64,000 nucleotides of DNA from an uncultured Gemmatimonadales bacterium (GCA_963798085.1 CAWCRS010000007.1:512001-576000), one strand, 5' to 3'. Shown: positions 1 through 64,000, numbered from the stretch's first letter. A program made the numbers and translations. Notes: a model not told the origin generated them from the letters alone.

Positions 1-827
1 AAGCTCGACGTCACGTTCTGCATCACGGCCGAAACCGTCCAGCCGCCGGATGCGAGTGAAGCGCCCACGTCCACGCCAATGCCGTGGCCGTTGTCCATGC
101 TGTAGGCGCCACCCTCCACCGCGGTGTGCACCAGCGGGAAGCTCAGGTCGACCGACACGGGATTCGCCGTGGCCAGGCCATTCGAGTTCTCACCCATCGC
201 CAGGCCGTGCCCCACCACGTACTTCACCGTGACGCCCAGCGAGAAGCGCCCGCCAGCCAATGCAAATGGCTGTGCGAGGCTGGCAGCCACCGTGCTCCAT
301 GCGACGGCGTTCACATCCGAGCCCGACAGATTCAGGTCGGTCGCCTGACCATCCTCGCCCACGTTGCCGAAGAGGATCAGCTCGGCGACACCGGGCGATA
401 CGTCCACCAGCGCGCGTGCTTCGCTCAATGCCTGCAGGGCCAGGCGGCCAAGGCGGAGTCCCAGCCACGTGACTTCGCCACCGCCCGTGCCGTTCTGCCC
501 GCCCTGCGAAACGATACGACCGAGCCAGTCACGCTTCACGCCATCCGGCACGAGCGCGTTCGAATACTGCGAGATGTTGCCCAGCGTGACTGGACCCAGG
601 CCACTCGTGCCGCGCACCGTCAGCGCAACGAAAGAGGGGCCGCCCGGGAAACCCAGCGCCGCCGGATTCCAGGCCACGGCATCAAGGCCGCGTGCCACTG
701 CCGTGTAGTTGTCCGCCATGCCCAGCGCCGCCGTGCTCGCGCTGGCTACCTGGGCCCGTGCCGGTGCCACGGCCAGCGCCGCGCTCAATGCGCCCCACGT
801 CAGGACGCCCATTGTTGTCTTCGTCAT
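1..827 (-). CDS. Outer-membrane beta-barrel protein, FadL/PorV/TraF-like (runs off window edge)
   Basis: Not in the ORF track; hand translation from ATG 827 gives MTKTTMGVLTWGALSAALAVAPARA|QVASASTAALGMADNYTAVARGLDAVAWNPAALG. This is a signal peptide plus a GM...A.WNPA.L motif typical of FadL/PorV/TraF-type barrels. The frame stays open to position 1. Confidence 0.65.
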   Translation of the reverse strand, partial: MTKTTMGVLTWGALSAALAVAPARAQVASASTAALGMADNYTAVARGLDAVAWNPAALGFPGGPSFVALTVRGTSGLGPVTLGNISQYSNALVPDGVKRDWLGRIVSQGGQNGTGGGEVTWLGLRLGRLALQALSEARALVDVSPGVAELILFGNVGEDGQATDLNLSGSDVNAVAWSTVAASLAQPFALAGGRFSLGVTVKYVVGHGLAMGENSNGLATANPVSVDLSFPLVHTAVEGGAYSMDNGHGIGVDVGASLASGGWTVSAVMQNVTSS

Positions 828-831
828 GACC

Positions 832-1401
832 TCAGCCCTCCCCTCCCAGTTGCACCACCACCTCGAGATCGTTGTCCAGCGTCACCATCGGCCAGGGCGG
901 CAGCTCGAAACCGCAGCCACTGGCCTTGCACAGCGTCCCCGACGCTTCGATCTGCACCTGCGCGCCCATCAGCGCGCGCACCTGCTCCTGCGTCAGTGGA
1001 ATCCGCTGATTCGGACCACCGGCAATGTTCACCGAGCCGGTCACCGTCACGCCGCCGCCCGTCAGCTTTACCGTCAGTGTGCCGGTGGCGCCGCTCGGGT
1101 TCCGTGGCGTTACCCGGATTGCGGCCTCCATCACCCGGTCGGCTACATCGATATCCGAGAAATCCTGCGACGCCGTGGCCGAGGCCGTAACGCCGGATAC
1201 GGGCAGCTGCACGCTCTCCACGGGGAAGAGGAACGTCGAATCCACCCTCGGCAGACCGGTCGGTACGTCACAGCCCGCCAATCCCGCAACGAACAAGAAA
1301 CCCACGGCCGCGGAATGCCGTATCGACAGGCGTCGACCGGCACGCGCGAGCCAACTGCCCCGCTGCACGACGATTCCGGATCCTGCGTGTGCTTCGCTCA
1401 T
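832..1401 (-). CDS. Hypothetical lipoprotein
   Basis: Hydrophobic stretch followed by lipobox LAGC, then a beta-rich body. Stop is 4 nt from the barrel gene start. Start codon uncertain. Confidence 0.7.
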   Translation of the reverse strand: MSEAHAGSGIVVQRGSWLARAGRRLSIRHSAAVGFLFVAGLAGCDVPTGLPRVDSTFLFPVESVQLPVSGVTASATASQDFSDIDVADRVMEAAIRVTPRNPSGATGTLTVKLTGGGVTVTGSVNIAGGPNQRIPLTQEQVRALMGAQVQIEASGTLCKASGCGFELPPWPMVTLDNDLEVVVQLGGEG

Positions 1402-1469
1402 CGTCTGCCATCCACTCGTGTGTCCGGGACTTCCCGAGAGGCCGGGCAGACACATTTGCCGGGCCCGGG

Positions 1470-1596
1470 TGTTCACTACCGGGAATGCCTCTCCCAATAT
1501 CGACCAGAAGGGGCTCGGACTTGAGGAGAAAGATGACACGTAAATACAATTCAATAAACGACTTACGCCAGTTCCTAAAGATGGCATGCGGCTTCC
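1470..1596 (+). promoter_or_regulatory. Putative sigma54 promoter of the tolC operon: enhancer 1470-1502, IHF-like site 1553-1565, -24/-12 box 1582-1596
   Basis: TGTTC-N5-CGGGA-N7-TCCC-N5-CG, then AATAAA-CGAC-TTA, then TGGCATGCGGCTTCC. The same architecture and spacing recur at 13376-13503. Confidence 0.65.
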
Positions 1597-1709
1597 CTTC
1601 ACAAGGATATGGGGGCCGCGCTGAAAAGGGTGGTGTGGAGGGGGCTGATGGGTGGCCCGGAACGGGTAGTATCGAGCCTGACGACCGGAACATGAGAAGG
1701 AGTTCGCGC

Positions 1710-3314
1710 ATGCGTGAGCGCGTTACGATGGGAGGACCAGGGAAGGTCACGGCGAGGAGAAGTTTCGGGTCGCTGAAGAGCGCAGGCGGCATCGTCGCCT
1801 GCATCCTGCTGATTCCGGGGCTGGCGGCGGCGCAGCAGCAGCCGCCCGCGACGCTCACGGTACAGGAAGCGATCGATCTGGCGCGGAAGAACAACCCGCT
1901 GTACAGGCAGACGGTGAATGATGCCGGGGATGCGGACTGGAGCGTACGGGAAGCGTATGCCAACTTCATCCCCACGCTGCAGATCCAGAATGGCTTCGGC
2001 TACCAGGCGGCGGGCAATGCGCGGGTCGGCGGCATCAGCGCGTCCGACCTTGGCCTCGCCTCCCAACGGCCTGCGATCTATTCCTCCAGCTATGGCATTT
2101 CCGGCGGCATGCAGCTTTCCGGTGCCACGTTCTTCGGGGCTGCGCAGGCGAAGGCGAACCAGAAGGCAACGGATGCACGCATCCAGGCGGCGGCCTTCGA
2201 CCTGTCCAGCAACGTCACGGCCCAGTACCTCGCCGCGCTGCGCGCGCGCGATGGCGTCGCCATTGCACAGACGGCGCTGGATGTAGCGAACGAATCGTTC
2301 CGGCTGGTGGACGCGCAGAACCGCGTAGGTGCTTCGACGCGTCTCGACGTCGCATCCGCCGAAGTGACGAGGGGGCGTGCCGAGGTTGCGCTCATTCAGG
2401 CGAAGAACCTGTACGACACCGAGAAGCTGCGCCTGATGCAGCAGATCGGCGTCGAGTTGAATCGCGACGTCGACCTGACCAGCACATTCGAGGTATTCGA
2501 GCCGCAGTGGACGGTCGAGGAGTTGACGACGCGGGCGCTGCGCGAGCATCCGCAGGTCGTGGCGGCGCGCCGCAACGAGTCGGCGGCGAATGCGGCGACC
2601 AGGGCGAGGTGGAGCCAGTACCTGCCGTCGCTGTCGCTGAATGCGACGCTGTTGTCCGGGTACGTCAGCAAACAGGGCAACGATGCGTACGTGCTGGCGT
2701 CGGCCAAGGCCAAGGCGCAGTCCAGCGTGGACAACTGCGAGTCGTCGAACCTGCTGAACGCGCACCTGGTGACACCGCTGCCCGGTTATCCCAGGGACTG
2801 CAGTACGTTCGCGTACACAGACGCGCAGGGAAACTCGGCGCTGGCTGCTAACAATCTGTTTCCCTTCAACTACACGAAGAGCCCCGCCTCCGTCTCGCTG
2901 TTCATTTCTCTGCCCATTTTCGATGGATTCACGCGGGAGCGGCAGCTGGACCAGGCGAAGGCCGCTGCGGAGGATGCGCGGTATGCGCGGCGCGCGGAGG
3001 AGCTGAACCGCAGCACCATGGTCGCGCAGAACCTGCTGGCGCTGAACGCGGCGTACCAGTCGGTGCAGATCGAAGAGAAGAACGCCGCGACGGCGGCGGA
3101 GCAGCTGCACCTGGCGCAGGAGAAGTATCGTCTGGGTGCAGGAAATGTGATCGAGCTGACGCAGGCGCAGGACACCAAGGCCAAAGCCGATCAATCGCGG
3201 CTGGGCGCCATTTATCAGTTCCACCAGTCACTGGCCGCACTCGAGGCGGCGGTGGGCGAACCATTGCGCAACACGCGGCAGGGTGACGACGACGCGCCTG
3301 CCCGGGAGAAATAA
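1710..3314 (+). CDS. TolC family outer-membrane efflux protein
   Basis: AGGAG before ATG 1710; signal peptide; LTVQEAIDLARKNNP, SLPIFDG and YRLGAGNVIELTQAQ outer-membrane efflux repeat motifs. Confidence 0.92.
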   Translation: MRERVTMGGPGKVTARRSFGSLKSAGGIVACILLIPGLAAAQQQPPATLTVQEAIDLARKNNPLYRQTVNDAGDADWSVREAYANFIPTLQIQNGFGYQAAGNARVGGISASDLGLASQRPAIYSSSYGISGGMQLSGATFFGAAQAKANQKATDARIQAAAFDLSSNVTAQYLAALRARDGVAIAQTALDVANESFRLVDAQNRVGASTRLDVASAEVTRGRAEVALIQAKNLYDTEKLRLMQQIGVELNRDVDLTSTFEVFEPQWTVEELTTRALREHPQVVAARRNESAANAATRARWSQYLPSLSLNATLLSGYVSKQGNDAYVLASAKAKAQSSVDNCESSNLLNAHLVTPLPGYPRDCSTFAYTDAQGNSALAANNLFPFNYTKSPASVSLFISLPIFDGFTRERQLDQAKAAAEDARYARRAEELNRSTMVAQNLLALNAAYQSVQIEEKNAATAAEQLHLAQEKYRLGAGNVIELTQAQDTKAKADQSRLGAIYQFHQSLAALEAAVGEPLRNTRQGDDDAPAREK

Positions 3315-3316
3315 AC

Positions 3317-4573
3317 ATGGACAAGCCGCGCGCCAACCCGCCCAAGAAGCGCGGGAAGCTCTACATAGCTCTGGGGATCGTGGGTGCCGTGGCCATCACG
3401 CTGGGTCTCTCGCGGCTCAAGCCGGCGCCGCCCAGCGTGGACGCAGAACTGGCCTGGCGCGACACCGTGGAAATGGGACCCATGGTGAAGCAGGTGCGCG
3501 GTCCCGGCACACTGGTTCCGGAGCATATCCAGATCATCTCCGCGCTGACCAGCGGCCGCGTCGAGGAAAAGATCATCCAGCCGGGCCAGCGGGTAGAACC
3601 GAACACGGTGTTGCTGCGCCTGAGCAATCCCGACGAGCAGCTGCAGCTCCTGAACGAGCAGCGCCAGCTGGGTGACGCGCGCGCCAACCTCGTGAGCCTC
3701 ACTTCCAACCTGGAATCGCAGCGGCTCACGCAGTCCGCCGCGGTGTCCACGCTGGAGAGCCAGTTCAAGGACGCCGCGCGCACCGATTCGGTGGACGAGG
3801 AGCTGAATGCCAAGAACCTGATCAACCGCAACCAGTACCTGGCGGACAAGAACAACCTGCACACGCTGAAGGAGCGCCTGGAATACGCGCAGAAGCAGCT
3901 GGAGGTAATGTCCAACTCCGTCGCGTCACAACTGGGCGCGCAGGAAGACCAGGTGAAGCAGCTGGAAAAGATCGTCCAGTTCCGGGAAGAGCGCATTGCT
4001 TCCATGCAGGTGCGGGCGAACGCCTCCGGTGTGCTGCAGCGACTGGGCGCCAACAACGACCTGGAGACGGGCCAGTACGTGCTTGCCGGTTCCGAGATCG
4101 CGCGCGTGGTGCAGCCGGGCAAGCTGAAGGCCGTGCTGCGCATTCCTGAAACCCAGGTGGTCGATGTCGCGTTAGGTCAGGAAGTCGAAATCGACACGCG
4201 CAATGGAATCGTGATCGGCAAGGTCATGCGGATCGATCCGGCCTCGTCCGCCGGAACCGTGGGTGTGGATGTGTCGCTGCCCGACAGTCTGCCCAGCAGC
4301 GCCCGCCCCGACCTGAACGTGGATGGCCGCATTATTGTCGACCGGCTGCCCAACGTGCTGCACGTGCAGCGCCAGCAGTACGCGAACCAGAACTCGTCGA
4401 TCGGACTCTTCCGCATGGAGCCGGACGGCAAGAACGCCAGCCGCGTGACCGTGCAGATCGGCGCCGTATCCGTGAACGAAATGGAGATCAAGGGCGGCCT
4501 CAAGGCCGGCAATGTCGTGATTCTCTCGGATATGTCGCAGTGGGATAGTTACGACAGGATACGCTTGCGGTAG
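3317..4573 (+). CDS. Periplasmic adaptor subunit (MacA/HlyD family)
   Basis: N-terminal TM, VRGPGTLVP, lipoyl halves around a coiled hairpin; starts 2 nt after tolC. Confidence 0.92.
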   Translation: MDKPRANPPKKRGKLYIALGIVGAVAITLGLSRLKPAPPSVDAELAWRDTVEMGPMVKQVRGPGTLVPEHIQIISALTSGRVEEKIIQPGQRVEPNTVLLRLSNPDEQLQLLNEQRQLGDARANLVSLTSNLESQRLTQSAAVSTLESQFKDAARTDSVDEELNAKNLINRNQYLADKNNLHTLKERLEYAQKQLEVMSNSVASQLGAQEDQVKQLEKIVQFREERIASMQVRANASGVLQRLGANNDLETGQYVLAGSEIARVVQPGKLKAVLRIPETQVVDVALGQEVEIDTRNGIVIGKVMRIDPASSAGTVGVDVSLPDSLPSSARPDLNVDGRIIVDRLPNVLHVQRQQYANQNSSIGLFRMEPDGKNASRVTVQIGAVSVNEMEIKGGLKAGNVVILSDMSQWDSYDRIRLR

Positions 4574-4595
4574 CGCCGTGGAGAATCTGTAGAAG

Positions 4596-4700
4596 CGTTT
4601 CTGGGGCTGGGGCTCGGGCTGGGGCTGGGAACGGATGGAGCGGCAATGCGGCCCCATCTACCCCCAACCCCTCCCAGCGCGAGCCCGAGCCCGAGAAACG
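4596..4700. repeat. Imperfect 29-bp inverted repeat built from GGGCT(C/G) hexamers
   Basis: 4596-4624 matches the reverse complement of 4672-4700 at 25/29. Related single arms at 23490-23529 and 46843-46866. Confidence 0.8.
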
Positions 4701-4796
4701 CCGTTCATGATTCCGTTCAGCAACGATGCGGAGTTTCCAGAAGTCTAAACAGAGTCGAATTCCCAGGCAGCATTGACCCGGAACCCGGAGCCAACG

Positions 4797-5531
4797 ATGG
4801 AGCCCCTGATCCAGCTCAACGGTGTCAGCAAGGTGTTCTACACGGACGAGGTGGAGACGCACGCGCTGTCCACGATCCACCTCAAGATCGACCGTGGTGA
4901 GTACGTTGCCATCGCGGGCCCGTCGGGCTGCGGCAAGACCACGCTGCTCTCGCTGCTGGGTCTGCTGGATTCGCCCACCGAGGGCCAGTATCTGCTGGAC
5001 AACAAGGACGTCTCTTCGCTGTCCGCATCGGAGCGGGCGCGCGTCCGCAACCGCGAGATCGGGTTCATCTTCCAGGCGTTCAACCTGATCGGTGACCTGA
5101 CCGTGTTCGAGAACGTCGAGCTGCCGCTCACCTACCGCGGCATGCCGTCCTCGGAGCGCAAGGAACGCGTCATGGCGGCGCTCGAACGCGTGGGCATGGC
5201 GCACCGCACGAAGCACTATCCGTCGCAGCTCTCGGGCGGTCAGCAGCAGCGCGTGGCTGTCGCGCGCGCCATCGTCGGCAAGCCGCTGATCCTGCTCGCG
5301 GACGAGCCCACCGGAAACCTCGATTCGAAGAACGGTGAGGCCGTGATGGACCTGCTCAAGGAGCTGCACGGCGACGGCGCTACCATCTGCATGGTGACAC
5401 ACGATCCGCGCTACGCACGCTACGCCGAACGCACCATCCACCTTTTCGACGGCCAGGTGGTGCGCGACGAAGCCACAACGCAGGCGCACGAACTGGAAGA
5501 GAGCGGCTTCGAGCTGCATCAGGGGCAGTAG
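4797..5531 (+). CDS. ABC transporter ATP-binding protein (MacB/LolD family)
   Basis: GGAG before ATG 4797; Walker A GPSGCGKT, LSGGQQQR, LADEPTGNLD, VTHD. Confidence 0.96.
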   Translation: MEPLIQLNGVSKVFYTDEVETHALSTIHLKIDRGEYVAIAGPSGCGKTTLLSLLGLLDSPTEGQYLLDNKDVSSLSASERARVRNREIGFIFQAFNLIGDLTVFENVELPLTYRGMPSSERKERVMAALERVGMAHRTKHYPSQLSGGQQQRVAVARAIVGKPLILLADEPTGNLDSKNGEAVMDLLKELHGDGATICMVTHDPRYARYAERTIHLFDGQVVRDEATTQAHELEESGFELHQGQ

Positions 5532-5762
5532 CCGCTGCGCGGAACGACGGCCGCCTGCGTCGCGAGCGCGACGCGTCGTTTTCCTGAGTGGCGGATCGGT
5601 TGAAGCAAAACGGGACGTCGCTGCGTAGTGGTTGCAGTCGGGATGCAGCAGACCTGATAACATGCTGTATGCAGCAGGCAACCCGACGGAGCCGCAAGGC
5701 GTCAAACAGATAGTCAGGTTCAACGAAGTAAGAGCCCGGGTCGCCAGACCTGAGCTTCCCCC

Positions 5763-5803
5763 GGGCGGGCGTCGGTTGCGCGCTGTTGTTCCGACGCCCG
5801 CCC
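5763..5803. terminator. 13-bp perfect stem-loop, possible terminator
   Basis: GGGCGGGCGTCGG-N15-CCGACGCCCGCCC downstream of the ATPase gene; no adjacent U-tract. Confidence 0.45.
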
Positions 5804-5842
5804 ACCCCTCCTCCAGCGTGAGGTTTTTCGCGCTGGCTGTTT

Positions 5843-5871
5843 TTGTGTCGTTGATTTCTACATTGTAGAAT
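5843..5871 (+). promoter_or_regulatory. Sigma70-like promoter overlapped by a perfect palindromic operator (putative PadR site)
   Basis: TTGTGT-N17-TAGAAT; TTCTACA-T-TGTAGAA at 5856-5870. ATG 5880 follows the -10 by 8 nt with no SD, so the mRNA is probably leaderless. Confidence 0.7.
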
Positions 5872-5879
5872 GGAACGCC

Positions 5880-8505
5880 ATGAAACACACAAGAGCACCG
5901 CGCACACCGCTGCATCTGCTGCGACTGCTGCTCCCCCTGGCCGAGCGCGACGAGGTGTGCGCGGACCTGGAGCGGGAATACGCGCGGCGACTGCACCGCC
6001 AGGGTCGCCGGCGGGCGGATTTCTGGCTATGGCGTCAGGCGCTGCGGTCCTCGCCTGCGCTGCTGCGCCGCAGCTGGTGGCGGGGGAAGACGGGATTCGA
6101 ACCGGAAGCGAATCGCCTGAGAACGGGAGGCCCCATGCTGGAGAGCTGGGTCATGGATGTTCGCTATTCGGTGCGGCGCCTTGCGAGACGACCGCTCTAC
6201 GCGCTGCTGGCAGTGCTCACGCTGTCGCTGGGCGTGGGTGGCGCGGGCGCAATTTTCACGATCGTGCGCTCGCTGCTGCTGGACCCGCTGCCGGTCGCCG
6301 CGGAACGCGACCTGGCGGTGTTCTGGAATGGCGGCGACTGGTCGGAGCAGGAATTCCTCTCCTTGCGTGGTCAGTTCGCAGGCTTTCGCCAGGTAGCGGC
6401 ATTCCGCCACGCAGGTGTGACGCTGGAGGCGCCGGGTGCGTCGCCTCGCCTGGTGGAAGGCGTGGCGTCGTCGTCGGAATTTTTCGATGTCCTGGGCACG
6501 CCTCCACTGCTTGGTCGCACGCTGCGCGCGGGCGATGATGCCGTGGGGGCGGCGCCCATCGCAGTGATCGGCTGGGGCCTGTGGCAGCAGCTGGGTGGCA
6601 ACGCCTCGATCATCGGCTCGCAGCTGATGATGAACGGGAGTGGGCACACGATCGTGGGCGTCATGCCGCGCGCCTTCTGGTTTCCCGATCCGTCTGTGCG
6701 CATTCTGGCTGCCGCAGCCGTTGCACCCGGAGTCGAGAACTGGCAACTACGCGCTGATCGGGCGCATGGATCCGGGGCTGACGATTGCCGGCATGAATGC
6801 GCCGCTGGCGCGCATCACGTCGTTCCTGGCAGCGCATTACACGTATCCGGCGCAATGGGACAAGACGAAGAACGCGACGCTGATTCCGGTCCGCGACTTT
6901 GTTGCCGGGCCGGTGCGTCCCGCGCTGCTCGCGACACTGGCCGCCATGGCGGCGATCCTGCTGATGGCGTGCGCGAACGTGGCGGCGCTGATGCTGGGCC
7001 AGGTGGATGGCCGAGGCGAGGAGATGGCGTTGCGCACCGCACTGGGCGCCGGCCGGCTGCGGTTGCTGCAGCAGCTGGGCGCGGAGGCGCTGCTGGTGGG
7101 GCTCATGTCGGGCGTCGCCGGCGCGGGCGTGGCGCTTACTGCATTCCCGATGCTGGTGCACACGCTGCCGCTGGGTGCACTGGCGGAAACCGCGCGCGCG
7201 GGCTGGCCCGTGATGCTCATGGCGATGGTGATCGCGCTGGCCGGTGCGTTGCTGGTGGCCGCTGTTCCTGTGTTCGCGCTATGGCGGAGTGACCTGCGTG
7301 ACGCCATCGGAACCGCGCGCACGACCGGGCTCAGCCAGGGCGGGCGCCTGGAGAGCGGTCTCGTCGTGCTCGAGGTGGCGCTCGCCGTGCTGATGGCGTC
7401 GGGCGCGGCCCTGCTGATTCGCAGCGTCGACAAGCTGGGTGCGATCGATCCCGGCATCGACGCGGGTGGTGTCGGCGTGATCGACATGGCGCTGCCCGCG
7501 AATCTGGCTCCACCCGACCGCAGGCGACTGCTGGCCGAGGTCGTGCCCGGTCTCGCGGCGCTGCCCGGTGTACGCAGCGCGGCGGCCACATCGAAGCTGC
7601 CGCTGCGCGGGACCGGCGACAACTGGGGCATCGTGCTGGTGGCGAAGCCGGAGCTGCCCATGACCACGACTGCCTTCCGTGTGATAACACCGGATTACTT
7701 CCGGGTCCTGGGAATGGCGCTGAAGCGAGGCCGGCTGTTCGAGGAAGCGGACCGGGCGGCCCCGGCACCCGTCGTCGTCATCAATGAAGCGCTGGCGCGG
7801 AAGTATTTCGCGGGCGGGGACCCGATCGGCCAGCAGATCGGCGGGGCCGGGCCCCGCCCTGCCACGATCGTAGGCGTTGTCGCGGACGCGGCGGAAGCGC
7901 GTCTCACGGATGCCGCCGTGCCTGCGCGCTACATGCTGTACGAGCACGCTCCCTATGCGCCGGCGGGGAATGCGCTGGTGCTGAAGCTGCAGCGCGTGAG
8001 TGACATGGGTCCCGCGCTCGCAGCGGCGCGCGCCCTGATCGAGAAGACCATCCCGGGAGCGGCGGTGCAGACGACGACCAGCCTGCAGCAGGTGCTCGCG
8101 GAGAGCATGGGGCCGGCGCGGCAGACGCGTTCCCTGCTGGCACTGCTGGCGGGACTGGCGCTGGTGCTGGGCGCGGTGGGCGTATACGGCGTCACGGCGC
8201 ACGCGGTGTCCCGCCGGCAGCGTGAGATCGGCATTCGCCTGGCGCTGGGCATGCGGCGCTCACGGGTGGTCGGCCGCATCCTGGTCCGAGGCGGCATGCT
8301 GATCGGCGCGGGCATTGCTGCGGGCGTCCTCGCTTCGCTGTTCGTGACGCGCGTCGTGGCCTCGCTGTTGTACGGCGTGGCGGTGAACGATCCGGTCGCG
8401 CTGCTGGGGGCGACGGCGACTCTGCTGGCGGCGGGACTCGCGGCAACGGCAATTCCCGCGTGGCGGGCGAGCCGCTTCGATCCCGCGGTCGTGCTGCACG
8501 AGTGA
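5880..8505 (+). CDS. ADOP/MacB-type duplicated ABC permease with prefix-domain-2-like N-terminus; +1 frameshift near 6702-6705
   Basis: ORF 5880-7292 matches the family up to FPDPSVR; the +1 frame continues WLPQPLHPE...MACANVA...RREIGIRLALG...DPAVVLHE. Removing one base joins them. Confidence 0.88.
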
Positions 8506-8533
8506 CTAACGATGTGTTTGAGGAGTGCGAAAC

Positions 8534-8866
8534 ATGGGCGCGGGGCCGCTGGGCAATTTCGAGGAACAGGTGCTGATCGCGGTGCTGCGAACGGCGGGCG
8601 AGGCGTTCGGCATGAATGTGCGTCGCGAGATCGAGAGTGTGACCGGGCGTGACGCCGCGATCGGAGCCGTCTACGCCACGCTGGACCGGCTCGAGGCGAA
8701 GGGTCTCGTAACGTCGGCACGGCGCATGCTGGACAACCAGTCGCGGCGTGTGTTCACCGTCCGGCATGCCGGTCTGGTGCAACTGGCGGAAACGCAGGCC
8801 ATGCGCGACCGTCTGTGGCGGGATGTCGACCTGGCGCGTCTGCTGAAGGGTAATCGGCCGCCATGA
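8534..8866 (+). CDS. PadR family transcriptional regulator (LGxFE class)
   Basis: AGGAG RBS; LGNFEEQVLIAVL, GAVYATLDRLEAKGLV, RRVFTV winged helix. Confidence 0.9.
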   Translation: MGAGPLGNFEEQVLIAVLRTAGEAFGMNVRREIESVTGRDAAIGAVYATLDRLEAKGLVTSARRMLDNQSRRVFTVRHAGLVQLAETQAMRDRLWRDVDLARLLKGNRPP

Positions 8867-9939
8867 GTCATGAGATCGCGCACCAGCGCATGGCGAACCA
8901 GCGGTTGGCGGCCGACAGGCTGGCCACGCCGGAGGCTGTGGTGCGCTGGCTGGTGGCCGTGCAGGCGCAGGAGTATGCGCTGGCCCGGTGGTCGGTGGGC
9001 CTGCGCGCCGCAGCGGCAGTTGACGCAGTCGTGGAGCGCGCGCTCGCGGAGGGCAAGCTGCTGCGCACGCACGTGCTGCGACCGACGTGGCACTTCGTGC
9101 TGCCCGAAGACATACACTGGCTGCTGCAGCTCACCTCGCCACATGTGCGCAGGCGCAGTGCCTACCGCGATCGCCAGCTGGAGTTGACGGAGACGCTGTA
9201 CGCGCGCACTAACACGCTGCTGGAGAAGGCGCTGGGCGGGGGCCGGCAGCTGACGCGTGCGCAGCTGTCAGCCGGGCTCGGCCGCCAGCGCGTGGACGCG
9301 ACCGGGTCGCGCCTCGGCCACATCCTCATGCGCGCCGAGCTGGATGGCGTGATCTGCAGCGGGGCCCGCAGCGGCAGGCAGCACACGTACGCACTGCTCG
9401 CGGAGCGAGCGCCCCGGGCGCGGTCGCTGTCACGCGAAGAAGCACTCGGAGAGCTGACACTGCGTTATTTCGCGAGCCGCGGCCCGGCGACGCTCAGGGA
9501 TTTCGTGTGGTGGTCGGGTCTGGGCACGGCAGAAGCACGGCATGGTCTGGCGCTGGCTGCCTCGCATCTGCAGCGGACCCGGCTGGAAGGACGGGAGTTC
9601 TGGCTGAGCCGGGCGCCGGTCTGCCCGCGCGAGCCTTCGCCCAGCGCGCATCTGCTGCAGGGTTTCGACGAGTACGTGATCGCCTACAGCGAAACCCGCC
9701 ATGTGCTGGACACGGCGGGGCTGGGGAGCCTGTCGTTTCCGGCGAGGCCGCCGTTCACGCACGCGCTCATCATCGATGGCCAGGCGGTGGGCCGCTGGCG
9801 TCACGTGCGAGGACCGCGGAGCATAGCCATCGAGCTGCAGCCGGCGCGGCCGCTCTCGCCAGCCGATAACGACGCATTACGCCAGGCCGCAGAACGCTAC
9901 GCGCGCTTCGCCGGTGTGCCCGTGACGGTGCGCGCCTAG
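8863..9939 (+). CDS. AlkZ-like (HTH_42) winged-helix DNA glycosylase
   Basis: AVQAQE (QxQ) motif, RTHVLRPTWHFV, GPATLRDFVWWSGL, LLQGFDEY; ATGA overlap with padR. Confidence 0.85.
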   Translation: MSHEIAHQRMANQRLAADRLATPEAVVRWLVAVQAQEYALARWSVGLRAAAAVDAVVERALAEGKLLRTHVLRPTWHFVLPEDIHWLLQLTSPHVRRRSAYRDRQLELTETLYARTNTLLEKALGGGRQLTRAQLSAGLGRQRVDATGSRLGHILMRAELDGVICSGARSGRQHTYALLAERAPRARSLSREEALGELTLRYFASRGPATLRDFVWWSGLGTAEARHGLALAASHLQRTRLEGREFWLSRAPVCPREPSPSAHLLQGFDEYVIAYSETRHVLDTAGLGSLSFPARPPFTHALIIDGQAVGRWRHVRGPRSIAIELQPARPLSPADNDALRQAAERYARFAGVPVTVRA

Positions 9940-10647
9940 ACCACCGGCCGGATGAAGTTCCGGCCGCGGCGCCGGCGTGCCGGGCCCGAGCGCGACGGTC
10001 TGCCCGTGCGGCCCGGGCACGTGCCGCCGCGTCCGCCGCAACCGTGTCTCTCGTTGTCGCGTTCCTGTTGTGGCGATACCGCAGGGCACGGCGCATGACG
10101 GCGCGTTTCCGGACGGAAGCCGGAGCGGGATCAGACGACGATGCCGCACCCGTCGTCCCGGGTTGCCGGCCGGTCGCGGCACTCGCCTCGCTTCGATAAC
10201 CCTCTGCAGCCAAGCAGGATACTGGCGGGTTCCGGGGCCGTGCCCGCAACTCTGCGTGCCGTGAAGAGCGTTCCGTCGCTGGGGTGAATCCGCCCCGCCA
10301 GGCCGCGGCGCGGGAAGTGCCAATCAACCCGATCGACTCTGGAAGACACGCGGGCGGGCTGATGCGGGTCGTGGTCGGCCGAAGTGCGCGGATCGGGCGT
10401 GGGTCACCGCGGCCGCCGGCCGCGGCAGGGGCGCCCTCACCCTCATCCGGCGCACCCAGGCCGCTCGCCCGCAGGTGTCATGCGTGACGGCCCACCACCG
10501 CGGGTGTGCGCCTGACAACGCGTTAGAAGCGCGGACAGTGACTCCGGGATTCATTCGCGACCGACCACGCCTGCGGCATGCCGCCGTGGCGGGCCGTGCG
10601 TGGGTTCCGGAGTTGCCTTTCAGGCCACGTTGAACCGATGGAGCCGA

Positions 10648-13263
10648 TCATTCGCTGCGCAGCGCGGTCATGGGCTGGACCCGCGCGGCGCGCCACGCCG
10701 GCAGCCAGCTGGCGAGCACACCCACCGATGCCAGCAGCAGCGGCGCGGCCACGAAGGTCAGCGGATCCGTGGCGCTGATGCCATAGAGCAGGCCCCGCAA
10801 CAGCCGTGTCAGCACGAGGCCGAGCGCGCTGCCTGCGAGTGCGCCGCCGGCCGCGAGCATCACGCCCTCACGGACCACCAGCCGCACCACCTCGCCCGCG
10901 TGCGCGCCCAGCGCCATGCGCAGCGCCAGCTCGCGCGTGCGCCGGCCCGTTACCCAGGCCATGACCCCATAGGTGCCGACTGCACCGAGCAGCAGTGCCA
11001 CCGCGGCGAAGGCGCCCAGCAGCGCAGCCGCGGATCGTGGCCGCGCCACCAATGCGGACATGCGCTGCCCGAGAGTTCGGACATCGCTGACCGGTGCGTC
11101 CGGCGCGAGCCGATCCGCAATCGTGCGCAACGCCTGCGTGGTGGCGCCCGGCTCACGCGTGCGCGCCACTACGATTACCGCCGCCGGCGTCTGCTGGGCG
11201 AGCGGGATGTAGAACGCCGGCCGCTGCTCACCCGCCAGATCATTGTTGACGACACTGCCCACCACACCCACCACCGTCATCCACTCACTGCGCCAGGGAA
11301 AGCGGATGCGGCCGCCGATGGGATCGCGACCCTGGAAGAACTGCTGCACGGCCCGCTCATCAATGAGCGCGACCAGGCGCGCCCCCGCGCCATCCGCATC
11401 ATCGAAGTTGCGGCCCCGCAGCAGAGGCACGCCCATGGTCTTCAGATAACCGGGTGTTATACGGCGCACATCCATGAAGTCGAGGGCATTGGGGTCGCGC
11501 GTCCAGCCGTCGACATACATGGCAATGTAGTCCGCGACCTGATCGAACGGCACCTGACTGGTCGCGGCCGCCGACTGCACACCGGGCACGGCGTCCAGCT
11601 GGGTCACCAGCTGTGACCACACGGCGAGCCGGCGGTCGTCGGAATCGTAGCGCGTGGCCGGCAGGTCAATGCGGGCACTGAGCAGGTGATCGGCCTCGAA
11701 TCCCGGATTGACCTGCTGCAGCTGCCAGAGCGTGCGCAGCAGCAGGGTCGCGCCGATGACCAGCACGGCAGCCACCGCCACCTCAGCCGCCGCCAGTGCG
11801 CCCAGCAGTCGGCGGCCCGCGCGCGTGCCACCCGCCTCGCCGCGCGCTCCACTGAGCGCGCCGCCCACGGTGCCACGCAGCGCACGCAGCGCGGGTGCGA
11901 AGCCGAAGATCACACCGGTGAGCAGCGCGCTGGCCAGCGCGAAACCGAGCACGCGCGGGTCCAGCCGTACCTCCGCCAGGCGAGGCGTGTCCGGCGGCAA
12001 CAGGGAGAGCAGCAGGCCGCGCCCGGCCAGCGCCAGCGCCAGTCCGGCCAGTGCGCCCAGCGCGGAGAGCAGCAGGTTCTCCGTGACCAGCTGACGCAGC
12101 AGGCGGGAGCGGGCGGCGCCCAGCGCCGCGCGCACGGCCATCTCACGCGTGCGTGCCGACCCACGCACTAGCAGCAGGTTAGCAACATTGGCGCAGGCGA
12201 TGAGCAGCACCATGCCGGCCGCACCCAGCAGCAGGAGCAGGAGCGGGCGCGATGCGCTGACCAGGCTGTCACGCAGCGGCACCACATTCACGGCCGCCAG
12301 ATAGGATTCCTCGGAGGGCGTCCATACGGGGTTCTCCAACCGCAGCCGTGCGGCCACGCTGCGCAGCTCGGCCCTGGCCTGCGCCGCCGTCACGCCCTGG
12401 CGCAGGCGGGCCACCACGTGCAGGCCGCCACTGCCCCAGTAGACACCGCGCTGCGCGGCATCGATCAGGACCGGGATCCACAGGCGAGTGTCGTGTCCGG
12501 GAAATGCGAAGCCGGGCGGCATGATGCCGATCACCAGGCGAGGCCGGCCATCCAGGTCGATGCTGCGGCCGAGCAAGCCGGCATCGGCGCCAAAGCGCTC
12601 ACGCCAGAGCCCGTCGCTCAGCACCACCACACCGTCCGCACCCGGCTGCGCCTCGGTCGCCGCAAAGCCGCGGCCGAGCGCGGGCTTCACGCCGAGCACC
12701 GCGAACAGCCCGGGCGTCACTTCCGCGCCCGCGACGCGCACAGGCTCGCCTGCGCCGCTCAGCCCCAGGCCCGCGCCTTCCGTGTACGCGGCCACCCCCG
12801 TGAAGGCCGTGGCGCGTTCCGCCACTCCCGTGAACTCCGCGCGCGAATTGCCCCACGCGCGCACCAGCCGGCCCTCACCGGGAAAGGGCAGGGGCCGCAA
12901 TAACACACCGTTAACGACGCTGAAAATGGCGGTGTTGGCGCCCATGCCCAGGGCCAGCGTCAGCACGGCGGCCAGAGTGAAGCCCGGCGCCCGGCGCAGC
13001 GCGCGCACGCCGAAGCGCAGGTCCTGCAGCAGATCCTCGAGGCCACTCACCCGGCGCGCATCGCGCGCCTCCTCGCGGAAACGCTGCACGTCGCCGAAGG
13101 CCAGCCGCGCGGCGCGGCGGGCCGCGCGCGCCTCCATGCCGCCGCGCAGGAGCGACTCCGTCTCCAGCCGGATGTGCGCTTCCATCTCGGCGCGCGTCTC
13201 GTGATCGAGGGCGCGGCTGCGTCGCAGTGCCAGCAGACGGCGAAGCCAGTGGTGCAGGAACAC
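10648..13263 (-). CDS. ADOP-type ABC permease with permease prefix domain 1
   Basis: GGAGA before GTG; N-terminal EMEAHIRLE...[11 protein letters not shown], then [45 protein letters not shown]. Confidence 0.92.
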
Positions 13264-13286
13264 GGTCGTGTCTCCGGTTGCTCATA

Positions 13287-13306
13287 CCTTGTCATCCGAC
13301 AATAGG
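13287..13306. promoter_or_regulatory. Palindromic operator TTGTC-N4-GACAA (putative acidobacterial-PadR site)
   Basis: CCTTGTCATCCGACAATAGG, 16/20 identical to 38474-38493 upstream of the second padR. Confidence 0.7.
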
Positions 13307-13375
13307 ACATGCGAAGGCGGGCGATGGTTGCTCGGTGCGCGGCGTGGCGGTGGCGTTGCGCGTGCGGGCGGGCCG

Positions 13376-13503
13376 TGTTCGCCCGCGGGACAGCGCATCC
13401 CGCGAGCGGGGGCGACAGGGCCGCTGCCGGCACGGGGCCGATACCCTCAAACGTTTGAATCGCAAGCAGTTGCAGGCGAAGACGGGTGCGGCACGCAGCT
13501 TCC
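13376..13503 (+). promoter_or_regulatory. Putative sigma54 promoter of the permease run: enhancer 13376-13408, IHF-like site 13460-13472, -24/-12 box 13489-13503
   Basis: TGTTC-N5-CGGGA-N7-TCCC-N5-CG, CAA-GCAG-TTG, CGGCACGCAGCTTCC; spacing matches the tolC promoter. Confidence 0.65.
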
Positions 13504-13580
13504 ATTGCGTGGCGCTGGCACCAAACCGCCTCGCCGTGCGGTCGTCGTCGCGCGGCATGTGCGCAAGGAATGGGGGGCTG

Positions 13581-16001
13581 ATGCTCGACTGGGTCAACGA
13601 GGTGCGACAGGCGTTGCGCGGATTGCGCCGGGCCCGGCTGTTCGCGCTGCTCGCCGGCTGCACGCTGGCGCTGGGCATGGGCGCGAACGCCGCCATCTTC
13701 GCGGTGCTGCGCGGCGCGGTGTTGCGGCCGCTGCCGTGGCGGGAGCCCGAACAGCTGGTGCGCCTGTGGTCGAGCGTGCCGGATCGTGGCCTCGAGTTCT
13801 TCTCCGTGTCGGCGCCCGACTATGAGGACTGGCGCCAGCAGGTGCACGGGCTGTCCGCGCTGGCCGCGTTCGAGCGTCAGCGCACGGTGGTGCTGCGCGC
13901 GGGTGCGGCCGAGCCACGGGAGGAGCAGGCGGCGCGTGCTTCGGCGGACCTGTTCGCGCTGCTGGGCGTGACACCGCGGCAGGGCCGGTTGTTCCGGGCC
14001 GACGAGGACGACGCGCGGGGCGCACCCGTCGCCTTGATAACATCGAGTTTCTGGCGCGACGTGCTGGCCGCCGATGCGCATGCCATTGGCCGGACCATCA
14101 CACTGGATGGCGTTCCCTACAGCATCATCGGCGTGCTGCCCGAGTCGTTTCTGGTGCCGGGCAATCCGGCGCGCGTGTGGACGCCGCTCGGACCGGTGCT
14201 GGCCGCGGGGATGACGGACCGTGGCAACCGATTCCTGCGCGTGTTCGGGCGTCTGGACACAGGCGTGAGCATCGAGCAGGCAACGAGCGAGCTGCGGGCG
14301 CTGGCGGTCCGGCTGGGGCAACAGTACCCGGGCAGCAACCGCGCCTGGTCGGTGACCATGCGCTCGCTGCGCAGGCAGGTGCTGGGAGACACCTTCGGGT
14401 TCGCCGTCTGGGCGCTGCTGGGTGTGGTGACCGTGGTGCTGCTGATTGCCTGCGCCAACGTGACGAACCTGCTGTTAGGGAGGGCGGTCACGCGCCGGAC
14501 GGAAGCGGCCGCGCGCCTGGCGCTGGGCGCCTCGCGCTGGCGCGTGGTGCGTCACTGGCTGGTCGAGGGCGCCATCCTGGGCGCCGGGGCCGGACTGGCC
14601 GGGCTGGCACTGGCGGTGTGGAGCATCGATCTGCTGCGTGCGCTCCACCCGTCCGGCGTGCCGCGCATCGAGGAGATTCGCGTCGATGGGGGCGTCGCCG
14701 CGTTCACGCTGCTGCTCTCGCTGGCGGCGGGTGTGCTGCTGGCCGTGGCGCCCGCACTGCACGCGACGGCCGGCAGCGCCTCGGCGCTGCTGCGCGAAGC
14801 CGGGCGTGGGCTGGCGGGTGGCCGGCGCCAGCGCCTGGCGAGAAACACGCTGCTGGTAACGCAGGTCGCGCTCACGGTGCTGCTGGCGACGGGCGCGGGT
14901 CTGCTGCTGCGCAGCTTCCAGCGGCTGCTGCAGGTGCGGCCCGGATTCGATGCCAGCCACGTACTGACGGCGCGGGTCACACTGCCCGCCGCGCGGTATG
15001 CGGAGGATCGAGTAGTGGACTTCTATCGTGAGCTGGTGGCGCGCGCCGGGGCACTGCCCGGTGTGCGTTCCGCCGCGCTGGTGTCGAGCCCGCCCATGGG
15101 CGGCGTCAACGCGGGCCTTTCGTTCGCGCTGGCAGCCGGGCCGCCTCCGGAGCCGGGCAAGGCGCCCGACGCGGACTTTCGCGCCATAACACCAGGTTAT
15201 CTGGGCACGCTGCGCATCCCGCTGCTGCAGGGCAGGGACTTCACCGAGCAGGATCGGGACCGGGGCGACGCGGCGATCATAAGCCAGACCATGGCGAGGC
15301 AGTACTGGCCCGATGGCGCTGCGACAGGCCAGCAGATCCGGCTGGGCGATTTGGTACGAGGTCCCGTGTTCACCATTGTGGGTGTGGCAGGCGACGTGCG
15401 CAGTCAGGATCTGGAAACGCCGGACGTACGGCCCATGCTGTACCTGCCGCACCGCGGCCTCCCCGCAATGACGCTGATGCTGCGCACCACGGGAGATCCT
15501 GGCACACTCGCGGACGGCGTGCGCGCGACCATCCGGGCACTCGATCCGGATCTCGCGCCCGGAACCATCGCCACGCAGGAACAACTGCTCGATGCCGCGT
15601 ACGCGGACCGCGGCTTCCAGCTCACGCTGTTCGCGGTGTTCGGCGGACTCGCCCTGCTCATCGCGGCGGTCGGTATCTACGGCGTCACGGCCTGCGGCGT
15701 CGCCGAGCGCACGGCGGAGCTGGGCATCCGCCTGGCCCTGGGCGCACCCACCGGCCAGGTGCTGCGCATGGTGTTGCGCGAGAGCCTGGCGCTGAGTCTG
15801 ACCGGCGTGGTGCTGGGCACCGCGACCTCGCTCGCCGCCGCGCGCGTCATGGCCACACTGCTGTTCCACACCGATGTGCACGATCCGCTGGCGTTCAGCG
15901 GCGTCGTGGTTCTCCTGCTGCTGACCGCGCTGCTGGCCGCCTGGCTGCCCGCCCGCCGCGCCACCCGCGTCGACCCCATACTCGCGGTCCGGCTCGTCTA
16001 G
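13581..16001 (+). CDS. ADOP/MacB-type ABC permease (no prefix domain)
   Basis: [58 protein letters not shown]. Confidence 0.92.
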   Translation: MLDWVNEVRQALRGLRRARLFALLAGCTLALGMGANAAIFAVLRGAVLRPLPWREPEQLVRLWSSVPDRGLEFFSVSAPDYEDWRQQVHGLSALAAFERQRTVVLRAGAAEPREEQAARASADLFALLGVTPRQGRLFRADEDDARGAPVALITSSFWRDVLAADAHAIGRTITLDGVPYSIIGVLPESFLVPGNPARVWTPLGPVLAAGMTDRGNRFLRVFGRLDTGVSIEQATSELRALAVRLGQQYPGSNRAWSVTMRSLRRQVLGDTFGFAVWALLGVVTVVLLIACANVTNLLLGRAVTRRTEAAARLALGASRWRVVRHWLVEGAILGAGAGLAGLALAVWSIDLLRALHPSGVPRIEEIRVDGGVAAFTLLLSLAAGVLLAVAPALHATAGSASALLREAGRGLAGGRRQRLARNTLLVTQVALTVLLATGAGLLLRSFQRLLQVRPGFDASHVLTARVTLPAARYAEDRVVDFYRELVARAGALPGVRSAALVSSPPMGGVNAGLSFALAAGPPPEPGKAPDADFRAITPGYLGTLRIPLLQGRDFTEQDRDRGDAAIISQTMARQYWPDGAATGQQIRLGDLVRGPVFTIVGVAGDVRSQDLETPDVRPMLYLPHRGLPAMTLMLRTTGDPGTLADGVRATIRALDPDLAPGTIATQEQLLDAAYADRGFQLTLFAVFGGLALLIAAVGIYGVTACGVAERTAELGIRLALGAPTGQVLRMVLRESLALSLTGVVLGTATSLAAARVMATLLFHTDVHDPLAFSGVVVLLLLTALLAAWLPARRATRVDPILAVRLV

Positions 16002-16012
16002 CTCTCACTCTC

Positions 16013-16176
16013 TCACCGCGCAGGGCGCGAAGGAACGGAATGAGTTCTTGATTCTGAACGGATCAAAAGAAACGGATTGACCGGGAACGGGCTCAACAGA
16101 AGCGGTTCAAGCGGAAACGGATGGATCGAAACGGATCAACGGACGCGGATCAACGGAAACGGACGGAAACGGATCC
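16013..16176 (+). repeat. Intergenic degenerate tandem repeat (10 x AACGG) preceded by a TCACCGCG element
   Basis: Ten AACGG copies counted in 16034-16172. Confidence 0.85.
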
Positions 16177-16371
16177 GTGGGAGATAGAAGGCGGATACGG
16201 GGGCACAAGTTTGAAAGCGGTATTCTCGACGGCGGTGAAGTGCACGTGTGTTGAACCAAACGCCGTTGTCAAAGAAGATCACTGAGGTGGAGCGGCACGA
16301 CGCCTGGAATGGCTCTGCGACGGCAGAGGTCTCCGCGGTGGAGTGCAGTGGCGTGCGATCGAGGAGGAGGA

Positions 16372-18789
16372 ATGGACAGGGTGCGGCGAGATGTGAGGCA
16401 GGCGCTGAGGGGGCTGGCGCGGAGTCCGTTGTTCGCATTGACAGTGGTGGCGACGCTGGGACTGGGCATTGGTGCCAACACGGCCATCTTCAGCTTCGTG
16501 GACACGCTGCTGCTGCGGCCGCTGCCCTATCCGCAGTCGGCGCGCATGGCAATGGTGTGGCAGGATTTCAGTGCGGCGGGCGGGCCGCGGCAGGAGTGGT
16601 TCACGCCACCCGACTACGAGGACCTGCGCACGCAGAATCGAACACTGGAAGCGGTGTCGCCGCTGGTCGGCTGGAATCCGAGTCTGACGGGCGTGAACGA
16701 GCCGGTGCAGCTGCAGGGCGCCATCGTCTCGGTCGACTACTTCCGGGTGACGGGTGTGCAGCCGGCGCAGGGCCGCGGCTTCTCGCCCACGGACGAGACC
16801 GGTGACGGCCAGGTGGTGGTGCTGAGCGATGCGCTCTGGAAGCGGGCGTTCGGCGCCCGGCGGGACATGGTGGGCAGCACCATCCAGCTGAACGGGCTTA
16901 CTAACACCGTGATAGGGATCATGCCGCGCGGGTTCGAGGCGCCCTTCCAGAAGGCGGACATCTTCCGGCCCTACCTCAAGACCACGTTCAGCACAGGCTG
17001 CGGCCGGGGCTGTTACGTCATGCAGATGCTGGTGCGTGTGCGGGCGGGCGTGTCGCTGAAGCAGGCCCAGGAAGATGCCGCGCGCACAGGCCGCGCGCTG
17101 CAGGCGCAGGCGCCGGGCGCGAAGAAGGGCCTGGTGCTGCGCCTGGTGTCGCTGCACGAACAGATCGCGGGTCCGCTGCGGCCGGCGCTGGTGGCGCTGC
17201 TGGGCGCGGTGGGACTGCTGCTGCTCATCGCCTGCGTCAACATCGCCAACCTGCTGCTGGCCAGGGCGACGGACCGGGAACGCGAAGTGGCGGTGCGCCT
17301 GGCGATCGGGGCCAGCCGTCGCATCGTCGTGCACCAGCTGCTGACGGAGAGCCTGATCGTGGCCGCGGTGGGTGGCGTGGCCGGCATCGTGGTGGCCTTC
17401 TGGGGTGTGGATCTGCTGACACGCATGAGTCCGCCCGGGACGGCGCGCATCGAGGAAGTCGCCGTGAACGGCCATGCGCTGCTGTTCGCACTCTCGGTGG
17501 CCGCTGTCACCGGCATCCTCTTCGGCCTGGCGCCAGCATGGCATCTGTCGCGCGTGAGTGTGGCCAATGCGCTCAAGGAGAGCGGCGGCCTGCGCACGGG
17601 AGTGAGCCGGCGCCGTACGCGCAATACCTTCATTGCCGCCGAAGTGGCGATCGCGCTGATGCTGCTGCTGGGCGCGGGGCTCATGATGCGCAGCTTCGTG
17701 CGGCTGCAGGCGGTGGATGCGGGGTTCCATCCGGAGAACGCGTTGGCGGTGCAGCTGCAGCTGCCGCGGGCACGCTATCCGGAGATCGCGCAGGTGGATG
17801 CGTTCTTCGATGGCCTGCTGCAGCGTCTTGCGGCACAGCCCGGCGTGGTGGCAGCGGGCGCGTCCAGCATGATTCCGCTGGATGGCAACAACAGCGACGT
17901 CGACTTCGTGGTGGAGGGCCGGCCGGCCCCGACCAGCCGCGAGGAGCAGCCGGTGGCGGATTATCGCCAGATAACACCCGGTTACTTCGCAGCCATCGGC
18001 ATGCGCCTGCTGCGCGGCCGGGCGCTGACGGACGAGGATCGCCAGGGCACGCCCCGGGTGGTGGTCATCAATGAGACGATGGCGAAGCGCTTCTGGCCCA
18101 ACGAGGACGCGCTGGGCAGGCGTATTTCCTCGAGCGGACCCGACGGTCCGTGGACGACGGTGGTGGGCATTGTGGCGGACGCGCACGACCGCGGCATGGA
18201 CCAGCCGACTCGACCGGAGATGTTCCTGCCCCAGCACCAGATTCCGGCGCGTCAGCTCACACTGGTGCTGCGCACGCAGGGTGACCCGCGCGCACTCGGC
18301 GCACGCATCCGCGCTGAAGTCCGGACGCTGGACAAGGAGCTGCCCATCGCCGCGGAATCGCGGCTCACGGACCTCGTCAGCGGCTCCATGGCCATGCCCC
18401 GCCTGTTCGTCGCGTTCTTCGGCTTCTTCGCGGTGGTGGCGCTGCTGCTCGCGAGTGTGGGCATCTACGGCGTCACGGCGCAGGCCGTGAGCCAGCGGCG
18501 CCAGGAGATCGGCGTGCGCATGGCACTGGGCGCGAGCGCGCGCGGCGTGGTCGCGCTGATGGTGGGTCAGGCGATGCTGGTCGTGCTGGGCGGTCTGACA
18601 GTCGGACTCGTGGCCGCATGGCTGCTTTCGCACTGGCTTGGCTCACTGCTGTTCGACCTGAGCCCGACGGATCCGGTGACGTTCACGATCATCCCGCTGC
18701 TGCTGGCTGCGGTCGGACTGCTCGCCAGCTGGCGCCCGGCCCGGCGCGCGGCAGCGGTGGATCCCATGCGCGCGCTGCGCACGGAGTGA
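16372..18789 (+). CDS. ADOP/MacB-type ABC permease (no prefix domain)
   Basis: [58 protein letters not shown]. Confidence 0.93.
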   Translation: MDRVRRDVRQALRGLARSPLFALTVVATLGLGIGANTAIFSFVDTLLLRPLPYPQSARMAMVWQDFSAAGGPRQEWFTPPDYEDLRTQNRTLEAVSPLVGWNPSLTGVNEPVQLQGAIVSVDYFRVTGVQPAQGRGFSPTDETGDGQVVVLSDALWKRAFGARRDMVGSTIQLNGLTNTVIGIMPRGFEAPFQKADIFRPYLKTTFSTGCGRGCYVMQMLVRVRAGVSLKQAQEDAARTGRALQAQAPGAKKGLVLRLVSLHEQIAGPLRPALVALLGAVGLLLLIACVNIANLLLARATDREREVAVRLAIGASRRIVVHQLLTESLIVAAVGGVAGIVVAFWGVDLLTRMSPPGTARIEEVAVNGHALLFALSVAAVTGILFGLAPAWHLSRVSVANALKESGGLRTGVSRRRTRNTFIAAEVAIALMLLLGAGLMMRSFVRLQAVDAGFHPENALAVQLQLPRARYPEIAQVDAFFDGLLQRLAAQPGVVAAGASSMIPLDGNNSDVDFVVEGRPAPTSREEQPVADYRQITPGYFAAIGMRLLRGRALTDEDRQGTPRVVVINETMAKRFWPNEDALGRRISSSGPDGPWTTVVGIVADAHDRGMDQPTRPEMFLPQHQIPARQLTLVLRTQGDPRALGARIRAEVRTLDKELPIAAESRLTDLVSGSMAMPRLFVAFFGFFAVVALLLASVGIYGVTAQAVSQRRQEIGVRMALGASARGVVALMVGQAMLVVLGGLTVGLVAAWLLSHWLGSLLFDLSPTDPVTFTIIPLLLAAVGLLASWRPARRAAAVDPMRALRTE

Positions 18790-18839
18790 GCGCCCGGACG
18801 TCCGGACCACGACAACCCTGCAACCGGGTGGAATGACCG

Positions 18840-21239
18840 ATGGACACGGCAGCGGATCTGCGATACGGCGTGCGACTCCTGCGACGCAATGCCGGCTGGT
18901 CGAGCACGGCAACACTGCTGCTCGCCCTGGGCATTGGCGCCACAACGGCGGTGTTCACCGTGGCCAACGCGCTGTTAATCCAGCCGCTGCCCTGGCCCGA
19001 CCCCGACCGCCTGCTGTTCGTGCACCAGATCGATCCGAAGCAGCACGACGTTGACAACTTCGCGACGCCCAACTTCCTGGACCTGCAGGCGAGCAGCAGC
19101 AGCTTCGCCGCACTGACCGCGTACACGGGCTACTGGGATCCGGTGCTCACCGGGAACGGCGACGCGGAGCGCGTGGATGGCGCGCTGGCCTCACCGCAGT
19201 TCACGGCTGTGTTCGCGGTCGCGCCGGCGCTGGGCACAGGATTCTCGGTGCATGCAGATCAGCCTGGCGCGAATGCGGAAGTGCTGGTCAGTGACGGCTT
19301 CTGGCGCAGCCATCTGAACGCGGATCCCGGCGCGCTGGGCAGAACGCTCGAGCTGAATGGTGCGCCGTTCACCGTGGTGGGCATCATGCCGCGCGGTTTC
19401 CATCCGCCGGGTGAGCTGGACGCACAACTGTGGGGCAATCTTACGCTCAATCCGGCGGGCAACCGCACGGGTCGCAGTCTGCGTGTCATCGGCCGAATGC
19501 AGCCGGGCGGCAGCGAAGCCAGCGCGCGCGCCGAGTTGCACAGCATTGCGGCCACGCTGGAAGCGGCGCACCCCGAGCTGCAGGGTTTCGGCATTTCAGC
19601 GATGTCGCTGCGCAAGTACCTGTTCGGCGGCACGCGCGACGGCCTGATCGCCTTGCTCGGCGCGGCCGGGCTGCTGCTGCTCATCGCGTGCGCGAATCTG
19701 TCGAACCTGCTCATTGCGCGCGGTGCCGCGCGGGCCAGGGAATTCGCCGTGCGCGTGGCGCTGGGCGCCAGCCGCACGCGCATCGTGCGCCAGCTGCTGG
19801 CCGAGGCGCTGCTGCTGGCACTGTGTGGTGGCACCGCCGGCGTGCTGCTGGCCACGTGGAGTACTCGCCTGTTCGTGCTCATGGGCCCCGCGACGCTCCG
19901 CATCCGCGAGGTGGCGGTGGATCCGCGCGTGCTGGCGTTCGCGGCCGTGATGGCGGGCGGCGCCGCGCTGGTCGCGAGTCTGGCGCCGGCGCTGGGCGCG
20001 TTGCGCACCGATGTGCGCAGTGTACTGGCCGAAGCGACACGCGGCACCACCAGCGGCGGCGGCCTGCGGCTGCGCGCCCTCTCCACCATCTTCCAGGTGG
20101 CACTGTCCCTCGTGCTCATGGCAGCCGCGGGCCTGCTGATCCGCACCTTCGCCGCGTTGCAAACGGTCGACCCGGGCCTCGACCCGCAGAACGTGCTGAC
20201 GCTGTCGATCCATCTCACGCCGGCTTCCTACGCCGCGCCCGCCGCGGCGCGCGCGCGCTACGAGGCGCTGGTGGCGGAGACGGCGGGGCTGCCGGGCGTG
20301 GCGTCAGCGGGGCTGGTAAGCGTGGTGCCCTTCAGCGACGACTACGACCGCACCGGCTTCGCGGCGGCCGGACAGAGCTACGCCACCCCCGCGGACGAGC
20401 CCACGGCCGACCGCTACGTGGTAACACCTGGTTATCGGGACGCGGCAGGGCTGCGCCTGCTGCGCGGCCGTTTCTTCATGGATGCCGACCGCGCGGCCGC
20501 ACAGCCGGTGGTGGTGATCGATGAAGACCTGGCGCGCACGGTATGGCCCGGTGAAGATGCGCTGGGCCGGCAGATCATCATGCCCGCGGACACATTGCTG
20601 CGCACCATTGTGGGCATCGTCGCACCCGTGAAGCAGTACGGTCTCTCGGTCGCGGGCAGAGGCGCACTGTATCTGCCGCTGGGCCAGTACGCGCGCCGCT
20701 ACGAGAGCCTGGTGCTGCGCACGACGGGCGGCGATCCATTGGCGCAGGTGGAATCGGTGCGTCGTGTGGTACGCGAGCAGGATCCCGCGCTCGCGGTGTC
20801 GGACATCGCCACGCTGCGCTCGCTCATGTCGGACGCCGAATCGTCGCGTCGCTTCCTGCTGGCGCTGCTGGGCGCGTTCGCGCTGATCGCGCTGACCACA
20901 TCGTCCATTGGCCTGTACGGCGTACTCTCCTTCACGGTGTCGCTGCGGGCGAGGGAGATCGGGGTGCGGCTGGCGCTGGGCGCACGCACCGCGGATGTGC
21001 TGCGCATGGTGCTGGGCGAAGGCCTGGCGCTCGCGGCGTGCGGCGTCGTGCTGGGTGTGGTGGGCGGTGTCGTGGCGGCGCGTACGCTGGCTGCGCAGCT
21101 GTACGGTGTGAGTGCGACCGACGTGCCGACATTCCTGGGCGCGGCCGCACTGCTGCTCATCGTCGCCATCGTGGCGTCTGCCGTGCCGGCGGCGCGGGCC
21201 GCGCGCGTGCCCCCGCTGCGCGCGCTGGGTCAGTCGTAG
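18840..21239 (+). CDS. ADOP/MacB-type ABC permease (no prefix domain)
   Basis: DLRYGVRLLRR, GIGATTAVF, IACANLSNLLIAR, EIGVRLALGA. Confidence 0.93.
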   Translation: MDTAADLRYGVRLLRRNAGWSSTATLLLALGIGATTAVFTVANALLIQPLPWPDPDRLLFVHQIDPKQHDVDNFATPNFLDLQASSSSFAALTAYTGYWDPVLTGNGDAERVDGALASPQFTAVFAVAPALGTGFSVHADQPGANAEVLVSDGFWRSHLNADPGALGRTLELNGAPFTVVGIMPRGFHPPGELDAQLWGNLTLNPAGNRTGRSLRVIGRMQPGGSEASARAELHSIAATLEAAHPELQGFGISAMSLRKYLFGGTRDGLIALLGAAGLLLLIACANLSNLLIARGAARAREFAVRVALGASRTRIVRQLLAEALLLALCGGTAGVLLATWSTRLFVLMGPATLRIREVAVDPRVLAFAAVMAGGAALVASLAPALGALRTDVRSVLAEATRGTTSGGGLRLRALSTIFQVALSLVLMAAAGLLIRTFAALQTVDPGLDPQNVLTLSIHLTPASYAAPAAARARYEALVAETAGLPGVASAGLVSVVPFSDDYDRTGFAAAGQSYATPADEPTADRYVVTPGYRDAAGLRLLRGRFFMDADRAAAQPVVVIDEDLARTVWPGEDALGRQIIMPADTLLRTIVGIVAPVKQYGLSVAGRGALYLPLGQYARRYESLVLRTTGGDPLAQVESVRRVVREQDPALAVSDIATLRSLMSDAESSRRFLLALLGAFALIALTTSSIGLYGVLSFTVSLRAREIGVRLALGARTADVLRMVLGEGLALAACGVVLGVVGGVVAARTLAAQLYGVSATDVPTFLGAAALLLIVAIVASAVPAARAARVPPLRALGQS

Positions 21240-21325
21240 CGCAGCGCGGTCGCGGCCCGTATTCATTGGGCCGGGTCCGGCGAAAACGGGAACCGGCAGG
21301 AGCCGGTCGATCGGCGGCCCGAGGG

Positions 21326-22066
21326 GTGCCGATCCTGTTCCAGAACCTGCAGCAGGCACTGCCGCGCCCAGGTGTGGCGTTGCTGGTCGCGGCGCTCGCA
21401 TTGTGCAGCGCGCTGCTGCTGGGCGCGCTGGCCGGCTGGCTGCGCGTGAGCCGCAAGGTGGCCGCACCCTACACGCGGAAACTCTTCCACATCGGTATCT
21501 TCAGCCTTGCGGCCGGGGTCCAGGTGGCATGGGGCGCCCCGGCCGTGTTCGTGTACGGTGGTGTGGTGGCGATGGTTGTGCTGTTCGCGGTCTGGCGGGG
21601 CAATGGCACCGCGTTGTACGAAGCACTGGCCCGGCCGACGGACGCGCCACACCGCACCCTGTTCGTGGTGGTGCCGTTGCTGACGACGGCGCTCGGCGGC
21701 GTGATCGTCAATCTGCTGTTTCATCGCGTGGCCTGGATCGGCTACCTGGTCGCGGGCTGGGGCGATGCGCTGGGTGAGCCCGCAGGCACACGCTGGGGGC
21801 GCCATCGCTTCCGTGTGCCCTCGCTCGCGGGTGTGCGCGCGACGCGCAGCCTTGAAGGCAGCACCGCCGTGCTGCTGGGCGGCGCGACGGCGGCGGCCGC
21901 AGGACTGCTGGCAACGGGTCACGCGCTGCCGGGCGCATTGATCACGGCGCTCGCCGCGGGTACCGCCGGCGCCATTGTGGAGGCGGTGAGCACACACGGG
22001 CTGGACAATCTGACCGTACAGGTGGCGGCAGCCGCGGCGGCCTACCTGCTCATAGGCGGGACGTGA
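21326..22066 (+). CDS. CTP-dependent dolichol/phytol kinase-like membrane protein (cytidylyltransferase family)
   Basis: Polytopic; RKLFHI, GWGDALGEPAG, RSLEGS and DNLTV motifs. GTG start uncertain. Confidence 0.75.
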   Translation: MPILFQNLQQALPRPGVALLVAALALCSALLLGALAGWLRVSRKVAAPYTRKLFHIGIFSLAAGVQVAWGAPAVFVYGGVVAMVVLFAVWRGNGTALYEALARPTDAPHRTLFVVVPLLTTALGGVIVNLLFHRVAWIGYLVAGWGDALGEPAGTRWGRHRFRVPSLAGVRATRSLEGSTAVLLGGATAAAAGLLATGHALPGALITALAAGTAGAIVEAVSTHGLDNLTVQVAAAAAAYLLIGGT

Positions 22067-22119
22067 GACAACACGGTGCATGCCGCGTCGGTCGTGCGCC
22101 GCATTGAGAGGATCTGAGA

Positions 22120-23487
22120 ATGGCGTCGGACAAGGTACGCGTCCTGGTTGCTGATGACCAGGCAGATGTGCTCGAGGCGCTGCGCCTCCTGCTGAAGGCG
22201 GAAGAATACACGGTCGAGACAGTGGCATCGCCGGCGGCCGCGCTGGCCGCCATCGAGGAGCGCGATTTCGATGCGCTGATGATGGACCTCAACTACACGC
22301 GCGATACCACGTCAGGCAAGGAAGGCCTCGACCTGCTGAGCGCAGTGCAGAAGCTGGACGCCTCGCTGCCCGTGCTGGTGATGACGGCTTGGGGCAGCAT
22401 CCAGAGCGCGGTGGAAGCCATGCGCAGGGGCGCACGCGATTACATCGAGAAGCCCTGGGATAACGGCCGGTTACTGTCGACGCTGCGCACACACATCGAG
22501 CTGGGCCGCGTGCTGCGCGAGTCGCAGAAGCTGCAGACGGAAAATCAGCTGCTGCGCGGACAGAGCAAGATCGAGATGGTGACGGAATCGCGCGCGATGA
22601 AGAGCGTTCTGAGCATCATCGAACGCGTCGGACCGTCGGAGGCGAACGTCCTGATCACGGGCGAGCACGGCACGGGAAAGGAAGTCGTCGCCCGACTCCT
22701 GCACGCATCCTCGCCCCGCGCCCGCAAGCCGCTGGTCACGGTGAATGCCGGCGGCCTCTCCGAAGGTGTGTTCGAGAGCGAGCTGTTCGGTCACGTGAAG
22801 GGCGCGTTCACCGATGCCAAGGTGGATCGCGTGGGCTACTTCGAGCTGGCGGACGGCGGCACGCTGCTCCTCGATGAGATTGGCAACATGCCGGCCAAGC
22901 AGCAGGCCAAGCTGCTGCGGGCGCTGCAGAGCGGCGAGTTCCAGCGCGTCGGCTCGAGCAAGACGCGGCGCGCCAATGTGCGCGTGATCTCCGCGACCAA
23001 CGTCGACATCCGCCGCGAGCTGACCGATGGCCGCTTCCGCGAAGACCTGCTCTATCGACTGAACACCGTCGAGATCCATCTGCCGCCACTGCGCGACCGG
23101 CACGATGACATCGCCGTCCTCGCCGGGCACTTCCTGCGCCGTCAGCTGGCGCGCTACAACAAGAAGGTCAGCGGCTTCGACCGCGAAGCCATGCAGGCCA
23201 TGATGGAGTACTCGTGGCCGGGCAACGTGCGCGAGCTGGAACACGCCGTGGAGCGCGCGGTGCTCATGGCCCAGAGCGCGCAGATCAAGGCGGATGATCT
23301 CGGGCTGCGCGGCCGCGTCGACGGCGGCTCGCGCCTCGAGGAAATGACACTGGAAGACGCCGAGCAGTACCTCATCCAGAAGGCGCTCGCGCGCTTCGAC
23401 AGCAATGTCAGCCGGGCCGCCGAGGCGCTTGGACTCTCGCGCAGCGCGTTGTATCGGAGGCTTCAGCATTACGGGATTACGGCTTGA
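22120..23487 (+). CDS. Sigma54-dependent response regulator (NtrC family: REC, AAA+, Fis HTH)
   Basis: VADD receiver, GEHGTGKE, ESELFGH, GAFTDA, LDEIG, WPGNVREL, AAEALGLSRSALYRRL. Confidence 0.96.
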   Translation: MASDKVRVLVADDQADVLEALRLLLKAEEYTVETVASPAAALAAIEERDFDALMMDLNYTRDTTSGKEGLDLLSAVQKLDASLPVLVMTAWGSIQSAVEAMRRGARDYIEKPWDNGRLLSTLRTHIELGRVLRESQKLQTENQLLRGQSKIEMVTESRAMKSVLSIIERVGPSEANVLITGEHGTGKEVVARLLHASSPRARKPLVTVNAGGLSEGVFESELFGHVKGAFTDAKVDRVGYFELADGGTLLLDEIGNMPAKQQAKLLRALQSGEFQRVGSSKTRRANVRVISATNVDIRRELTDGRFREDLLYRLNTVEIHLPPLRDRHDDIAVLAGHFLRRQLARYNKKVSGFDREAMQAMMEYSWPGNVRELEHAVERAVLMAQSAQIKADDLGLRGRVDGGSRLEEMTLEDAEQYLIQKALARFDSNVSRAAEALGLSRSALYRRLQHYGITA

Positions 23488-23723
23488 ACCGTTGCTCGGG
23501 CAGGGGCTCGGGCTGGAGCTGGGGAACGGCCTGTACGGATCGAAGGGCGCTGCCGGGGCAGGTCGGGAAATGCCTCGACGGAACGCGCGGGCGTGGCGCG
23601 GGTGAGGTCTCTGGCCCTGATCGAACCGGGAGGTGGTACCTGAATCCGGGGGCGGGTGTCTGAGGTACAAGAAACGGCTGGGCGGGCGGGGTCACGAATC
23701 GCGAAGCGTCGTTCAAGCAGAAG

Positions 23724-25091
23724 ATGGGCACACAATTCCCGACAACAGAAAGCCGCAAGGCGAGGCCACCGATGGCCTACGAGACGCGCGTGTTGATGTT
23801 CGCGCTGCTCGCGGGGATGCCGGGTGCGGCGCTGTCCGTGATTCTGCTCGTGTGGCACGGTTTCGAGCCCAAGGTCCAGTGGACGTTCGGACTGCTCGTG
23901 GTGGGGCTGTGGCTGGGATTTGCGTTCACGCTGCGCGATCGCGTGGTGCGGCCGCTGCAGACGCTTTCCAACCTGCTGGCCGCGCTGCTCGAGGGGGACT
24001 ACTCCATCCGTTCGCGCGGGGCGACGACGCAGGATGCACTGGGTCTCGCGATGCTCGAGGTGAACGCGCTGGGTCAGACACTGCGCGAGCAGCGCCTGGG
24101 CGCGCTCGAGGCCACGGCGCTGCTGCGCAAGGTCATGGACGAAATCGACGTCGCCATTTTCGCGTTCGACGCGGAAGGCAAGCTGCGCGTGGTGAACCAC
24201 GCGGGCGAGAATCTGCTGGGCCAGGCGGCGGAGCGCATGCGCGGCCGCACGGCGAAAGCGCTGGACCTGGAAGAATTCCTCGAAGGCGAGCCGCAGCGCA
24301 TCTTCGACGGCGCCTTTGCGGGCGCGACGCGCGGTCGCTGGGAGATCCGGCGTTCGCAGTTCCGGCAGGGCGGATTGCCGCACCAGCTGCTCGTCATTTC
24401 CGACGTGAGCCGCACGCTGCGTGAGGAAGAGCTGGCCGCGTGGCAGCGGCTGATCCGCGTGCTCTCGCACGAAATCAACAACTCGTTAGCACCCATCAAG
24501 TCCATTGCCGGCAGCCTGCGTTCACTGCTGGCGAGACCGGAACGACCGCGCGATGCCGATGAAGATCTGCTGCGCGGTCTCGATGTCATAGCCGGGCGAT
24601 CCGATGCACTGTCCCGCTTCATGCAGTCGTACGCCCGCCTGGCGCGCCTGCCCGCGCCCCGCCTGGCGCTGCTGGACGTGGGCACGTGGATCCGCCGCGT
24701 CGTCAGTCTGGAGACACGGCTGCCGGTGGCCGTCGAGAACGGGCCCGCCATCAGCATCAACGCCGATGGCGACCAGCTGGATCAGCTGCTCATCAACCTG
24801 GTGCGCAACGCGGTGGACGCATCCCTCGAGACGGGCGGCGGCGTGCGCGTGGGCTGGCACCGCGACAACGGCCACGTCGATGTGTGGATCCGCGACGAAG
24901 GGCCGGGCCTGGCCGACACGGCCAACCTCTTCGTGCCGTTCTTCACCACCAAGCCCAATGGCAGCGGCATCGGGCTGGCGCTCAGCCGCCAGATCACGGA
25001 GGCGCACCGCGGCTCGCTGACGCTGGAGAATGCGGACAAGCCGCGCGGCTGCGTGGCCCGTCTGCGCCTGCCCGTCAAACCCGCGCCCTGA
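23724..25091 (+). CDS. Membrane sensor histidine kinase with PAS domain
   Basis: Two TMs, SHEINNSL H-box, NLVRNA, DEGPG, PFFTTK, GSGIGL. Start may be ATG 23772. Confidence 0.93.
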   Translation: MGTQFPTTESRKARPPMAYETRVLMFALLAGMPGAALSVILLVWHGFEPKVQWTFGLLVVGLWLGFAFTLRDRVVRPLQTLSNLLAALLEGDYSIRSRGATTQDALGLAMLEVNALGQTLREQRLGALEATALLRKVMDEIDVAIFAFDAEGKLRVVNHAGENLLGQAAERMRGRTAKALDLEEFLEGEPQRIFDGAFAGATRGRWEIRRSQFRQGGLPHQLLVISDVSRTLREEELAAWQRLIRVLSHEINNSLAPIKSIAGSLRSLLARPERPRDADEDLLRGLDVIAGRSDALSRFMQSYARLARLPAPRLALLDVGTWIRRVVSLETRLPVAVENGPAISINADGDQLDQLLINLVRNAVDASLETGGGVRVGWHRDNGHVDVWIRDEGPGLADTANLFVPFFTTKPNGSGIGLALSRQITEAHRGSLTLENADKPRGCVARLRLPVKPAP

Positions 25092-25130
25092 GCGCGACGC
25101 ACTGACACACCATTATCACGCGAGTGGACC

Positions 25131-25739
25131 ATGGGAAGGGAAGCGCAATGCGCGGCGGAATTCGATGCCTTTCAGGGCGAGGGCAAGGTTCAACTCGAGA
25201 CCGATGAGCTGATCTTCCGCGGCGCGCAGCGTCTGGTCGTGCCGCGCGCCGATATCACGTCCGCCATCGCGCAGGACGGCTGGCTGGAGATTGCGCACGC
25301 GGGCGGGCGGGCGCGCTTCCGCGTGGGCGCCTCCGCCAATCGCTGGGCGCACGACATCCTCCACCCGAAATCGCTGATCGACAAGCTGGATGTGAAGCTG
25401 GACATGCACGTGGCCGTGCTGGGCATCGAGGAGGGCACGTTTCTCGAGCCGCTGCGCGCGCGCGCCGCGAGGGTCGACACACGACTGGGCCGCGGTCCGT
25501 ACCACCTGATCTTCATGGTTGCCGACACACCGCGCGCGCTGGAACGGCTGCCGACGCTGCGCTCGCGTCTCGACTCTGCCGGCGGTGTGTGGCTGGTCAC
25601 GCCGCGCGGTGTGCCCGCACTTGGCCACGACCCCATCGTGGCCGCGGCCCGTACCGCCGGACTCGTCGATGTCAAAGCCGCGCGCTTTTCCGACACACAC
25701 ACGGCGCTCAAACTGGTCATCCCCCTCCGCGACCGCTGA
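25131..25739 (+). CDS. Hypothetical protein with DUF3052-like C-terminus
   Basis: Fills the gap between genes; GGVWLVTPRG...AGLVDVKAARFSDTHTALKLVIP resembles DUF3052. Confidence 0.65.
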   Translation: MGREAQCAAEFDAFQGEGKVQLETDELIFRGAQRLVVPRADITSAIAQDGWLEIAHAGGRARFRVGASANRWAHDILHPKSLIDKLDVKLDMHVAVLGIEEGTFLEPLRARAARVDTRLGRGPYHLIFMVADTPRALERLPTLRSRLDSAGGVWLVTPRGVPALGHDPIVAAARTAGLVDVKAARFSDTHTALKLVIPLRDR

Positions 25740-26348
25740 TTGTCAAACCTCGGCGGCGGCACCGGCATCCTATCCACGAGCCGGCCGTCTCATGAGGCAA
25801 AACGGGAGAAGGTACGACTGAGCGTGGGTCCAGGTGCGGACCTGGTGAGTCGCGCCAGGACCGGCGACCGCGATGCTTTCGACGCGCTCTACGCCGAGCA
25901 CGTCGGGCACGTCTACGCCGTGTGCCTGCGCATGACCGCGGACCCGGAACGCGCCACACAACTCACGCAGGACGCATTCGTCCTGGCATGGCGGGGATTG
26001 CCCGCTTTCCGCGGCGACAGCGCATTCTCCTCGTGGCTGCACCGGCTCGCCGTGAACGCGGTGCTCGAGGATGCCCGCCGCGAGAAGCGACGGGAAGCGC
26101 GCGTCACTTTCAGCAGCGACTTGAGCGAGAGCGATGCCATCGCGAGCAGTGGCAACGCGGATGCGCGCATGGATCTCGAGCGGGCCATCGCCACGCTGCC
26201 CGACGGCGCCCGACGCGTTCTCGTGCTGTATGACATTGAAGGCTGGCCCCAGGAGCAGATCGCAGACATGCTGGGCGTCGCCGTCGGCACGGTAAAGGCG
26301 CAGCTGCACCGCGCGCGGCGGCTGCTGCGGGAAAGGCTCTCGCGATGA
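25740..26348 (+). CDS. ECF RNA polymerase sigma factor
   Basis: GDRDAFDALY, FSSWLHRLAVN, EIADMLGVAVGTVKAQLHRAR. Start may be GTG 25824. Confidence 0.93.
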   Translation: MSNLGGGTGILSTSRPSHEAKREKVRLSVGPGADLVSRARTGDRDAFDALYAEHVGHVYAVCLRMTADPERATQLTQDAFVLAWRGLPAFRGDSAFSSWLHRLAVNAVLEDARREKRREARVTFSSDLSESDAIASSGNADARMDLERAIATLPDGARRVLVLYDIEGWPQEQIADMLGVAVGTVKAQLHRARRLLRERLSR

Positions 26349-26998
26349 GCGAGCACATCGACAACGATCGGCTGCAGGATGCCGTGGACGGACAGCTGGA
26401 TCCGGCTGCTGTCGCTGCCATCGAACAGCACACGGCTGTGTGCGACGAATGCCGTTCCGCGTTCGCGTCGCTGCGCCGGCTGCGCGGCGAGCTGCAGTCA
26501 CTGCCCCGCGCCATCACGCCGCCACGCGACCTGCGCGCCGGCATCTGGCAGCGTGTCGACCGTGACGACGGGGCCGTGATCCCATTGCGCCCGGCGGGGC
26601 GCGTGCCTCCGCGACGCTGGCTGCTGGCCGCGGCGGCGGTCGCGCTGATGGCGCTGTCTTCCGCCGCCACCTTTGTGGTCATGGAACTGCGGGGCGGTGG
26701 CGCCAGCGACCCGGCCGCCGCCGCGCAGCTCGCGTCCACGCAGGCGCTGGAAGCGCGCTACGTGACGGCCACCAGCGAGCTGGAGAAGGTGGTGCAGGAA
26801 CAGAGGGCGCAGCTTTCCCCCACCACCGTGCGGCTGCTCGAGGAAAACCTGCGCATCATTGATCGCGCGCTGGCCGAGGCGAGACAGGCGCTGCAGAGCG
26901 ATCCCGGCAACACCAGCCTCTCACGCATGCTGCTGGCCGTGTACGAGAAAAAGCTCGACCTGCTGCGCAGCGCCACTCAGGGCAATGCGGGGATCTGA
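26345..26998 (+). CDS. Zinc-finger (HxxxCxxC) anti-sigma factor
   Basis: HTAVCDEC, one TM, helical C-terminus; ATGA overlap with the sigma gene. Confidence 0.88.
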   Translation: MSEHIDNDRLQDAVDGQLDPAAVAAIEQHTAVCDECRSAFASLRRLRGELQSLPRAITPPRDLRAGIWQRVDRDDGAVIPLRPAGRVPPRRWLLAAAAVALMALSSAATFVVMELRGGGASDPAAAAQLASTQALEARYVTATSELEKVVQEQRAQLSPTTVRLLEENLRIIDRALAEARQALQSDPGNTSLSRMLLAVYEKKLDLLRSATQGNAGI

Positions 26999-26999
26999 A

Positions 27000-27929
27000 A
27001 TGCAACGGCACACCAGCCCCGAACCTCGCCGCGCGACGTTGCTGACACGGCTGTCAGCAATGGCGGCTCTGCTCGCACTGGTGCTGTTGCCATTGGCAGC
27101 GCGCGCGCAGCGTACCATCGACCGGCGCTTCGCCGTCCTGCCGACGGTTTCCCTGCGCGTCTACAACCTGGCGGGCTCAGTGAAGATCACGGGCTGGGAC
27201 CGCGACACGGTGACCGTCAGCGGCCAGGTGAACGACACGAAGGGCGCCGAATTCTTCATGGGCTTCGGCACCGCGGGTGGCAAGCTGGGCATCTGGTCGG
27301 AAACGCCCACCGACGTGAAACCGTCCAGCCTCGAGCTGCGTGTGCCGAAGGGCGCCCAGGTCTGGGTCAAGACGGCCAGCGCCGACGTCATTGTCACCGA
27401 TGTCACCGGCGGCGTCGACATCAATTCCGTCACCGGCCGCATCACGGTACACGGTGCCCCGTCCGAGCTGTACGCCGAAACCATGGGCGGCAATGTGGAC
27501 GTCGATGCCGCTACACGCTTTGCCCGCCTGAAGACAGCGAGCGGCGACATCCACGTGCGCGGCGCCATCGAGGACATTACGACGACCACCGTGAGCGGTG
27601 CGCTGACCATAGAAGGCGATCACTTCGTGCGCGGCAGCTTCGAGTCGGTGGATGGCAACATCCGCTACCTCGGTGACGTGGCGAGGGAGAGCGCACTCGA
27701 GTTCATCAACCACAGTGGCGACGTCGAGTTTCTGCTGCCGGCCGGCACATTGGCAGACTTCTCCATCAGCACGTACTACGGCAGCTTCGACGATCACTAC
27801 GGCGTGCAGCCGAAGTACGGGGGCAACAAGCTGAAGGGCAGGGAAATCAGCTTCAGCACGGGCGGTGGCGGCGGTCAGGTCACGGTGCGCAACTTCAAGG
27901 GCAAGGTGATCCTGCGGCGCCGGAGCTGA
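27000..27929 (+). CDS. DUF4097/adhesin-like beta-strand repeat protein
   Basis: Signal peptide; repeats KTASADV, NSVTGRI, KTASGDI, TTVSGAL. Confidence 0.85.
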   Translation: MQRHTSPEPRRATLLTRLSAMAALLALVLLPLAARAQRTIDRRFAVLPTVSLRVYNLAGSVKITGWDRDTVTVSGQVNDTKGAEFFMGFGTAGGKLGIWSETPTDVKPSSLELRVPKGAQVWVKTASADVIVTDVTGGVDINSVTGRITVHGAPSELYAETMGGNVDVDAATRFARLKTASGDIHVRGAIEDITTTTVSGALTIEGDHFVRGSFESVDGNIRYLGDVARESALEFINHSGDVEFLLPAGTLADFSISTYYGSFDDHYGVQPKYGGNKLKGREISFSTGGGGGQVTVRNFKGKVILRRRS

Positions 27930-27996
27930 CGGCGGCATCGTCGGGTTCGGTGGGATCCACTAACGGCACTGTTTGGGCACCGGCGGCGCCCGCGCC

Positions 27997-29220
27997 TCAG
28001 CCCAGCAGCGCGAGGTCGGTCTGCTGCTTGAGGTTCGTGTAGCTGGGGTACGATGCGGGTGGTGAGTCGGGCAGCCACAGCGTGAACGTGGAGCCAATGC
28101 CGGCGCGCGTCTCGAGCGTCAGCTCCCCGCCCAGCAGTCGGGCAATGCGCCGCGCAATGGCCAGACGGAAGCCAGGCCGCTCACCGCGCCGCTCGACCCG
28201 GTAGACCTCCTCGAAAATCAGGTCGTGGTCGCCCACGCCGGGTCCCGTATCCGTGATGGACAGGCACAGGTAGCGCGCCGGATCGGAACGACGACGGCCG
28301 GGCCGCATATCGCCACGCACGCGGATGTTGCCGCCTACCGGCGTGTAGCGGAATGCATTGCTCAGCAGCGTGTCCAGCACCTGTCGCACGAAGTCCATGT
28401 CCGTGACGATCGTCGGCAGATCTTCGGGCACCGCCACGTCGACTTCGATGCCGATGGTGCCGACGGTGAGCTGGAAATCGCGCACGATGCCGCGCAGCAC
28501 CATGCCCAGATTCGTGGGCTCGGGGCGCAGGGTGAGGTTGCCCGTGTCGATGCGCGACAGCTGCACGAGGTCGTTGATGATGTGGACCACGGTCTCGATG
28601 CTCTGGCGACTGCGATCGATGTAACGCTTCTCGCGCTCGTTCAGCTCGCCTTCCGTGTCCAGCAGCTGCACGTACTCCGCCGCCGCGCCGAGGCGGTCCT
28701 TCAGATCCTCGCCCACACCCGAGATGAGGCGGTACTTGTCCTCCACCATGCGCCTCGCCTCATCGCGCGTTTCGCGCAGCTCGGTGTTCAGCGAAGTGCG
28801 CACGAGAGCCAGCGTAGCGACCGTGGCGAGGTCGCTCAGACGCTCGAGCGTGGCCGCGTCGACGGGCGGTGAGGTCGGCCGGCGGAACAGCACGATGTTG
28901 CCGATACGTTCGTGCCGGCGACCCAGCGCGATGGTGATGCGGGTGGCTTGCTCGAGGTCGGCGTTGATGGCGTCCGCACTGCCGGGCGGACCGGCGGAGA
29001 CGATAACCGTGCCCAGGCCTTCGGCCCCCTGCAGCCGCTCGATGTGCACGGCCAGCGAGTCCGTCACGGTGCGCACACTCTCCGCCACATTGCGCAGCAC
29101 CATGAGGCCATCCTCGTCCCCCGCCATGCGGCGGACGAGCGTACGCATCTCGTCCAGCCGGGAGCGGAGTACGGCTTCGCTGTCCGTCATCGGAGGAAAG
29201 TCCGGAGCATGCTGCTTCAC
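27997..29220 (-). CDS. GAF-HisKA-HATPase protein lacking the phospho-acceptor His
   Basis: LLSNAFRYTP, DTGPG and GSTFTLWLP are present; the H-box reads GVGEDLKDRLG. Confidence 0.85.
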   Translation of the reverse strand: MKQHAPDFPPMTDSEAVLRSRLDEMRTLVRRMAGDEDGLMVLRNVAESVRTVTDSLAVHIERLQGAEGLGTVIVSAGPPGSADAINADLEQATRITIALGRRHERIGNIVLFRRPTSPPVDAATLERLSDLATVATLALVRTSLNTELRETRDEARRMVEDKYRLISGVGEDLKDRLGAAAEYVQLLDTEGELNEREKRYIDRSRQSIETVVHIINDLVQLSRIDTGNLTLRPEPTNLGMVLRGIVRDFQLTVGTIGIEVDVAVPEDLPTIVTDMDFVRQVLDTLLSNAFRYTPVGGNIRVRGDMRPGRRRSDPARYLCLSITDTGPGVGDHDLIFEEVYRVERRGERPGFRLAIARRIARLLGGELTLETRAGIGSTFTLWLPDSPPASYPSYTNLKQQTDLALLG

Positions 29221-29603
29221 CGGGGGACCCTACCTGTCAGGATCGAACGACACACGTCAGATCGTGGAGTTGCACTGCTCGTGCCAGATCGAGCGAGTGG
29301 GGCGTGGCTTCGTGTCAAGGGCCTCACGCGCGGGCGCATGGCGTGGTAACGGGCGCGCTCCCGTGACACACCCGCGTTACGAGGTGGACAGGCTGTACCG
29401 GGCGCGTAAGATAGTGCCTGTGCCCGGGAAAAAGTAGCGGCGTCCGCGAGCGCAGCCGAACCCCCGGTCCGCAGCCCCCGGTTACGCGCCGGTGACGTTG
29501 ACAGGAAGCGTCGCATGACGACAGGTTGTGGCGGCATGATCAGAGGCCCAGGGCGAGGCATCCGGAGCAGCAGAGCGGAGGGCTCCGGTCCGGACTGCAC
29601 AGC

Positions 29604-32142
29604 ATGGTGAGCCTCCTTCCTCCCGGCGCGCCAGCTGCCGCGGCGACGCAGAGTGTCGCTGTGATTCTCGGACACGGTTCCGAAGAAGCCTTCGATCGAC
29701 TGACGCGACTCGCGACGCTCGCGCTGCGCGTTCCGCTCGCGGTCGTCTCGCTCATCACCGATGGACGTCTGCTGCTGAAGAGTCAGGTCGGCATGCCCGA
29801 GCCATGGGCCACCGACCGGGATGTGCCGCTGCCCCACGCGATTTTCCGTCATGCCGTCGCTACCAGCAAACCATTCGTGGTGGAGGACACGGCGCGTCAT
29901 CCGCTCACGCGCGACATGCTGCTGGGAGAGGAGTGGGCGCACGCAGCCTACTGCGGGATTCCGCTGATGCAGGAGGGCCGCCGCGCTGTCGGCGTCCTCT
30001 CGGTAATGGATCGCAAGCCTCGCACGTGGACGCCGCGCGAGATCAGCTTCCTCCAGGATCTCGCCGCATCCGCCGCCGAAGCGGTACAGGAGCGCATGCG
30101 TCCGTCCTTGCCGATCGAGCCGGAAACGGTGGAAGTCACCACCAGCGTGACCGACGCGATTGTCGGCCTCGACAGCGAATGGCGAGTGACGGCTGTGAAC
30201 GCGCGCGCCGAAGACATCCTCGGACGCGCTGCCGGCTCCATCATTGGACTGCCCCTGCTCGAGGTTTTCCCCAGCCTGGATGGGAGCATCTTCCAGCAGG
30301 AATGGCGCCGGGCACTCGCGCAACAGGCCACCATCGAGCTGGAGGCCCACTGCGACACACTGGGCCGCTGGCTGGAAACACGCGCCTGGCCCGCGCAGGG
30401 CGGCCTCGCGATTCAGCTGCGCGACGTGTCCGCGCGCCGCAATGCCGAGGACGCACTGCGTCAGAGCGAGGCGAGGTATCGCAGCGTCTTCCAGGAAGCA
30501 CGCGATCCGATGTTCTTTACCTCACCAGACGGCACCATCATCGAATGCAATCGCTCCGCGATCGAGCTGCTCGGGCACACCCGTGACGATCTGTTCCGCC
30601 AGCGCTTCGAGGATCTGGTCGCTGATTCTGCGGCACGCGAAGAACTCGAGAAGGAGCTGAAGTCGAAGGGCGAAGTCGCGGATTTCGAAGCGCAGCTGCG
30701 TACCAGCACGGGCGGCCGGCTGGACACACTGATCTCGATATCGTCGCGCCAGAGCTCGAACCAAGAGCCGGCCGGTTTCCGCGTTTCCGTGCGCGACAAC
30801 ACCGAACGCAAACAGCTGGCGCGCCAGCTGCTGCAGAACGCCTTCCACGACCCGCTGACCGGCCTGGCCAACCGCGCGGTGTTCCTGGACCGCCTCGATC
30901 GGCTCTATATGCAGGCGCAGCGCCGGGCCGGCTATCGCTTCGCCGTGCTGTTCATCGATCTCGACCGCTTCAAGATGGTGAACGACACGTTCGGTCACAT
31001 TGCCGGCGATGAGCTGCTCACCACCGTGGCCCGCCGGCTCGAGGGATGCCTGCGGCAGGAAGACAGCGTGTCGCGCTTCGGCGGCGACGAGTTCGGCATC
31101 CTGCTGGACGGCGTACAGGATGTGCGCGACACGACGCGCATCGCGGAACGCATCAACAACGAGCTGGGCATGCCCATGCGTCTCGGCCCGCGCGAAGTCG
31201 CGTGCTCCGCCAGTATCGGCATTGCCATCAGCAGTGAAGGCCACGAGCGGGCCGAGCAGGTGTTGAGCGACGCCGACGCCGCAATGTACCGGGCGAAATC
31301 CAGCGGCGGCGCCCGTTATGAAGTGTTCGACACCGAGATGCACGTGCGCGCGCTGGCGCAGCTCCGGCTGGAGTCCGATCTGCACCGGGCCGTGCGTGAA
31401 GGCGAATTCCTCGTACACTATCAGCCTGTCATATCGGTGGACGCCGGATTCATTGCCGGCTTCGAAGCGCTGCTGCGCTGGCGCCACCCGGAACGCGGCC
31501 TGCTGCACCCTTCCGAGTTCGTCGCCATCGCGGAACAGACGGGCCTGGTGAGCGACATGGGCTGGTTCGTGCTGGAGCGCGTCGCCGAACAGATCAACGA
31601 GTGGAAGGACGTCGCGCGTCCCGCCCATGCTGCAGCTGGGCGTGGGCCTCAACCTCTCGCCCCGCCAGTTCCGCCATCCGGATCTCATGCGCCACATCGA
31701 TCAGGCGCTGCAGGACGGGACGCTCGAAGGACGCTACCTGCGCATCGAAGTGACCGAAGACACGCTGATGGAGGATGCCGACTTCGCCTTCGATGTGCTG
31801 GCACGCCTGCAGGAGCGTGGCGTGGGCGTGAGCATCGACAATTTCGGCACCGGCTTCTCCTCACTGCGCTACCTGCAGCGGTTGCCCATCGCCGCACTCA
31901 AGATCGACCGCACCTTCCTGCGCGCGCTGGATCGTGATCCCTACAACCGCGGTGTGGTCGAGAGCATCGTGGCACTGGGCCGGTGCATGGGCATCGACGT
32001 GGTCGCGCAGGGCGTGGAAAACCTCGAGCAGCTGGCCGAGCTGCGTCGCATGGGCGCGCGCTACGCACAAGGCTACCTCTTCTCCGAACCCCTCGACCCC
32101 GACTCCGCCACCGACCTCGTCCTCGAAGGCCTCCGCGACTAG
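29604..32142 (+). CDS. GAF-PAS-PAS-GGDEF-EAL protein; +1 frameshift near 31621-31630
   Basis: FDRLTRLA (GAF), two PAS domains, HDPLTGLANR, RQED...FGGDEF, FEALLRW. The EAL domain continues in the +1 frame (NLSPRQF, EVTE, DNFGTG, KIDR, QGY). Confidence 0.9.
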
Positions 32143-32279
32143 GCTCTCCACCGCAATGCGCGCAGGTGGCCGCGGAGGCCGAGGCTTCTTCTGCCGAAAC
32201 GGTGCTCAGAGACGAAAGGGGGCCGGTATCGCGAGACGCGGATGCCGGCCCCGGTTGGCTTCGTCGAGCACGGATTACG

Positions 32280-32765
32280 TCATTCCATGCGCGTCAGCTT
32301 GATCGTGACCGGCGTGCTCACCGGACCATGCTCGGTGGTCAGCATTCTCACCATCAGGGTATTGCCGGACAGCTCGTACGCATTGACCGCGTACGCACCT
32401 GGCGTCATGGCCGACGGATTCATGGCTACTGTCGGTCGCAGCGTAATCCGCTTTCCGTCGATCGCATACGTGCCGGCCTCGCCGTAGAAGGCGCCCCATG
32501 CGGCCCTCAATTCATCGGCACTCGCGGTAGCACTGTTCGAGAGCAGCGGGCGAGGCCGCTCGGCATGCTCCTCCGTGCGGCTGTAGTACTTCTCCGTGAC
32601 GATCAGAAGCCCCGCCTGCGGATGGCGAATCACACGGCTTGCGGAGTCACCCGTGGTGACCTCGACGACCTGCCAGACCCCCTGCAGCGATGGCGTCTTC
32701 CATCGGGCTGCACTGCCAGCCAGGACCAGCACCATGCACAGCAACACACCGAGTGCGCGCTTCAC
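32280..32765 (-). CDS. Secreted lipocalin-like domain protein
   Basis: Signal peptide, LQGVWQVV (GxW), AFYGEAGTYAIDG. Confidence 0.7.
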   Translation of the reverse strand: MKRALGVLLCMVLVLAGSAARWKTPSLQGVWQVVEVTTGDSASRVIRHPQAGLLIVTEKYYSRTEEHAERPRPLLSNSATASADELRAAWGAFYGEAGTYAIDGKRITLRPTVAMNPSAMTPGAYAVNAYELSGNTLMVRMLTTEHGPVSTPVTIKLTRME

Positions 32766-32830
32766 AGGACACCTCTCTTTCTCTGGGGTTGCCCCCGGTC
32801 ACGGTGTGACCCTAAGATGGGGGTCGACCA

Positions 32831-32862
32831 TATCGAATAATGTCATGCTGTATTCGATACAG
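32831..32862. promoter_or_regulatory. Nested inverted repeats, putative TetR operator
   Basis: TATCGAATA-N11-TATTCGATA (32831-32859) and CTGTAT-TCG-ATACAG (32848-32862) between divergent genes. Confidence 0.7.
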
Positions 32863-32879
32863 TGAAGCTACGATCAAAT

Positions 32880-33548
32880 ATGGGGAAAGTCAAGAAACCC
32901 GTGGCCCGGGCCCGCCGCGGCAAGCGCGCCTACGACTCGACGCGGCGCCAGCAGCAGGCGGAGGCGACTCGCCGCGAGATCGTCGAGGCGGCGAGCCGTC
33001 TGTTCACGGAACACGGGTATGCCGGAACGACCATAGCGGCCATTGCGCGCGCTGCGGGTGTGGCGCCGGAAACCGTGTATGCGGCCTTCGGCAACAAGCG
33101 AGCGATACTGGCACGCGTCGTGGGCGTTCTGGTGGTGGGCGATCACGAGCGGGTCCCGCTGGGCGATCGCCCCTCGGTGCTGGCCATCGTTCAGGAGCCC
33201 GACCAGCGGCGGAAGATCGAGTTGCTGGCGAAGATGATGCGCGTGGTGCACGAACGCGTGGGCCCGGTGTGGCGCATGATGCGTGCGGCGGAACCGCAGG
33301 ATCCCGACATCGCGGCGCTCGTGCAGGATGGGCTCAAGGGGCGTCACCTGGGTATGTCCCAGTTCGTCGTAGCACTGCACAGTCACGGGCCCTTGCGCCA
33401 GGGTATGACCATGTCGGTCGCGAGCGAGACGGTGTGGGCCATCGGCAGTGCCGAAGTGCATCGACTGCTGACGGTGGACCGCGGCTGGTCCGGCGAGAAG
33501 TACGAAGCGTGGCTGTCGGATGTGCTCGCCAGGGTTCTGCTTCCATGA
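32880..33548 (+). CDS. TetR/AcrR family regulator
   Basis: TRREIVEAASRLFTEHGYAGTTIAAIARAAGVAPETVYAAFGNK. Confidence 0.94.
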   Translation: MGKVKKPVARARRGKRAYDSTRRQQQAEATRREIVEAASRLFTEHGYAGTTIAAIARAAGVAPETVYAAFGNKRAILARVVGVLVVGDHERVPLGDRPSVLAIVQEPDQRRKIELLAKMMRVVHERVGPVWRMMRAAEPQDPDIAALVQDGLKGRHLGMSQFVVALHSHGPLRQGMTMSVASETVWAIGSAEVHRLLTVDRGWSGEKYEAWLSDVLARVLLP

Positions 33549-33761
33549 CGGCTCGTGTGCCAGACGGTGGGATCTGCATGCTGGGCACCAGGCTCGCCAT
33601 TTGCACGTCGGCGCGACTTCTTCTAACAATCCGTTAGAACAACCTCGGGCCCCGGCCCGAGCCGCTGGCAGGCGGTGCGTGAGCACGGAAGGAACCGGTG
33701 GATTCGACCTGCTGCCAGGGGGCGCCCGGGCCCTTGCGCGTCCGCTCCCTCCGGGGTGGCG

Positions 33762-35087
33762 TCAGCTGGTGGGGACGAGGCGAGTGAGGGAGACGGCAAG
33801 GAGGAGGGCGATGCGGGTGGCGGGCAGTGCGCTGTTGATGTCGGACCATTCCTTGAGGGTGTGCTGGTCGCCGCCCTGCGAGCGGCCGATGGAGATGGAG
33901 GGAATGCCGCGCACCACGCCCATGTTCGCATCGGTTGAGCCGGTGGGCAGTGCGCTCGAATGGATGCCGACGAATTCGTGGATGTCGAGCGCTGTCTGCA
34001 CCAGCGGGTGCGCTCGCCTGTCGCGCAGCCCGTCGGCGGTGCCGCCGGCATCATTGTGCTGCACGACCTCTTTCGACCAGTCCACCTGGTTGCGCTGGGC
34101 GGCCTGCGCCACGCGACGGTCGATCTCGTGGTCGAGCGAGTCCAGCAGCACGGGATTCACCGAGCGCAGATCCATCGTGAACGAAACGTCCTCCGGAATG
34201 GCGTTGAATACCTTGCCGCCCGCCAGCATGCCCACGTTGTAGACCGCGCCGCCACGGCCGTCGGGAATGCGGATCCCGTAGATCGATGTGATGGCGTCGG
34301 CGAGCGCGCGCGCCGGGTGCGGCTTTCCCGCGGAGGTATTCGTGTGCGAGCCTTCGCCGGTGAAATGGTAACGGCTCCAGTAGATGCCCAGCGCGCCATA
34401 GTCGACGGCCGGCAGCCCGCCATCCAGCGCGATCAGCATGTCTGCCACGTGCGGGTTGGTGCGCAGCCAGTAGTCCATGCCGCGCAGTCCCAGCTCTTCC
34501 TGGACCGTGAACAGGAAGATGATGTCGCCGCGCGTGCGCACGCCCGCCGCCCCGAGCGCTCGCGCCACAGCCAGCAGATTCGCGACGGAGGCGCTGTTGT
34601 CGAAGATGCCGGGCGCCCGCAGGATCCCGCCGTCGCGGTGGACCGTGACATCCGTGTCGAGCGGGTGCACCGTGTCCATGTGCGCCGCGAACACCACCGT
34701 CTCGCCACCGCCTTCGCCCTTGCGCCGCGCAAAGACATTGCCCACGGAATCACTCTGCACGCTGAGCCCCAGCGCCTCGAGTTGCGCGCGGATGTAGGCC
34801 GCTCTCGCCTGCTCGTGCTCCGACTTGGCCGGTATCTGTGTGATACGGATCCACTCGTCGACGTGCTGCGGGAAATTCGTCTCCAGCCACTGCAGTGCAT
34901 CGCGCACTACCGGCTGTTGCGCCAGCGCCGGCGAGAAGCGCGTCGGATAAGCCCCGCCACTCTGCGCCCTCACGCCCGCTGCTCCACACAACAGGAGCAG
35001 CGCACACACTTTCACCGCGGAGAACGCGGCCGGCGCGGAGAGGACACGCGCGTGCCTCGTACACTGACGCTCATTCAGGTTCATCAT
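33762..35087 (-). CDS. M20/M25/M40 family metallopeptidase (secreted)
   Basis: AHMDTV, GIFDN, VQEELG, HTLKE. True start may be GTG 35015. Confidence 0.88.
   Translation of the reverse strand: MMNLNERQCTRHARVLSAPAAFSAVKVCALLLLCGAAGVRAQSGGAYPTRFSPALAQQPVVRDALQWLETNFPQHVDEWIRITQIPAKSEHEQARAAYIRAQLEALGLSVQSDSVGNVFARRKGEGGGETVVFAAHMDTVHPLDTDVTVHRDGGILRAPGIFDNSASVANLLAVARALGAAGVRTRGDIIFLFTVQEELGLRGMDYWLRTNPHVADMLIALDGGLPAVDYGALGIYWSRYHFTGEGSHTNTSAGKPHPARALADAITSIYGIRIPDGRGGAVYNVGMLAGGKVFNAIPEDVSFTMDLRSVNPVLLDSLDHEIDRRVAQAAQRNQVDWSKEVVQHNDAGGTADGLRDRRAHPLVQTALDIHEFVGIHSSALPTGSTDANMGVVRGIPSISIGRSQGGDQHTLKEWSDINSALPATRIALLLAVSLTRLVPTS
35011..35040 (+). repeat. 30-bp dispersed repeat TTCACCGCGGAG..CGCGG..GGCGCGGAG
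   Basis: 26/30 identical to 38890-38919; partial copy at 16013. Confidence 0.75.
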
Positions 35088-35166
35088 CGGGGTTCAACGG
35101 ATGAAGAAAGTCCACCCGCGCGCCTGGTTTCTCTCGCGCCGCTCGCACCCTCCACAGTGGACATAC

Positions 35167-36900
35167 CTATGTGTGAGGTTTGTCGAGTGAGGGTCGGGTG
35201 TCGCGGTTGCCCAGCTCGAGCATCAGGTCGCGGATGTAGTTCGTGATGCGTGCGTAGTGCGGATAATCGATATACTGCGCCTCGTCCGTCACCTGGTGGT
35301 AGTCCTGGTGCAGGCCGGTGAAGAAGAAGGCGATGGGGATGTTGTAGCGCGCGTAGTTGGCGTGGTCGCTGCGGCCGTAAATGTTGTTGTAGCCCGGCCA
35401 GGTAGTGGCTTCATCGAAGCGGTAATCCAGGTCGAGCGGTTTCTGCTCGTGCTGGTTGACGGCGGCGACGATGTTGCCGAGGTCGGTGGAGAGACGCTTC
35501 GAGCCGACCACGCCCAGATAGTCGGGGCCGGCGCCCGGCATGTCGCCCGTGCGGCCGCGGCCGATCATGTCGATGTTGATCTGCGTAACAATGGAGTCGC
35601 GCGGCACTGTGGGGTGATCGGTGAACCAGCGCGAACCGCGCAGTCCGCCCTCTTCACCCGTATGCCAGACGAAGAGAATGGAGCGCCGCGGTTTCACGGG
35701 TGCGAGTGCCAGTGCTTCCGCGATTTCGAGGACCGCCATCGAGCCCGAGCCATCATCATCGGCGCCGTTGCGGATGGAGTCGCGACGCGCCGGCCGGATG
35801 CGCCGCAGGCTGTCCACGTTCACCGTGATGGAGGCGCGTTCATCGGGCGTCAGCGCACGCAGATCGCCGCCGGCCATTTCCATGCGCAGCACCGCGCTGT
35901 TGAAGGCGCGCAGGGAATCGTGATCGACGGGCGTCGCATTGTATCCGATGTGATCATTGTGCGCGCCAATGGCGACGTATTCGCCGGCCAGTGCGGGATC
36001 GCGACCCCGGATGATGCCGACCACGTTGCGACCCCAGTCCGGGACGGGCGTCTCCACGTAATCGAGGTGTGCCGTGACCGTGCCGCCGGTCGCGCCGGGA
36101 GCCAGGCCGTCGGCAGACCGGCCCAGCAGCTGGGCCGCGGCTTCCGGCGTGATGCGCAGCGTGGCTCGGCTCGGGCCGGAAGGCGGTGGGTTGGCCGCGT
36201 CCGGATCCTCGAACGTCGCCTGCGTGTCGTTCAGGAAAGCGCGCTCCGACGGCGACAGGTTCTGCAGGTCGATGGTCGCCAGGGCCACGGCATCGGCGAA
36301 AGGATCCGGTGCGCCGCCACCACGACCGCCGCGGCCTCGCCCGCCAAATCCGCGACCCGCATCCGGCGAAGCGGAGAGCACGACGAACTTGCCGGCAGCC
36401 TGCTCAGCCGTGATGTGGCGCGTGCTGTCACCGGCCGTGCCGCCATAGATGACCGGCACGCCTTCCAGCGAGCGCGGCGCCGTGCGGCCGGGAACCGCCA
36501 CGAAGTCCGTCAGCCAGCGCAGGGCGCGGCCGTTCACCGTCATTGTCGACTTCGGCGTGTACCTGTGCTGCACGTAGGGCAGCGTCTGGAAATAGGTGCC
36601 GTTCTCACCCGCAGGGGTGATGCCCAGCCGTTTCAGCTCGCGCGCGATGTAGGCAGTGCCGCGCATATTGGCCTCGCGGCCCACCTGCCGGCCCAGCATC
36701 GAGTCGTCGGAAAAAATGTAAAGACGTGTTTGCAGATCCGCGACCGTGATCGCGGCCGTCGTGGGCCGCGGCGCGTGCTTGAGCGGATTGCCGAACTCGT
36801 TCAGCTGCGCCTGCGCGTGCAGCGGCGCATGCAGAACGGCGGCATACAGCAATGCCGAGAGTGGTACCGCGCGCCGAACCCGCCTGCGGAATTCAAACAT
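35167..36900 (-). CDS. M28 family aminopeptidase (secreted)
   Basis: Signal peptide; GAHNDH, GADDDGSG, GEEGGL, DMIG, RSDH, DYHQVTD. Confidence 0.92.
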   Translation of the reverse strand: MFEFRRRVRRAVPLSALLYAAVLHAPLHAQAQLNEFGNPLKHAPRPTTAAITVADLQTRLYIFSDDSMLGRQVGREANMRGTAYIARELKRLGITPAGENGTYFQTLPYVQHRYTPKSTMTVNGRALRWLTDFVAVPGRTAPRSLEGVPVIYGGTAGDSTRHITAEQAAGKFVVLSASPDAGRGFGGRGRGGRGGGAPDPFADAVALATIDLQNLSPSERAFLNDTQATFEDPDAANPPPSGPSRATLRITPEAAAQLLGRSADGLAPGATGGTVTAHLDYVETPVPDWGRNVVGIIRGRDPALAGEYVAIGAHNDHIGYNATPVDHDSLRAFNSAVLRMEMAGGDLRALTPDERASITVNVDSLRRIRPARRDSIRNGADDDGSGSMAVLEIAEALALAPVKPRRSILFVWHTGEEGGLRGSRWFTDHPTVPRDSIVTQINIDMIGRGRTGDMPGAGPDYLGVVGSKRLSTDLGNIVAAVNQHEQKPLDLDYRFDEATTWPGYNNIYGRSDHANYARYNIPIAFFFTGLHQDYHQVTDEAQYIDYPHYARITNYIRDLMLELGNRDTRPSLDKPHT

Positions 36901-37038
36901 GAGGTTTTCCGGCCTGAAGGTGTGCGCATCGCCCGCCCGATCCGCGCCATCGTGCGTGGATGGTCGCGATCCCGGCAGGAGGACCGGCGGAAAGGTGGCG
37001 AACCGCAGGCCGCGGCGCAAAGTACGGCGCCTGCCCGG

Positions 37039-37944
37039 CTACTCCTCGGCTACCAGAGCGATCATGCGACCGTCCGCGCTGACGGCAATGCGGGAAATGC
37101 CGCGCACGCCCCGGCCCGCGAGATCCGCGACCTCGACCCAGTCCTTGTCCCGGCCCGGCCGCAGCGCGTAGAGCACTGAGCCGCGTGCCGTGAGCAGCAC
37201 GCCATCCGGCGTCCACGCGTGGTACTCGTTTTCGGCGAAAGGCTGAACCAGAGACGTCGCAGTGCCGGACTGCACATCGAGGATACGGATCCAGCCGGGC
37301 TTCTCCGCGCCCAGCTGCACGAAGCTCACCGCGTCACGACCCGGCACCTTGTGCAGCGAGCGACCGATGTTCTGCGCCACCACGCGCGCCTCGCCCGTGC
37401 GCACATCCGCCAGCTGCAGGGTGGCGGGATTGCCGAGCACGAACAGTGCGAGCCGGTTGCCGTCGATCCACGCGTGATAGCCGACCGGCTTCAGCGTCTC
37501 GAGCACCACACGCGGATCGGTGCCGGCGCGTGTGAAGCTCCAGAGCCGCTGCGCTGAATCCCGCTCCACGCGAATCACCGAAATGCGATCGCCCGCCGGC
37601 ATCACCGTGGCCGAATACTCGCTCTCCGGCTGTGTGTGAATCAGCGCTACGCTGCGGCCGCTGCGCAGATCGTAGCGCCAGATGTCGGCCTGACCGCTGG
37701 CATCGATCACCGTGTACAGCAGCCCGCCATCACCCGGCAGGAATGCCGGCTGGTTGTCGTAGCCGGGCCGCTGCGTGACCCGCCGCACACTGTCCACCAC
37801 CATGCGGCCGCCCGCGTCGTGCACCAGCGCCAGGAAGATGTCCGAGCCGCTCTGCGCCCGCACCGGTCGCGCGACCGGCAGCAGCGCGAGAAGGGTGCAG
37901 GCGGGAAGCAGCGTGCGCCGCCGCGCAAACAGGCGAGCCGACAT
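37039..37944 (-). CDS. Secreted TolB/PD40-like beta-propeller protein
   Basis: Signal peptide, PGYDNQPAF, WTPDG, AVSADG repeats; GGAG RBS. Confidence 0.8.
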   Translation of the reverse strand: MSARLFARRRTLLPACTLLALLPVARPVRAQSGSDIFLALVHDAGGRMVVDSVRRVTQRPGYDNQPAFLPGDGGLLYTVIDASGQADIWRYDLRSGRSVALIHTQPESEYSATVMPAGDRISVIRVERDSAQRLWSFTRAGTDPRVVLETLKPVGYHAWIDGNRLALFVLGNPATLQLADVRTGEARVVAQNIGRSLHKVPGRDAVSFVQLGAEKPGWIRILDVQSGTATSLVQPFAENEYHAWTPDGVLLTARGSVLYALRPGRDKDWVEVADLAGRGVRGISRIAVSADGRMIALVAEE

Positions 37945-38473
37945 GTGTCACTCCTGCTCAGAGGCCCGGGAGCGCTGTCCGGGCAAAGCCCGGTACGCTC
38001 CTGCAATGTGGTGGCGAGCCGCCGATCGCACGAGAGGAGAGGTGGTCGCCCGCCGATCCGCCGGCTGCCGCGCGTCATCCAGCGGGTATGGCAGGGCATG
38101 CCGCAGGTGAGGGCTCGCTTTCAGTTGGAGCGCCCACCGGTGTTCGAGTTGCGAAACCACAATGCGATGCTGGTGCCGGGAGGCGCTGGCGCCAGGCCTG
38201 GCGCCGTTTGGCGGCGCGGGCCGGGGCCGTGCAGCGTTTCCGTAACGATGTGTTAATGCGGGAGTCGAGCCACGACGCTTGCAGTCTCGCGTGTGGAGGA
38301 TGCCCCGGCCGGTCCGTCACGCGGCGTCTCGCCCGCGGATGCGGCAGGCATCACAGGCGTCGTGGTGGTCATGCGCGCCGTCGGTGTTGCGGCGGTTGCA
38401 CGTGCCGGCGCGCCGCGCCTCTTGCGTGCTGCGGCTGTGGTGCTGCGAGGGAGTGCGTGTGTGCGGGTCGTTG

Positions 38474-38493
38474 CCTTGACATTCGACAACAAG
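38474..38493. promoter_or_regulatory. Operator TTGAC-N4-GACAA overlapping a TTGACA -35 box
   Basis: CCTTGACATTCGACAACAAG upstream of padR; matches 13287-13306. Confidence 0.7.
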
Positions 38494-38552
38494 CCGGACA
38501 GCTTGGGGGAAAGGGCCTGGCACGGACTCGCACCCGGTCGCAGGAGCACGCG

Positions 38553-38882
38553 TTGAACGAGAAGGCTGATCTGCTGCAGGGCACGCTGGACCTGCTGATT
38601 CTCAAGACGCTGCGCCTGGAGGCGCTGCACGGCTGGGGCATCTCCAAGCGCATCCGCCAGCTGTCCGGGGATGTGCTCCAGGTCAACCAGGGCTCGCTCT
38701 ATCCGGCACTGTACCGTCTGGAAGAACAGGGCTGGATCACATCGGAGTGGGGCGTCTCTCCCGAAGGGCGGCGCGCGAAGTTCTACAAGCTGACCGCCCG
38801 CGGCCGCAAACAGTTCGCCGAAGAGGAAGCCAGCTGGCGCCTCTTCACCGGTGCCGTCGACCAGATCCTCTCCGCGACCTGA
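38553..38882 (+). CDS. PadR family regulator, acidobacterial class
   Basis: AGGAG then TTG; DLLQGTLDLLILKTL, HGWGI, QGSLYPALYRLE, RRAKFYKLT. Confidence 0.93.
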   Translation: MNEKADLLQGTLDLLILKTLRLEALHGWGISKRIRQLSGDVLQVNQGSLYPALYRLEEQGWITSEWGVSPEGRRAKFYKLTARGRKQFAEEEASWRLFTGAVDQILSAT

Positions 38883-38889
38883 CTCTTCC

Positions 38890-38919
38890 TTCACCGCGGA
38901 GCGCGCGGGGGGCGCGGAG
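38890..38919 (+). repeat. Second copy of the 30-bp TTCACCGCGGAG repeat
   Basis: Matches 35011-35040; begins 8 nt after the padR stop. Confidence 0.75.
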
Positions 38920-39468
38920 GCACTGCGGGAGGCGGAATCAGGTGCAGGGGGACTTGATCTGTCCTGCGTTTCCTCGTGGTTTGTCTCCAGTCATTGATCC
39001 TTGCGTTTGAACGGCGCTGCGTTCGGGTGGTCGAGTGTGCTGTTCCGCTGCCTCCGCGTTGACGAAGTCTGCTTTCCGTTGATCGGCGTTTCCACACGGT
39101 ACATCACTCCGCGGCGGGCTACGAACGATCGGGAGTTCGCCACTCGGTCGGTTGGCGCTGGCGTGTTCGTGTGCGGTTGCTGAGCTGTCCGCATGCGCTG
39201 ACGTCCATCAATGGCGACGACGGATCACGTCAGCTGCCGCTGCAATGCGTTTCCATGGGTCGAGCAGGCGGGTTCGGGCTCGCCTTGCAATGCGTTACGG
39301 CGTGCTGCCCTCGGTACCCATGAGACTGCTCCCGGTGTAGACAGGTGGGGCCCGTTTCGCTGCGATGCTCTGTGTCCGCAGTGAACCCTCGCGCTGGAGA
39401 GGCGTGGGGACGGGAACGGGGCCTGATTGCGGAGCGGGCGATCGTAGCGCGACCCAGAGCGGATTGAC

Positions 39469-42400
39469 ATGGACGGCGGCGAACACAAAGCCACGACCAG
39501 TGCGAACAATGCAACCGGCGGCCGGGCGGCGCGTGCGTCGCGACGCTGGCCTCGGGTGCTGCTGCGTTCCACGCTTGCACTGGTGCTCGGGCTGATCCTG
39601 CTGCTCGCGCTGGTTGTCGCCATGCTGCAGAACAGCGCGATCGCGACGCGCGCGGCGAACGCGCTCGCGAGTCGGTTCAGTCCGTGGCCGGATGCGCATA
39701 TTGCAGTGCAGAGGGCGAGGCTGCGCGGACTGGGCGGTGTGACACTGGCGGGCGTGCGCATCACGCGAGCGGATGGCCAGGTCATGGTCGCGCTGGACAC
39801 AATGCAGCTGCGCATCCAGCCACTGGCGCTGCTGTGGGGACGCGTGTCCATGCCGGTGCTGCGGGTGCTGGGTGCGGATGTGCGCATGCGTCAGCGCGCG
39901 GATTCCAGCTGGGACCTGCTGGCTCCGTTCATGGGTGGAGACACGATCCGAGCCAGCCGCACGCAGCTGCGCATCGGAGAGGCAGAGCTGCTGCGCTCAC
40001 GCCTCGAGGCGCACTGGCTGGCGCAGAGTGATTCCGTGCTGCGCGTGGAAGACATCACTGTGCGTCTCGCGGGGCTCGCGCTGCCCGAGCCGATGCGCTT
40101 CTCGCTCGACACACTGAGTGCGCGCATCTATCCGCCTCTCCGTCCCGCACAGCCGGCGATGCTGGGTGCTCGCCTGCGGCTGAGCGATGGCCGCCTCGTC
40201 GTCGACGGCTTCAGTCTGCGCTCGGACTCGAGCAATGTTTCCGCAGCAGGCACGCTGCTGGTTCCGGGCGGCAGGGTCGATGACATCCACGATGCCGACT
40301 TCACCCTGGCGGCGAGCCCGCTCGACTTCCGCGATGTGGGCGCGTTCCTGCCGGGCTTCGATGTGCCGGGCAGTCTGCGGCTGCAGGCGCGCGTACGGGG
40401 AACCCCCTCGCTTCTCGACATTGAAGTGGATGGCCGCAGCTTCGATGGCGCCACGCTGCACGTCGCGGGAACGCTGACGCCGCGTACGCAGGGTGACGTG
40501 CGTTACCAGTTGCAGGCGACACTGCACGATCTGGATGCGGCGCTCTGGTCCGGCTCCGCGTCCGGGCTGGGCAAGGTCGACGCCACGGCCGATGTGGCGC
40601 TGGCCGGCCAGGCGCTGGACTCAGTCACGGGCAGCCTGCAGCTCACACTGGGCGGCACTCGCCTGGGCAGCGGGCGCCTGCGCTCGGCGCAGCTGGCTGC
40701 GCAGTTCACGGAAGGCCGGGCCGAAGTGACGGCGGAAGCCGAGGCGACGCCGTGGGTGCATGTCGCACTGCGCGGCGCTGCGCGGCCCTTCGCGCCCACG
40801 CCCGACTACGCCTTCGACATCGATGCTTGCCAGCTCGAGCCGCTCGGCACTGACACCACATTACAGCTGCACGCGGGCACCGTGCAGCTGCACCTTGCGG
40901 GTGCCGGTGTTGCGCGCGCGAACGCGAGAGGCAGCGCGCAGGCCCGCTTCAGCGCCGGCATCGGGGCGGTCATGGTGCGCGGGGGCGAGTTGACTGCGAA
41001 CTGGCAGGATGGCCAGGCCACGGCGAAGCTGGAGGCGTCGGTGGCGGAGGGCCAGGTCTCGGGAAGCGCGCAGGTCGATTGGCGCCATGCGGAAACGCGC
41101 ATCAGCGCGGCCCGGCTGAGTGCGCGCGGCATCGCTTTGGCGGGGCTGGTGGATTCCGCGGCGGGTACGCTGGATCTCGAAGGCACGGGCGACTTCGTGC
41201 CGGGCCGGAACGAAAGCCTGCGCGCGAATGCGACCGCCACCCTGCATGCGCTGGCCTGGGCGGGCAACCGGCTGACGGACACGGCGAGCGCGAACATTAC
41301 TGTTCGCAGTGGCCGGCTGCACGCCGAGGCCGTCGCGGCCGGGCCTGCGGGCCGCATGCTGCTGCGCGGCAATGCCCGGCCTTTCGCGAATACGCCCTCG
41401 TGGACGCTGGAAAGACTGGAGCTGCACGACGTCGACCTGGCGCGCGCAGACACAGCCTGGCCGAATTCGTCGATCAACGCGCTGCTGACGCTCGAGGGCA
41501 GGGGCCGCTCGCCGCGCGCGACGAGCGCGCGCGGACTGCTCACTTTCGATTCCCTGCGTGTCGGCGATCAGGTCATCCGTGACGGCCGGGTGGAGCTGGC
41601 GCTGGGCGAGGGTGAACTGCGCGCGGATCTCACCATGAAAGCGCTGCACGGTTCCATTGCGGCGAACACGCGCGGCACGCCGTTCGACAGCGTGCCCGCT
41701 TTCCACGTCGAGAATGCGCGCTTCCGCGACCTCGATCTGGCCCTGCTCACGCGCGGCTCGTTCAAAGGCGCACTGACAGGCACGATGCAGGCCAATGGCA
41801 CACTGCCGGGCGGGGCGCTGCCCGACGTGCGCGGCAGACTCGAGCTGGCGTCGTCGCCCATCAACGGGGGTCGGCTGCGCGATGGCCGCGCGACGTTCGC
41901 ACTGCAGGCGAGTCACGCTTCGCTGGACCTCGAGCTGAGGACGGACAGTGGCGTCGTCGCCTTCAATGGTCAGGCACAGGTGACGCGCGACACGACTGCC
42001 GCCAGCGGCGTACGCGTCTCGGATGCGAACGTCGAGGGCACTGCCCGGCTGCCCGACCTGGCGGCGCTCATGGGCCAGGATTCGAATGAGGCGGCGGTGG
42101 ATGCGCACTTCGCAATGGCGGGGGAAGGCCTCGACATCGAGACCATGCAATGGACCGCGCATGCGCGCGCCACCGGTCGCTGGGGCGGTGCGCACGTGGA
42201 CACGCTGCTGCTGCGTGCCGGTGTGCACGACGCGCGTCTGCAGCTCGATACCTTCCGCCTGCGTTCCAATGTGGCGCACGGCGACGGCAGCGGCATGCTC
42301 GCACTGCGCGGGCGCAGTTCCATTCCGCCGGAGCAGGGCATGCACATCCGCATTGTCGTGGACAGCGTGGCGCCGTTCGCCGCCATGCTGGGGCGGCACC

Positions 42401-44613
42401 CGCTGGCGTTGCGCACGGGCGTCATCGATCTGCGCGGCACGAACGACGCCGGCGGCACGCAGCTGCAGGCCACGGTCAACCTGGCGGGGCTCGTCAGCGC
42501 CTGGGTGATGGCGGACTCGATCGCGCTGCAGACAGGGGCAACCCTGGATGGCAGCACGTTGCGGCAGGCGGCTGGACAGTTCACGGGCATCGGGCTGGCG
42601 CAGGGCAGCATGTACCTGACGGGCATGACCGCACAGGGGACGTACGACGGCGCTGCGCTGTCCATTGAAGGCAGTGTGCAGCGTGACGAGCAGCACGACC
42701 TGCAGGTGAAAGCGACCGCCACGCCGCGCGAGCATTCCGTGGTGTTCGAGCAGATGCAGCTGGCGCTGCCGGGCAGCCGCTGGACCATCGCGCAGGCGGC
42801 GCGCATCGTGTGGTCACCGCAGATCCGCATCGAGGGTCTGACGCTGACATCCGGTGCGGAGAAGATCACGCTCAACGGCCGCATCGATCGCGCGGGCACG
42901 CAGGATCTGCAGTTGCAGCTGGATTCCGTGCCGGTGCAGGGCTTTGCCGAGTTTGCCGGCATTAACGGCCTGTCAGGCACGGCCAATGGCAGGCTGGAGC
43001 TGACCGGTCCGGCCACGCACATCGCGTTGCGCGGCGACATCACGACGCACCTCAATGGCGTGTCCGGGCACATCGCGGTGGAGCCCGCAGGCGATGATGC
43101 ACTGAGCATCAATGTGGCCATGACGGACGCTGCCCATCGACCGCTCCGCATCAATGGTCAGATGCCGTTCGCCGTCTCGATTGCCCCGGGCGACAGCGGT
43201 TTCGCCGGTCCGACGCATGGCAATGTGGGCTTCACGGTGAGCGCAGATTCCTTCGCGCTGGGCTGGCTCCAGCCCTTCGTACAGCCACTGCGCGTGGACC
43301 GCCTGCAAGGCTGGCTCACGGCGGACGCGCATTTCACGGGCACGTTCGACGCACCGGAAGCATCGGGCACGGCGAGGTTCGCGAACCTGCGGGTATCGGT
43401 ATCGAGCGAGGGCATCGACTATCGCAATGTGCAGGCAGCGCTGGCACTGCAGGGAGACCGCGTGCAGGTCAGCGCGCTGCGTGCGGAAGCGGAAGGAACC
43501 GTGACCGGTGAAGGGCAGCTGTTTCTGGAGAGCCTGAGCCGGCCGCGCTTCAATGTAACACTGCATTTCAACCGCTTCCGCGCGGTCCGCAATCAGTGGG
43601 TGAGGCTGGGCGTGTCCGGTGATGCCCACGTGACCGGTGACCTGGCGAAGCCGGTGGTCGAAGGCGCGCTGACGCTGGTCGACACCGATGTGTACGCGGA
43701 TCCGGCGGGTCAGGGCAGCACAGCAAGGCCCATCGAGCTGACAGCGGCCGATCTCGCGATGCTCGAGAGCTACTTCGGCTACAAGCCGTCTGCCGCGGCC
43801 ACGATGGAATCGGATCCACTGATGCCGTGGTCCATGAACCTGAAGGTCACGTTGGGCACCAATGTCTGGGCGAGGCGCACGGCGCGGCCCGAGATGCGCG
43901 TGCAGCTGGGCGGCTCGCTGGAAGTGCGCAAGGCACCGCAGGACTCAATGCAGCTGTTCGGCTCCATTGAGGTGCTGCCCCAGCGCAGCTACTTCGAAGA
44001 GTTCGGCAAGCATTTCTCGGTCAGCGACGGCACGATCACGTTCAACGGATCGGTGTGGGGCTGGACGGCGAACATCAAGGCGCGTTACCTGGTGCCGTCG
44101 TTCAAGGATCCCAACGCGTCCGAAGTCACGATCACGATGGACGTGACGGGTCCCATGGATGACCTGCGACTGACGCTCGGTTCCGAGCCCCCGCTGGAGA
44201 CGGCCGACATCCTCTCCTACCTGGCCACGGGCCGGCCGGCGGAGAGCGCGGCGTCCTTTGGTGGTGGCGGCGCGCGCGGCGGTCTGCTGACCGAAGGCGC
44301 GACGCTTGCCCTGGGCACGGCCGCCAACCTGCTGGAGCACACTGCCGGCGAAACCGTCGGCCTCGACGTGGTGGAGATCCGGCAGGACGGATTGCGCGGC
44401 GCCACCCTGATAGCAGGGCGTTATGTGTCACCGCGACTGTACGTCGGTTTCCAGCAGCCGCTCACCTTGCGCGACAATCAGGATCCCGCGAATACGACCA
44501 GTCGTGGCACGCAGGTGGAGATCGAATACACGGCGTATCGCTGGCTGCTGCTCAACCTGCAGAGCGGCCAATCGACGCTGAGCTTCTTCCTGCGCACCAA
44601 GCGCGCTTTCTGA
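39469..44613 (+). CDS. tamB: Translocation and assembly module TamB-like protein
   Basis: 1714 aa; N-terminal TM anchor, long beta-rich body, DUF490-like C-terminus (LGSEPPL...ILSYLATGRP, AGRYVSPRLYV). Confidence 0.88.
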   Translation: MDGGEHKATTSANNATGGRAARASRRWPRVLLRSTLALVLGLILLLALVVAMLQNSAIATRAANALASRFSPWPDAHIAVQRARLRGLGGVTLAGVRITRADGQVMVALDTMQLRIQPLALLWGRVSMPVLRVLGADVRMRQRADSSWDLLAPFMGGDTIRASRTQLRIGEAELLRSRLEAHWLAQSDSVLRVEDITVRLAGLALPEPMRFSLDTLSARIYPPLRPAQPAMLGARLRLSDGRLVVDGFSLRSDSSNVSAAGTLLVPGGRVDDIHDADFTLAASPLDFRDVGAFLPGFDVPGSLRLQARVRGTPSLLDIEVDGRSFDGATLHVAGTLTPRTQGDVRYQLQATLHDLDAALWSGSASGLGKVDATADVALAGQALDSVTGSLQLTLGGTRLGSGRLRSAQLAAQFTEGRAEVTAEAEATPWVHVALRGAARPFAPTPDYAFDIDACQLEPLGTDTTLQLHAGTVQLHLAGAGVARANARGSAQARFSAGIGAVMVRGGELTANWQDGQATAKLEASVAEGQVSGSAQVDWRHAETRISAARLSARGIALAGLVDSAAGTLDLEGTGDFVPGRNESLRANATATLHALAWAGNRLTDTASANITVRSGRLHAEAVAAGPAGRMLLRGNARPFANTPSWTLERLELHDVDLARADTAWPNSSINALLTLEGRGRSPRATSARGLLTFDSLRVGDQVIRDGRVELALGEGELRADLTMKALHGSIAANTRGTPFDSVPAFHVENARFRDLDLALLTRGSFKGALTGTMQANGTLPGGALPDVRGRLELASSPINGGRLRDGRATFALQASHASLDLELRTDSGVVAFNGQAQVTRDTTAASGVRVSDANVEGTARLPDLAALMGQDSNEAAVDAHFAMAGEGLDIETMQWTAHARATGRWGGAHVDTLLLRAGVHDARLQLDTFRLRSNVAHGDGSGMLALRGRSSIPPEQGMHIRIVVDSVAPFAAMLGRHPLALRTGVIDLRGTNDAGGTQLQATVNLAGLVSAWVMADSIALQTGATLDGSTLRQAAGQFTGIGLAQGSMYLTGMTAQGTYDGAALSIEGSVQRDEQHDLQVKATATPREHSVVFEQMQLALPGSRWTIAQAARIVWSPQIRIEGLTLTSGAEKITLNGRIDRAGTQDLQLQLDSVPVQGFAEFAGINGLSGTANGRLELTGPATHIALRGDITTHLNGVSGHIAVEPAGDDALSINVAMTDAAHRPLRINGQMPFAVSIAPGDSGFAGPTHGNVGFTVSADSFALGWLQPFVQPLRVDRLQGWLTADAHFTGTFDAPEASGTARFANLRVSVSSEGIDYRNVQAALALQGDRVQVSALRAEAEGTVTGEGQLFLESLSRPRFNVTLHFNRFRAVRNQWVRLGVSGDAHVTGDLAKPVVEGALTLVDTDVYADPAGQGSTARPIELTAADLAMLESYFGYKPSAAATMESDPLMPWSMNLKVTLGTNVWARRTARPEMRVQLGGSLEVRKAPQDSMQLFGSIEVLPQRSYFEEFGKHFSVSDGTITFNGSVWGWTANIKARYLVPSFKDPNASEVTITMDVTGPMDDLRLTLGSEPPLETADILSYLATGRPAESAASFGGGGARGGLLTEGATLALGTAANLLEHTAGETVGLDVVEIRQDGLRGATLIAGRYVSPRLYVGFQQPLTLRDNQDPANTTSRGTQVEIEYTAYRWLLLNLQSGQSTLSFFLRTKRAF

Positions 44614-46823
44614 TGGGCGGTGGGCGCGGACCGCGGCGCAGCACGCGGAACAGGCGAAGATCTGCGTCCGGCTGGAAGTGCGGGGCGGCGCTGGCGGGAC
44701 TGGCAATCGTGACGCTGGCGCGATCGGCACAGGCGCAGATTCCATACGCCGTGTTCGACGCCGCCACGCAGGTGCGTTCGCTGCATTTCGAATTTCCGTC
44801 CGGCCGCAGCTTCCCGGTGTCCGAGCTGAAGCTGGAGATGGCGCTGAGCGCGCCCGGCGCGCTGTACAGCATCCGTCGGTTGCTTGCGATCCTGCCACTG
44901 GTTCCGGACCCGCCGCCCCATCCGTTCACGCCCCTCGAGCTGCAGCGCGACGTGGCGAGGCTCCGGCGCTTCTATGCGGATGCCGGTTTCCTGGGCACCG
45001 GCGTTCACTATGACGTCGCCTTCGATCGCAGTCACAATGCGGTGCGCATCCGCATGATCGTCGACGAAGGCAGGCCCGTCATTGTGCGCTCGATCGCCGT
45101 GCAGACGTCGGCGGGCGGGGACCCGGGGACGCAGCTGCCGGAGGCGATGCAGGCCGCCTGGCGCAACTTCGTGCAGGGCCGGCAGGATCTGATCGGTGCG
45201 CGTCTCACGGACACGGCGCAGACGCGCCTGGTGGGCCGCGTGCTCGACTGGTGGATGGCGCGCGGCTGGGCGTTCGCACAGGCCGCTTCGGAGGTGCGCG
45301 TGGATTCCGCGAGCGCGAGCAGCGACGTGCGCGTGACACTCGATCCGGGACCGCGGGCGCGTGTCGACAGCATTCAGATCGAAGGGAATCACAGCGTATC
45401 TGACGCGCTGGTGCGGCGCACCGTGCCGCTGGCACCCGGCGACTGGTTCTCGTCGGCGAAACTCGCGGCGGGACAGCGCCGTCTCTTCGCGCTGAACCTG
45501 TTCCGCCTGGCGCTCACCGACGTGCCCGCGCAGCCGGCCGATTCGACGGTGACGATCCGCGCGCGTGTGGAAGAGAGTGCGCCTCGCCTGCTCACTGGCG
45601 AACTGGGTTACGTCACCGCCGGCGGGCTGACGACGCGCGGCCAGTTCCTGCACCGCAACTTCACGGGCGGCGCCCGCACCCTGGACGTGTCCGGCGTCGC
45701 CCAAACAGGCGTGTTAGCAGGCGGCGAGCTGCCCGAACGCGACTTCCGGCTTTCCGTCTCCTATCGCACGCCGCAGCTGTTCCACGATCCCAGACTGTCG
45801 CTCACCCTGGCGCCATTCGGCGAGTACCGCGACAACCAGGTGGACCGCTCCTGGCAGTACGGTGTGGAGACTACGGTGATCTATGAGCTGGGGCCCTACC
45901 GCTTCGTCACGTTCCAGCACCGCCTGAGCTCGCGCCGCGTGCTCGACTATCGCATCGGCTCGGGAAGCAGCATCGACCTGGTCACACTGCTGCAGCTGCT
46001 GGCGGAAGGCGCGCTCGACTCGGTGGGCACCCGCATCGATCGCAGCACGTTCTCGCTCTCCGGCACGATCGGTCGCTTCGACCCGGGCACCACGACCCGC
46101 GCACTGCAGTTCCGGCCCAGCGCGGAGATCACGGCGCCGCCCAGCACCAACACCATCGAGTTCTGGCACGCAGAGCTGCCGCTGGTCGGCTTCCTGCCAT
46201 TGCGGCGTCGCGTGTCGCTGGCGGCGCAGGTTTCGGTGGGGCGGGTGTTCCCGTTCGGCAAGACCGTGACCGGCGACAGTATCAGCGGCGGGTTGCAGGT
46301 GCTGCAGCTGCGCGACGTGCTGCTCACCGCGGGCGGCACGGGAAGCATCCGCGGCTGGGGTACGGGCCTGCTCGGTCCCAAGTTCGTTAACATCGAGTTT
46401 CCCGGCCTGCCCGTTACCGATTCGAGCCAGCTGGTCGCCAACGGCTATGCCCCCAGCGGTGGTCTGGCGCGCGCCACGGCGTCACTCGAGCTGCGCCTGC
46501 CGTTCCCCGGTCTCAGCGAACGCTGGGCGACGCACTTCTTCACGGACGCGGCACGCGTCTGGAACCCCGATTCCCGCTATCACGTCGACGACCCCTATGG
46601 CCAGCAGCGCTGGTTCTTCGGTGCAGGCGGCGGCATCGATGTGCGCACGCTGATCGGACCCATCCGCGTCAGCCTTGGCTACAAACTCAATCCCTCGCCG
46701 CTCGATCTGCGCGACGCGGACCGCGTGCTGCGCGCGCTGCAGCAGGACCTGCCATTGTCCACGGTCCCGACGGACTGGAAGCACCGGTTGCACATCCATG
46801 TTTCGCTCGGACAGAGTTTCTGA
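44613..46823 (+). CDS. Omp85 family (TamA/BamA-like) outer-membrane protein
   Basis: POTRA-like repeats (IEGNHSV), GGTGSIRGW loop-6 motif, terminal SLGQSF; TGATG coupling to tamB. Confidence 0.88.
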   Translation: MGGGRGPRRSTRNRRRSASGWKCGAALAGLAIVTLARSAQAQIPYAVFDAATQVRSLHFEFPSGRSFPVSELKLEMALSAPGALYSIRRLLAILPLVPDPPPHPFTPLELQRDVARLRRFYADAGFLGTGVHYDVAFDRSHNAVRIRMIVDEGRPVIVRSIAVQTSAGGDPGTQLPEAMQAAWRNFVQGRQDLIGARLTDTAQTRLVGRVLDWWMARGWAFAQAASEVRVDSASASSDVRVTLDPGPRARVDSIQIEGNHSVSDALVRRTVPLAPGDWFSSAKLAAGQRRLFALNLFRLALTDVPAQPADSTVTIRARVEESAPRLLTGELGYVTAGGLTTRGQFLHRNFTGGARTLDVSGVAQTGVLAGGELPERDFRLSVSYRTPQLFHDPRLSLTLAPFGEYRDNQVDRSWQYGVETTVIYELGPYRFVTFQHRLSSRRVLDYRIGSGSSIDLVTLLQLLAEGALDSVGTRIDRSTFSLSGTIGRFDPGTTTRALQFRPSAEITAPPSTNTIEFWHAELPLVGFLPLRRRVSLAAQVSVGRVFPFGKTVTGDSISGGLQVLQLRDVLLTAGGTGSIRGWGTGLLGPKFVNIEFPGLPVTDSSQLVANGYAPSGGLARATASLELRLPFPGLSERWATHFFTDAARVWNPDSRYHVDDPYGQQRWFFGAGGGIDVRTLIGPIRVSLGYKLNPSPLDLRDADRVLRALQQDLPLSTVPTDWKHRLHIHVSLGQSF

Positions 46824-47057
46824 TCGGAAGCGAACGGCGGGAGGGGGCTCGCGCTGGGGCCGGGAGTGGTCGTCGCACAGCTGCTGATTCGGCGAGGTGC
46901 TCGGTTGTCGCCAGGGAAACCGCGGTCCCGTTCGTTCGTTAAGGCGGAATGAGCGCGCATCATGAACCCGTCGCACGCTTCACGCTTTCGTGCAATGCCA
47001 GCGGCACCGATCCTTGAGGGGAAGCACATGACGCGGGCTGTCGAGGTATAGCGTGCG

Positions 47058-47696
47058 ATGAGCAAGATGGAGCAACCGATGCCCGAACCCAACGCCGCAC
47101 TGCCACAGACCCGGAAGTCGATCGACAATCCCTACGCGGTTAGCGGCGCCGGGATCGGCGGGCGCATCGTCGCGTTCCTGCGGCGCCGGCTGGCTCCTTT
47201 TATCGACGGATACGAAGAGCATGGCTGGTCGGGAAAGCTTTTCCTGCTGAACGGTGGGCTGGGCATCGCCGGCTCAGTGCTCGGCTGGAGCGGTGCCGTG
47301 CTGCTCAACACGCTGCGCCTCGGGCTTCTGCGCGGCATGGGCCTCACCATGGTGGCCGGTCTGGTGGGGCTGCCGTTCCTCCGCATCTGGTACCGCTATC
47401 TGCTCGGCGTTGCGCGCTTCGAGCGGTGGACATTGCCCATTACGGTCGTGCTGTCCGCGTGCGGCGCGATCAGCGGACTCGGGCTGCTCACGGGCCGCAT
47501 GGGCTGGCGCACCATGCTCATCGTTGGCGCGCAGTCCGCGCTCTCCGTCCAGTACCTCGTGTATTTCCTGCGCGAACGCCACCGCTTCGTTGTCGCGAAG
47601 CCCGCCCGCCGGGTCCGCGCAGCGAAGGATCTGCCTGCTCCCCCCACGCCTGCGCCCGCCACGGACAAGGTTGACGATTCGATCGCGTCATCCTGA
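47058..47696 (+). CDS. Hypothetical membrane protein (about 4 TM segments)
   Basis: Four hydrophobic segments; coding-like codon bias. Start uncertain. Confidence 0.65.
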   Translation: MSKMEQPMPEPNAALPQTRKSIDNPYAVSGAGIGGRIVAFLRRRLAPFIDGYEEHGWSGKLFLLNGGLGIAGSVLGWSGAVLLNTLRLGLLRGMGLTMVAGLVGLPFLRIWYRYLLGVARFERWTLPITVVLSACGAISGLGLLTGRMGWRTMLIVGAQSALSVQYLVYFLRERHRFVVAKPARRVRAAKDLPAPPTPAPATDKVDDSIASS

Positions 47697-48221
47697 CACG
47701 CTGTCAGGCGAGGCGCGTCGCGCGGTGACAGGTGGGCGTGCTGCCGATCCGCATGTTCAGCCAGTGGAGCGATGACCTTGCCGGCCGCCGGTCCGAAGAG
47801 CCGTGACACCGCGGCCGCTGCAGGCGATCGCATCCCCGGAAACACTGCGGTGGAAGGCGAGGGCAGTCGTTCATCCGACGGTGTGACGTGTGCCGTCCCG
47901 GAATCCGCCAACCCGGGCCCGGGTCTCGTGCGCCCTGCTTCGCTGGATGACCGTGCAGGCAGCCGAGGGCGGCGCGGGCCAGCGCGCAATCTGACAACGG
48001 GATGACCCGCCCGGGCCTGGAGGCCCCGTCAGCCGGAAGCGCGCGCGGCGTGCGGTGTAGTCGGATGCGGGCGGGCCGGCGACGTAGCGGGGGTCGAGCA
48101 GTGCGCGCCGCGGCGTGCGTCCGGCCATGTGGCGCAGGCTTTACAGGCGGAGCGGTCCGCGCCAGTATGCCAGCACCCGGGAGTCCGGTTCCCGGGGCGG
48201 ATTCTCGCAAAAGGAGCACAC

Positions 48222-51200
48222 ATGCGTCTCGTGTATGGGACCGTGCATCGGCTGCTCGCCGTTCTGCTGGTCGCGTTGCCGTCCGCGGCGGCGGCCCAGG
48301 GGGGCGGACGCGGCAATCAGGAACCGCAGGCGCCGCCCATCAATCCGGCGGATGACGCCATGCTGCGCGGCTTCCGCTGGCGATCGATCGGGCCGGCCGG
48401 GCAGGGCGGTCGCGTCGATGACTTCGCGGTAGTCGAGGGCAATCCCTCGATCTTCTACGTGGGCTTCGCCACCGGCGGCATCTGGAAGACGGTCAACAAC
48501 GGCACCACGTTCGAGCCCGTCTTCGATACCTACGGCACGCACTCCATCGGCGACCTCGCGTTGTCGCCTTCCAATCCGGATGTGCTGTACGTCGGGACGG
48601 GTGAGCCCAACAACCGGCAGAGCGCGTCCTTCGGCGCCGGCGTCTACAAGAGCACGGACGGAGGCAAGACCTTCACGTACATGGGGCTCAAGGAGACGCA
48701 GAGCATTGGGCGCGTCGTCGTGCACCCCACGAATCCGAACATTGCCTGGGTGGCGGCCGTGGGCCACCTGTTCGGGCCCAACCCGGAACGCGGCGTGTTC
48801 AAGACGGCGGACGGCGGCAAGACCTGGCGCAAAGTGCTGTTTGTGGATGAGAACACGGGCGCCTCGGACCTGGCCATCGACCCATCGAATTCTAACATTC
48901 TGTATGCGAGCACCTACCAGCGCCGGCGCACGGTGTGCTGTTTCGTGGGCGGCGGGCCGGGCAGCGGTCTCTGGAAGAGCGAGGATGGCGGGGAGCACTG
49001 GACGCGGTTGAGCGGCAACGGTCTGCCGCGCGGCACCATGGGCCGCATCGCGCTGGACGTGTCCCGCTCCACGCCTAACATTGTGTATGCACAGATCGAA
49101 GTGGCGCCCGACCGCGAGACGCCGGTTGCCGTGCCCGACTCCGGACGCGGCGGGCGGGGCGGACGCGGTGGTGGCGGCGGCGGTGGCGGCGGTGGTGGTG
49201 GCGGACGTGGGCAGAACCTGCCGCCCGACCCGCAGGCCAGCGGTGTGTGGCGCTCCACGGACCGCGGCAAGAGCTGGGAGTTCATTGCCAACCAGAACGA
49301 CCGGCCCATGTACTTCAGCCAGATCCGCGTCGATCCCAACAACGACAAAGTGCTGTACACGGGCGGTGTCTCGGCGCAGAAGTCGGTGGACGGCGGCAAG
49401 ACGTGGAAGTCCATTGAGGAAGGCAAGGGCCATGTCGACAACCACGCCATTCTGGATCGATCCGCACAACAGCAACCACGTGATGTACGGCAACGACGGC
49501 TCCGTCGACGTGTCGTGGGACGCGGCCGAGACCTGGGAATCGCTGCGCCCCTGGGCGGTGGGTCAGTCGTATCACACGTCGGTCGACATGCGCCGGCCCT
49601 ACTGGGTGTGCACCGGGCTGCAGGACAACGGCAGCTGGTGCGGTCCCAGCAGTGCGCGCGCGAACAGCATCCTGTCGTGGGACTGGTTCAATGTAGGCGG
49701 CGGCGACGGCTTCTACAGCGCCATCGATCCCACGGACTGGACCACGATCTATTCGGAGTCGCAGCAGGGCTCGATCAACCGTCTCGATCTGCGCCAGGGC
49801 TCGAGCGACGGCATTCGTCCGCGAGCGCCCGGTGCCGGCCGTGGCGGTGGTGGCGGCGGAGGTGGCGGCGGCGGGTTCGGTCCGCCCGGGACTAACATCG
49901 TGCCAGAGCCGCCCACGGGCACCGAGCTGCGCACCAACTGGAATTCGCCGATCCTGATCTCGCCGCACAATCCGCGGCTCATTTACATCGGCACCGACCG
50001 GTTCATGAAGTCCTATGACCGCGGTGAGACCTGGACCATGAGCGAGGATCTCACCAAGGGCATCGACCGCAGCACGCTCACCATCATGGGCCGCAAGGGC
50101 GACCTGCCGAACTGCGGGCGGCAGCACCAGGGCGAGTGCATTCTGTCCAAGAATGACGGCACCAACTTCTGGGGCACCATCTCGTCGATCGGGGAATCGC
50201 CGCTCGTGCCCGGCCTTCTCTGGGTGGGCACGGATGACGGCAACATCCAGCTCAGCAGGGACGGCGGCGCCACGTGGACGGAAGTGGGCAAGAACATCCC
50301 CGGTGGGACCAGGGACTACTACATCTCGCGGGTGGAGCCATCGCATTTCGATGCGGCTACGGCCTACGCCTCCGTCGACGGCCATCGCAGCGATGACCTG
50401 AAGCCGTACGCGTATGTAACACGCGATTACGGCAAGACCTGGTCGCCCATCAGCAGCAACCTGCCGGAGTGGGGCAACGTGAACTCCGTGCGCCAGGACC
50501 CGAAGAACCAGAACCTGCTGTATGCGACGACGGAGTTCGGGTTCTTCGTCTCGCTGGATGAGGGCAAGTCATGGAAGTCGTTCATGACCGGGCTGCCCGT
50601 GGTGCGTGTGGACGATGTGCTGATTCATCCGCGCGACAACGACCTCGTGCTGGCCACGCACGGGCGCAGCGTGTGGATCATGGATGACATCACGGCGCTG
50701 CAGCAGGCGACTCCCGAGAATCTGGCGAAGGACGTGTACCTCGCCGAACCGCGCGAGGCCGTGCTGTGGAAGAGCGACCGGCGGCTGATGCGCGAAGTGC
50801 CGGGCGAGAAGCACTTCCACGGCGAGAACGCGCCGCGTGGCACGGCCATTTCCTATTTCCTCAAGAGCGCACCAGCCGGCGACGTGAAGCTCACCATCAC
50901 GGACCTGGCGTCCGGCGAAGTCTTCCGAACACTCGAGGCCACGAAGCTGCAGGGCCTGAACCGTATCCAGTGGGATCTCTGCAGTGACCAGCACGAGGTG
51001 CAGCCCGGCCAGGGCCGCGGCTTTGGTGGGGGCGGTGGCGGCGGTGGTGGGTGTGGTGGTGGTCGTGGGGGTGGTGGCGGCGGCGGTGGCGGACGCGGTC
51101 AGGGACCGGTCATGGTGGCACGACTGGCAACGCCGGGCATGTACCGCGTGACGCTGAGCGTGGGTGGCAGGGAATACACACGCAACGTGAACGTGCTGGA

Positions 51201-51223
51201 AGACATCTCGGATGGAGATGTAA
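48222..51223 (+). CDS. Large secreted Asp-box/BNR (VPS10/sortilin-like) beta-propeller protein; +1 frameshifts near 49449-49452 and 51209
   Basis: AAGGAG RBS, signal peptide, WRSIGP, many SxDGGxTW boxes across ORFs 48129-49895 and 49081-51432. Corrected junctions read DNHAIWIDP and VLEDIWMEM*. Confidence 0.85.
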
Positions 51224-51271
51224 CGGAACCGGTCCTTCGCCTGTCAGTCGGCGGAGGCGAGTGGTTGGACT

Positions 51272-51473
51272 CTCCGGACCGTCTTGGCGTTGTTGGCTTG
51301 CGACGCAACCTGTCATGGGTCCGTCTCAGAAAGACCGGTCAGGCCCTGTTCAGCAGCTCCAGGACAGGGTCTGACATGGGTTTCCGGGCCGTGTGGCTTG
51401 GACGATGGAATGACCTCTGGCGGCGGCGATAGCGTTACCGGCCAAACCCCAACAACGCCAAGACGGTCCGGAG
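51272..51473. repeat. 202-bp element with perfect 25-bp terminal inverted repeats (MITE/REP-like)
   Basis: CTCCGGACCGTCTTGGCGTTGTTGG (51272-51296) is the exact reverse complement of 51449-51473; internal hairpin GTCAGGCCCTGT/ACAGGGTCTGAC. Confidence 0.8.
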
Positions 51474-51615
51474 GGGATGGCACCTCACCCTCTCGGCCCT
51501 CGCATGACAGTTCGCGCCATTCATGCTGGTGCGCGGGTCGCAATACGCAGTCGTTGCGCCATGGCTGCACGCATCGCCTGAAGCGTCGCATGCCGGTTCC
51601 GGCCGAAAGGAAACA

Positions 51616-52923
51616 ATGACCCGATGGACCCGCATTGCCTGCCTGGCGTTGGCCGCACTCGCGCCCGCCTGCCGCGGCGCAGCGCCGCGTTCCACGGCGA
51701 CCGTGCGCGACAGCGCCGGCATCCGCATCGTCGAGAACAGCGGCCCGCTCTGGCCGGCGGGCGGCGGGTGGCGCCTTGACTCCGTGCCCGCGCTCGCCAT
51801 TGGGGTCGTGCAGGGCGAGGAACCGTATCAGCTGGCGGATGTGCGCGGTGTCGCGCGCTATGCCGACGGCCGCATCGTCCTGGCCAACGGGGGCAGCAGC
51901 GAGATCCGCATCTTCGACGTGAACGGCCGGTTCCTCCGCAGCATCGGGCGCGAGGGCGCGGGCCCGGGTGAGTTCCAGTACCTGCGGCGTCTCTTCCTGC
52001 TTCCCGGCGACTCGCTGCTGGTGGTGAGCGGCTTCGGCAACCGCTACACGGTTTTCGATCCGGCGGGCCAGGTGGCGTCCATCAGCACGACGCCATCGGT
52101 CACCCCGCTGGCTCGCTTCGGCGATGGCACCTTCCTGACAACGCGTTATGCGCAAACGGTACCGGCCGGGCAGCTCGGTTTCGTGCAGGACACCGTGGTG
52201 TACTCCTGGTACGGCTCCCGCATCGTGTCGGGCCCGGACATCGCGCAGACCGCCGGCAACGCCTACGACCCGAAGGCCGCGGCGGCCTTCGTATTCAATA
52301 CAATCGCGCGCGTCACCGGAAATCAGGAGTACCGCTCCGAAGTTGCGTTCAGCAATCCGGTCACGTCCTCGAGCTCCGGCGGCACACGCGTGGTGAGCGG
52401 GCGCGGCATTTTCAACGATCCCGTGCCGTTCACGCCGCGCGCCGTGCAGGCGGTGCGCGGACAGGAGCTGTTCACAGGCAGCGGCGCCACATTCCAGATC
52501 GCGGTCTACGCACACAATGGCGGCCTGCGCCGCATCATCCGTCTGAACCAACCAAATCGGAAAGTCACCGGCGCCGACATCGACGGCTGGAAGCAGGAGC
52601 TGCAAGACGGGGCGCGCAACAATGTCCAGCGCACACACGCGCAGCGACTCATCACCGACATGAAGTTCCCGGATGCCATGGCTGCCTTTTCGGCCATGCT
52701 CGTGGACAGTGACGGCGACCTCTGGGTGGAGCGCTATCGCGTGCGCAGCAATGATGCGCAGCACTGGGTGGTGTTCGATCCGGACGGGCGCTGCCTGGGC
52801 GACATCGATACGCCGGCGCGTTTCGACGTCAACGAGATCGGCGACGACTACCTGCTCGGTGTCTGGCGCAGCGCCGACGACGTTCCTTTCGTGCGACTGT
52901 ACGCAATACACAAGCAGCCCTGA
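51616..52923 (+). CDS. 6-bladed beta-propeller lipoprotein
   Basis: AAGGA RBS; hydrophobic signal ending APAC; GREGAGPGEF, VDSDGDLWV, WVVFDPDGR. Confidence 0.82.
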   Translation: MTRWTRIACLALAALAPACRGAAPRSTATVRDSAGIRIVENSGPLWPAGGGWRLDSVPALAIGVVQGEEPYQLADVRGVARYADGRIVLANGGSSEIRIFDVNGRFLRSIGREGAGPGEFQYLRRLFLLPGDSLLVVSGFGNRYTVFDPAGQVASISTTPSVTPLARFGDGTFLTTRYAQTVPAGQLGFVQDTVVYSWYGSRIVSGPDIAQTAGNAYDPKAAAAFVFNTIARVTGNQEYRSEVAFSNPVTSSSSGGTRVVSGRGIFNDPVPFTPRAVQAVRGQELFTGSGATFQIAVYAHNGGLRRIIRLNQPNRKVTGADIDGWKQELQDGARNNVQRTHAQRLITDMKFPDAMAAFSAMLVDSDGDLWVERYRVRSNDAQHWVVFDPDGRCLGDIDTPARFDVNEIGDDYLLGVWRSADDVPFVRLYAIHKQP

Positions 52924-53249
52924 TCCACATCATGCATGCCGTGCAACAGGCCGCTCATGCTGTCCGCGAAGATCCGGCGCGGCTTCCGCCACCGGTGCGC
53001 CGCAACGGCAGCCCGCTCCACGGCCCGGAGCGTCATGCGGCCAGCCCAACGGAAGAAGCGGACGCCCGGCACAAGTCCAGGTGAGCGACCTCGCCCGGCA
53101 CGCTGAACGACGCAGGGCGCCTGACCCACGTGGGGCGTTGTCATTGGTCGGAGCGGGCCGGTTGCAGTTGCAGTAGAACGTACTCTGCTCGAGGAGCGCC
53201 TGTCGTACTGCCGCACCTGCCTCCCGCACGCAACCCGGCGTGCGCTGCG

Positions 53250-54245
53250 CTACCGGTTGCGCGCCTCGAGCCGGTGCTGGAACGCGAGCAGCGTGTCGCT
53301 CAAAAGTCGCGGCTGCTCCTCCTGCATGAATTCGCCGATGTGCGGGAAGCTGTCGGCGACGATGTCCGGGATGTGCGCAGTCATGGCGGTGACCTGGTCC
53401 GGCCGCAGGGGCGAGGACTTCCCGCCGTTGGTGAGCAGCAGCAGGACGGGCAGCTGCACCTGCTCCAGGCGGGGCCCGAGCGGCCAGGGCTCCTTCGCGA
53501 AGGCGAGGGCGCGCAGCCTGCGCAGGGTCGCGGAGAAATCGCGATCGTACGGCGCCGTGTACGCCTCCAGCACTGCGGGCGTGATCCAGGCGGAGTCGGC
53601 GGAGCTGTCGCGCAGACCGTCTATAACGCGATGTTTGACGATGCCCCGCCCGCCGAACAGGCGCAGCAACGGCGCCATGCGCAGCGCGGTGCGCAGCCCG
53701 CCGGAGCCGATTTCCTCGCTGGCACTGCCGTTGATGGAAACGATGCCCGCCGCCAGTTCGGGCCGTTGCAGCGCCAGGCGCAGGGCAATGGGAACCCCCA
53801 CCGCGTGAGCGACCAGCAGCACACCGCGCAGCCCCAGCGAGTCCAGCACCGCCGCCACGCGCGTGGCCTGTGCTTCCGTCGAGTAGTCGGCGCCCGCGGG
53901 CCCCGATGATGCGCCCGTTCCCAGAGGGTCCACCACCAGCACGCGATCACCCGCCGTCGCCAGGTCCGCGCTCACCTTGCGAAAGCCGAAGGCGCCACCC
54001 AGCAACCCGGGAATGATGACGACCGGCGGCCCTTCGCCCAGCGCCGTGACCGCGAGCGTTTCCGCGGGCGCCACCACGATGCGCTGCACCACCGACTGCG
54101 AAGCGCAGACAGGCGGAAGCACACTGCACGGCGCCGCAGCGGCGCGAGCCAACCCGGTGCGCGCGCGGGCAGTCAGGCAACGGCCTGTCCACGACTCGCG
54201 CCCGGCGAGGCTCCCCAGCAGCACAGCAGCAATCAGGCTCAGCAT
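53250..54245 (-). CDS. Alpha/beta hydrolase fold protein with degenerate catalytic residues
   Basis: GEGPPVVIIPG, VDPLGTGAS, elbow VAHAVG, C-terminal GEFMQEEQP. Confidence 0.82.
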   Translation of the reverse strand: MLSLIAAVLLGSLAGRESWTGRCLTARARTGLARAAAAPCSVLPPVCASQSVVQRIVVAPAETLAVTALGEGPPVVIIPGLLGGAFGFRKVSADLATAGDRVLVVDPLGTGASSGPAGADYSTEAQATRVAAVLDSLGLRGVLLVAHAVGVPIALRLALQRPELAAGIVSINGSASEEIGSGGLRTALRMAPLLRLFGGRGIVKHRVIDGLRDSSADSAWITPAVLEAYTAPYDRDFSATLRRLRALAFAKEPWPLGPRLEQVQLPVLLLLTNGGKSSPLRPDQVTAMTAHIPDIVADSFPHIGEFMQEEQPRLLSDTLLAFQHRLEARNR

Positions 54246-54638
54246 TTCGTCCGCTCAGGACACCGCCGGCTCACGTCGCAGTGGCTGTTATCACACGGCG
54301 TGCCCGCTGCTTGTTCCCGAAGCAGCAGGGACGCACGCTGCGGCCGCAGATCCGGACGACCACCGGGTGCCGCATGGCAGGCTGCGGTGCACGCGCGCCT
54401 CGCGACGCGCCGCTGACGAGAGGCGGTCGCGTCGCCTGCATCCGTCACTGAAGCCGCAGGCCGATCGATGCAGGACGCACGCCAGAGCGGGAAGGGAGGC
54501 GACGGGTCCGCAGACTGGATGGAAGCAGCGATCGGGGGTACGAACGTCATCGCGGAGGGGATCGGCGGCGTTCACATTGACAGGATCACCCGCAGACCGC
54601 ACTTCCAGGCAAGGCAGTACACGGCTGAAGGAGGTCCC

Positions 54639-55439
54639 ATGCCGAGCGTGTTCCAGACTCCCGGCGCGCTCCTGCTGCTGGCGCTGGCCGCAGCGCCGCT
54701 CGCGGCGCAGTCCGTCAAGGGTCGCGTGGTCGACGAGAAGACGCGCCAGGCCATTGCCAGCGCGACCGTCACGCTGCGCGCCGCTTCGGGCGAGGTGGTG
54801 GCGCACGACCTGAGCGACCGGGGCGGCTACTTCAAGCTGTCGGCGCACGCGGCCGGCGACTACACCATCGTGGTGGAGCCGCTGGGCTATGCGCCCGCCC
54901 AACGAGCTGTTAGCCTGAGCCCGCACCAGGAGCTGGTGGTGCCCGCGTTCGTGCTGGCGGCGCAGGCCATTCCGCTGGACTCCATCAGCGCCCGGGGCGA
55001 GCGCGCGCCGGACCAGCGCGCGGCCGTCGGGTTCACGCGTTCCAGCATGGTGCTGGCGGCCGGGCGCATGGCCATGCTCGAGCGGCAGGGCGCCACCCTG
55101 ATGACGGCAATTCGCGAGCTGAGCGGCGTGCGCATCCGCGAATTCATGACCGCGGGCGGCCAGAAGGTGACCTGCGTCGAAGCACTGCTGCGCTTCCGCA
55201 GCATCACCGGCGACGAGCGCTACTGCGAGCCCGTGGTCTTCGTGGTGGATGGGGTGCAGATCGGTTCGTCGGACTACCTGCTGCGCAACATGAACCTGAC
55301 CGACTACGAGAGCGTGGAGTTCCTGCCGCCCGCGGAAGCCGGCCAGCGCTATGGTCTGGAAGCCAGTTCGCACGGCGCGGTCGTGCTGTGGACGCGCGGG
55401 CGCGGCCCGCACGTGGACCCGGAACGCAACGGCCGATGA
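54639..55439 (+). CDS. Secreted carboxypeptidase-regulatory-like domain plus TonB plug-like domain protein
   Basis: GAAGGAGG RBS; signal peptide; KGRVVDEKT...SDRGGYF; PVVFVVDG...ESVEFL...YG...GAVVLWTR. Confidence 0.78.
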   Translation: MPSVFQTPGALLLLALAAAPLAAQSVKGRVVDEKTRQAIASATVTLRAASGEVVAHDLSDRGGYFKLSAHAAGDYTIVVEPLGYAPAQRAVSLSPHQELVVPAFVLAAQAIPLDSISARGERAPDQRAAVGFTRSSMVLAAGRMAMLERQGATLMTAIRELSGVRIREFMTAGGQKVTCVEALLRFRSITGDERYCEPVVFVVDGVQIGSSDYLLRNMNLTDYESVEFLPPAEAGQRYGLEASSHGAVVLWTRGRGPHVDPERNGR

Positions 55440-56011
55440 GTCAGCCCACGCAATCCCCAAACCCTGTGTTAAAGCGGGCGCGGAGCGGGCGCCGGGACCC
55501 GGCCCTGGCGGCCTCGCCCGCATCCTGTGCGGACTTCAGGCGACGCTTCCCGTCCGGGTCCGCTGCGGGTGAGCGCCGCCTGCGCATCGTCCGCCTGTCG
55601 CCGGCGCGCTGGGTGGCGCCCGTCGCCGCGGCGGGCAACGGCGGATCGGCGCGACCGGCGGAGATCGCAGACCCGGTGGAAGCGGCCAAGGTGTTCATCG
55701 AGGAGCACCTCGGGGAACCCATCAATGTCACGCGCATCGCGCGCGAGGTGGAGCTGACGCGGCCCGGCTTCACCCGCGTTTTCCGCGAGCGCACGGGCAC
55801 CTCGCCCTGGGCCTGGGTGCTGGATCGCCGAGTGGAGCGGGCCGCCCGCCTGCTGGAGCGCCAGGTGCCGCCCTCCGAGGTGGCGGACGCGCTGGGCTTC
55901 TGCGACCAGAGCCACCTGACGCGTGTTTTCAAGCGCCTCACGGGCGCCACGCCCGGCGAGTACCAGAGGGAACGGACAAAAGTACAAGACGAGACGTCGC
56001 CGGCACCTTAG
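55436..56011 (+). CDS. AraC family transcriptional regulator
   Basis: FTRVFRERTGTSP and EVADALGFCDQSHLTRVFKRLTGATPGEY; ATGA overlap with the upstream gene. Confidence 0.88.
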   Translation: MSQPTQSPNPVLKRARSGRRDPALAASPASCADFRRRFPSGSAAGERRLRIVRLSPARWVAPVAAAGNGGSARPAEIADPVEAAKVFIEEHLGEPINVTRIAREVELTRPGFTRVFRERTGTSPWAWVLDRRVERAARLLERQVPPSEVADALGFCDQSHLTRVFKRLTGATPGEYQRERTKVQDETSPAP

Positions 56012-56058
56012 TTTCCCTCCGCTGACCTGACCACTGGCTCACATTGCCCGGGGGGACA

Positions 56059-56643
56059 ATGAACGCAGCAAGAGACCGGGAGCATCCGGATACCGCCGTC
56101 ACGGAGGCCATCCGCGAGCGGCTGTTCCGCGCCCGCACCATCATTCTGAGTGGTGAAATCGATCAGCAGCTGGCCGCCGAGGTGCTTGCGCAGCTGCTGG
56201 CGCTTTCCGCCGAATCCGACGACGCCATTACCATGTTCATCAATTCGCAGGGTGGTCACGTCGAGTCCGGCGACACCATCCACGACGTTGTGCGCTACGT
56301 GCGACCGCGTATACGCATGGTCGGCACCGGCTGGGTGGCGAGCGCCGCGGCGAACATCTTCCTGGCGGTGCCGCTGGAGGACCGCTGCTGTCTGCCTAAC
56401 ACGCGATTCCTGCTGCATCAGCCGGCCGGCGGGACGGGCGGCAGTGCGGCCGACATCGAGATCGAGGCGCGCGAGATCGTGAAGATGCGGGAACGGCTGA
56501 ACCGGCTCATTGCCGCGCACACGGGCCAGCCCATCGAGCGCATCGAGGCGGATACGAAGCGCAATTTCTGGCTGGATGCGGAGGGCGCGAAGGCGTACGG
56601 CCTGGTGGGTCGCATCATCGACCATGCGGACCAGTTGAACTGA
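56059..56643 (+). CDS. clpP: ATP-dependent Clp protease proteolytic subunit (paralog)
   Basis: FINSQGG, WVASAA (Ser), LLHQPAGG (His), DTKRNFW. Confidence 0.93.
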   Translation: MNAARDREHPDTAVTEAIRERLFRARTIILSGEIDQQLAAEVLAQLLALSAESDDAITMFINSQGGHVESGDTIHDVVRYVRPRIRMVGTGWVASAAANIFLAVPLEDRCCLPNTRFLLHQPAGGTGGSAADIEIEAREIVKMRERLNRLIAAHTGQPIERIEADTKRNFWLDAEGAKAYGLVGRIIDHADQLN

Positions 56644-56655
56644 TCCGCGGGCGCG

Positions 56656-57492
56656 ATGACGGACTATCTGGACCAGCCGCTGCACGATTACGACCGTCCG
56701 GACCTCGTCTCCGCGTTCGACGAGGTGTCCCTGTGGGCGGCGTCCTTCGGCGCGCTGCTGCTCGAGTACCTGCCGCTGGACCGGGCGCGGCGGGTGCTGG
56801 ACCTGGCCTGCGGCGCGGGCTTTCCGCTGATCGAGCTGGCCGGGCGGCTCGGGCCGGCCAGCCAGTGCGTGGGTCTGGATGTGCGTTTCGCCGCGCTGCA
56901 GCGGGCGGCCCTCAAGCGTCGCGTCTTCGATCGCGACGACGTGGATCTGGTGCTTGGCAATGGCGGGCGCATGCCCTTCCGCGACGGGAGCTTCGACCTC
57001 ATCACCTGCAATCTGGGCATCAACAACATCCCCGAGCCGGCGCGCTGCATGAAGGAGTGCGCGCGCGTGCTCGCCACCGGCGGTCGTCTGCTGCTCACCA
57101 GCAACGTGCAGGGCCATTTCGCCCGGTTCTACGACGTGTTCCGGGAAGTGGTACGCTCACGCGGGCGTCCCGCTGCGCTCCAGCGATTGCACGACAACGA
57201 GGCGCACCGCGGCACGATCGAATCGCTGACCGGCCTCGTGGAAGCCGCGGGCCTGACGGTCACGCGCTGCGTCGAGCGCCCGCTCGAGTACCGTTTCGCG
57301 AACGGCAGCGCGCTGCTGCGCCATCCGCTGGTGCGCCTCGGGTTCCTGCCCGGGTGGCGCAGTGTGATCGAACCGGCGGAGGAGGTCGGTGTCTTCGCGG
57401 AAATCGAGGAGCGGCTCAACACGCACGCGACCGGAACGGGGGAACTGCTCATGACCGTGCCCATGCTGCTGCTCGAGGGAACGCTCTCCTGA
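56656..57492 (+). CDS. Class I SAM-dependent methyltransferase
   Basis: VLDLACGAG, GLD, MPFRDGSFDLI, RVLATGGRL. Confidence 0.9.
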   Translation: MTDYLDQPLHDYDRPDLVSAFDEVSLWAASFGALLLEYLPLDRARRVLDLACGAGFPLIELAGRLGPASQCVGLDVRFAALQRAALKRRVFDRDDVDLVLGNGGRMPFRDGSFDLITCNLGINNIPEPARCMKECARVLATGGRLLLTSNVQGHFARFYDVFREVVRSRGRPAALQRLHDNEAHRGTIESLTGLVEAAGLTVTRCVERPLEYRFANGSALLRHPLVRLGFLPGWRSVIEPAEEVGVFAEIEERLNTHATGTGELLMTVPMLLLEGTLS

Positions 57493-57793
57493 GACCCGGG
57501 ATTCGCGCAGGGTGCGTTCCGGTTGCACATTCGACGCACTCGCAGTAACCGTTTCCTGCGGGCCAGTGACATCATTGCAGGAGCGCCGGCTGCCGCGGTG
57601 CGAGCCTGCCGGCGCACATCAACCGCACAGTTCACGTTCGCCGCGCCGCGCATTCCGCTCCACCTGCGCCGCAGGACGTTCTCGCAATGCACACGGGTGT
57701 TCTGCGCGTGCCGCGAGAGCGCGCGCAGCGACTGGCTCGAATTCCGGGGTGTCGCACGTGGCATGAGTCGGGCACGCAGATGCGGGAGGGAAC

Positions 57794-58465
57794 ATGAAAA
57801 TCGCAGTTCTCGGTACGGGCATGGTGGGCACCACACTGGGGAGCAAGCTGGTCGCCATGGGCCATCAGGTGTGCATGGGCGCCAGGAACGCAGCCAACGA
57901 GAAGGCGGCGGCGTGGTCGTCACTGGCGGGAAAAGGTGCGTCGCATGACACCTTTGCGGGCGCCGCCGCGTTCGGTGAAACCGCGCTGAACTGCACCGCC
58001 GGACACGCGTCGCTGGAGGCGCTCGCCATGGCGGGCAGTGCCAACCTGAACGGCAAGATCCTCATCGATGTGGCGAACCCGCTCGACTTCTCGAAGGGGA
58101 TGCCGCCCACGCTGACCGTGTGCAACACGGATTCGCTCGGCGAACAGATTCAGCGCGCGCTTCCCGACGTGAAGGTGGTGAAGACGCTGAACACGGTGAA
58201 CCACCTGCTGATGGTGAATCCCGCGCAGGTGCCCGGCAATCACAACATTTTCGTTTCCGGCAATGATGCCGGCGCGAAAGTGCAGGTGCGGCGCTGGCTG
58301 GCGGAATGGTTCGGGTGGAAGCCGGAGAACGTCCTCGATATCGGCGACATCAAGAGCGCGCGCGGCGTGGAGATGTTCCTGCCGCTGTGGCTGCGTCTCA
58401 TCAGTCTTACCGGCAGCCCCATGTTCAACGTGGAGATGGTACGCGGTGTCACCCCCAGAGCGTGA
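57794..58465 (+). CDS. NADPH-dependent F420 reductase family oxidoreductase
   Basis: GGAGG RBS; MKIAVLGTGMVG, LIDVANP, VVKTLN. Confidence 0.9.
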   Translation: MKIAVLGTGMVGTTLGSKLVAMGHQVCMGARNAANEKAAAWSSLAGKGASHDTFAGAAAFGETALNCTAGHASLEALAMAGSANLNGKILIDVANPLDFSKGMPPTLTVCNTDSLGEQIQRALPDVKVVKTLNTVNHLLMVNPAQVPGNHNIFVSGNDAGAKVQVRRWLAEWFGWKPENVLDIGDIKSARGVEMFLPLWLRLISLTGSPMFNVEMVRGVTPRA

Positions 58466-58481
58466 ACCCGAGAGGAGCGAC

Positions 58482-59024
58482 ATGAGTGCCTACACCGGAC
58501 GGCCCGCCGCCGACGAGTACGTGCCTGCGTTCGGCGGCTACATCGGACATGTGCCCGCGGGCGACATTGTGGAGATCATGCGGCAGCAGTTGAGCGGCAC
58601 GCGTGCGCTGCTCGAGCCGCTGACCACCGCCCAGGCAGAGTTCGCGTACGGGCCCGACAAGTGGACGATCAAGGAAGTGGTGGGCCACCTGGGCGACACC
58701 GAGCGGGTCATGGGTTACCGTGCGCTGCGCTTCGCGCGCGGCGACGAAACACCCCTCGCGGGTTTCGACGAAAACGCGTGGGTGCCGGCGGCCAGCTTCA
58801 ACCAGCGCACCATGCGCGAGCTGCTGGACGAGCTGGTGACCGTGCGTGCGGCCAGCGCGGCACTCTTCAGCGGACTGCCCATCGACACCTGGGAACGACG
58901 CGGCACTTCCAACGGCCGCACGTTCAGTGTGCGCGCGCTCGCCTGCATCATCACGGGCCACGAGCTGCATCATCGCGACATCCTGAAGACGCGCTACCTG
59001 GCCTCGCCCGCGTTTCCGCGCTGA
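58482..59024 (+). CDS. DinB family protein
   Basis: GAGGAG RBS; KWTIKEVVGHLGDTER, GHELHH. Confidence 0.9.
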   Translation: MSAYTGRPAADEYVPAFGGYIGHVPAGDIVEIMRQQLSGTRALLEPLTTAQAEFAYGPDKWTIKEVVGHLGDTERVMGYRALRFARGDETPLAGFDENAWVPAASFNQRTMRELLDELVTVRAASAALFSGLPIDTWERRGTSNGRTFSVRALACIITGHELHHRDILKTRYLASPAFPR

Positions 59025-59034
59025 CCGCGGCCGC

Positions 59035-61455
59035 ATGTCACGGAACCCGCCCGGGCGCGAAGCGACGTCGGTGAAGGCGCAGCGGCGCGGGCTGTCCGCG
59101 CTGCTCTCCTGGCTGCGCAGTGATGTGCAACTCGCGGCCCGCTCGCTGGCGCGGGCGCCCGGTTTCGCGCTGCTGGCCGTCATCGTGCTCGGCCTGGGCC
59201 TGGCCGCGGCGGCGCTGGTCTTTGCCCTCCTTAACACAGTGCTATGGCGGCCGCTGCCCTGGGCCCATGCTGATGAGCTCTACCAGGTAATGGTGCGGCG
59301 CGGGCCGACGGGGCGGGAATACTCGTCGACGCAGGTGGAGCGGTCCATCGTGGAGCAGTGGCGCGCGCGGGCCGCGGATGGCGTACGCCTGGTGGCCAGC
59401 AACGAGCAGCGCCACGAGACCGTGTTCTACCTGACCGGGACGGCGCAGCCGGAGCGCGTGCTGGGCGCGTTCGTCTCGCCGGATTTCTTCGATGTGCTGG
59501 GCACGCATGCGCTGCGCGGTCGCGGCTTCGGCAGTGCGGACGGCGCACAGGTCGCCGTGATCGCGTACCGCTTGTGGGTGCGCGCGTTCGGCAGCGACCG
59601 CAACGTCATCGGCCGCACCGTGAACGTGAACGGCACGCCCTGCACCATTGTGGGCGTCATGGCGGAGGACTTTCTGCCCTTGCCGCCGCTGCTGCGCGTG
59701 GAGGTCGACGAGCGAGCCAATGTGTGGGTGCCGCTGCCCGGCGGGGTGGCGGACGGCGCCGGCTACGATCGCGTGATTGTGCGCGTACCTGCGGGTGTGG
59801 CGCGGCCGGCTGTGGAAGCGTCGCTGTTTCAGCTCGCGCGCACGGTCGCCGGCGGCGACCGTGTTTCGGGAATCGAGCTGGCTTCGCTGCGCGATCTGCT
59901 GGTGGGCGCAGCCCGCCCGGGCATGGCCATTGTGGCGCTCGCCGCCGTGCTGACCGTGCTGTTAGCGTGCACCAGCATCAGTGCCGTGCAGATGGCGCGC
60001 TTCACGGCCAGGCGGGCGGAAGCCAGCGTGCGCTCGGCGCTGGGTGCCAGTCGTGGCCGCGTGTTCGTGCACCTCGCGGCGGAGGGCATCGTGCTGGCCG
60101 TTGCCGGCGCGGCAGGCGGACTGCTGCTCGCGCTCTGGGGCCTGGGGCTGCTGCGTGCCATTGCGCCGGCCGGTCTGCCTCGCCTCGACCAGCTCCGCCT
60201 GGGCGGCGGCGCCATCGGCTTCACCCTGGCGCTGGCCGCCGTGGCCGGACTGGGCACCACCATCGTTCCCGCGGCACTCGTGGCTCGCGACGCGCGCGCC
60301 GTGGTGACGCGCAGCACCGGCATCACCGCCGCGCCCGGCCTGCAGCGCACGCGCGAGGCGCTGGTCGTGCTGCAGATCATGCTGGCGCTCGCCCTGCTGG
60401 CGGGGACCGGCCTGCTGCTGCGGAGCATGGAGCGGCTGCAGCGCATGGAAGCCGGTGTGCAGCAGGCTGGTGTCACGGTCATCGACGTGCCTCGCCGGCG
60501 TGAGGGCAACAGGCCCGCCGATGCGCCGTCGTTCTACGCCGAGCTGGTGCGCCGGGTGCGCGCGCTGCCCGGCGTCACGCACGCGACGCTTGCCAGCTCG
60601 GTGCCGTTCCGCCCGCGCGACTATTACGCACCCGATTATCGCCAGCGGTTGATCGACCGTGACTACTTCGGGACGCTCGGCATACCGGTGCTCGACGGTC
60701 GGGACTTCGATGAACGGGATGAGGGCGCCAGCGACCGCGTCGCGGTGATCAACCAGGCGCTGGCTGACAGGCTGTTTGCCAGCGTCGACCCCGTGGGCCG
60801 GCGGGTGGACGACGTCACCGTCGTGGGCGTGGTTGCGGATGTGCACCATGAGAGCCTGGAGGAAGCGGCGCAGCCGGCACTGTACCTGCCCCTGGCGCAG
60901 CAGCCGGATGACCGACTGTCGCTGCTCGTGCGTTCCGCGCTTCCCGCGGCGCAGCTGATCACGGCCGTGCGCGGCGAGGTGGCTGCGCTGGACGCGGATC
61001 AGCCCATCGCGGGCGTGCGTTCGCTCAGCGAAATCGTGGAACGCTCGAGTGCCGTGAGCCGGCGACGCTTCCCGCTTCGCGTGCTGGTCATGATGGCCGC
61101 GTTTGCGGCTCTGCTGGCCACGCTGGGCGTGTACGGCATCGCGGCGCACTCGGTGGTGCAGCGCACGGCCGAGTTCGGGATTCGCGCATCACTGGGCGCC
61201 ACCCGCCGCGACCTGATGGCGATCGTGCTGCGCGGCGCCCTGCGCATGGCCGGCCTGGGCGTGATCGGCGGCGGCATACTGGCCCTGGCCTTCGGCCGTT
61301 CGCTGCGCAGCGTGCTGTTTCAGGTGGACGCGGTGGATCCGGGCGCACTGGGTGCGGCGGCCGCGTTACTGGTGGCGGCGACGCTGTGCGCCTGCCTGCT
61401 GCCGGCCCGCCGCGCCGCGACCATTGACCCGGCGCTGGCGCTGCGGCGTGAGTAG
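59035..61455 (+). CDS. ADOP/MacB-type ABC permease
   Basis: RSLARAPGF, RSALGASRGR, EFGIRASLGA, IDPALALRRE. Confidence 0.9.
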   Translation: MSRNPPGREATSVKAQRRGLSALLSWLRSDVQLAARSLARAPGFALLAVIVLGLGLAAAALVFALLNTVLWRPLPWAHADELYQVMVRRGPTGREYSSTQVERSIVEQWRARAADGVRLVASNEQRHETVFYLTGTAQPERVLGAFVSPDFFDVLGTHALRGRGFGSADGAQVAVIAYRLWVRAFGSDRNVIGRTVNVNGTPCTIVGVMAEDFLPLPPLLRVEVDERANVWVPLPGGVADGAGYDRVIVRVPAGVARPAVEASLFQLARTVAGGDRVSGIELASLRDLLVGAARPGMAIVALAAVLTVLLACTSISAVQMARFTARRAEASVRSALGASRGRVFVHLAAEGIVLAVAGAAGGLLLALWGLGLLRAIAPAGLPRLDQLRLGGGAIGFTLALAAVAGLGTTIVPAALVARDARAVVTRSTGITAAPGLQRTREALVVLQIMLALALLAGTGLLLRSMERLQRMEAGVQQAGVTVIDVPRRREGNRPADAPSFYAELVRRVRALPGVTHATLASSVPFRPRDYYAPDYRQRLIDRDYFGTLGIPVLDGRDFDERDEGASDRVAVINQALADRLFASVDPVGRRVDDVTVVGVVADVHHESLEEAAQPALYLPLAQQPDDRLSLLVRSALPAAQLITAVRGEVAALDADQPIAGVRSLSEIVERSSAVSRRRFPLRVLVMMAAFAALLATLGVYGIAAHSVVQRTAEFGIRASLGATRRDLMAIVLRGALRMAGLGVIGGGILALAFGRSLRSVLFQVDAVDPGALGAAAALLVAATLCACLLPARRAATIDPALALRRE

Positions 61456-61517
61456 ATGAAAGATTGCCCGCGGCCGGCCGACCATCGACACGGACACCCG
61501 AGCGGGAACTGGTGACC

Positions 61518-62690
61518 ATGAATGCCTCGCCCGCATTGCATGCGCGCGCACGCGGCTGCGCCGGTCTGCTTCCCGTGCTCCTGCTGCTGGCGGGGACCGC
61601 CGCCATGGCACAGCAGCGCGGACAGCAGCAGGGTCAGCGCGGCCAGCGGCCGCCTCGCCCGCAGGTGGCGATGGACTCGGCGCGCGCCGCGGAGCTGTAC
61701 GTCAGCAACCGGCCGGAAGACGCGCCGCCCGCCAACTATGCGCGCGACATGGAGGCCAAGGCCGCGACCGACAGTATCTACGCGGCGCGCACGGCCGGCA
61801 TCATCGATTTCCGCAGGATCCGCTATCGCAGCAGCGTGGGCGACATGGAAATCCCCGCCTACCTGTTCCAGCCGCTGCAGAAGCGCGGGCCCAAGGGGCA
61901 TGCCGCCATGATCTGGGTGCACGGCGGCGTGCACGGCAACTGGGGCGAGACCATGTGGCCGTTCGTGCGCGAGGCCGTGCAGCGCGGCTACGTCATCATA
62001 ACACCGGATTATCGTGGCAGCACCGGCTATGGCAAGGAGTTCCACGAAGCCATCGACTACGGCGGCAATGAAGTCGACGACGTGCTGACCGCCTACGACT
62101 GGATGGTGCAGAATCTGCCTCACGTGGATCCCGACCGCGTCGGCATCATGGGCTGGAGCCATGGCGGCTTCATCACGCTGCACTCGGTAATGCGCGACAG
62201 CACGCCCTTCAAGGCGGCGGCGGCCATCGTTCCCGTCACCAACCTCGTGTTCCGGCTGTCGTACAAGGGCCCGGGCTACCAGCGCCAGTACGCCACGCAG
62301 CAGAACATCCAGGGCCTGCCCTTCGAGAAGCGCGACGTGTACATCCAGCGCTCCCCGCTCTACCTGGTGCCCAGACTGCACACGCCGCTGCTCGTGCATG
62401 TGGCGACCAACGACGAGGACGTGAATTTCGTGGAGGACCAGCAGCTGATCTGGGCGCTGCGCGCGCAGAAACCGGACATCACGGAGACCAAGATCTACGT
62501 GGACCCGGACCCGTGGGGCGCGAGTGTGGGTCACGCGTTCAGCCGGCGCGTGGATCCGAATACGCTGGAGCGCGTCGATTCGCCCGCCCAGCGCGATTCC
62601 TGGAATCGCACCTGGACGTTCTTCGAGGAACACCTGCGGCCGTACGAGGATCGCTCGAAACCGCCCAGCACGTCGACCGGATCGCACTGA
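61518..62690 (+). CDS. S9 (prolyl oligopeptidase family) secreted serine peptidase
   Basis: Signal peptide; VHGG, PDYRGSTGYG, GWSHGG nucleophile, DEDV, GHAF. Confidence 0.9.
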   Translation: MNASPALHARARGCAGLLPVLLLLAGTAAMAQQRGQQQGQRGQRPPRPQVAMDSARAAELYVSNRPEDAPPANYARDMEAKAATDSIYAARTAGIIDFRRIRYRSSVGDMEIPAYLFQPLQKRGPKGHAAMIWVHGGVHGNWGETMWPFVREAVQRGYVIITPDYRGSTGYGKEFHEAIDYGGNEVDDVLTAYDWMVQNLPHVDPDRVGIMGWSHGGFITLHSVMRDSTPFKAAAAIVPVTNLVFRLSYKGPGYQRQYATQQNIQGLPFEKRDVYIQRSPLYLVPRLHTPLLVHVATNDEDVNFVEDQQLIWALRAQKPDITETKIYVDPDPWGASVGHAFSRRVDPNTLERVDSPAQRDSWNRTWTFFEEHLRPYEDRSKPPSTSTGSH

Positions 62691-62698
62691 CCCGGGGC

Positions 62699-63331
62699 AT
62701 GCCCGCTGACGCCAGCGACACCGCGCGCATCGAAGCGTTCAGTGATGGCGTGTTCGCCATCGCCATCACGCTGCTGGTGCTGGACCTCAAGGTGCCGAAG
62801 GACACGACCACGTCCGCCGAGCTGGCGCGTGCGCTGGTGGCGCAGTGGCCGTCCTATTTCGCGTTCCTCACCAGCTTCGCCACCATCGGCATCATGTGGA
62901 TCAACCACCACCGGCTGTTCACGCTCATCCGGCGCTCCGATCACATCCTGAATCTGCTCAACATGCTGTTATTGCTGGGCGTGACCGTGACGCCGTTCCC
63001 CACTTCATTGCTGGCCGAGTACGTGGGACGCAATGGCGAGAAACTCGCCGCCTGGATCTACAGCGGCACCTTCGTGGTGATTTCCTTCCTCTTCAACCTG
63101 CTCTGGCACTACGCTGCCGCGGGGCGCCGCCTGATTGGCGAAGGGGTGCCGCCCGCGGAAGTGGAGGCGCAGAGCCGGCAGTACCTGGCGGGCCCGCTCT
63201 TCTATCTGATCGCCGCGGCGGTCGTACCCGTGAGCGTGCCGCTGTGCATTGCCGTCGCGCTCGGGCTGGCCGTCTTCTTCGGGCTGCCCTTCGGCCGGAA
63301 GGCGCGGGTCAGGCCTCGACGCGCAGCGTAG
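62699..63331 (+). CDS. TMEM175 family K+ channel-like protein
   Basis: RIEAFSDGVFAIAITLLVL and WINHH signatures. Confidence 0.92.
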   Translation: MPADASDTARIEAFSDGVFAIAITLLVLDLKVPKDTTTSAELARALVAQWPSYFAFLTSFATIGIMWINHHRLFTLIRRSDHILNLLNMLLLLGVTVTPFPTSLLAEYVGRNGEKLAAWIYSGTFVVISFLFNLLWHYAAAGRRLIGEGVPPAEVEAQSRQYLAGPLFYLIAAAVVPVSVPLCIAVALGLAVFFGLPFGRKARVRPRRAA

Positions 63332-64000
63332 CCGCCGGGTCCATGCGGGCCGCGCGCCGCGCGGGGCGCCAGCTGGCCAGCAATGCAATGGCCGACAGCA
63401 GAGCAGCCGAGCTGATCAGCGCAAGCGGATCGCGCGGGCTGATGCCGAAGAGCATGCCGCGCAGCAGACTCGCCTGACTCAGCGCCAGCCCCAGCCCGAG
63501 CGCAGTACCCGTCAGCGCGATCAGCAGGCCCCGGCGCAACACCACCGCCACCACCGCGGACTCCGTCGCACCCACCGCCATGCGGATGCCGAATTCGCGC
63601 CGCCGCTCGGACACCGCACAGGAAACCACGCCGTACAAACCCACACCGGAGAGCACCGTGCCGATCGCGGCGAGCAGACCGAGCAGCAGCAGTGCGAAGC
63701 GAGACTCGGCACTGGATGCGTCCAGCAGCTGTCGTTCGGCAAGGATGTCCAGCGGCAGCAGAGCATCCACGTCGTGCACGACGCGCCGGATGGCGGCGCT
63801 TCCCGCCGCAGCGCCGCCACTGGAGCGCGCCACAAGGAACATCGTGCTGAAAGCCGTGGGCGCGTAGATCTCGGGCTGCCAGTCTTCACTCAGCGCACTG
63901 TACTTCGTGTTGCTCACGACACCCGCGATCTCGACATCATTGCCCATCAGATTGACGTGCTGCCCCAGCACATTCCCGGTGGCAAAGAAGCGGCGCGCGT
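63309..64000 (-). CDS. ADOP/MacB-type ABC permease, C-terminal part (start beyond window)
   Basis: GLYGVVS, RRREFGIRMAVGA, MDPAATLRVE. Confidence 0.9.
   Translation of the reverse strand, partial: ARRFFATGNVLGQHVNLMGNDVEIAGVVSNTKYSALSEDWQPEIYAPTAFSTMFLVARSSGGAAAGSAAIRRVVHDVDALLPLDILAERQLLDASSAESRFALLLLGLLAAIGTVLSGVGLYGVVSCAVSERRREFGIRMAVGATESAVVAVVLRRGLLIALTGTALGLGLALSQASLLRGMLFGISPRDPLALISSAALLSAIALLASWRPARRAARMDPAATLRVEA

Follow-up and report, generated by a model that had tools for sequence, protein, structure and literature searches.

Single-base insertions at GATG/CATC in a soil Gemmatimonadales genome bin point to probable nanopore errors at a predicted adenine methylation motif

Why are genes in one stretch of an uncultured Gemmatimonadales genome broken four times, each time by a single extra base? 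The stretch, hereafter the window, comprises 64,000 nt (GCA_963798085.1 CAWCRS010000007.1:512001-576000; positions 5,880-51,223 are displayed). It belongs to a 90%-complete soil genome bin (G000) of a family within Longimicrobiales; the assembly, whose platform is not on record, is presumably of nanopore origin. A Viterbi frameshift caller trained on G000 placed four shifts in the window and no more, each of them +1 (6744, 31623, 49455 and 51214), and at each break homologs supported one continuous gene. The four +1 frameshifts described in an earlier note on this DNA were thus confirmed. The genes and sites are the following, X1 being an assembly of outside reads:

about 5880-8505: MacB/FtsX ABC permease gene, split at 6701
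6701..6710, + strand: CATTCTGGCT, extra T in CATC; on the opposite strand GATG is read as GAATG
about 29526-32142: GAF-PAS-GGDEF-EAL gene, its EAL domain split at the fourth site
31608..31616, + strand: fourth site, as corrected; GACGTCGCG in the window, GATG at 31608-31611 and no base 31616 in X1 (one contig, depth 3.3)
about 48129-51220: Vps10/BNR-repeat gene with two breaks
49448..49457, + strand: CATTCTGGAT, extra T in CATC; first break of the Vps10/BNR-repeat gene
51204..51213, + strand: CATCTCGGAT, extra C two bases past CATC; second break of the same gene, in its last codons

The strings on which the earlier note was built (CATTCTGGCT at 6701, CATTCTGGAT at 49448, CATCTCGGAT at 51204 and CATGCTG at 31626) all occur as described. 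Restoration of Ile-Trp was claimed for three sites: homologs of the Vps10/BNR-repeat gene read HAIWID at 49448 and (L/V)(E/D)D(I/V/T)WM at 51204, where they end in DIWM, DVWM or DTWM. The breaks at 6701 and 31626 are bridged by paralogs or relatives, and because these alignments have small gaps at 6701, Ile-Trp is not pinned down there. The X1 contig over the fourth site (31450-31847, depth 3.3) differs from the window by four other letters and one gap. It lacks base 31616 but retains CATGCTG, so that the reading CAT[G]CTG did not survive this one contig; its T at 31610 yields GATG at 31608-31611. Genome-wide, CATGCTG was not enriched at shifts (14 of 1973 coding sites). This direct check reached one of the four sites; at 49448 and 51204 X1 lists no gap, and the listed pieces cover neither position. 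On the reading favoured below, the genes at the four breaks would be intact in the cell.

The 9-mer CATCTGGNT, which the earlier note took as the motif, fared less well. The window indeed contains no intact copy, whereas the genome has 178 on both strands, 154 of them in coding DNA. The ratio of broken to intact coding sites was 12:154 for CATCTGGNT and 24:573 for CATCTGGNV (7% versus 4% broken, Fisher p=0.10); the 9-mer is neither depleted nor preferentially broken. The five intact CATCTGG sites listed for the window are followed by the two bases given for each, the 5′ end of the minus-strand site being 37684. Moreover, CATTCTGGAT also occurs at 1992 (minus strand) within an unshifted gene, which means that finding the "broken" string does not always indicate an error.

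A shorter motif emerged from the whole genome. The 965 shifts in G000 consist of 746 insertions (+1) and 219 deletions, and affect 677 of 4424 gene segments (about 15%). GAATG/CATTC lay within 15 nt of 190 of the 746 insertions against 29.4 expected (p about 1e-94). Insertions at the motif affected either strand and occurred in both orientations relative to the gene (70 versus 122), which excludes a ribosomal signal and agrees with the earlier view that ribosomal frameshifting is unlikely. The near words GAATC, GAACG, GAAGG and CAATG occurred at shifts at chance level, and no homopolymer or repeat tract was found there. A gap-free homolog could be anchored for 337 of 739 events; GATG/CATC was present at 67 of 188 homolog-anchored junctions (19 expected), and at 29 of the 43 sharpest (4.4 expected). 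At CATTCT sites homologs cannot separate CATCT from CATTT, because both readings are synonymous. Insertions affect about 0.3% of GATG sites, the rate depending on the 5′ base: AGATG 1.42%, CGATG 0.24%, GGATG 0.11% and TGATG 0.03%. Errors were thus most frequent at AGATG and CGATG, and the FokI site GGATG was weak.

Other candidate motifs were rejected. CATG, CCWGG (54 versus 74), AGCT, GANTC and GAATC were at or below chance. A bipartite, Type I-like motif was not apparent among 203 broken sites, which had no clear preference outside -1 to +6 of CATC; weak blips were seen at -8 and +6. GATC was considered as a second motif since TCGATC was enriched (58 versus 15), but GAATC was not, and CTCATC and CTGATC are inseparable by homologs; the X1 difference at 31702 favours a GATG over a GATC origin. 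A SATC motif, listed for one marine viral genome (PMC8919816), is conceivable. As a separate observation, a Type I restriction locus on C3 is riddled with shifts of both signs.

Substitutions were examined in the X1 comparison, which used one low-depth contig (<5) per site, may share its sample with the assembly, and is of a platform not on record. Six of 37 rows (38607, 48794, 48795, two at 48797, and 50668) were dropped because they came mainly from X2/X3 or lay close to contig ends. At 6 of the remaining 31 single-base differences X1 restored GATG/CATC (0.9 expected) and at none did it destroy it; where X1 has GATG, the window reads AATG, GACG or GATC. Besides the fourth site, these positions are:

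31699..31702, + strand: window GATC, X1 GATG (C versus G at 31702)
35968..35971, + strand: window AATG, X1 GATG; synonymous Ile in a minus-strand gene
39289..39292, + strand: window AATG, X1 GATG
42985..42988, + strand: window AATG (Asn), X1 GATG (Asp)
49980..49983, + strand: window CATT, X1 CATC; synonymous Ile

Conserved aspartates gave the same direction: Asn (AAT) stood at 74 of 530 C|RAT|G but at 12 of 487 C|RAT|non-G positions (p=9e-12). The signal is limited to CGATG, roughly one in eight of which may be miscalled. The relatives G001 and G010 together showed a weaker skew (9/236 versus 1/298), suggesting that genuine mutation or codon context may account for some of the substitution signal. 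There was no excess of CAT|C to CAT|T in the sense-strand test (4/194 versus 6/329), nor of TGA|ATG premature stops. When substitutions were scanned de novo across every 4-mer, p-values were just as small in control genomes; given this poor calibration, we use only the CATC row of the scan, with 98 C-to-T changes versus 60.

We think it probable that the extra bases and G-to-A differences are nanopore consensus errors caused by N6-methyladenine (6mA) in GATG/CATC, written on the GATG strand by a D12-class enzyme. In R10.4.1 reads the modified strand is described as prone to G-to-A errors (PMC11610603), and 6mA in GATG/CATC has been reported (PMC12898733). Reads of the marked strand would miscall G as A beside the methyl group and those of the other strand would be correct. 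With reads as sparse as in a soil bin, the consensus would then take the wrong base (AATG) or keep both (GAATG), the latter producing a +1 shift; the merges GAGATG and GATCGA agree with this wrong-base-or-both pattern. Roughly half of all +1 shifts are tied to the motif, and the remainder look like ordinary low-depth errors. The central idea of the earlier note, a context-specific long-read error that points to DNA modification, is supported, with GATG/CATC in place of its motif.

The top candidate for writing the GATG mark, as predicted from sequence, is the following enzyme:

G000:C5:177724-178785: single-domain D12-class methyltransferase, 354 aa (PF02086, 94 bits against a cut-off of 22)

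It is present in 56 of 66 family genomes (85%), mostly at 52-70% identity. Its FxGxA-type motif D30-P31-F32-x-G34 and DPPY motif D225-P226-P227-Y228 are invariant or nearly so in 23 sequences; the SAM-binding motif lies near the N-terminus and DPPY after the recognition domain. Inspection of translations from 15 loci of the family and from 14 kb of G000 found no recognisable nuclease or second methyltransferase beside the gene, whose neighbours appeared to be of housekeeping type. Isolated and clade-conserved, it is an orphan methyltransferase; single-domain, with no linked nuclease seen and its site not avoided, it does not belong to a Type IIS restriction-modification system such as FokI or MhoVII. 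In G000 GATG occurs 72,419 times (both strands counted) with an observed/expected ratio of 1.02, as expected for an orphan mark.

The enzyme aligns (34% over 337 residues, E 9e-52) to a fused methyltransferase adjoining a FokI-type nuclease, along the N-terminal half of that protein, and the corresponding half of M.FokI is described as recognising GGATG (PMC3985630). Specificity for GATG is suggested by this homology and by the weak presence/absence contrast given below. Three PADLOC methyltransferase models scored nearly equally, so that a CATG-type, NlaIII-like specificity stays conceivable. The nearest solved fold in Foldseek was E. coli Dam, a weak match (E 1.7e-4, TM 0.37), and a PDB sequence search gave no match.

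The signature recurred in G013, a family member in 5 contigs that has the D12 enzyme: in 0.8 of its 5.2 Mb, 6 of 51 insertions were at CATTCT against 0.14 expected. A Type III Mod protein was rejected as the writer, as PF01555 was not found in this genome. In G036 (8 contigs), where the family D12 ortholog was not found, 0.39 of 4.3 Mb contained 24 insertions and 2 deletions; one of the 24 insertions was at CATTC and none at CATTCT (p=0.015 versus G000 and, this being a small control, p=0.42 versus G013). G036 is not D12-free, since it holds an unrelated Dam-like enzyme beside an insertion sequence, and was used only as a genome without the family ortholog. G001, of the same genus as G000 and fragmented into 250 contigs, yielded 4 insertions over 647 kb, and the motif was at none of them. 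Five further genomes (G019, G021, G023, G025 and G027; 80 kb each) contributed just 2 insertions together and were uninformative.

The same artefact and motif could, with low probability, owe their mark also or instead to a second enzyme, acting on CATC alone or together with the D12 enzyme on GATG:

G000:C1:262737-266123: gamma-class/Type IIG-like adenine methyltransferase, 1129 aa; next come a 207-aa protein and a helicase-like gene

This enzyme is present in 52 of 66 family genomes, G013 included, and in none of 134 others. Among the five REBASE enzymes given for the motif in PMC12898733 are solitary CATC methyltransferases of the gamma group, without published support as described there, and both CATC read as CGTC at 31610 and the TCGATC class could originate on the CATC strand. 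G036, however, has the gamma enzyme yet none of its 24 insertions at CATTCT. Losses of the two enzymes are independent: among the 66 family genomes D12 is missing from 10, gamma from 14 and both from 3, close to the chance expectation. A Paracoccus plasmid encodes an N-6 methylase as the partner of a D12 homolog, and to that methylase the gamma enzyme is only marginally similar (E 5e-4).

About equally improbable is a basecaller or polisher error in the context of AGATG and CGATG that needs no modification. The strong dependence of the insertion rate on the flanking base and the small share of GATG sites affected speak for it, and G-to-A bias is reported to remain in amplified DNA (bioRxiv 10.64898/2026.01.14.699587). 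The same preprint, on the other hand, describes excess errors as concentrated at methylation motifs, and G036 is equally insertion-heavy (24 versus 2) without the signature.

A mark on the cytosine of CATC or on the guanine of GATG, whether 4mC/5mC, phosphorothioate or 7-deazaguanine, seems very unlikely, even though the commonest miscalled base is that G:C pair and an 8.6-kb contig encodes a Dcm-like cytosine methyltransferase with Vsr. CCWGG was not enriched, and G-to-A is described as the dominant miscall class around methylation motifs in R10 data (PMC11610603; bioRxiv 10.64898/2026.01.14.699587). The uncharacterised modification envisaged in the earlier note is likewise unsupported: the gene search recovered ordinary adenine methyltransferases, whereas dndC, the sspB-type marker DUF4007 and dpdA (TIGR03183, PF13182 and NF041059, respectively) were not found in the 90%-complete G000, where the only Tgt recovered was canonical.

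Real mutation or recoding (pseudogenes, phase variation or programmed frameshifting) is the least credible source: although outside reads reached one of the four window sites and a few genes with shifts of both signs, such as the Type I locus, may be true pseudogenes, the number of gene segments hit, the lack of repeat tracts, the missing extra base at the site covered by X1 and the rate in G001 (6 insertions per Mb versus 120 in G000) argue against it, in line with the earlier doubt about random pseudogenisation.

Pseudogene counts, proteins and SNPs at GATG/CATC are untrustworthy in G000 and in similar nanopore-only bins, and the errors, if linked to methylation as we favour, offer a first, indirect view of the methylome in this Longimicrobiales family. 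A literature search combining Longimicrobiales or Gemmatimonadota with methylation found no published methylome for Longimicrobiales; a marine study reports neither motifs nor methyltransferases for its two Gemmatimonadetes genomes (PMC8919816), and the main texts of Nanomotif (bioRxiv 10.1101/2024.04.29.591623), PMC11651109 and PMC13340088 contained nothing relevant on motif or taxon. GATG/CATC is described as first validated in 2026, in a restriction system (PMC12898733). A clade-wide orphan GATG enzyme would, if true, represent a new and easily tested specificity.

The artefact class itself is already published; new are the rarely described motif and the family-wide candidate enzyme. Oxford Nanopore errors at methylation motifs (Wick 2019, PMC6591954, Dcm motif; PMC11610603, C2T/G2A on the modified strand; bioRxiv 10.64898/2026.01.14.699587) are, as described there, similarly concentrated at short motifs and flanks, with G-to-A as the leading class and with just part of the sites affected. 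The errors described there are mainly substitutions, whereas the visible damage in G000 consists of +1 insertions at a non-palindromic motif.

MhoVII of Mycoplasma hominis, compared by description, shares the GATG/CATC motif, 6mA and a D12-class domain, but it is reported to join two methyltransferase domains in one protein, to be accompanied by a restriction nuclease in 27% of isolates, and to mark CATC rather than GATG with its D12 half (PMC12898733). The G000 enzyme is single-domain, has no recognisable nuclease adjoining and is kept by 85% of the family. To the M.FokI type (GGATG/CATCC) it aligns along its length on the N-terminal, GGATG-side half; it lacks the second half and the FokI-type nuclease, and its probable motif lacks the first G.

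Dam (GATC) and CcrM (GANTC) are orphan housekeeping methyltransferases, and their palindromic sites are marked on both strands. GATG, unlike these palindromes, is asymmetric and forms no cluster at dnaA in G000 (8 in 1390 nt upstream) or in intergenic DNA; clade-wide conservation, the lack of a nuclease partner and an unavoided site are common to the three enzymes. Because of the asymmetry one enzyme would mark one strand. It is conceivable, if rather doubtful, that a lone enzyme resembling the N-terminal half of M.FokI maintains a family-wide, restriction-free, Dam/CcrM-like 6mA on one strand of GATG at tens of thousands of sites, possibly with a second, unlinked and family-specific enzyme on CATC. 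Such a one-strand mark would stand outside the usual inheritance of hemimethylation, and its role, if this is true, would differ from those of Dam and CcrM.

The genome holding the window (G000:C7:512001-576000), G000 (6.23 Mb, 12 contigs, 90%-complete), was scanned for frameshifts with a dicodon Viterbi caller with frame-shift moves, trained on 2341 of its long ORFs. In the window the model called four shifts, all +1 and in the same four places as an earlier sequence-only note, whose four strings are present at their positions; the five intact CATCTGG sites match its description, and intact CATCTGGNT is indeed absent from the window. All four breaks are bridged by homologs. Two relatives carry ATC TGG ATC at 49448, one T shorter than the window sequence; at 51204 the relatives' proteins finish DIWM, DVWM or DTWM; and the EAL domain split at 31626, matched up to the break over Pfam positions 3-79, is picked up again over positions 86-236 after a +1 change of frame. 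The break at 6701 is bridged by paralogous ABC permeases, with small gaps in the alignment. The shifts are almost certainly an assembly artefact. Judging by its error profile and its small number of long contigs, the assembly probably comes from long reads; the sole run matching the window DNA was a soil metagenome. One G000 gene has homologs that are labelled Longimicrobiales. Also in the window (39469-46823), a 1714-aa ORF abuts a 736-aa ORF with a one-base stop/start overlap at 44613.

Genome-wide, 746 +1 and 219 -1 shifts were called, touching 677 of the 4424 segments longer than 300 nt. Among the +1 shifts, 190 had CATTC/GAATG no more than 15 nt away (29.4 expected), in both orientations relative to the gene; neighbouring words were at chance (GAATC 43 vs 44, GAACG 100 vs 96, CAATG 69 vs 77), as were CATG, CCWGG, AGCT and GANTC. 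Removal of the top word in turn yielded CATTCGA, then AGATG/CATCTC, CATTC, GATCGA and CATC itself. A gap-free homolog spanned the break in 337 of 739 events, and 188 junctions passed the sharpness and score filters. The mended junction was within 5 nt of GATG/CATC in 67 of these (19 expected), 46 being exact doublings of GATG to GAATG, preceded by A in 22 cases, C in 18, G in 5 and T in 1. The insertion rate per site was low: 1.42% at AGATG, 0.24% at CGATG, 0.11% at GGATG and 0.03% at TGATG. The motif accounts for about 49% of the +1 shifts (493/739 regions, 257 expected); those outside it are tightly clustered (median spacing 0.7 kb vs 3.0 kb), as would be expected of low-coverage errors. With GATG-type events removed, AAGAAC (12 vs 1.6) and CCGGGCA (20 vs 6.4) were still enriched near +1 shifts; either these words form a second, lesser motif, or they may stem from repeats shared by paralogs.

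The earlier note had tied the shifts to a 9-mer, CATCTGG followed by NT, and to a possible DNA modification. The 9-mer is a small-number effect, because 178 intact copies of CATCTGGNT occur in G000 and the ratios of broken to intact sites in its coding DNA are similar for NT (12:154) and NV (24:573; p=0.10). Nor did the placing of the fourth extra base in CATGCTG hold: in the outside sequencing run X1, a contig that covers 31450-31847 at depth 3.3 is missing base 31616, ten bases upstream of that string, and reads T at 31610, so that 31608-31611 spell GATG. This gap evidence bears on one of the four sites, via a single low-depth contig: at 49448 and 51204 the X1 comparison showed neither a gap nor a listed contig piece, and the stretch compared did not reach 6701.

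Comparison of the window with X1 gave 37 difference rows, of which six were dropped as likely other organisms. Six of the remaining 31 single-base differences turn the site back into GATG/CATC in X1 (0.9 expected, p=3e-4), and no difference removes such a site; the window spells the six AATG (four), GACG and GATC. At aspartates conserved in relatives, G000 has Asn AAT at 74/530 C-RAT-G sites vs 12/487 C-RAT-non-G sites. A weaker skew in the relatives G001 and G010 (9/236 vs 1/298) speaks against a pure artefact. The CAT-C to CAT-T and TGG-ATG to stop tests were negative for G000, and the G-to-A change was mostly limited to CGATG.

Among single-base amino-acid changes in G000 against relatives, C>T/G>A outnumbered A>G/T>C by 4142 to 2281, compared with 2281 to 1996 in G001+G010; between the window and X1 the ratio was 15 to 4. 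G-to-A miscalls may thus extend past the motif, or the lineage itself may be biased. G000 also has 48 in-frame stops flanked on both sides by coding-like sequence (27 TGA, 18 TAG, 3 TAA; 1-3 in the relatives' samples), with no tie to GATG; some TAG or TGA might be recoded.

Four relatives were scanned with the same shift model.

Frameshifts called in relatives of G000
G001, same genus, 250 contigs: 647 kb; 4 insertions, 8 deletions; none at the motif
G010: 400 kb; 8 insertions, 5 deletions; 1 at CATTCT
G013, 5 contigs: 800 kb; 51 insertions, 11 deletions; CATTC 7 (0.9 expected), CATTCT 6 (0.14 expected)
G036, 8 contigs: 394 kb; 24 insertions, 2 deletions; CATTC 1 (0.32 expected), CATTCT 0

G036 differs from the G000 signature (p=0.015) and not significantly from G013 (p=0.42). 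The motif-linked changes, directly supported in G000 as +1 bases and G-to-A differences, are missing from the fragmented genome G001, and the outside run lacks them at one site. Probably a modification sits at GATG/CATC. Nanopore reads would be the source of the errors and 6mA the likely modification; an either/or call between strands, G or A, may have been written as both letters, GA. In R10.4.1 reads, according to a section of PMC11610603, G-to-A errors fall on the strand with the disturbed signal, and by this analogy the G-to-A errors fit a presumed mark on the GATG strand.

The methyltransferase set of G000 comprises a Type III Mod-Res pair and the loci below; dndC, dpdA and DUF4007 were not found in this 90%-complete genome.

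Methyltransferase loci of G000 (L numbers denote stretches of the genome)
G000:C5:177724-178785, D12 adenine methyltransferase, 354 aa
G000:C1:262737-269659 (L017:127-3516 and downstream), gamma-class/Type IIG-like adenine methyltransferase, 1129 aa, then a 207-aa protein and a 913-aa helicase-like gene
G000:C3:931440-938829 (L013, L014), shift-riddled Type I restriction-modification locus, many shifts of both signs
G000:C11 (L015:465-3984), HTH-fused Dcm-like cytosine methyltransferase, Vsr and a likely nuclease gene, on an 8.6-kb contig

We somewhat favour the D12 enzyme as the main writer of the mark. Its distribution is directly supported: it occurs in 56/66 family genomes and, as distant matches only, in 5/134 others; G013 has it; in G036 it was not detected, and the D12 gene there is an unrelated, Dam-like one. 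The catalytic motifs are kept, and the predicted fold is confident (pLDDT 88.9), with weak resemblance to Dam. The protein aligns with the N-terminal half of a fused methyltransferase that adjoins a FokI-type nuclease; in M.FokI this half recognises GGATG (PMC3985630 in the part consulted, citing Friedrich 2000). No recognisable nuclease adjoins the D12 gene.

The gamma-class enzyme, found in 52/66 family genomes and 0/134 others, is a real rival as putative writer, since the unverified CATC enzymes in REBASE are solitary gamma-group proteins and CATC is marked in MhoVII by its D12 half (both from portions of PMC12898733). However, G036 carries the gamma enzyme without the signature. The gamma module has a defence-type look, yet is unusually stable across the family. 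This is not a Type IIS system: the D12 enzyme has neither a recognisable linked nuclease nor a second domain.

The Type I locus is either truly decaying or a low-coverage stretch. Contig C11 has a lower GC (0.638) and zero predicted +1 shifts, and may be mis-binned or mobile. GAGCTC is strongly avoided in G000 (1404 vs 4194 expected, O/E 0.33; 0.43 in G001, 0.75-0.82 in G010, G013 and G036), which hints that the genus has, or once had, an enzyme cutting at this word; CAGCTG is avoided less.

The errors in G000 behave like the methylation-motif errors described for nanopore consensus in the consulted parts of PMC6591954, PMC11610603 and bioRxiv 10.64898/2026.01.14.699587. A literature search found no report of GATG/CATC in Gemmatimonadota, and the motif was virtually unknown until 2026, as judged from sections of PMC12898733. 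The artefact is of a known kind, yet it reveals a rare motif and, as its candidate writer, a family-wide orphan enzyme open to testing.
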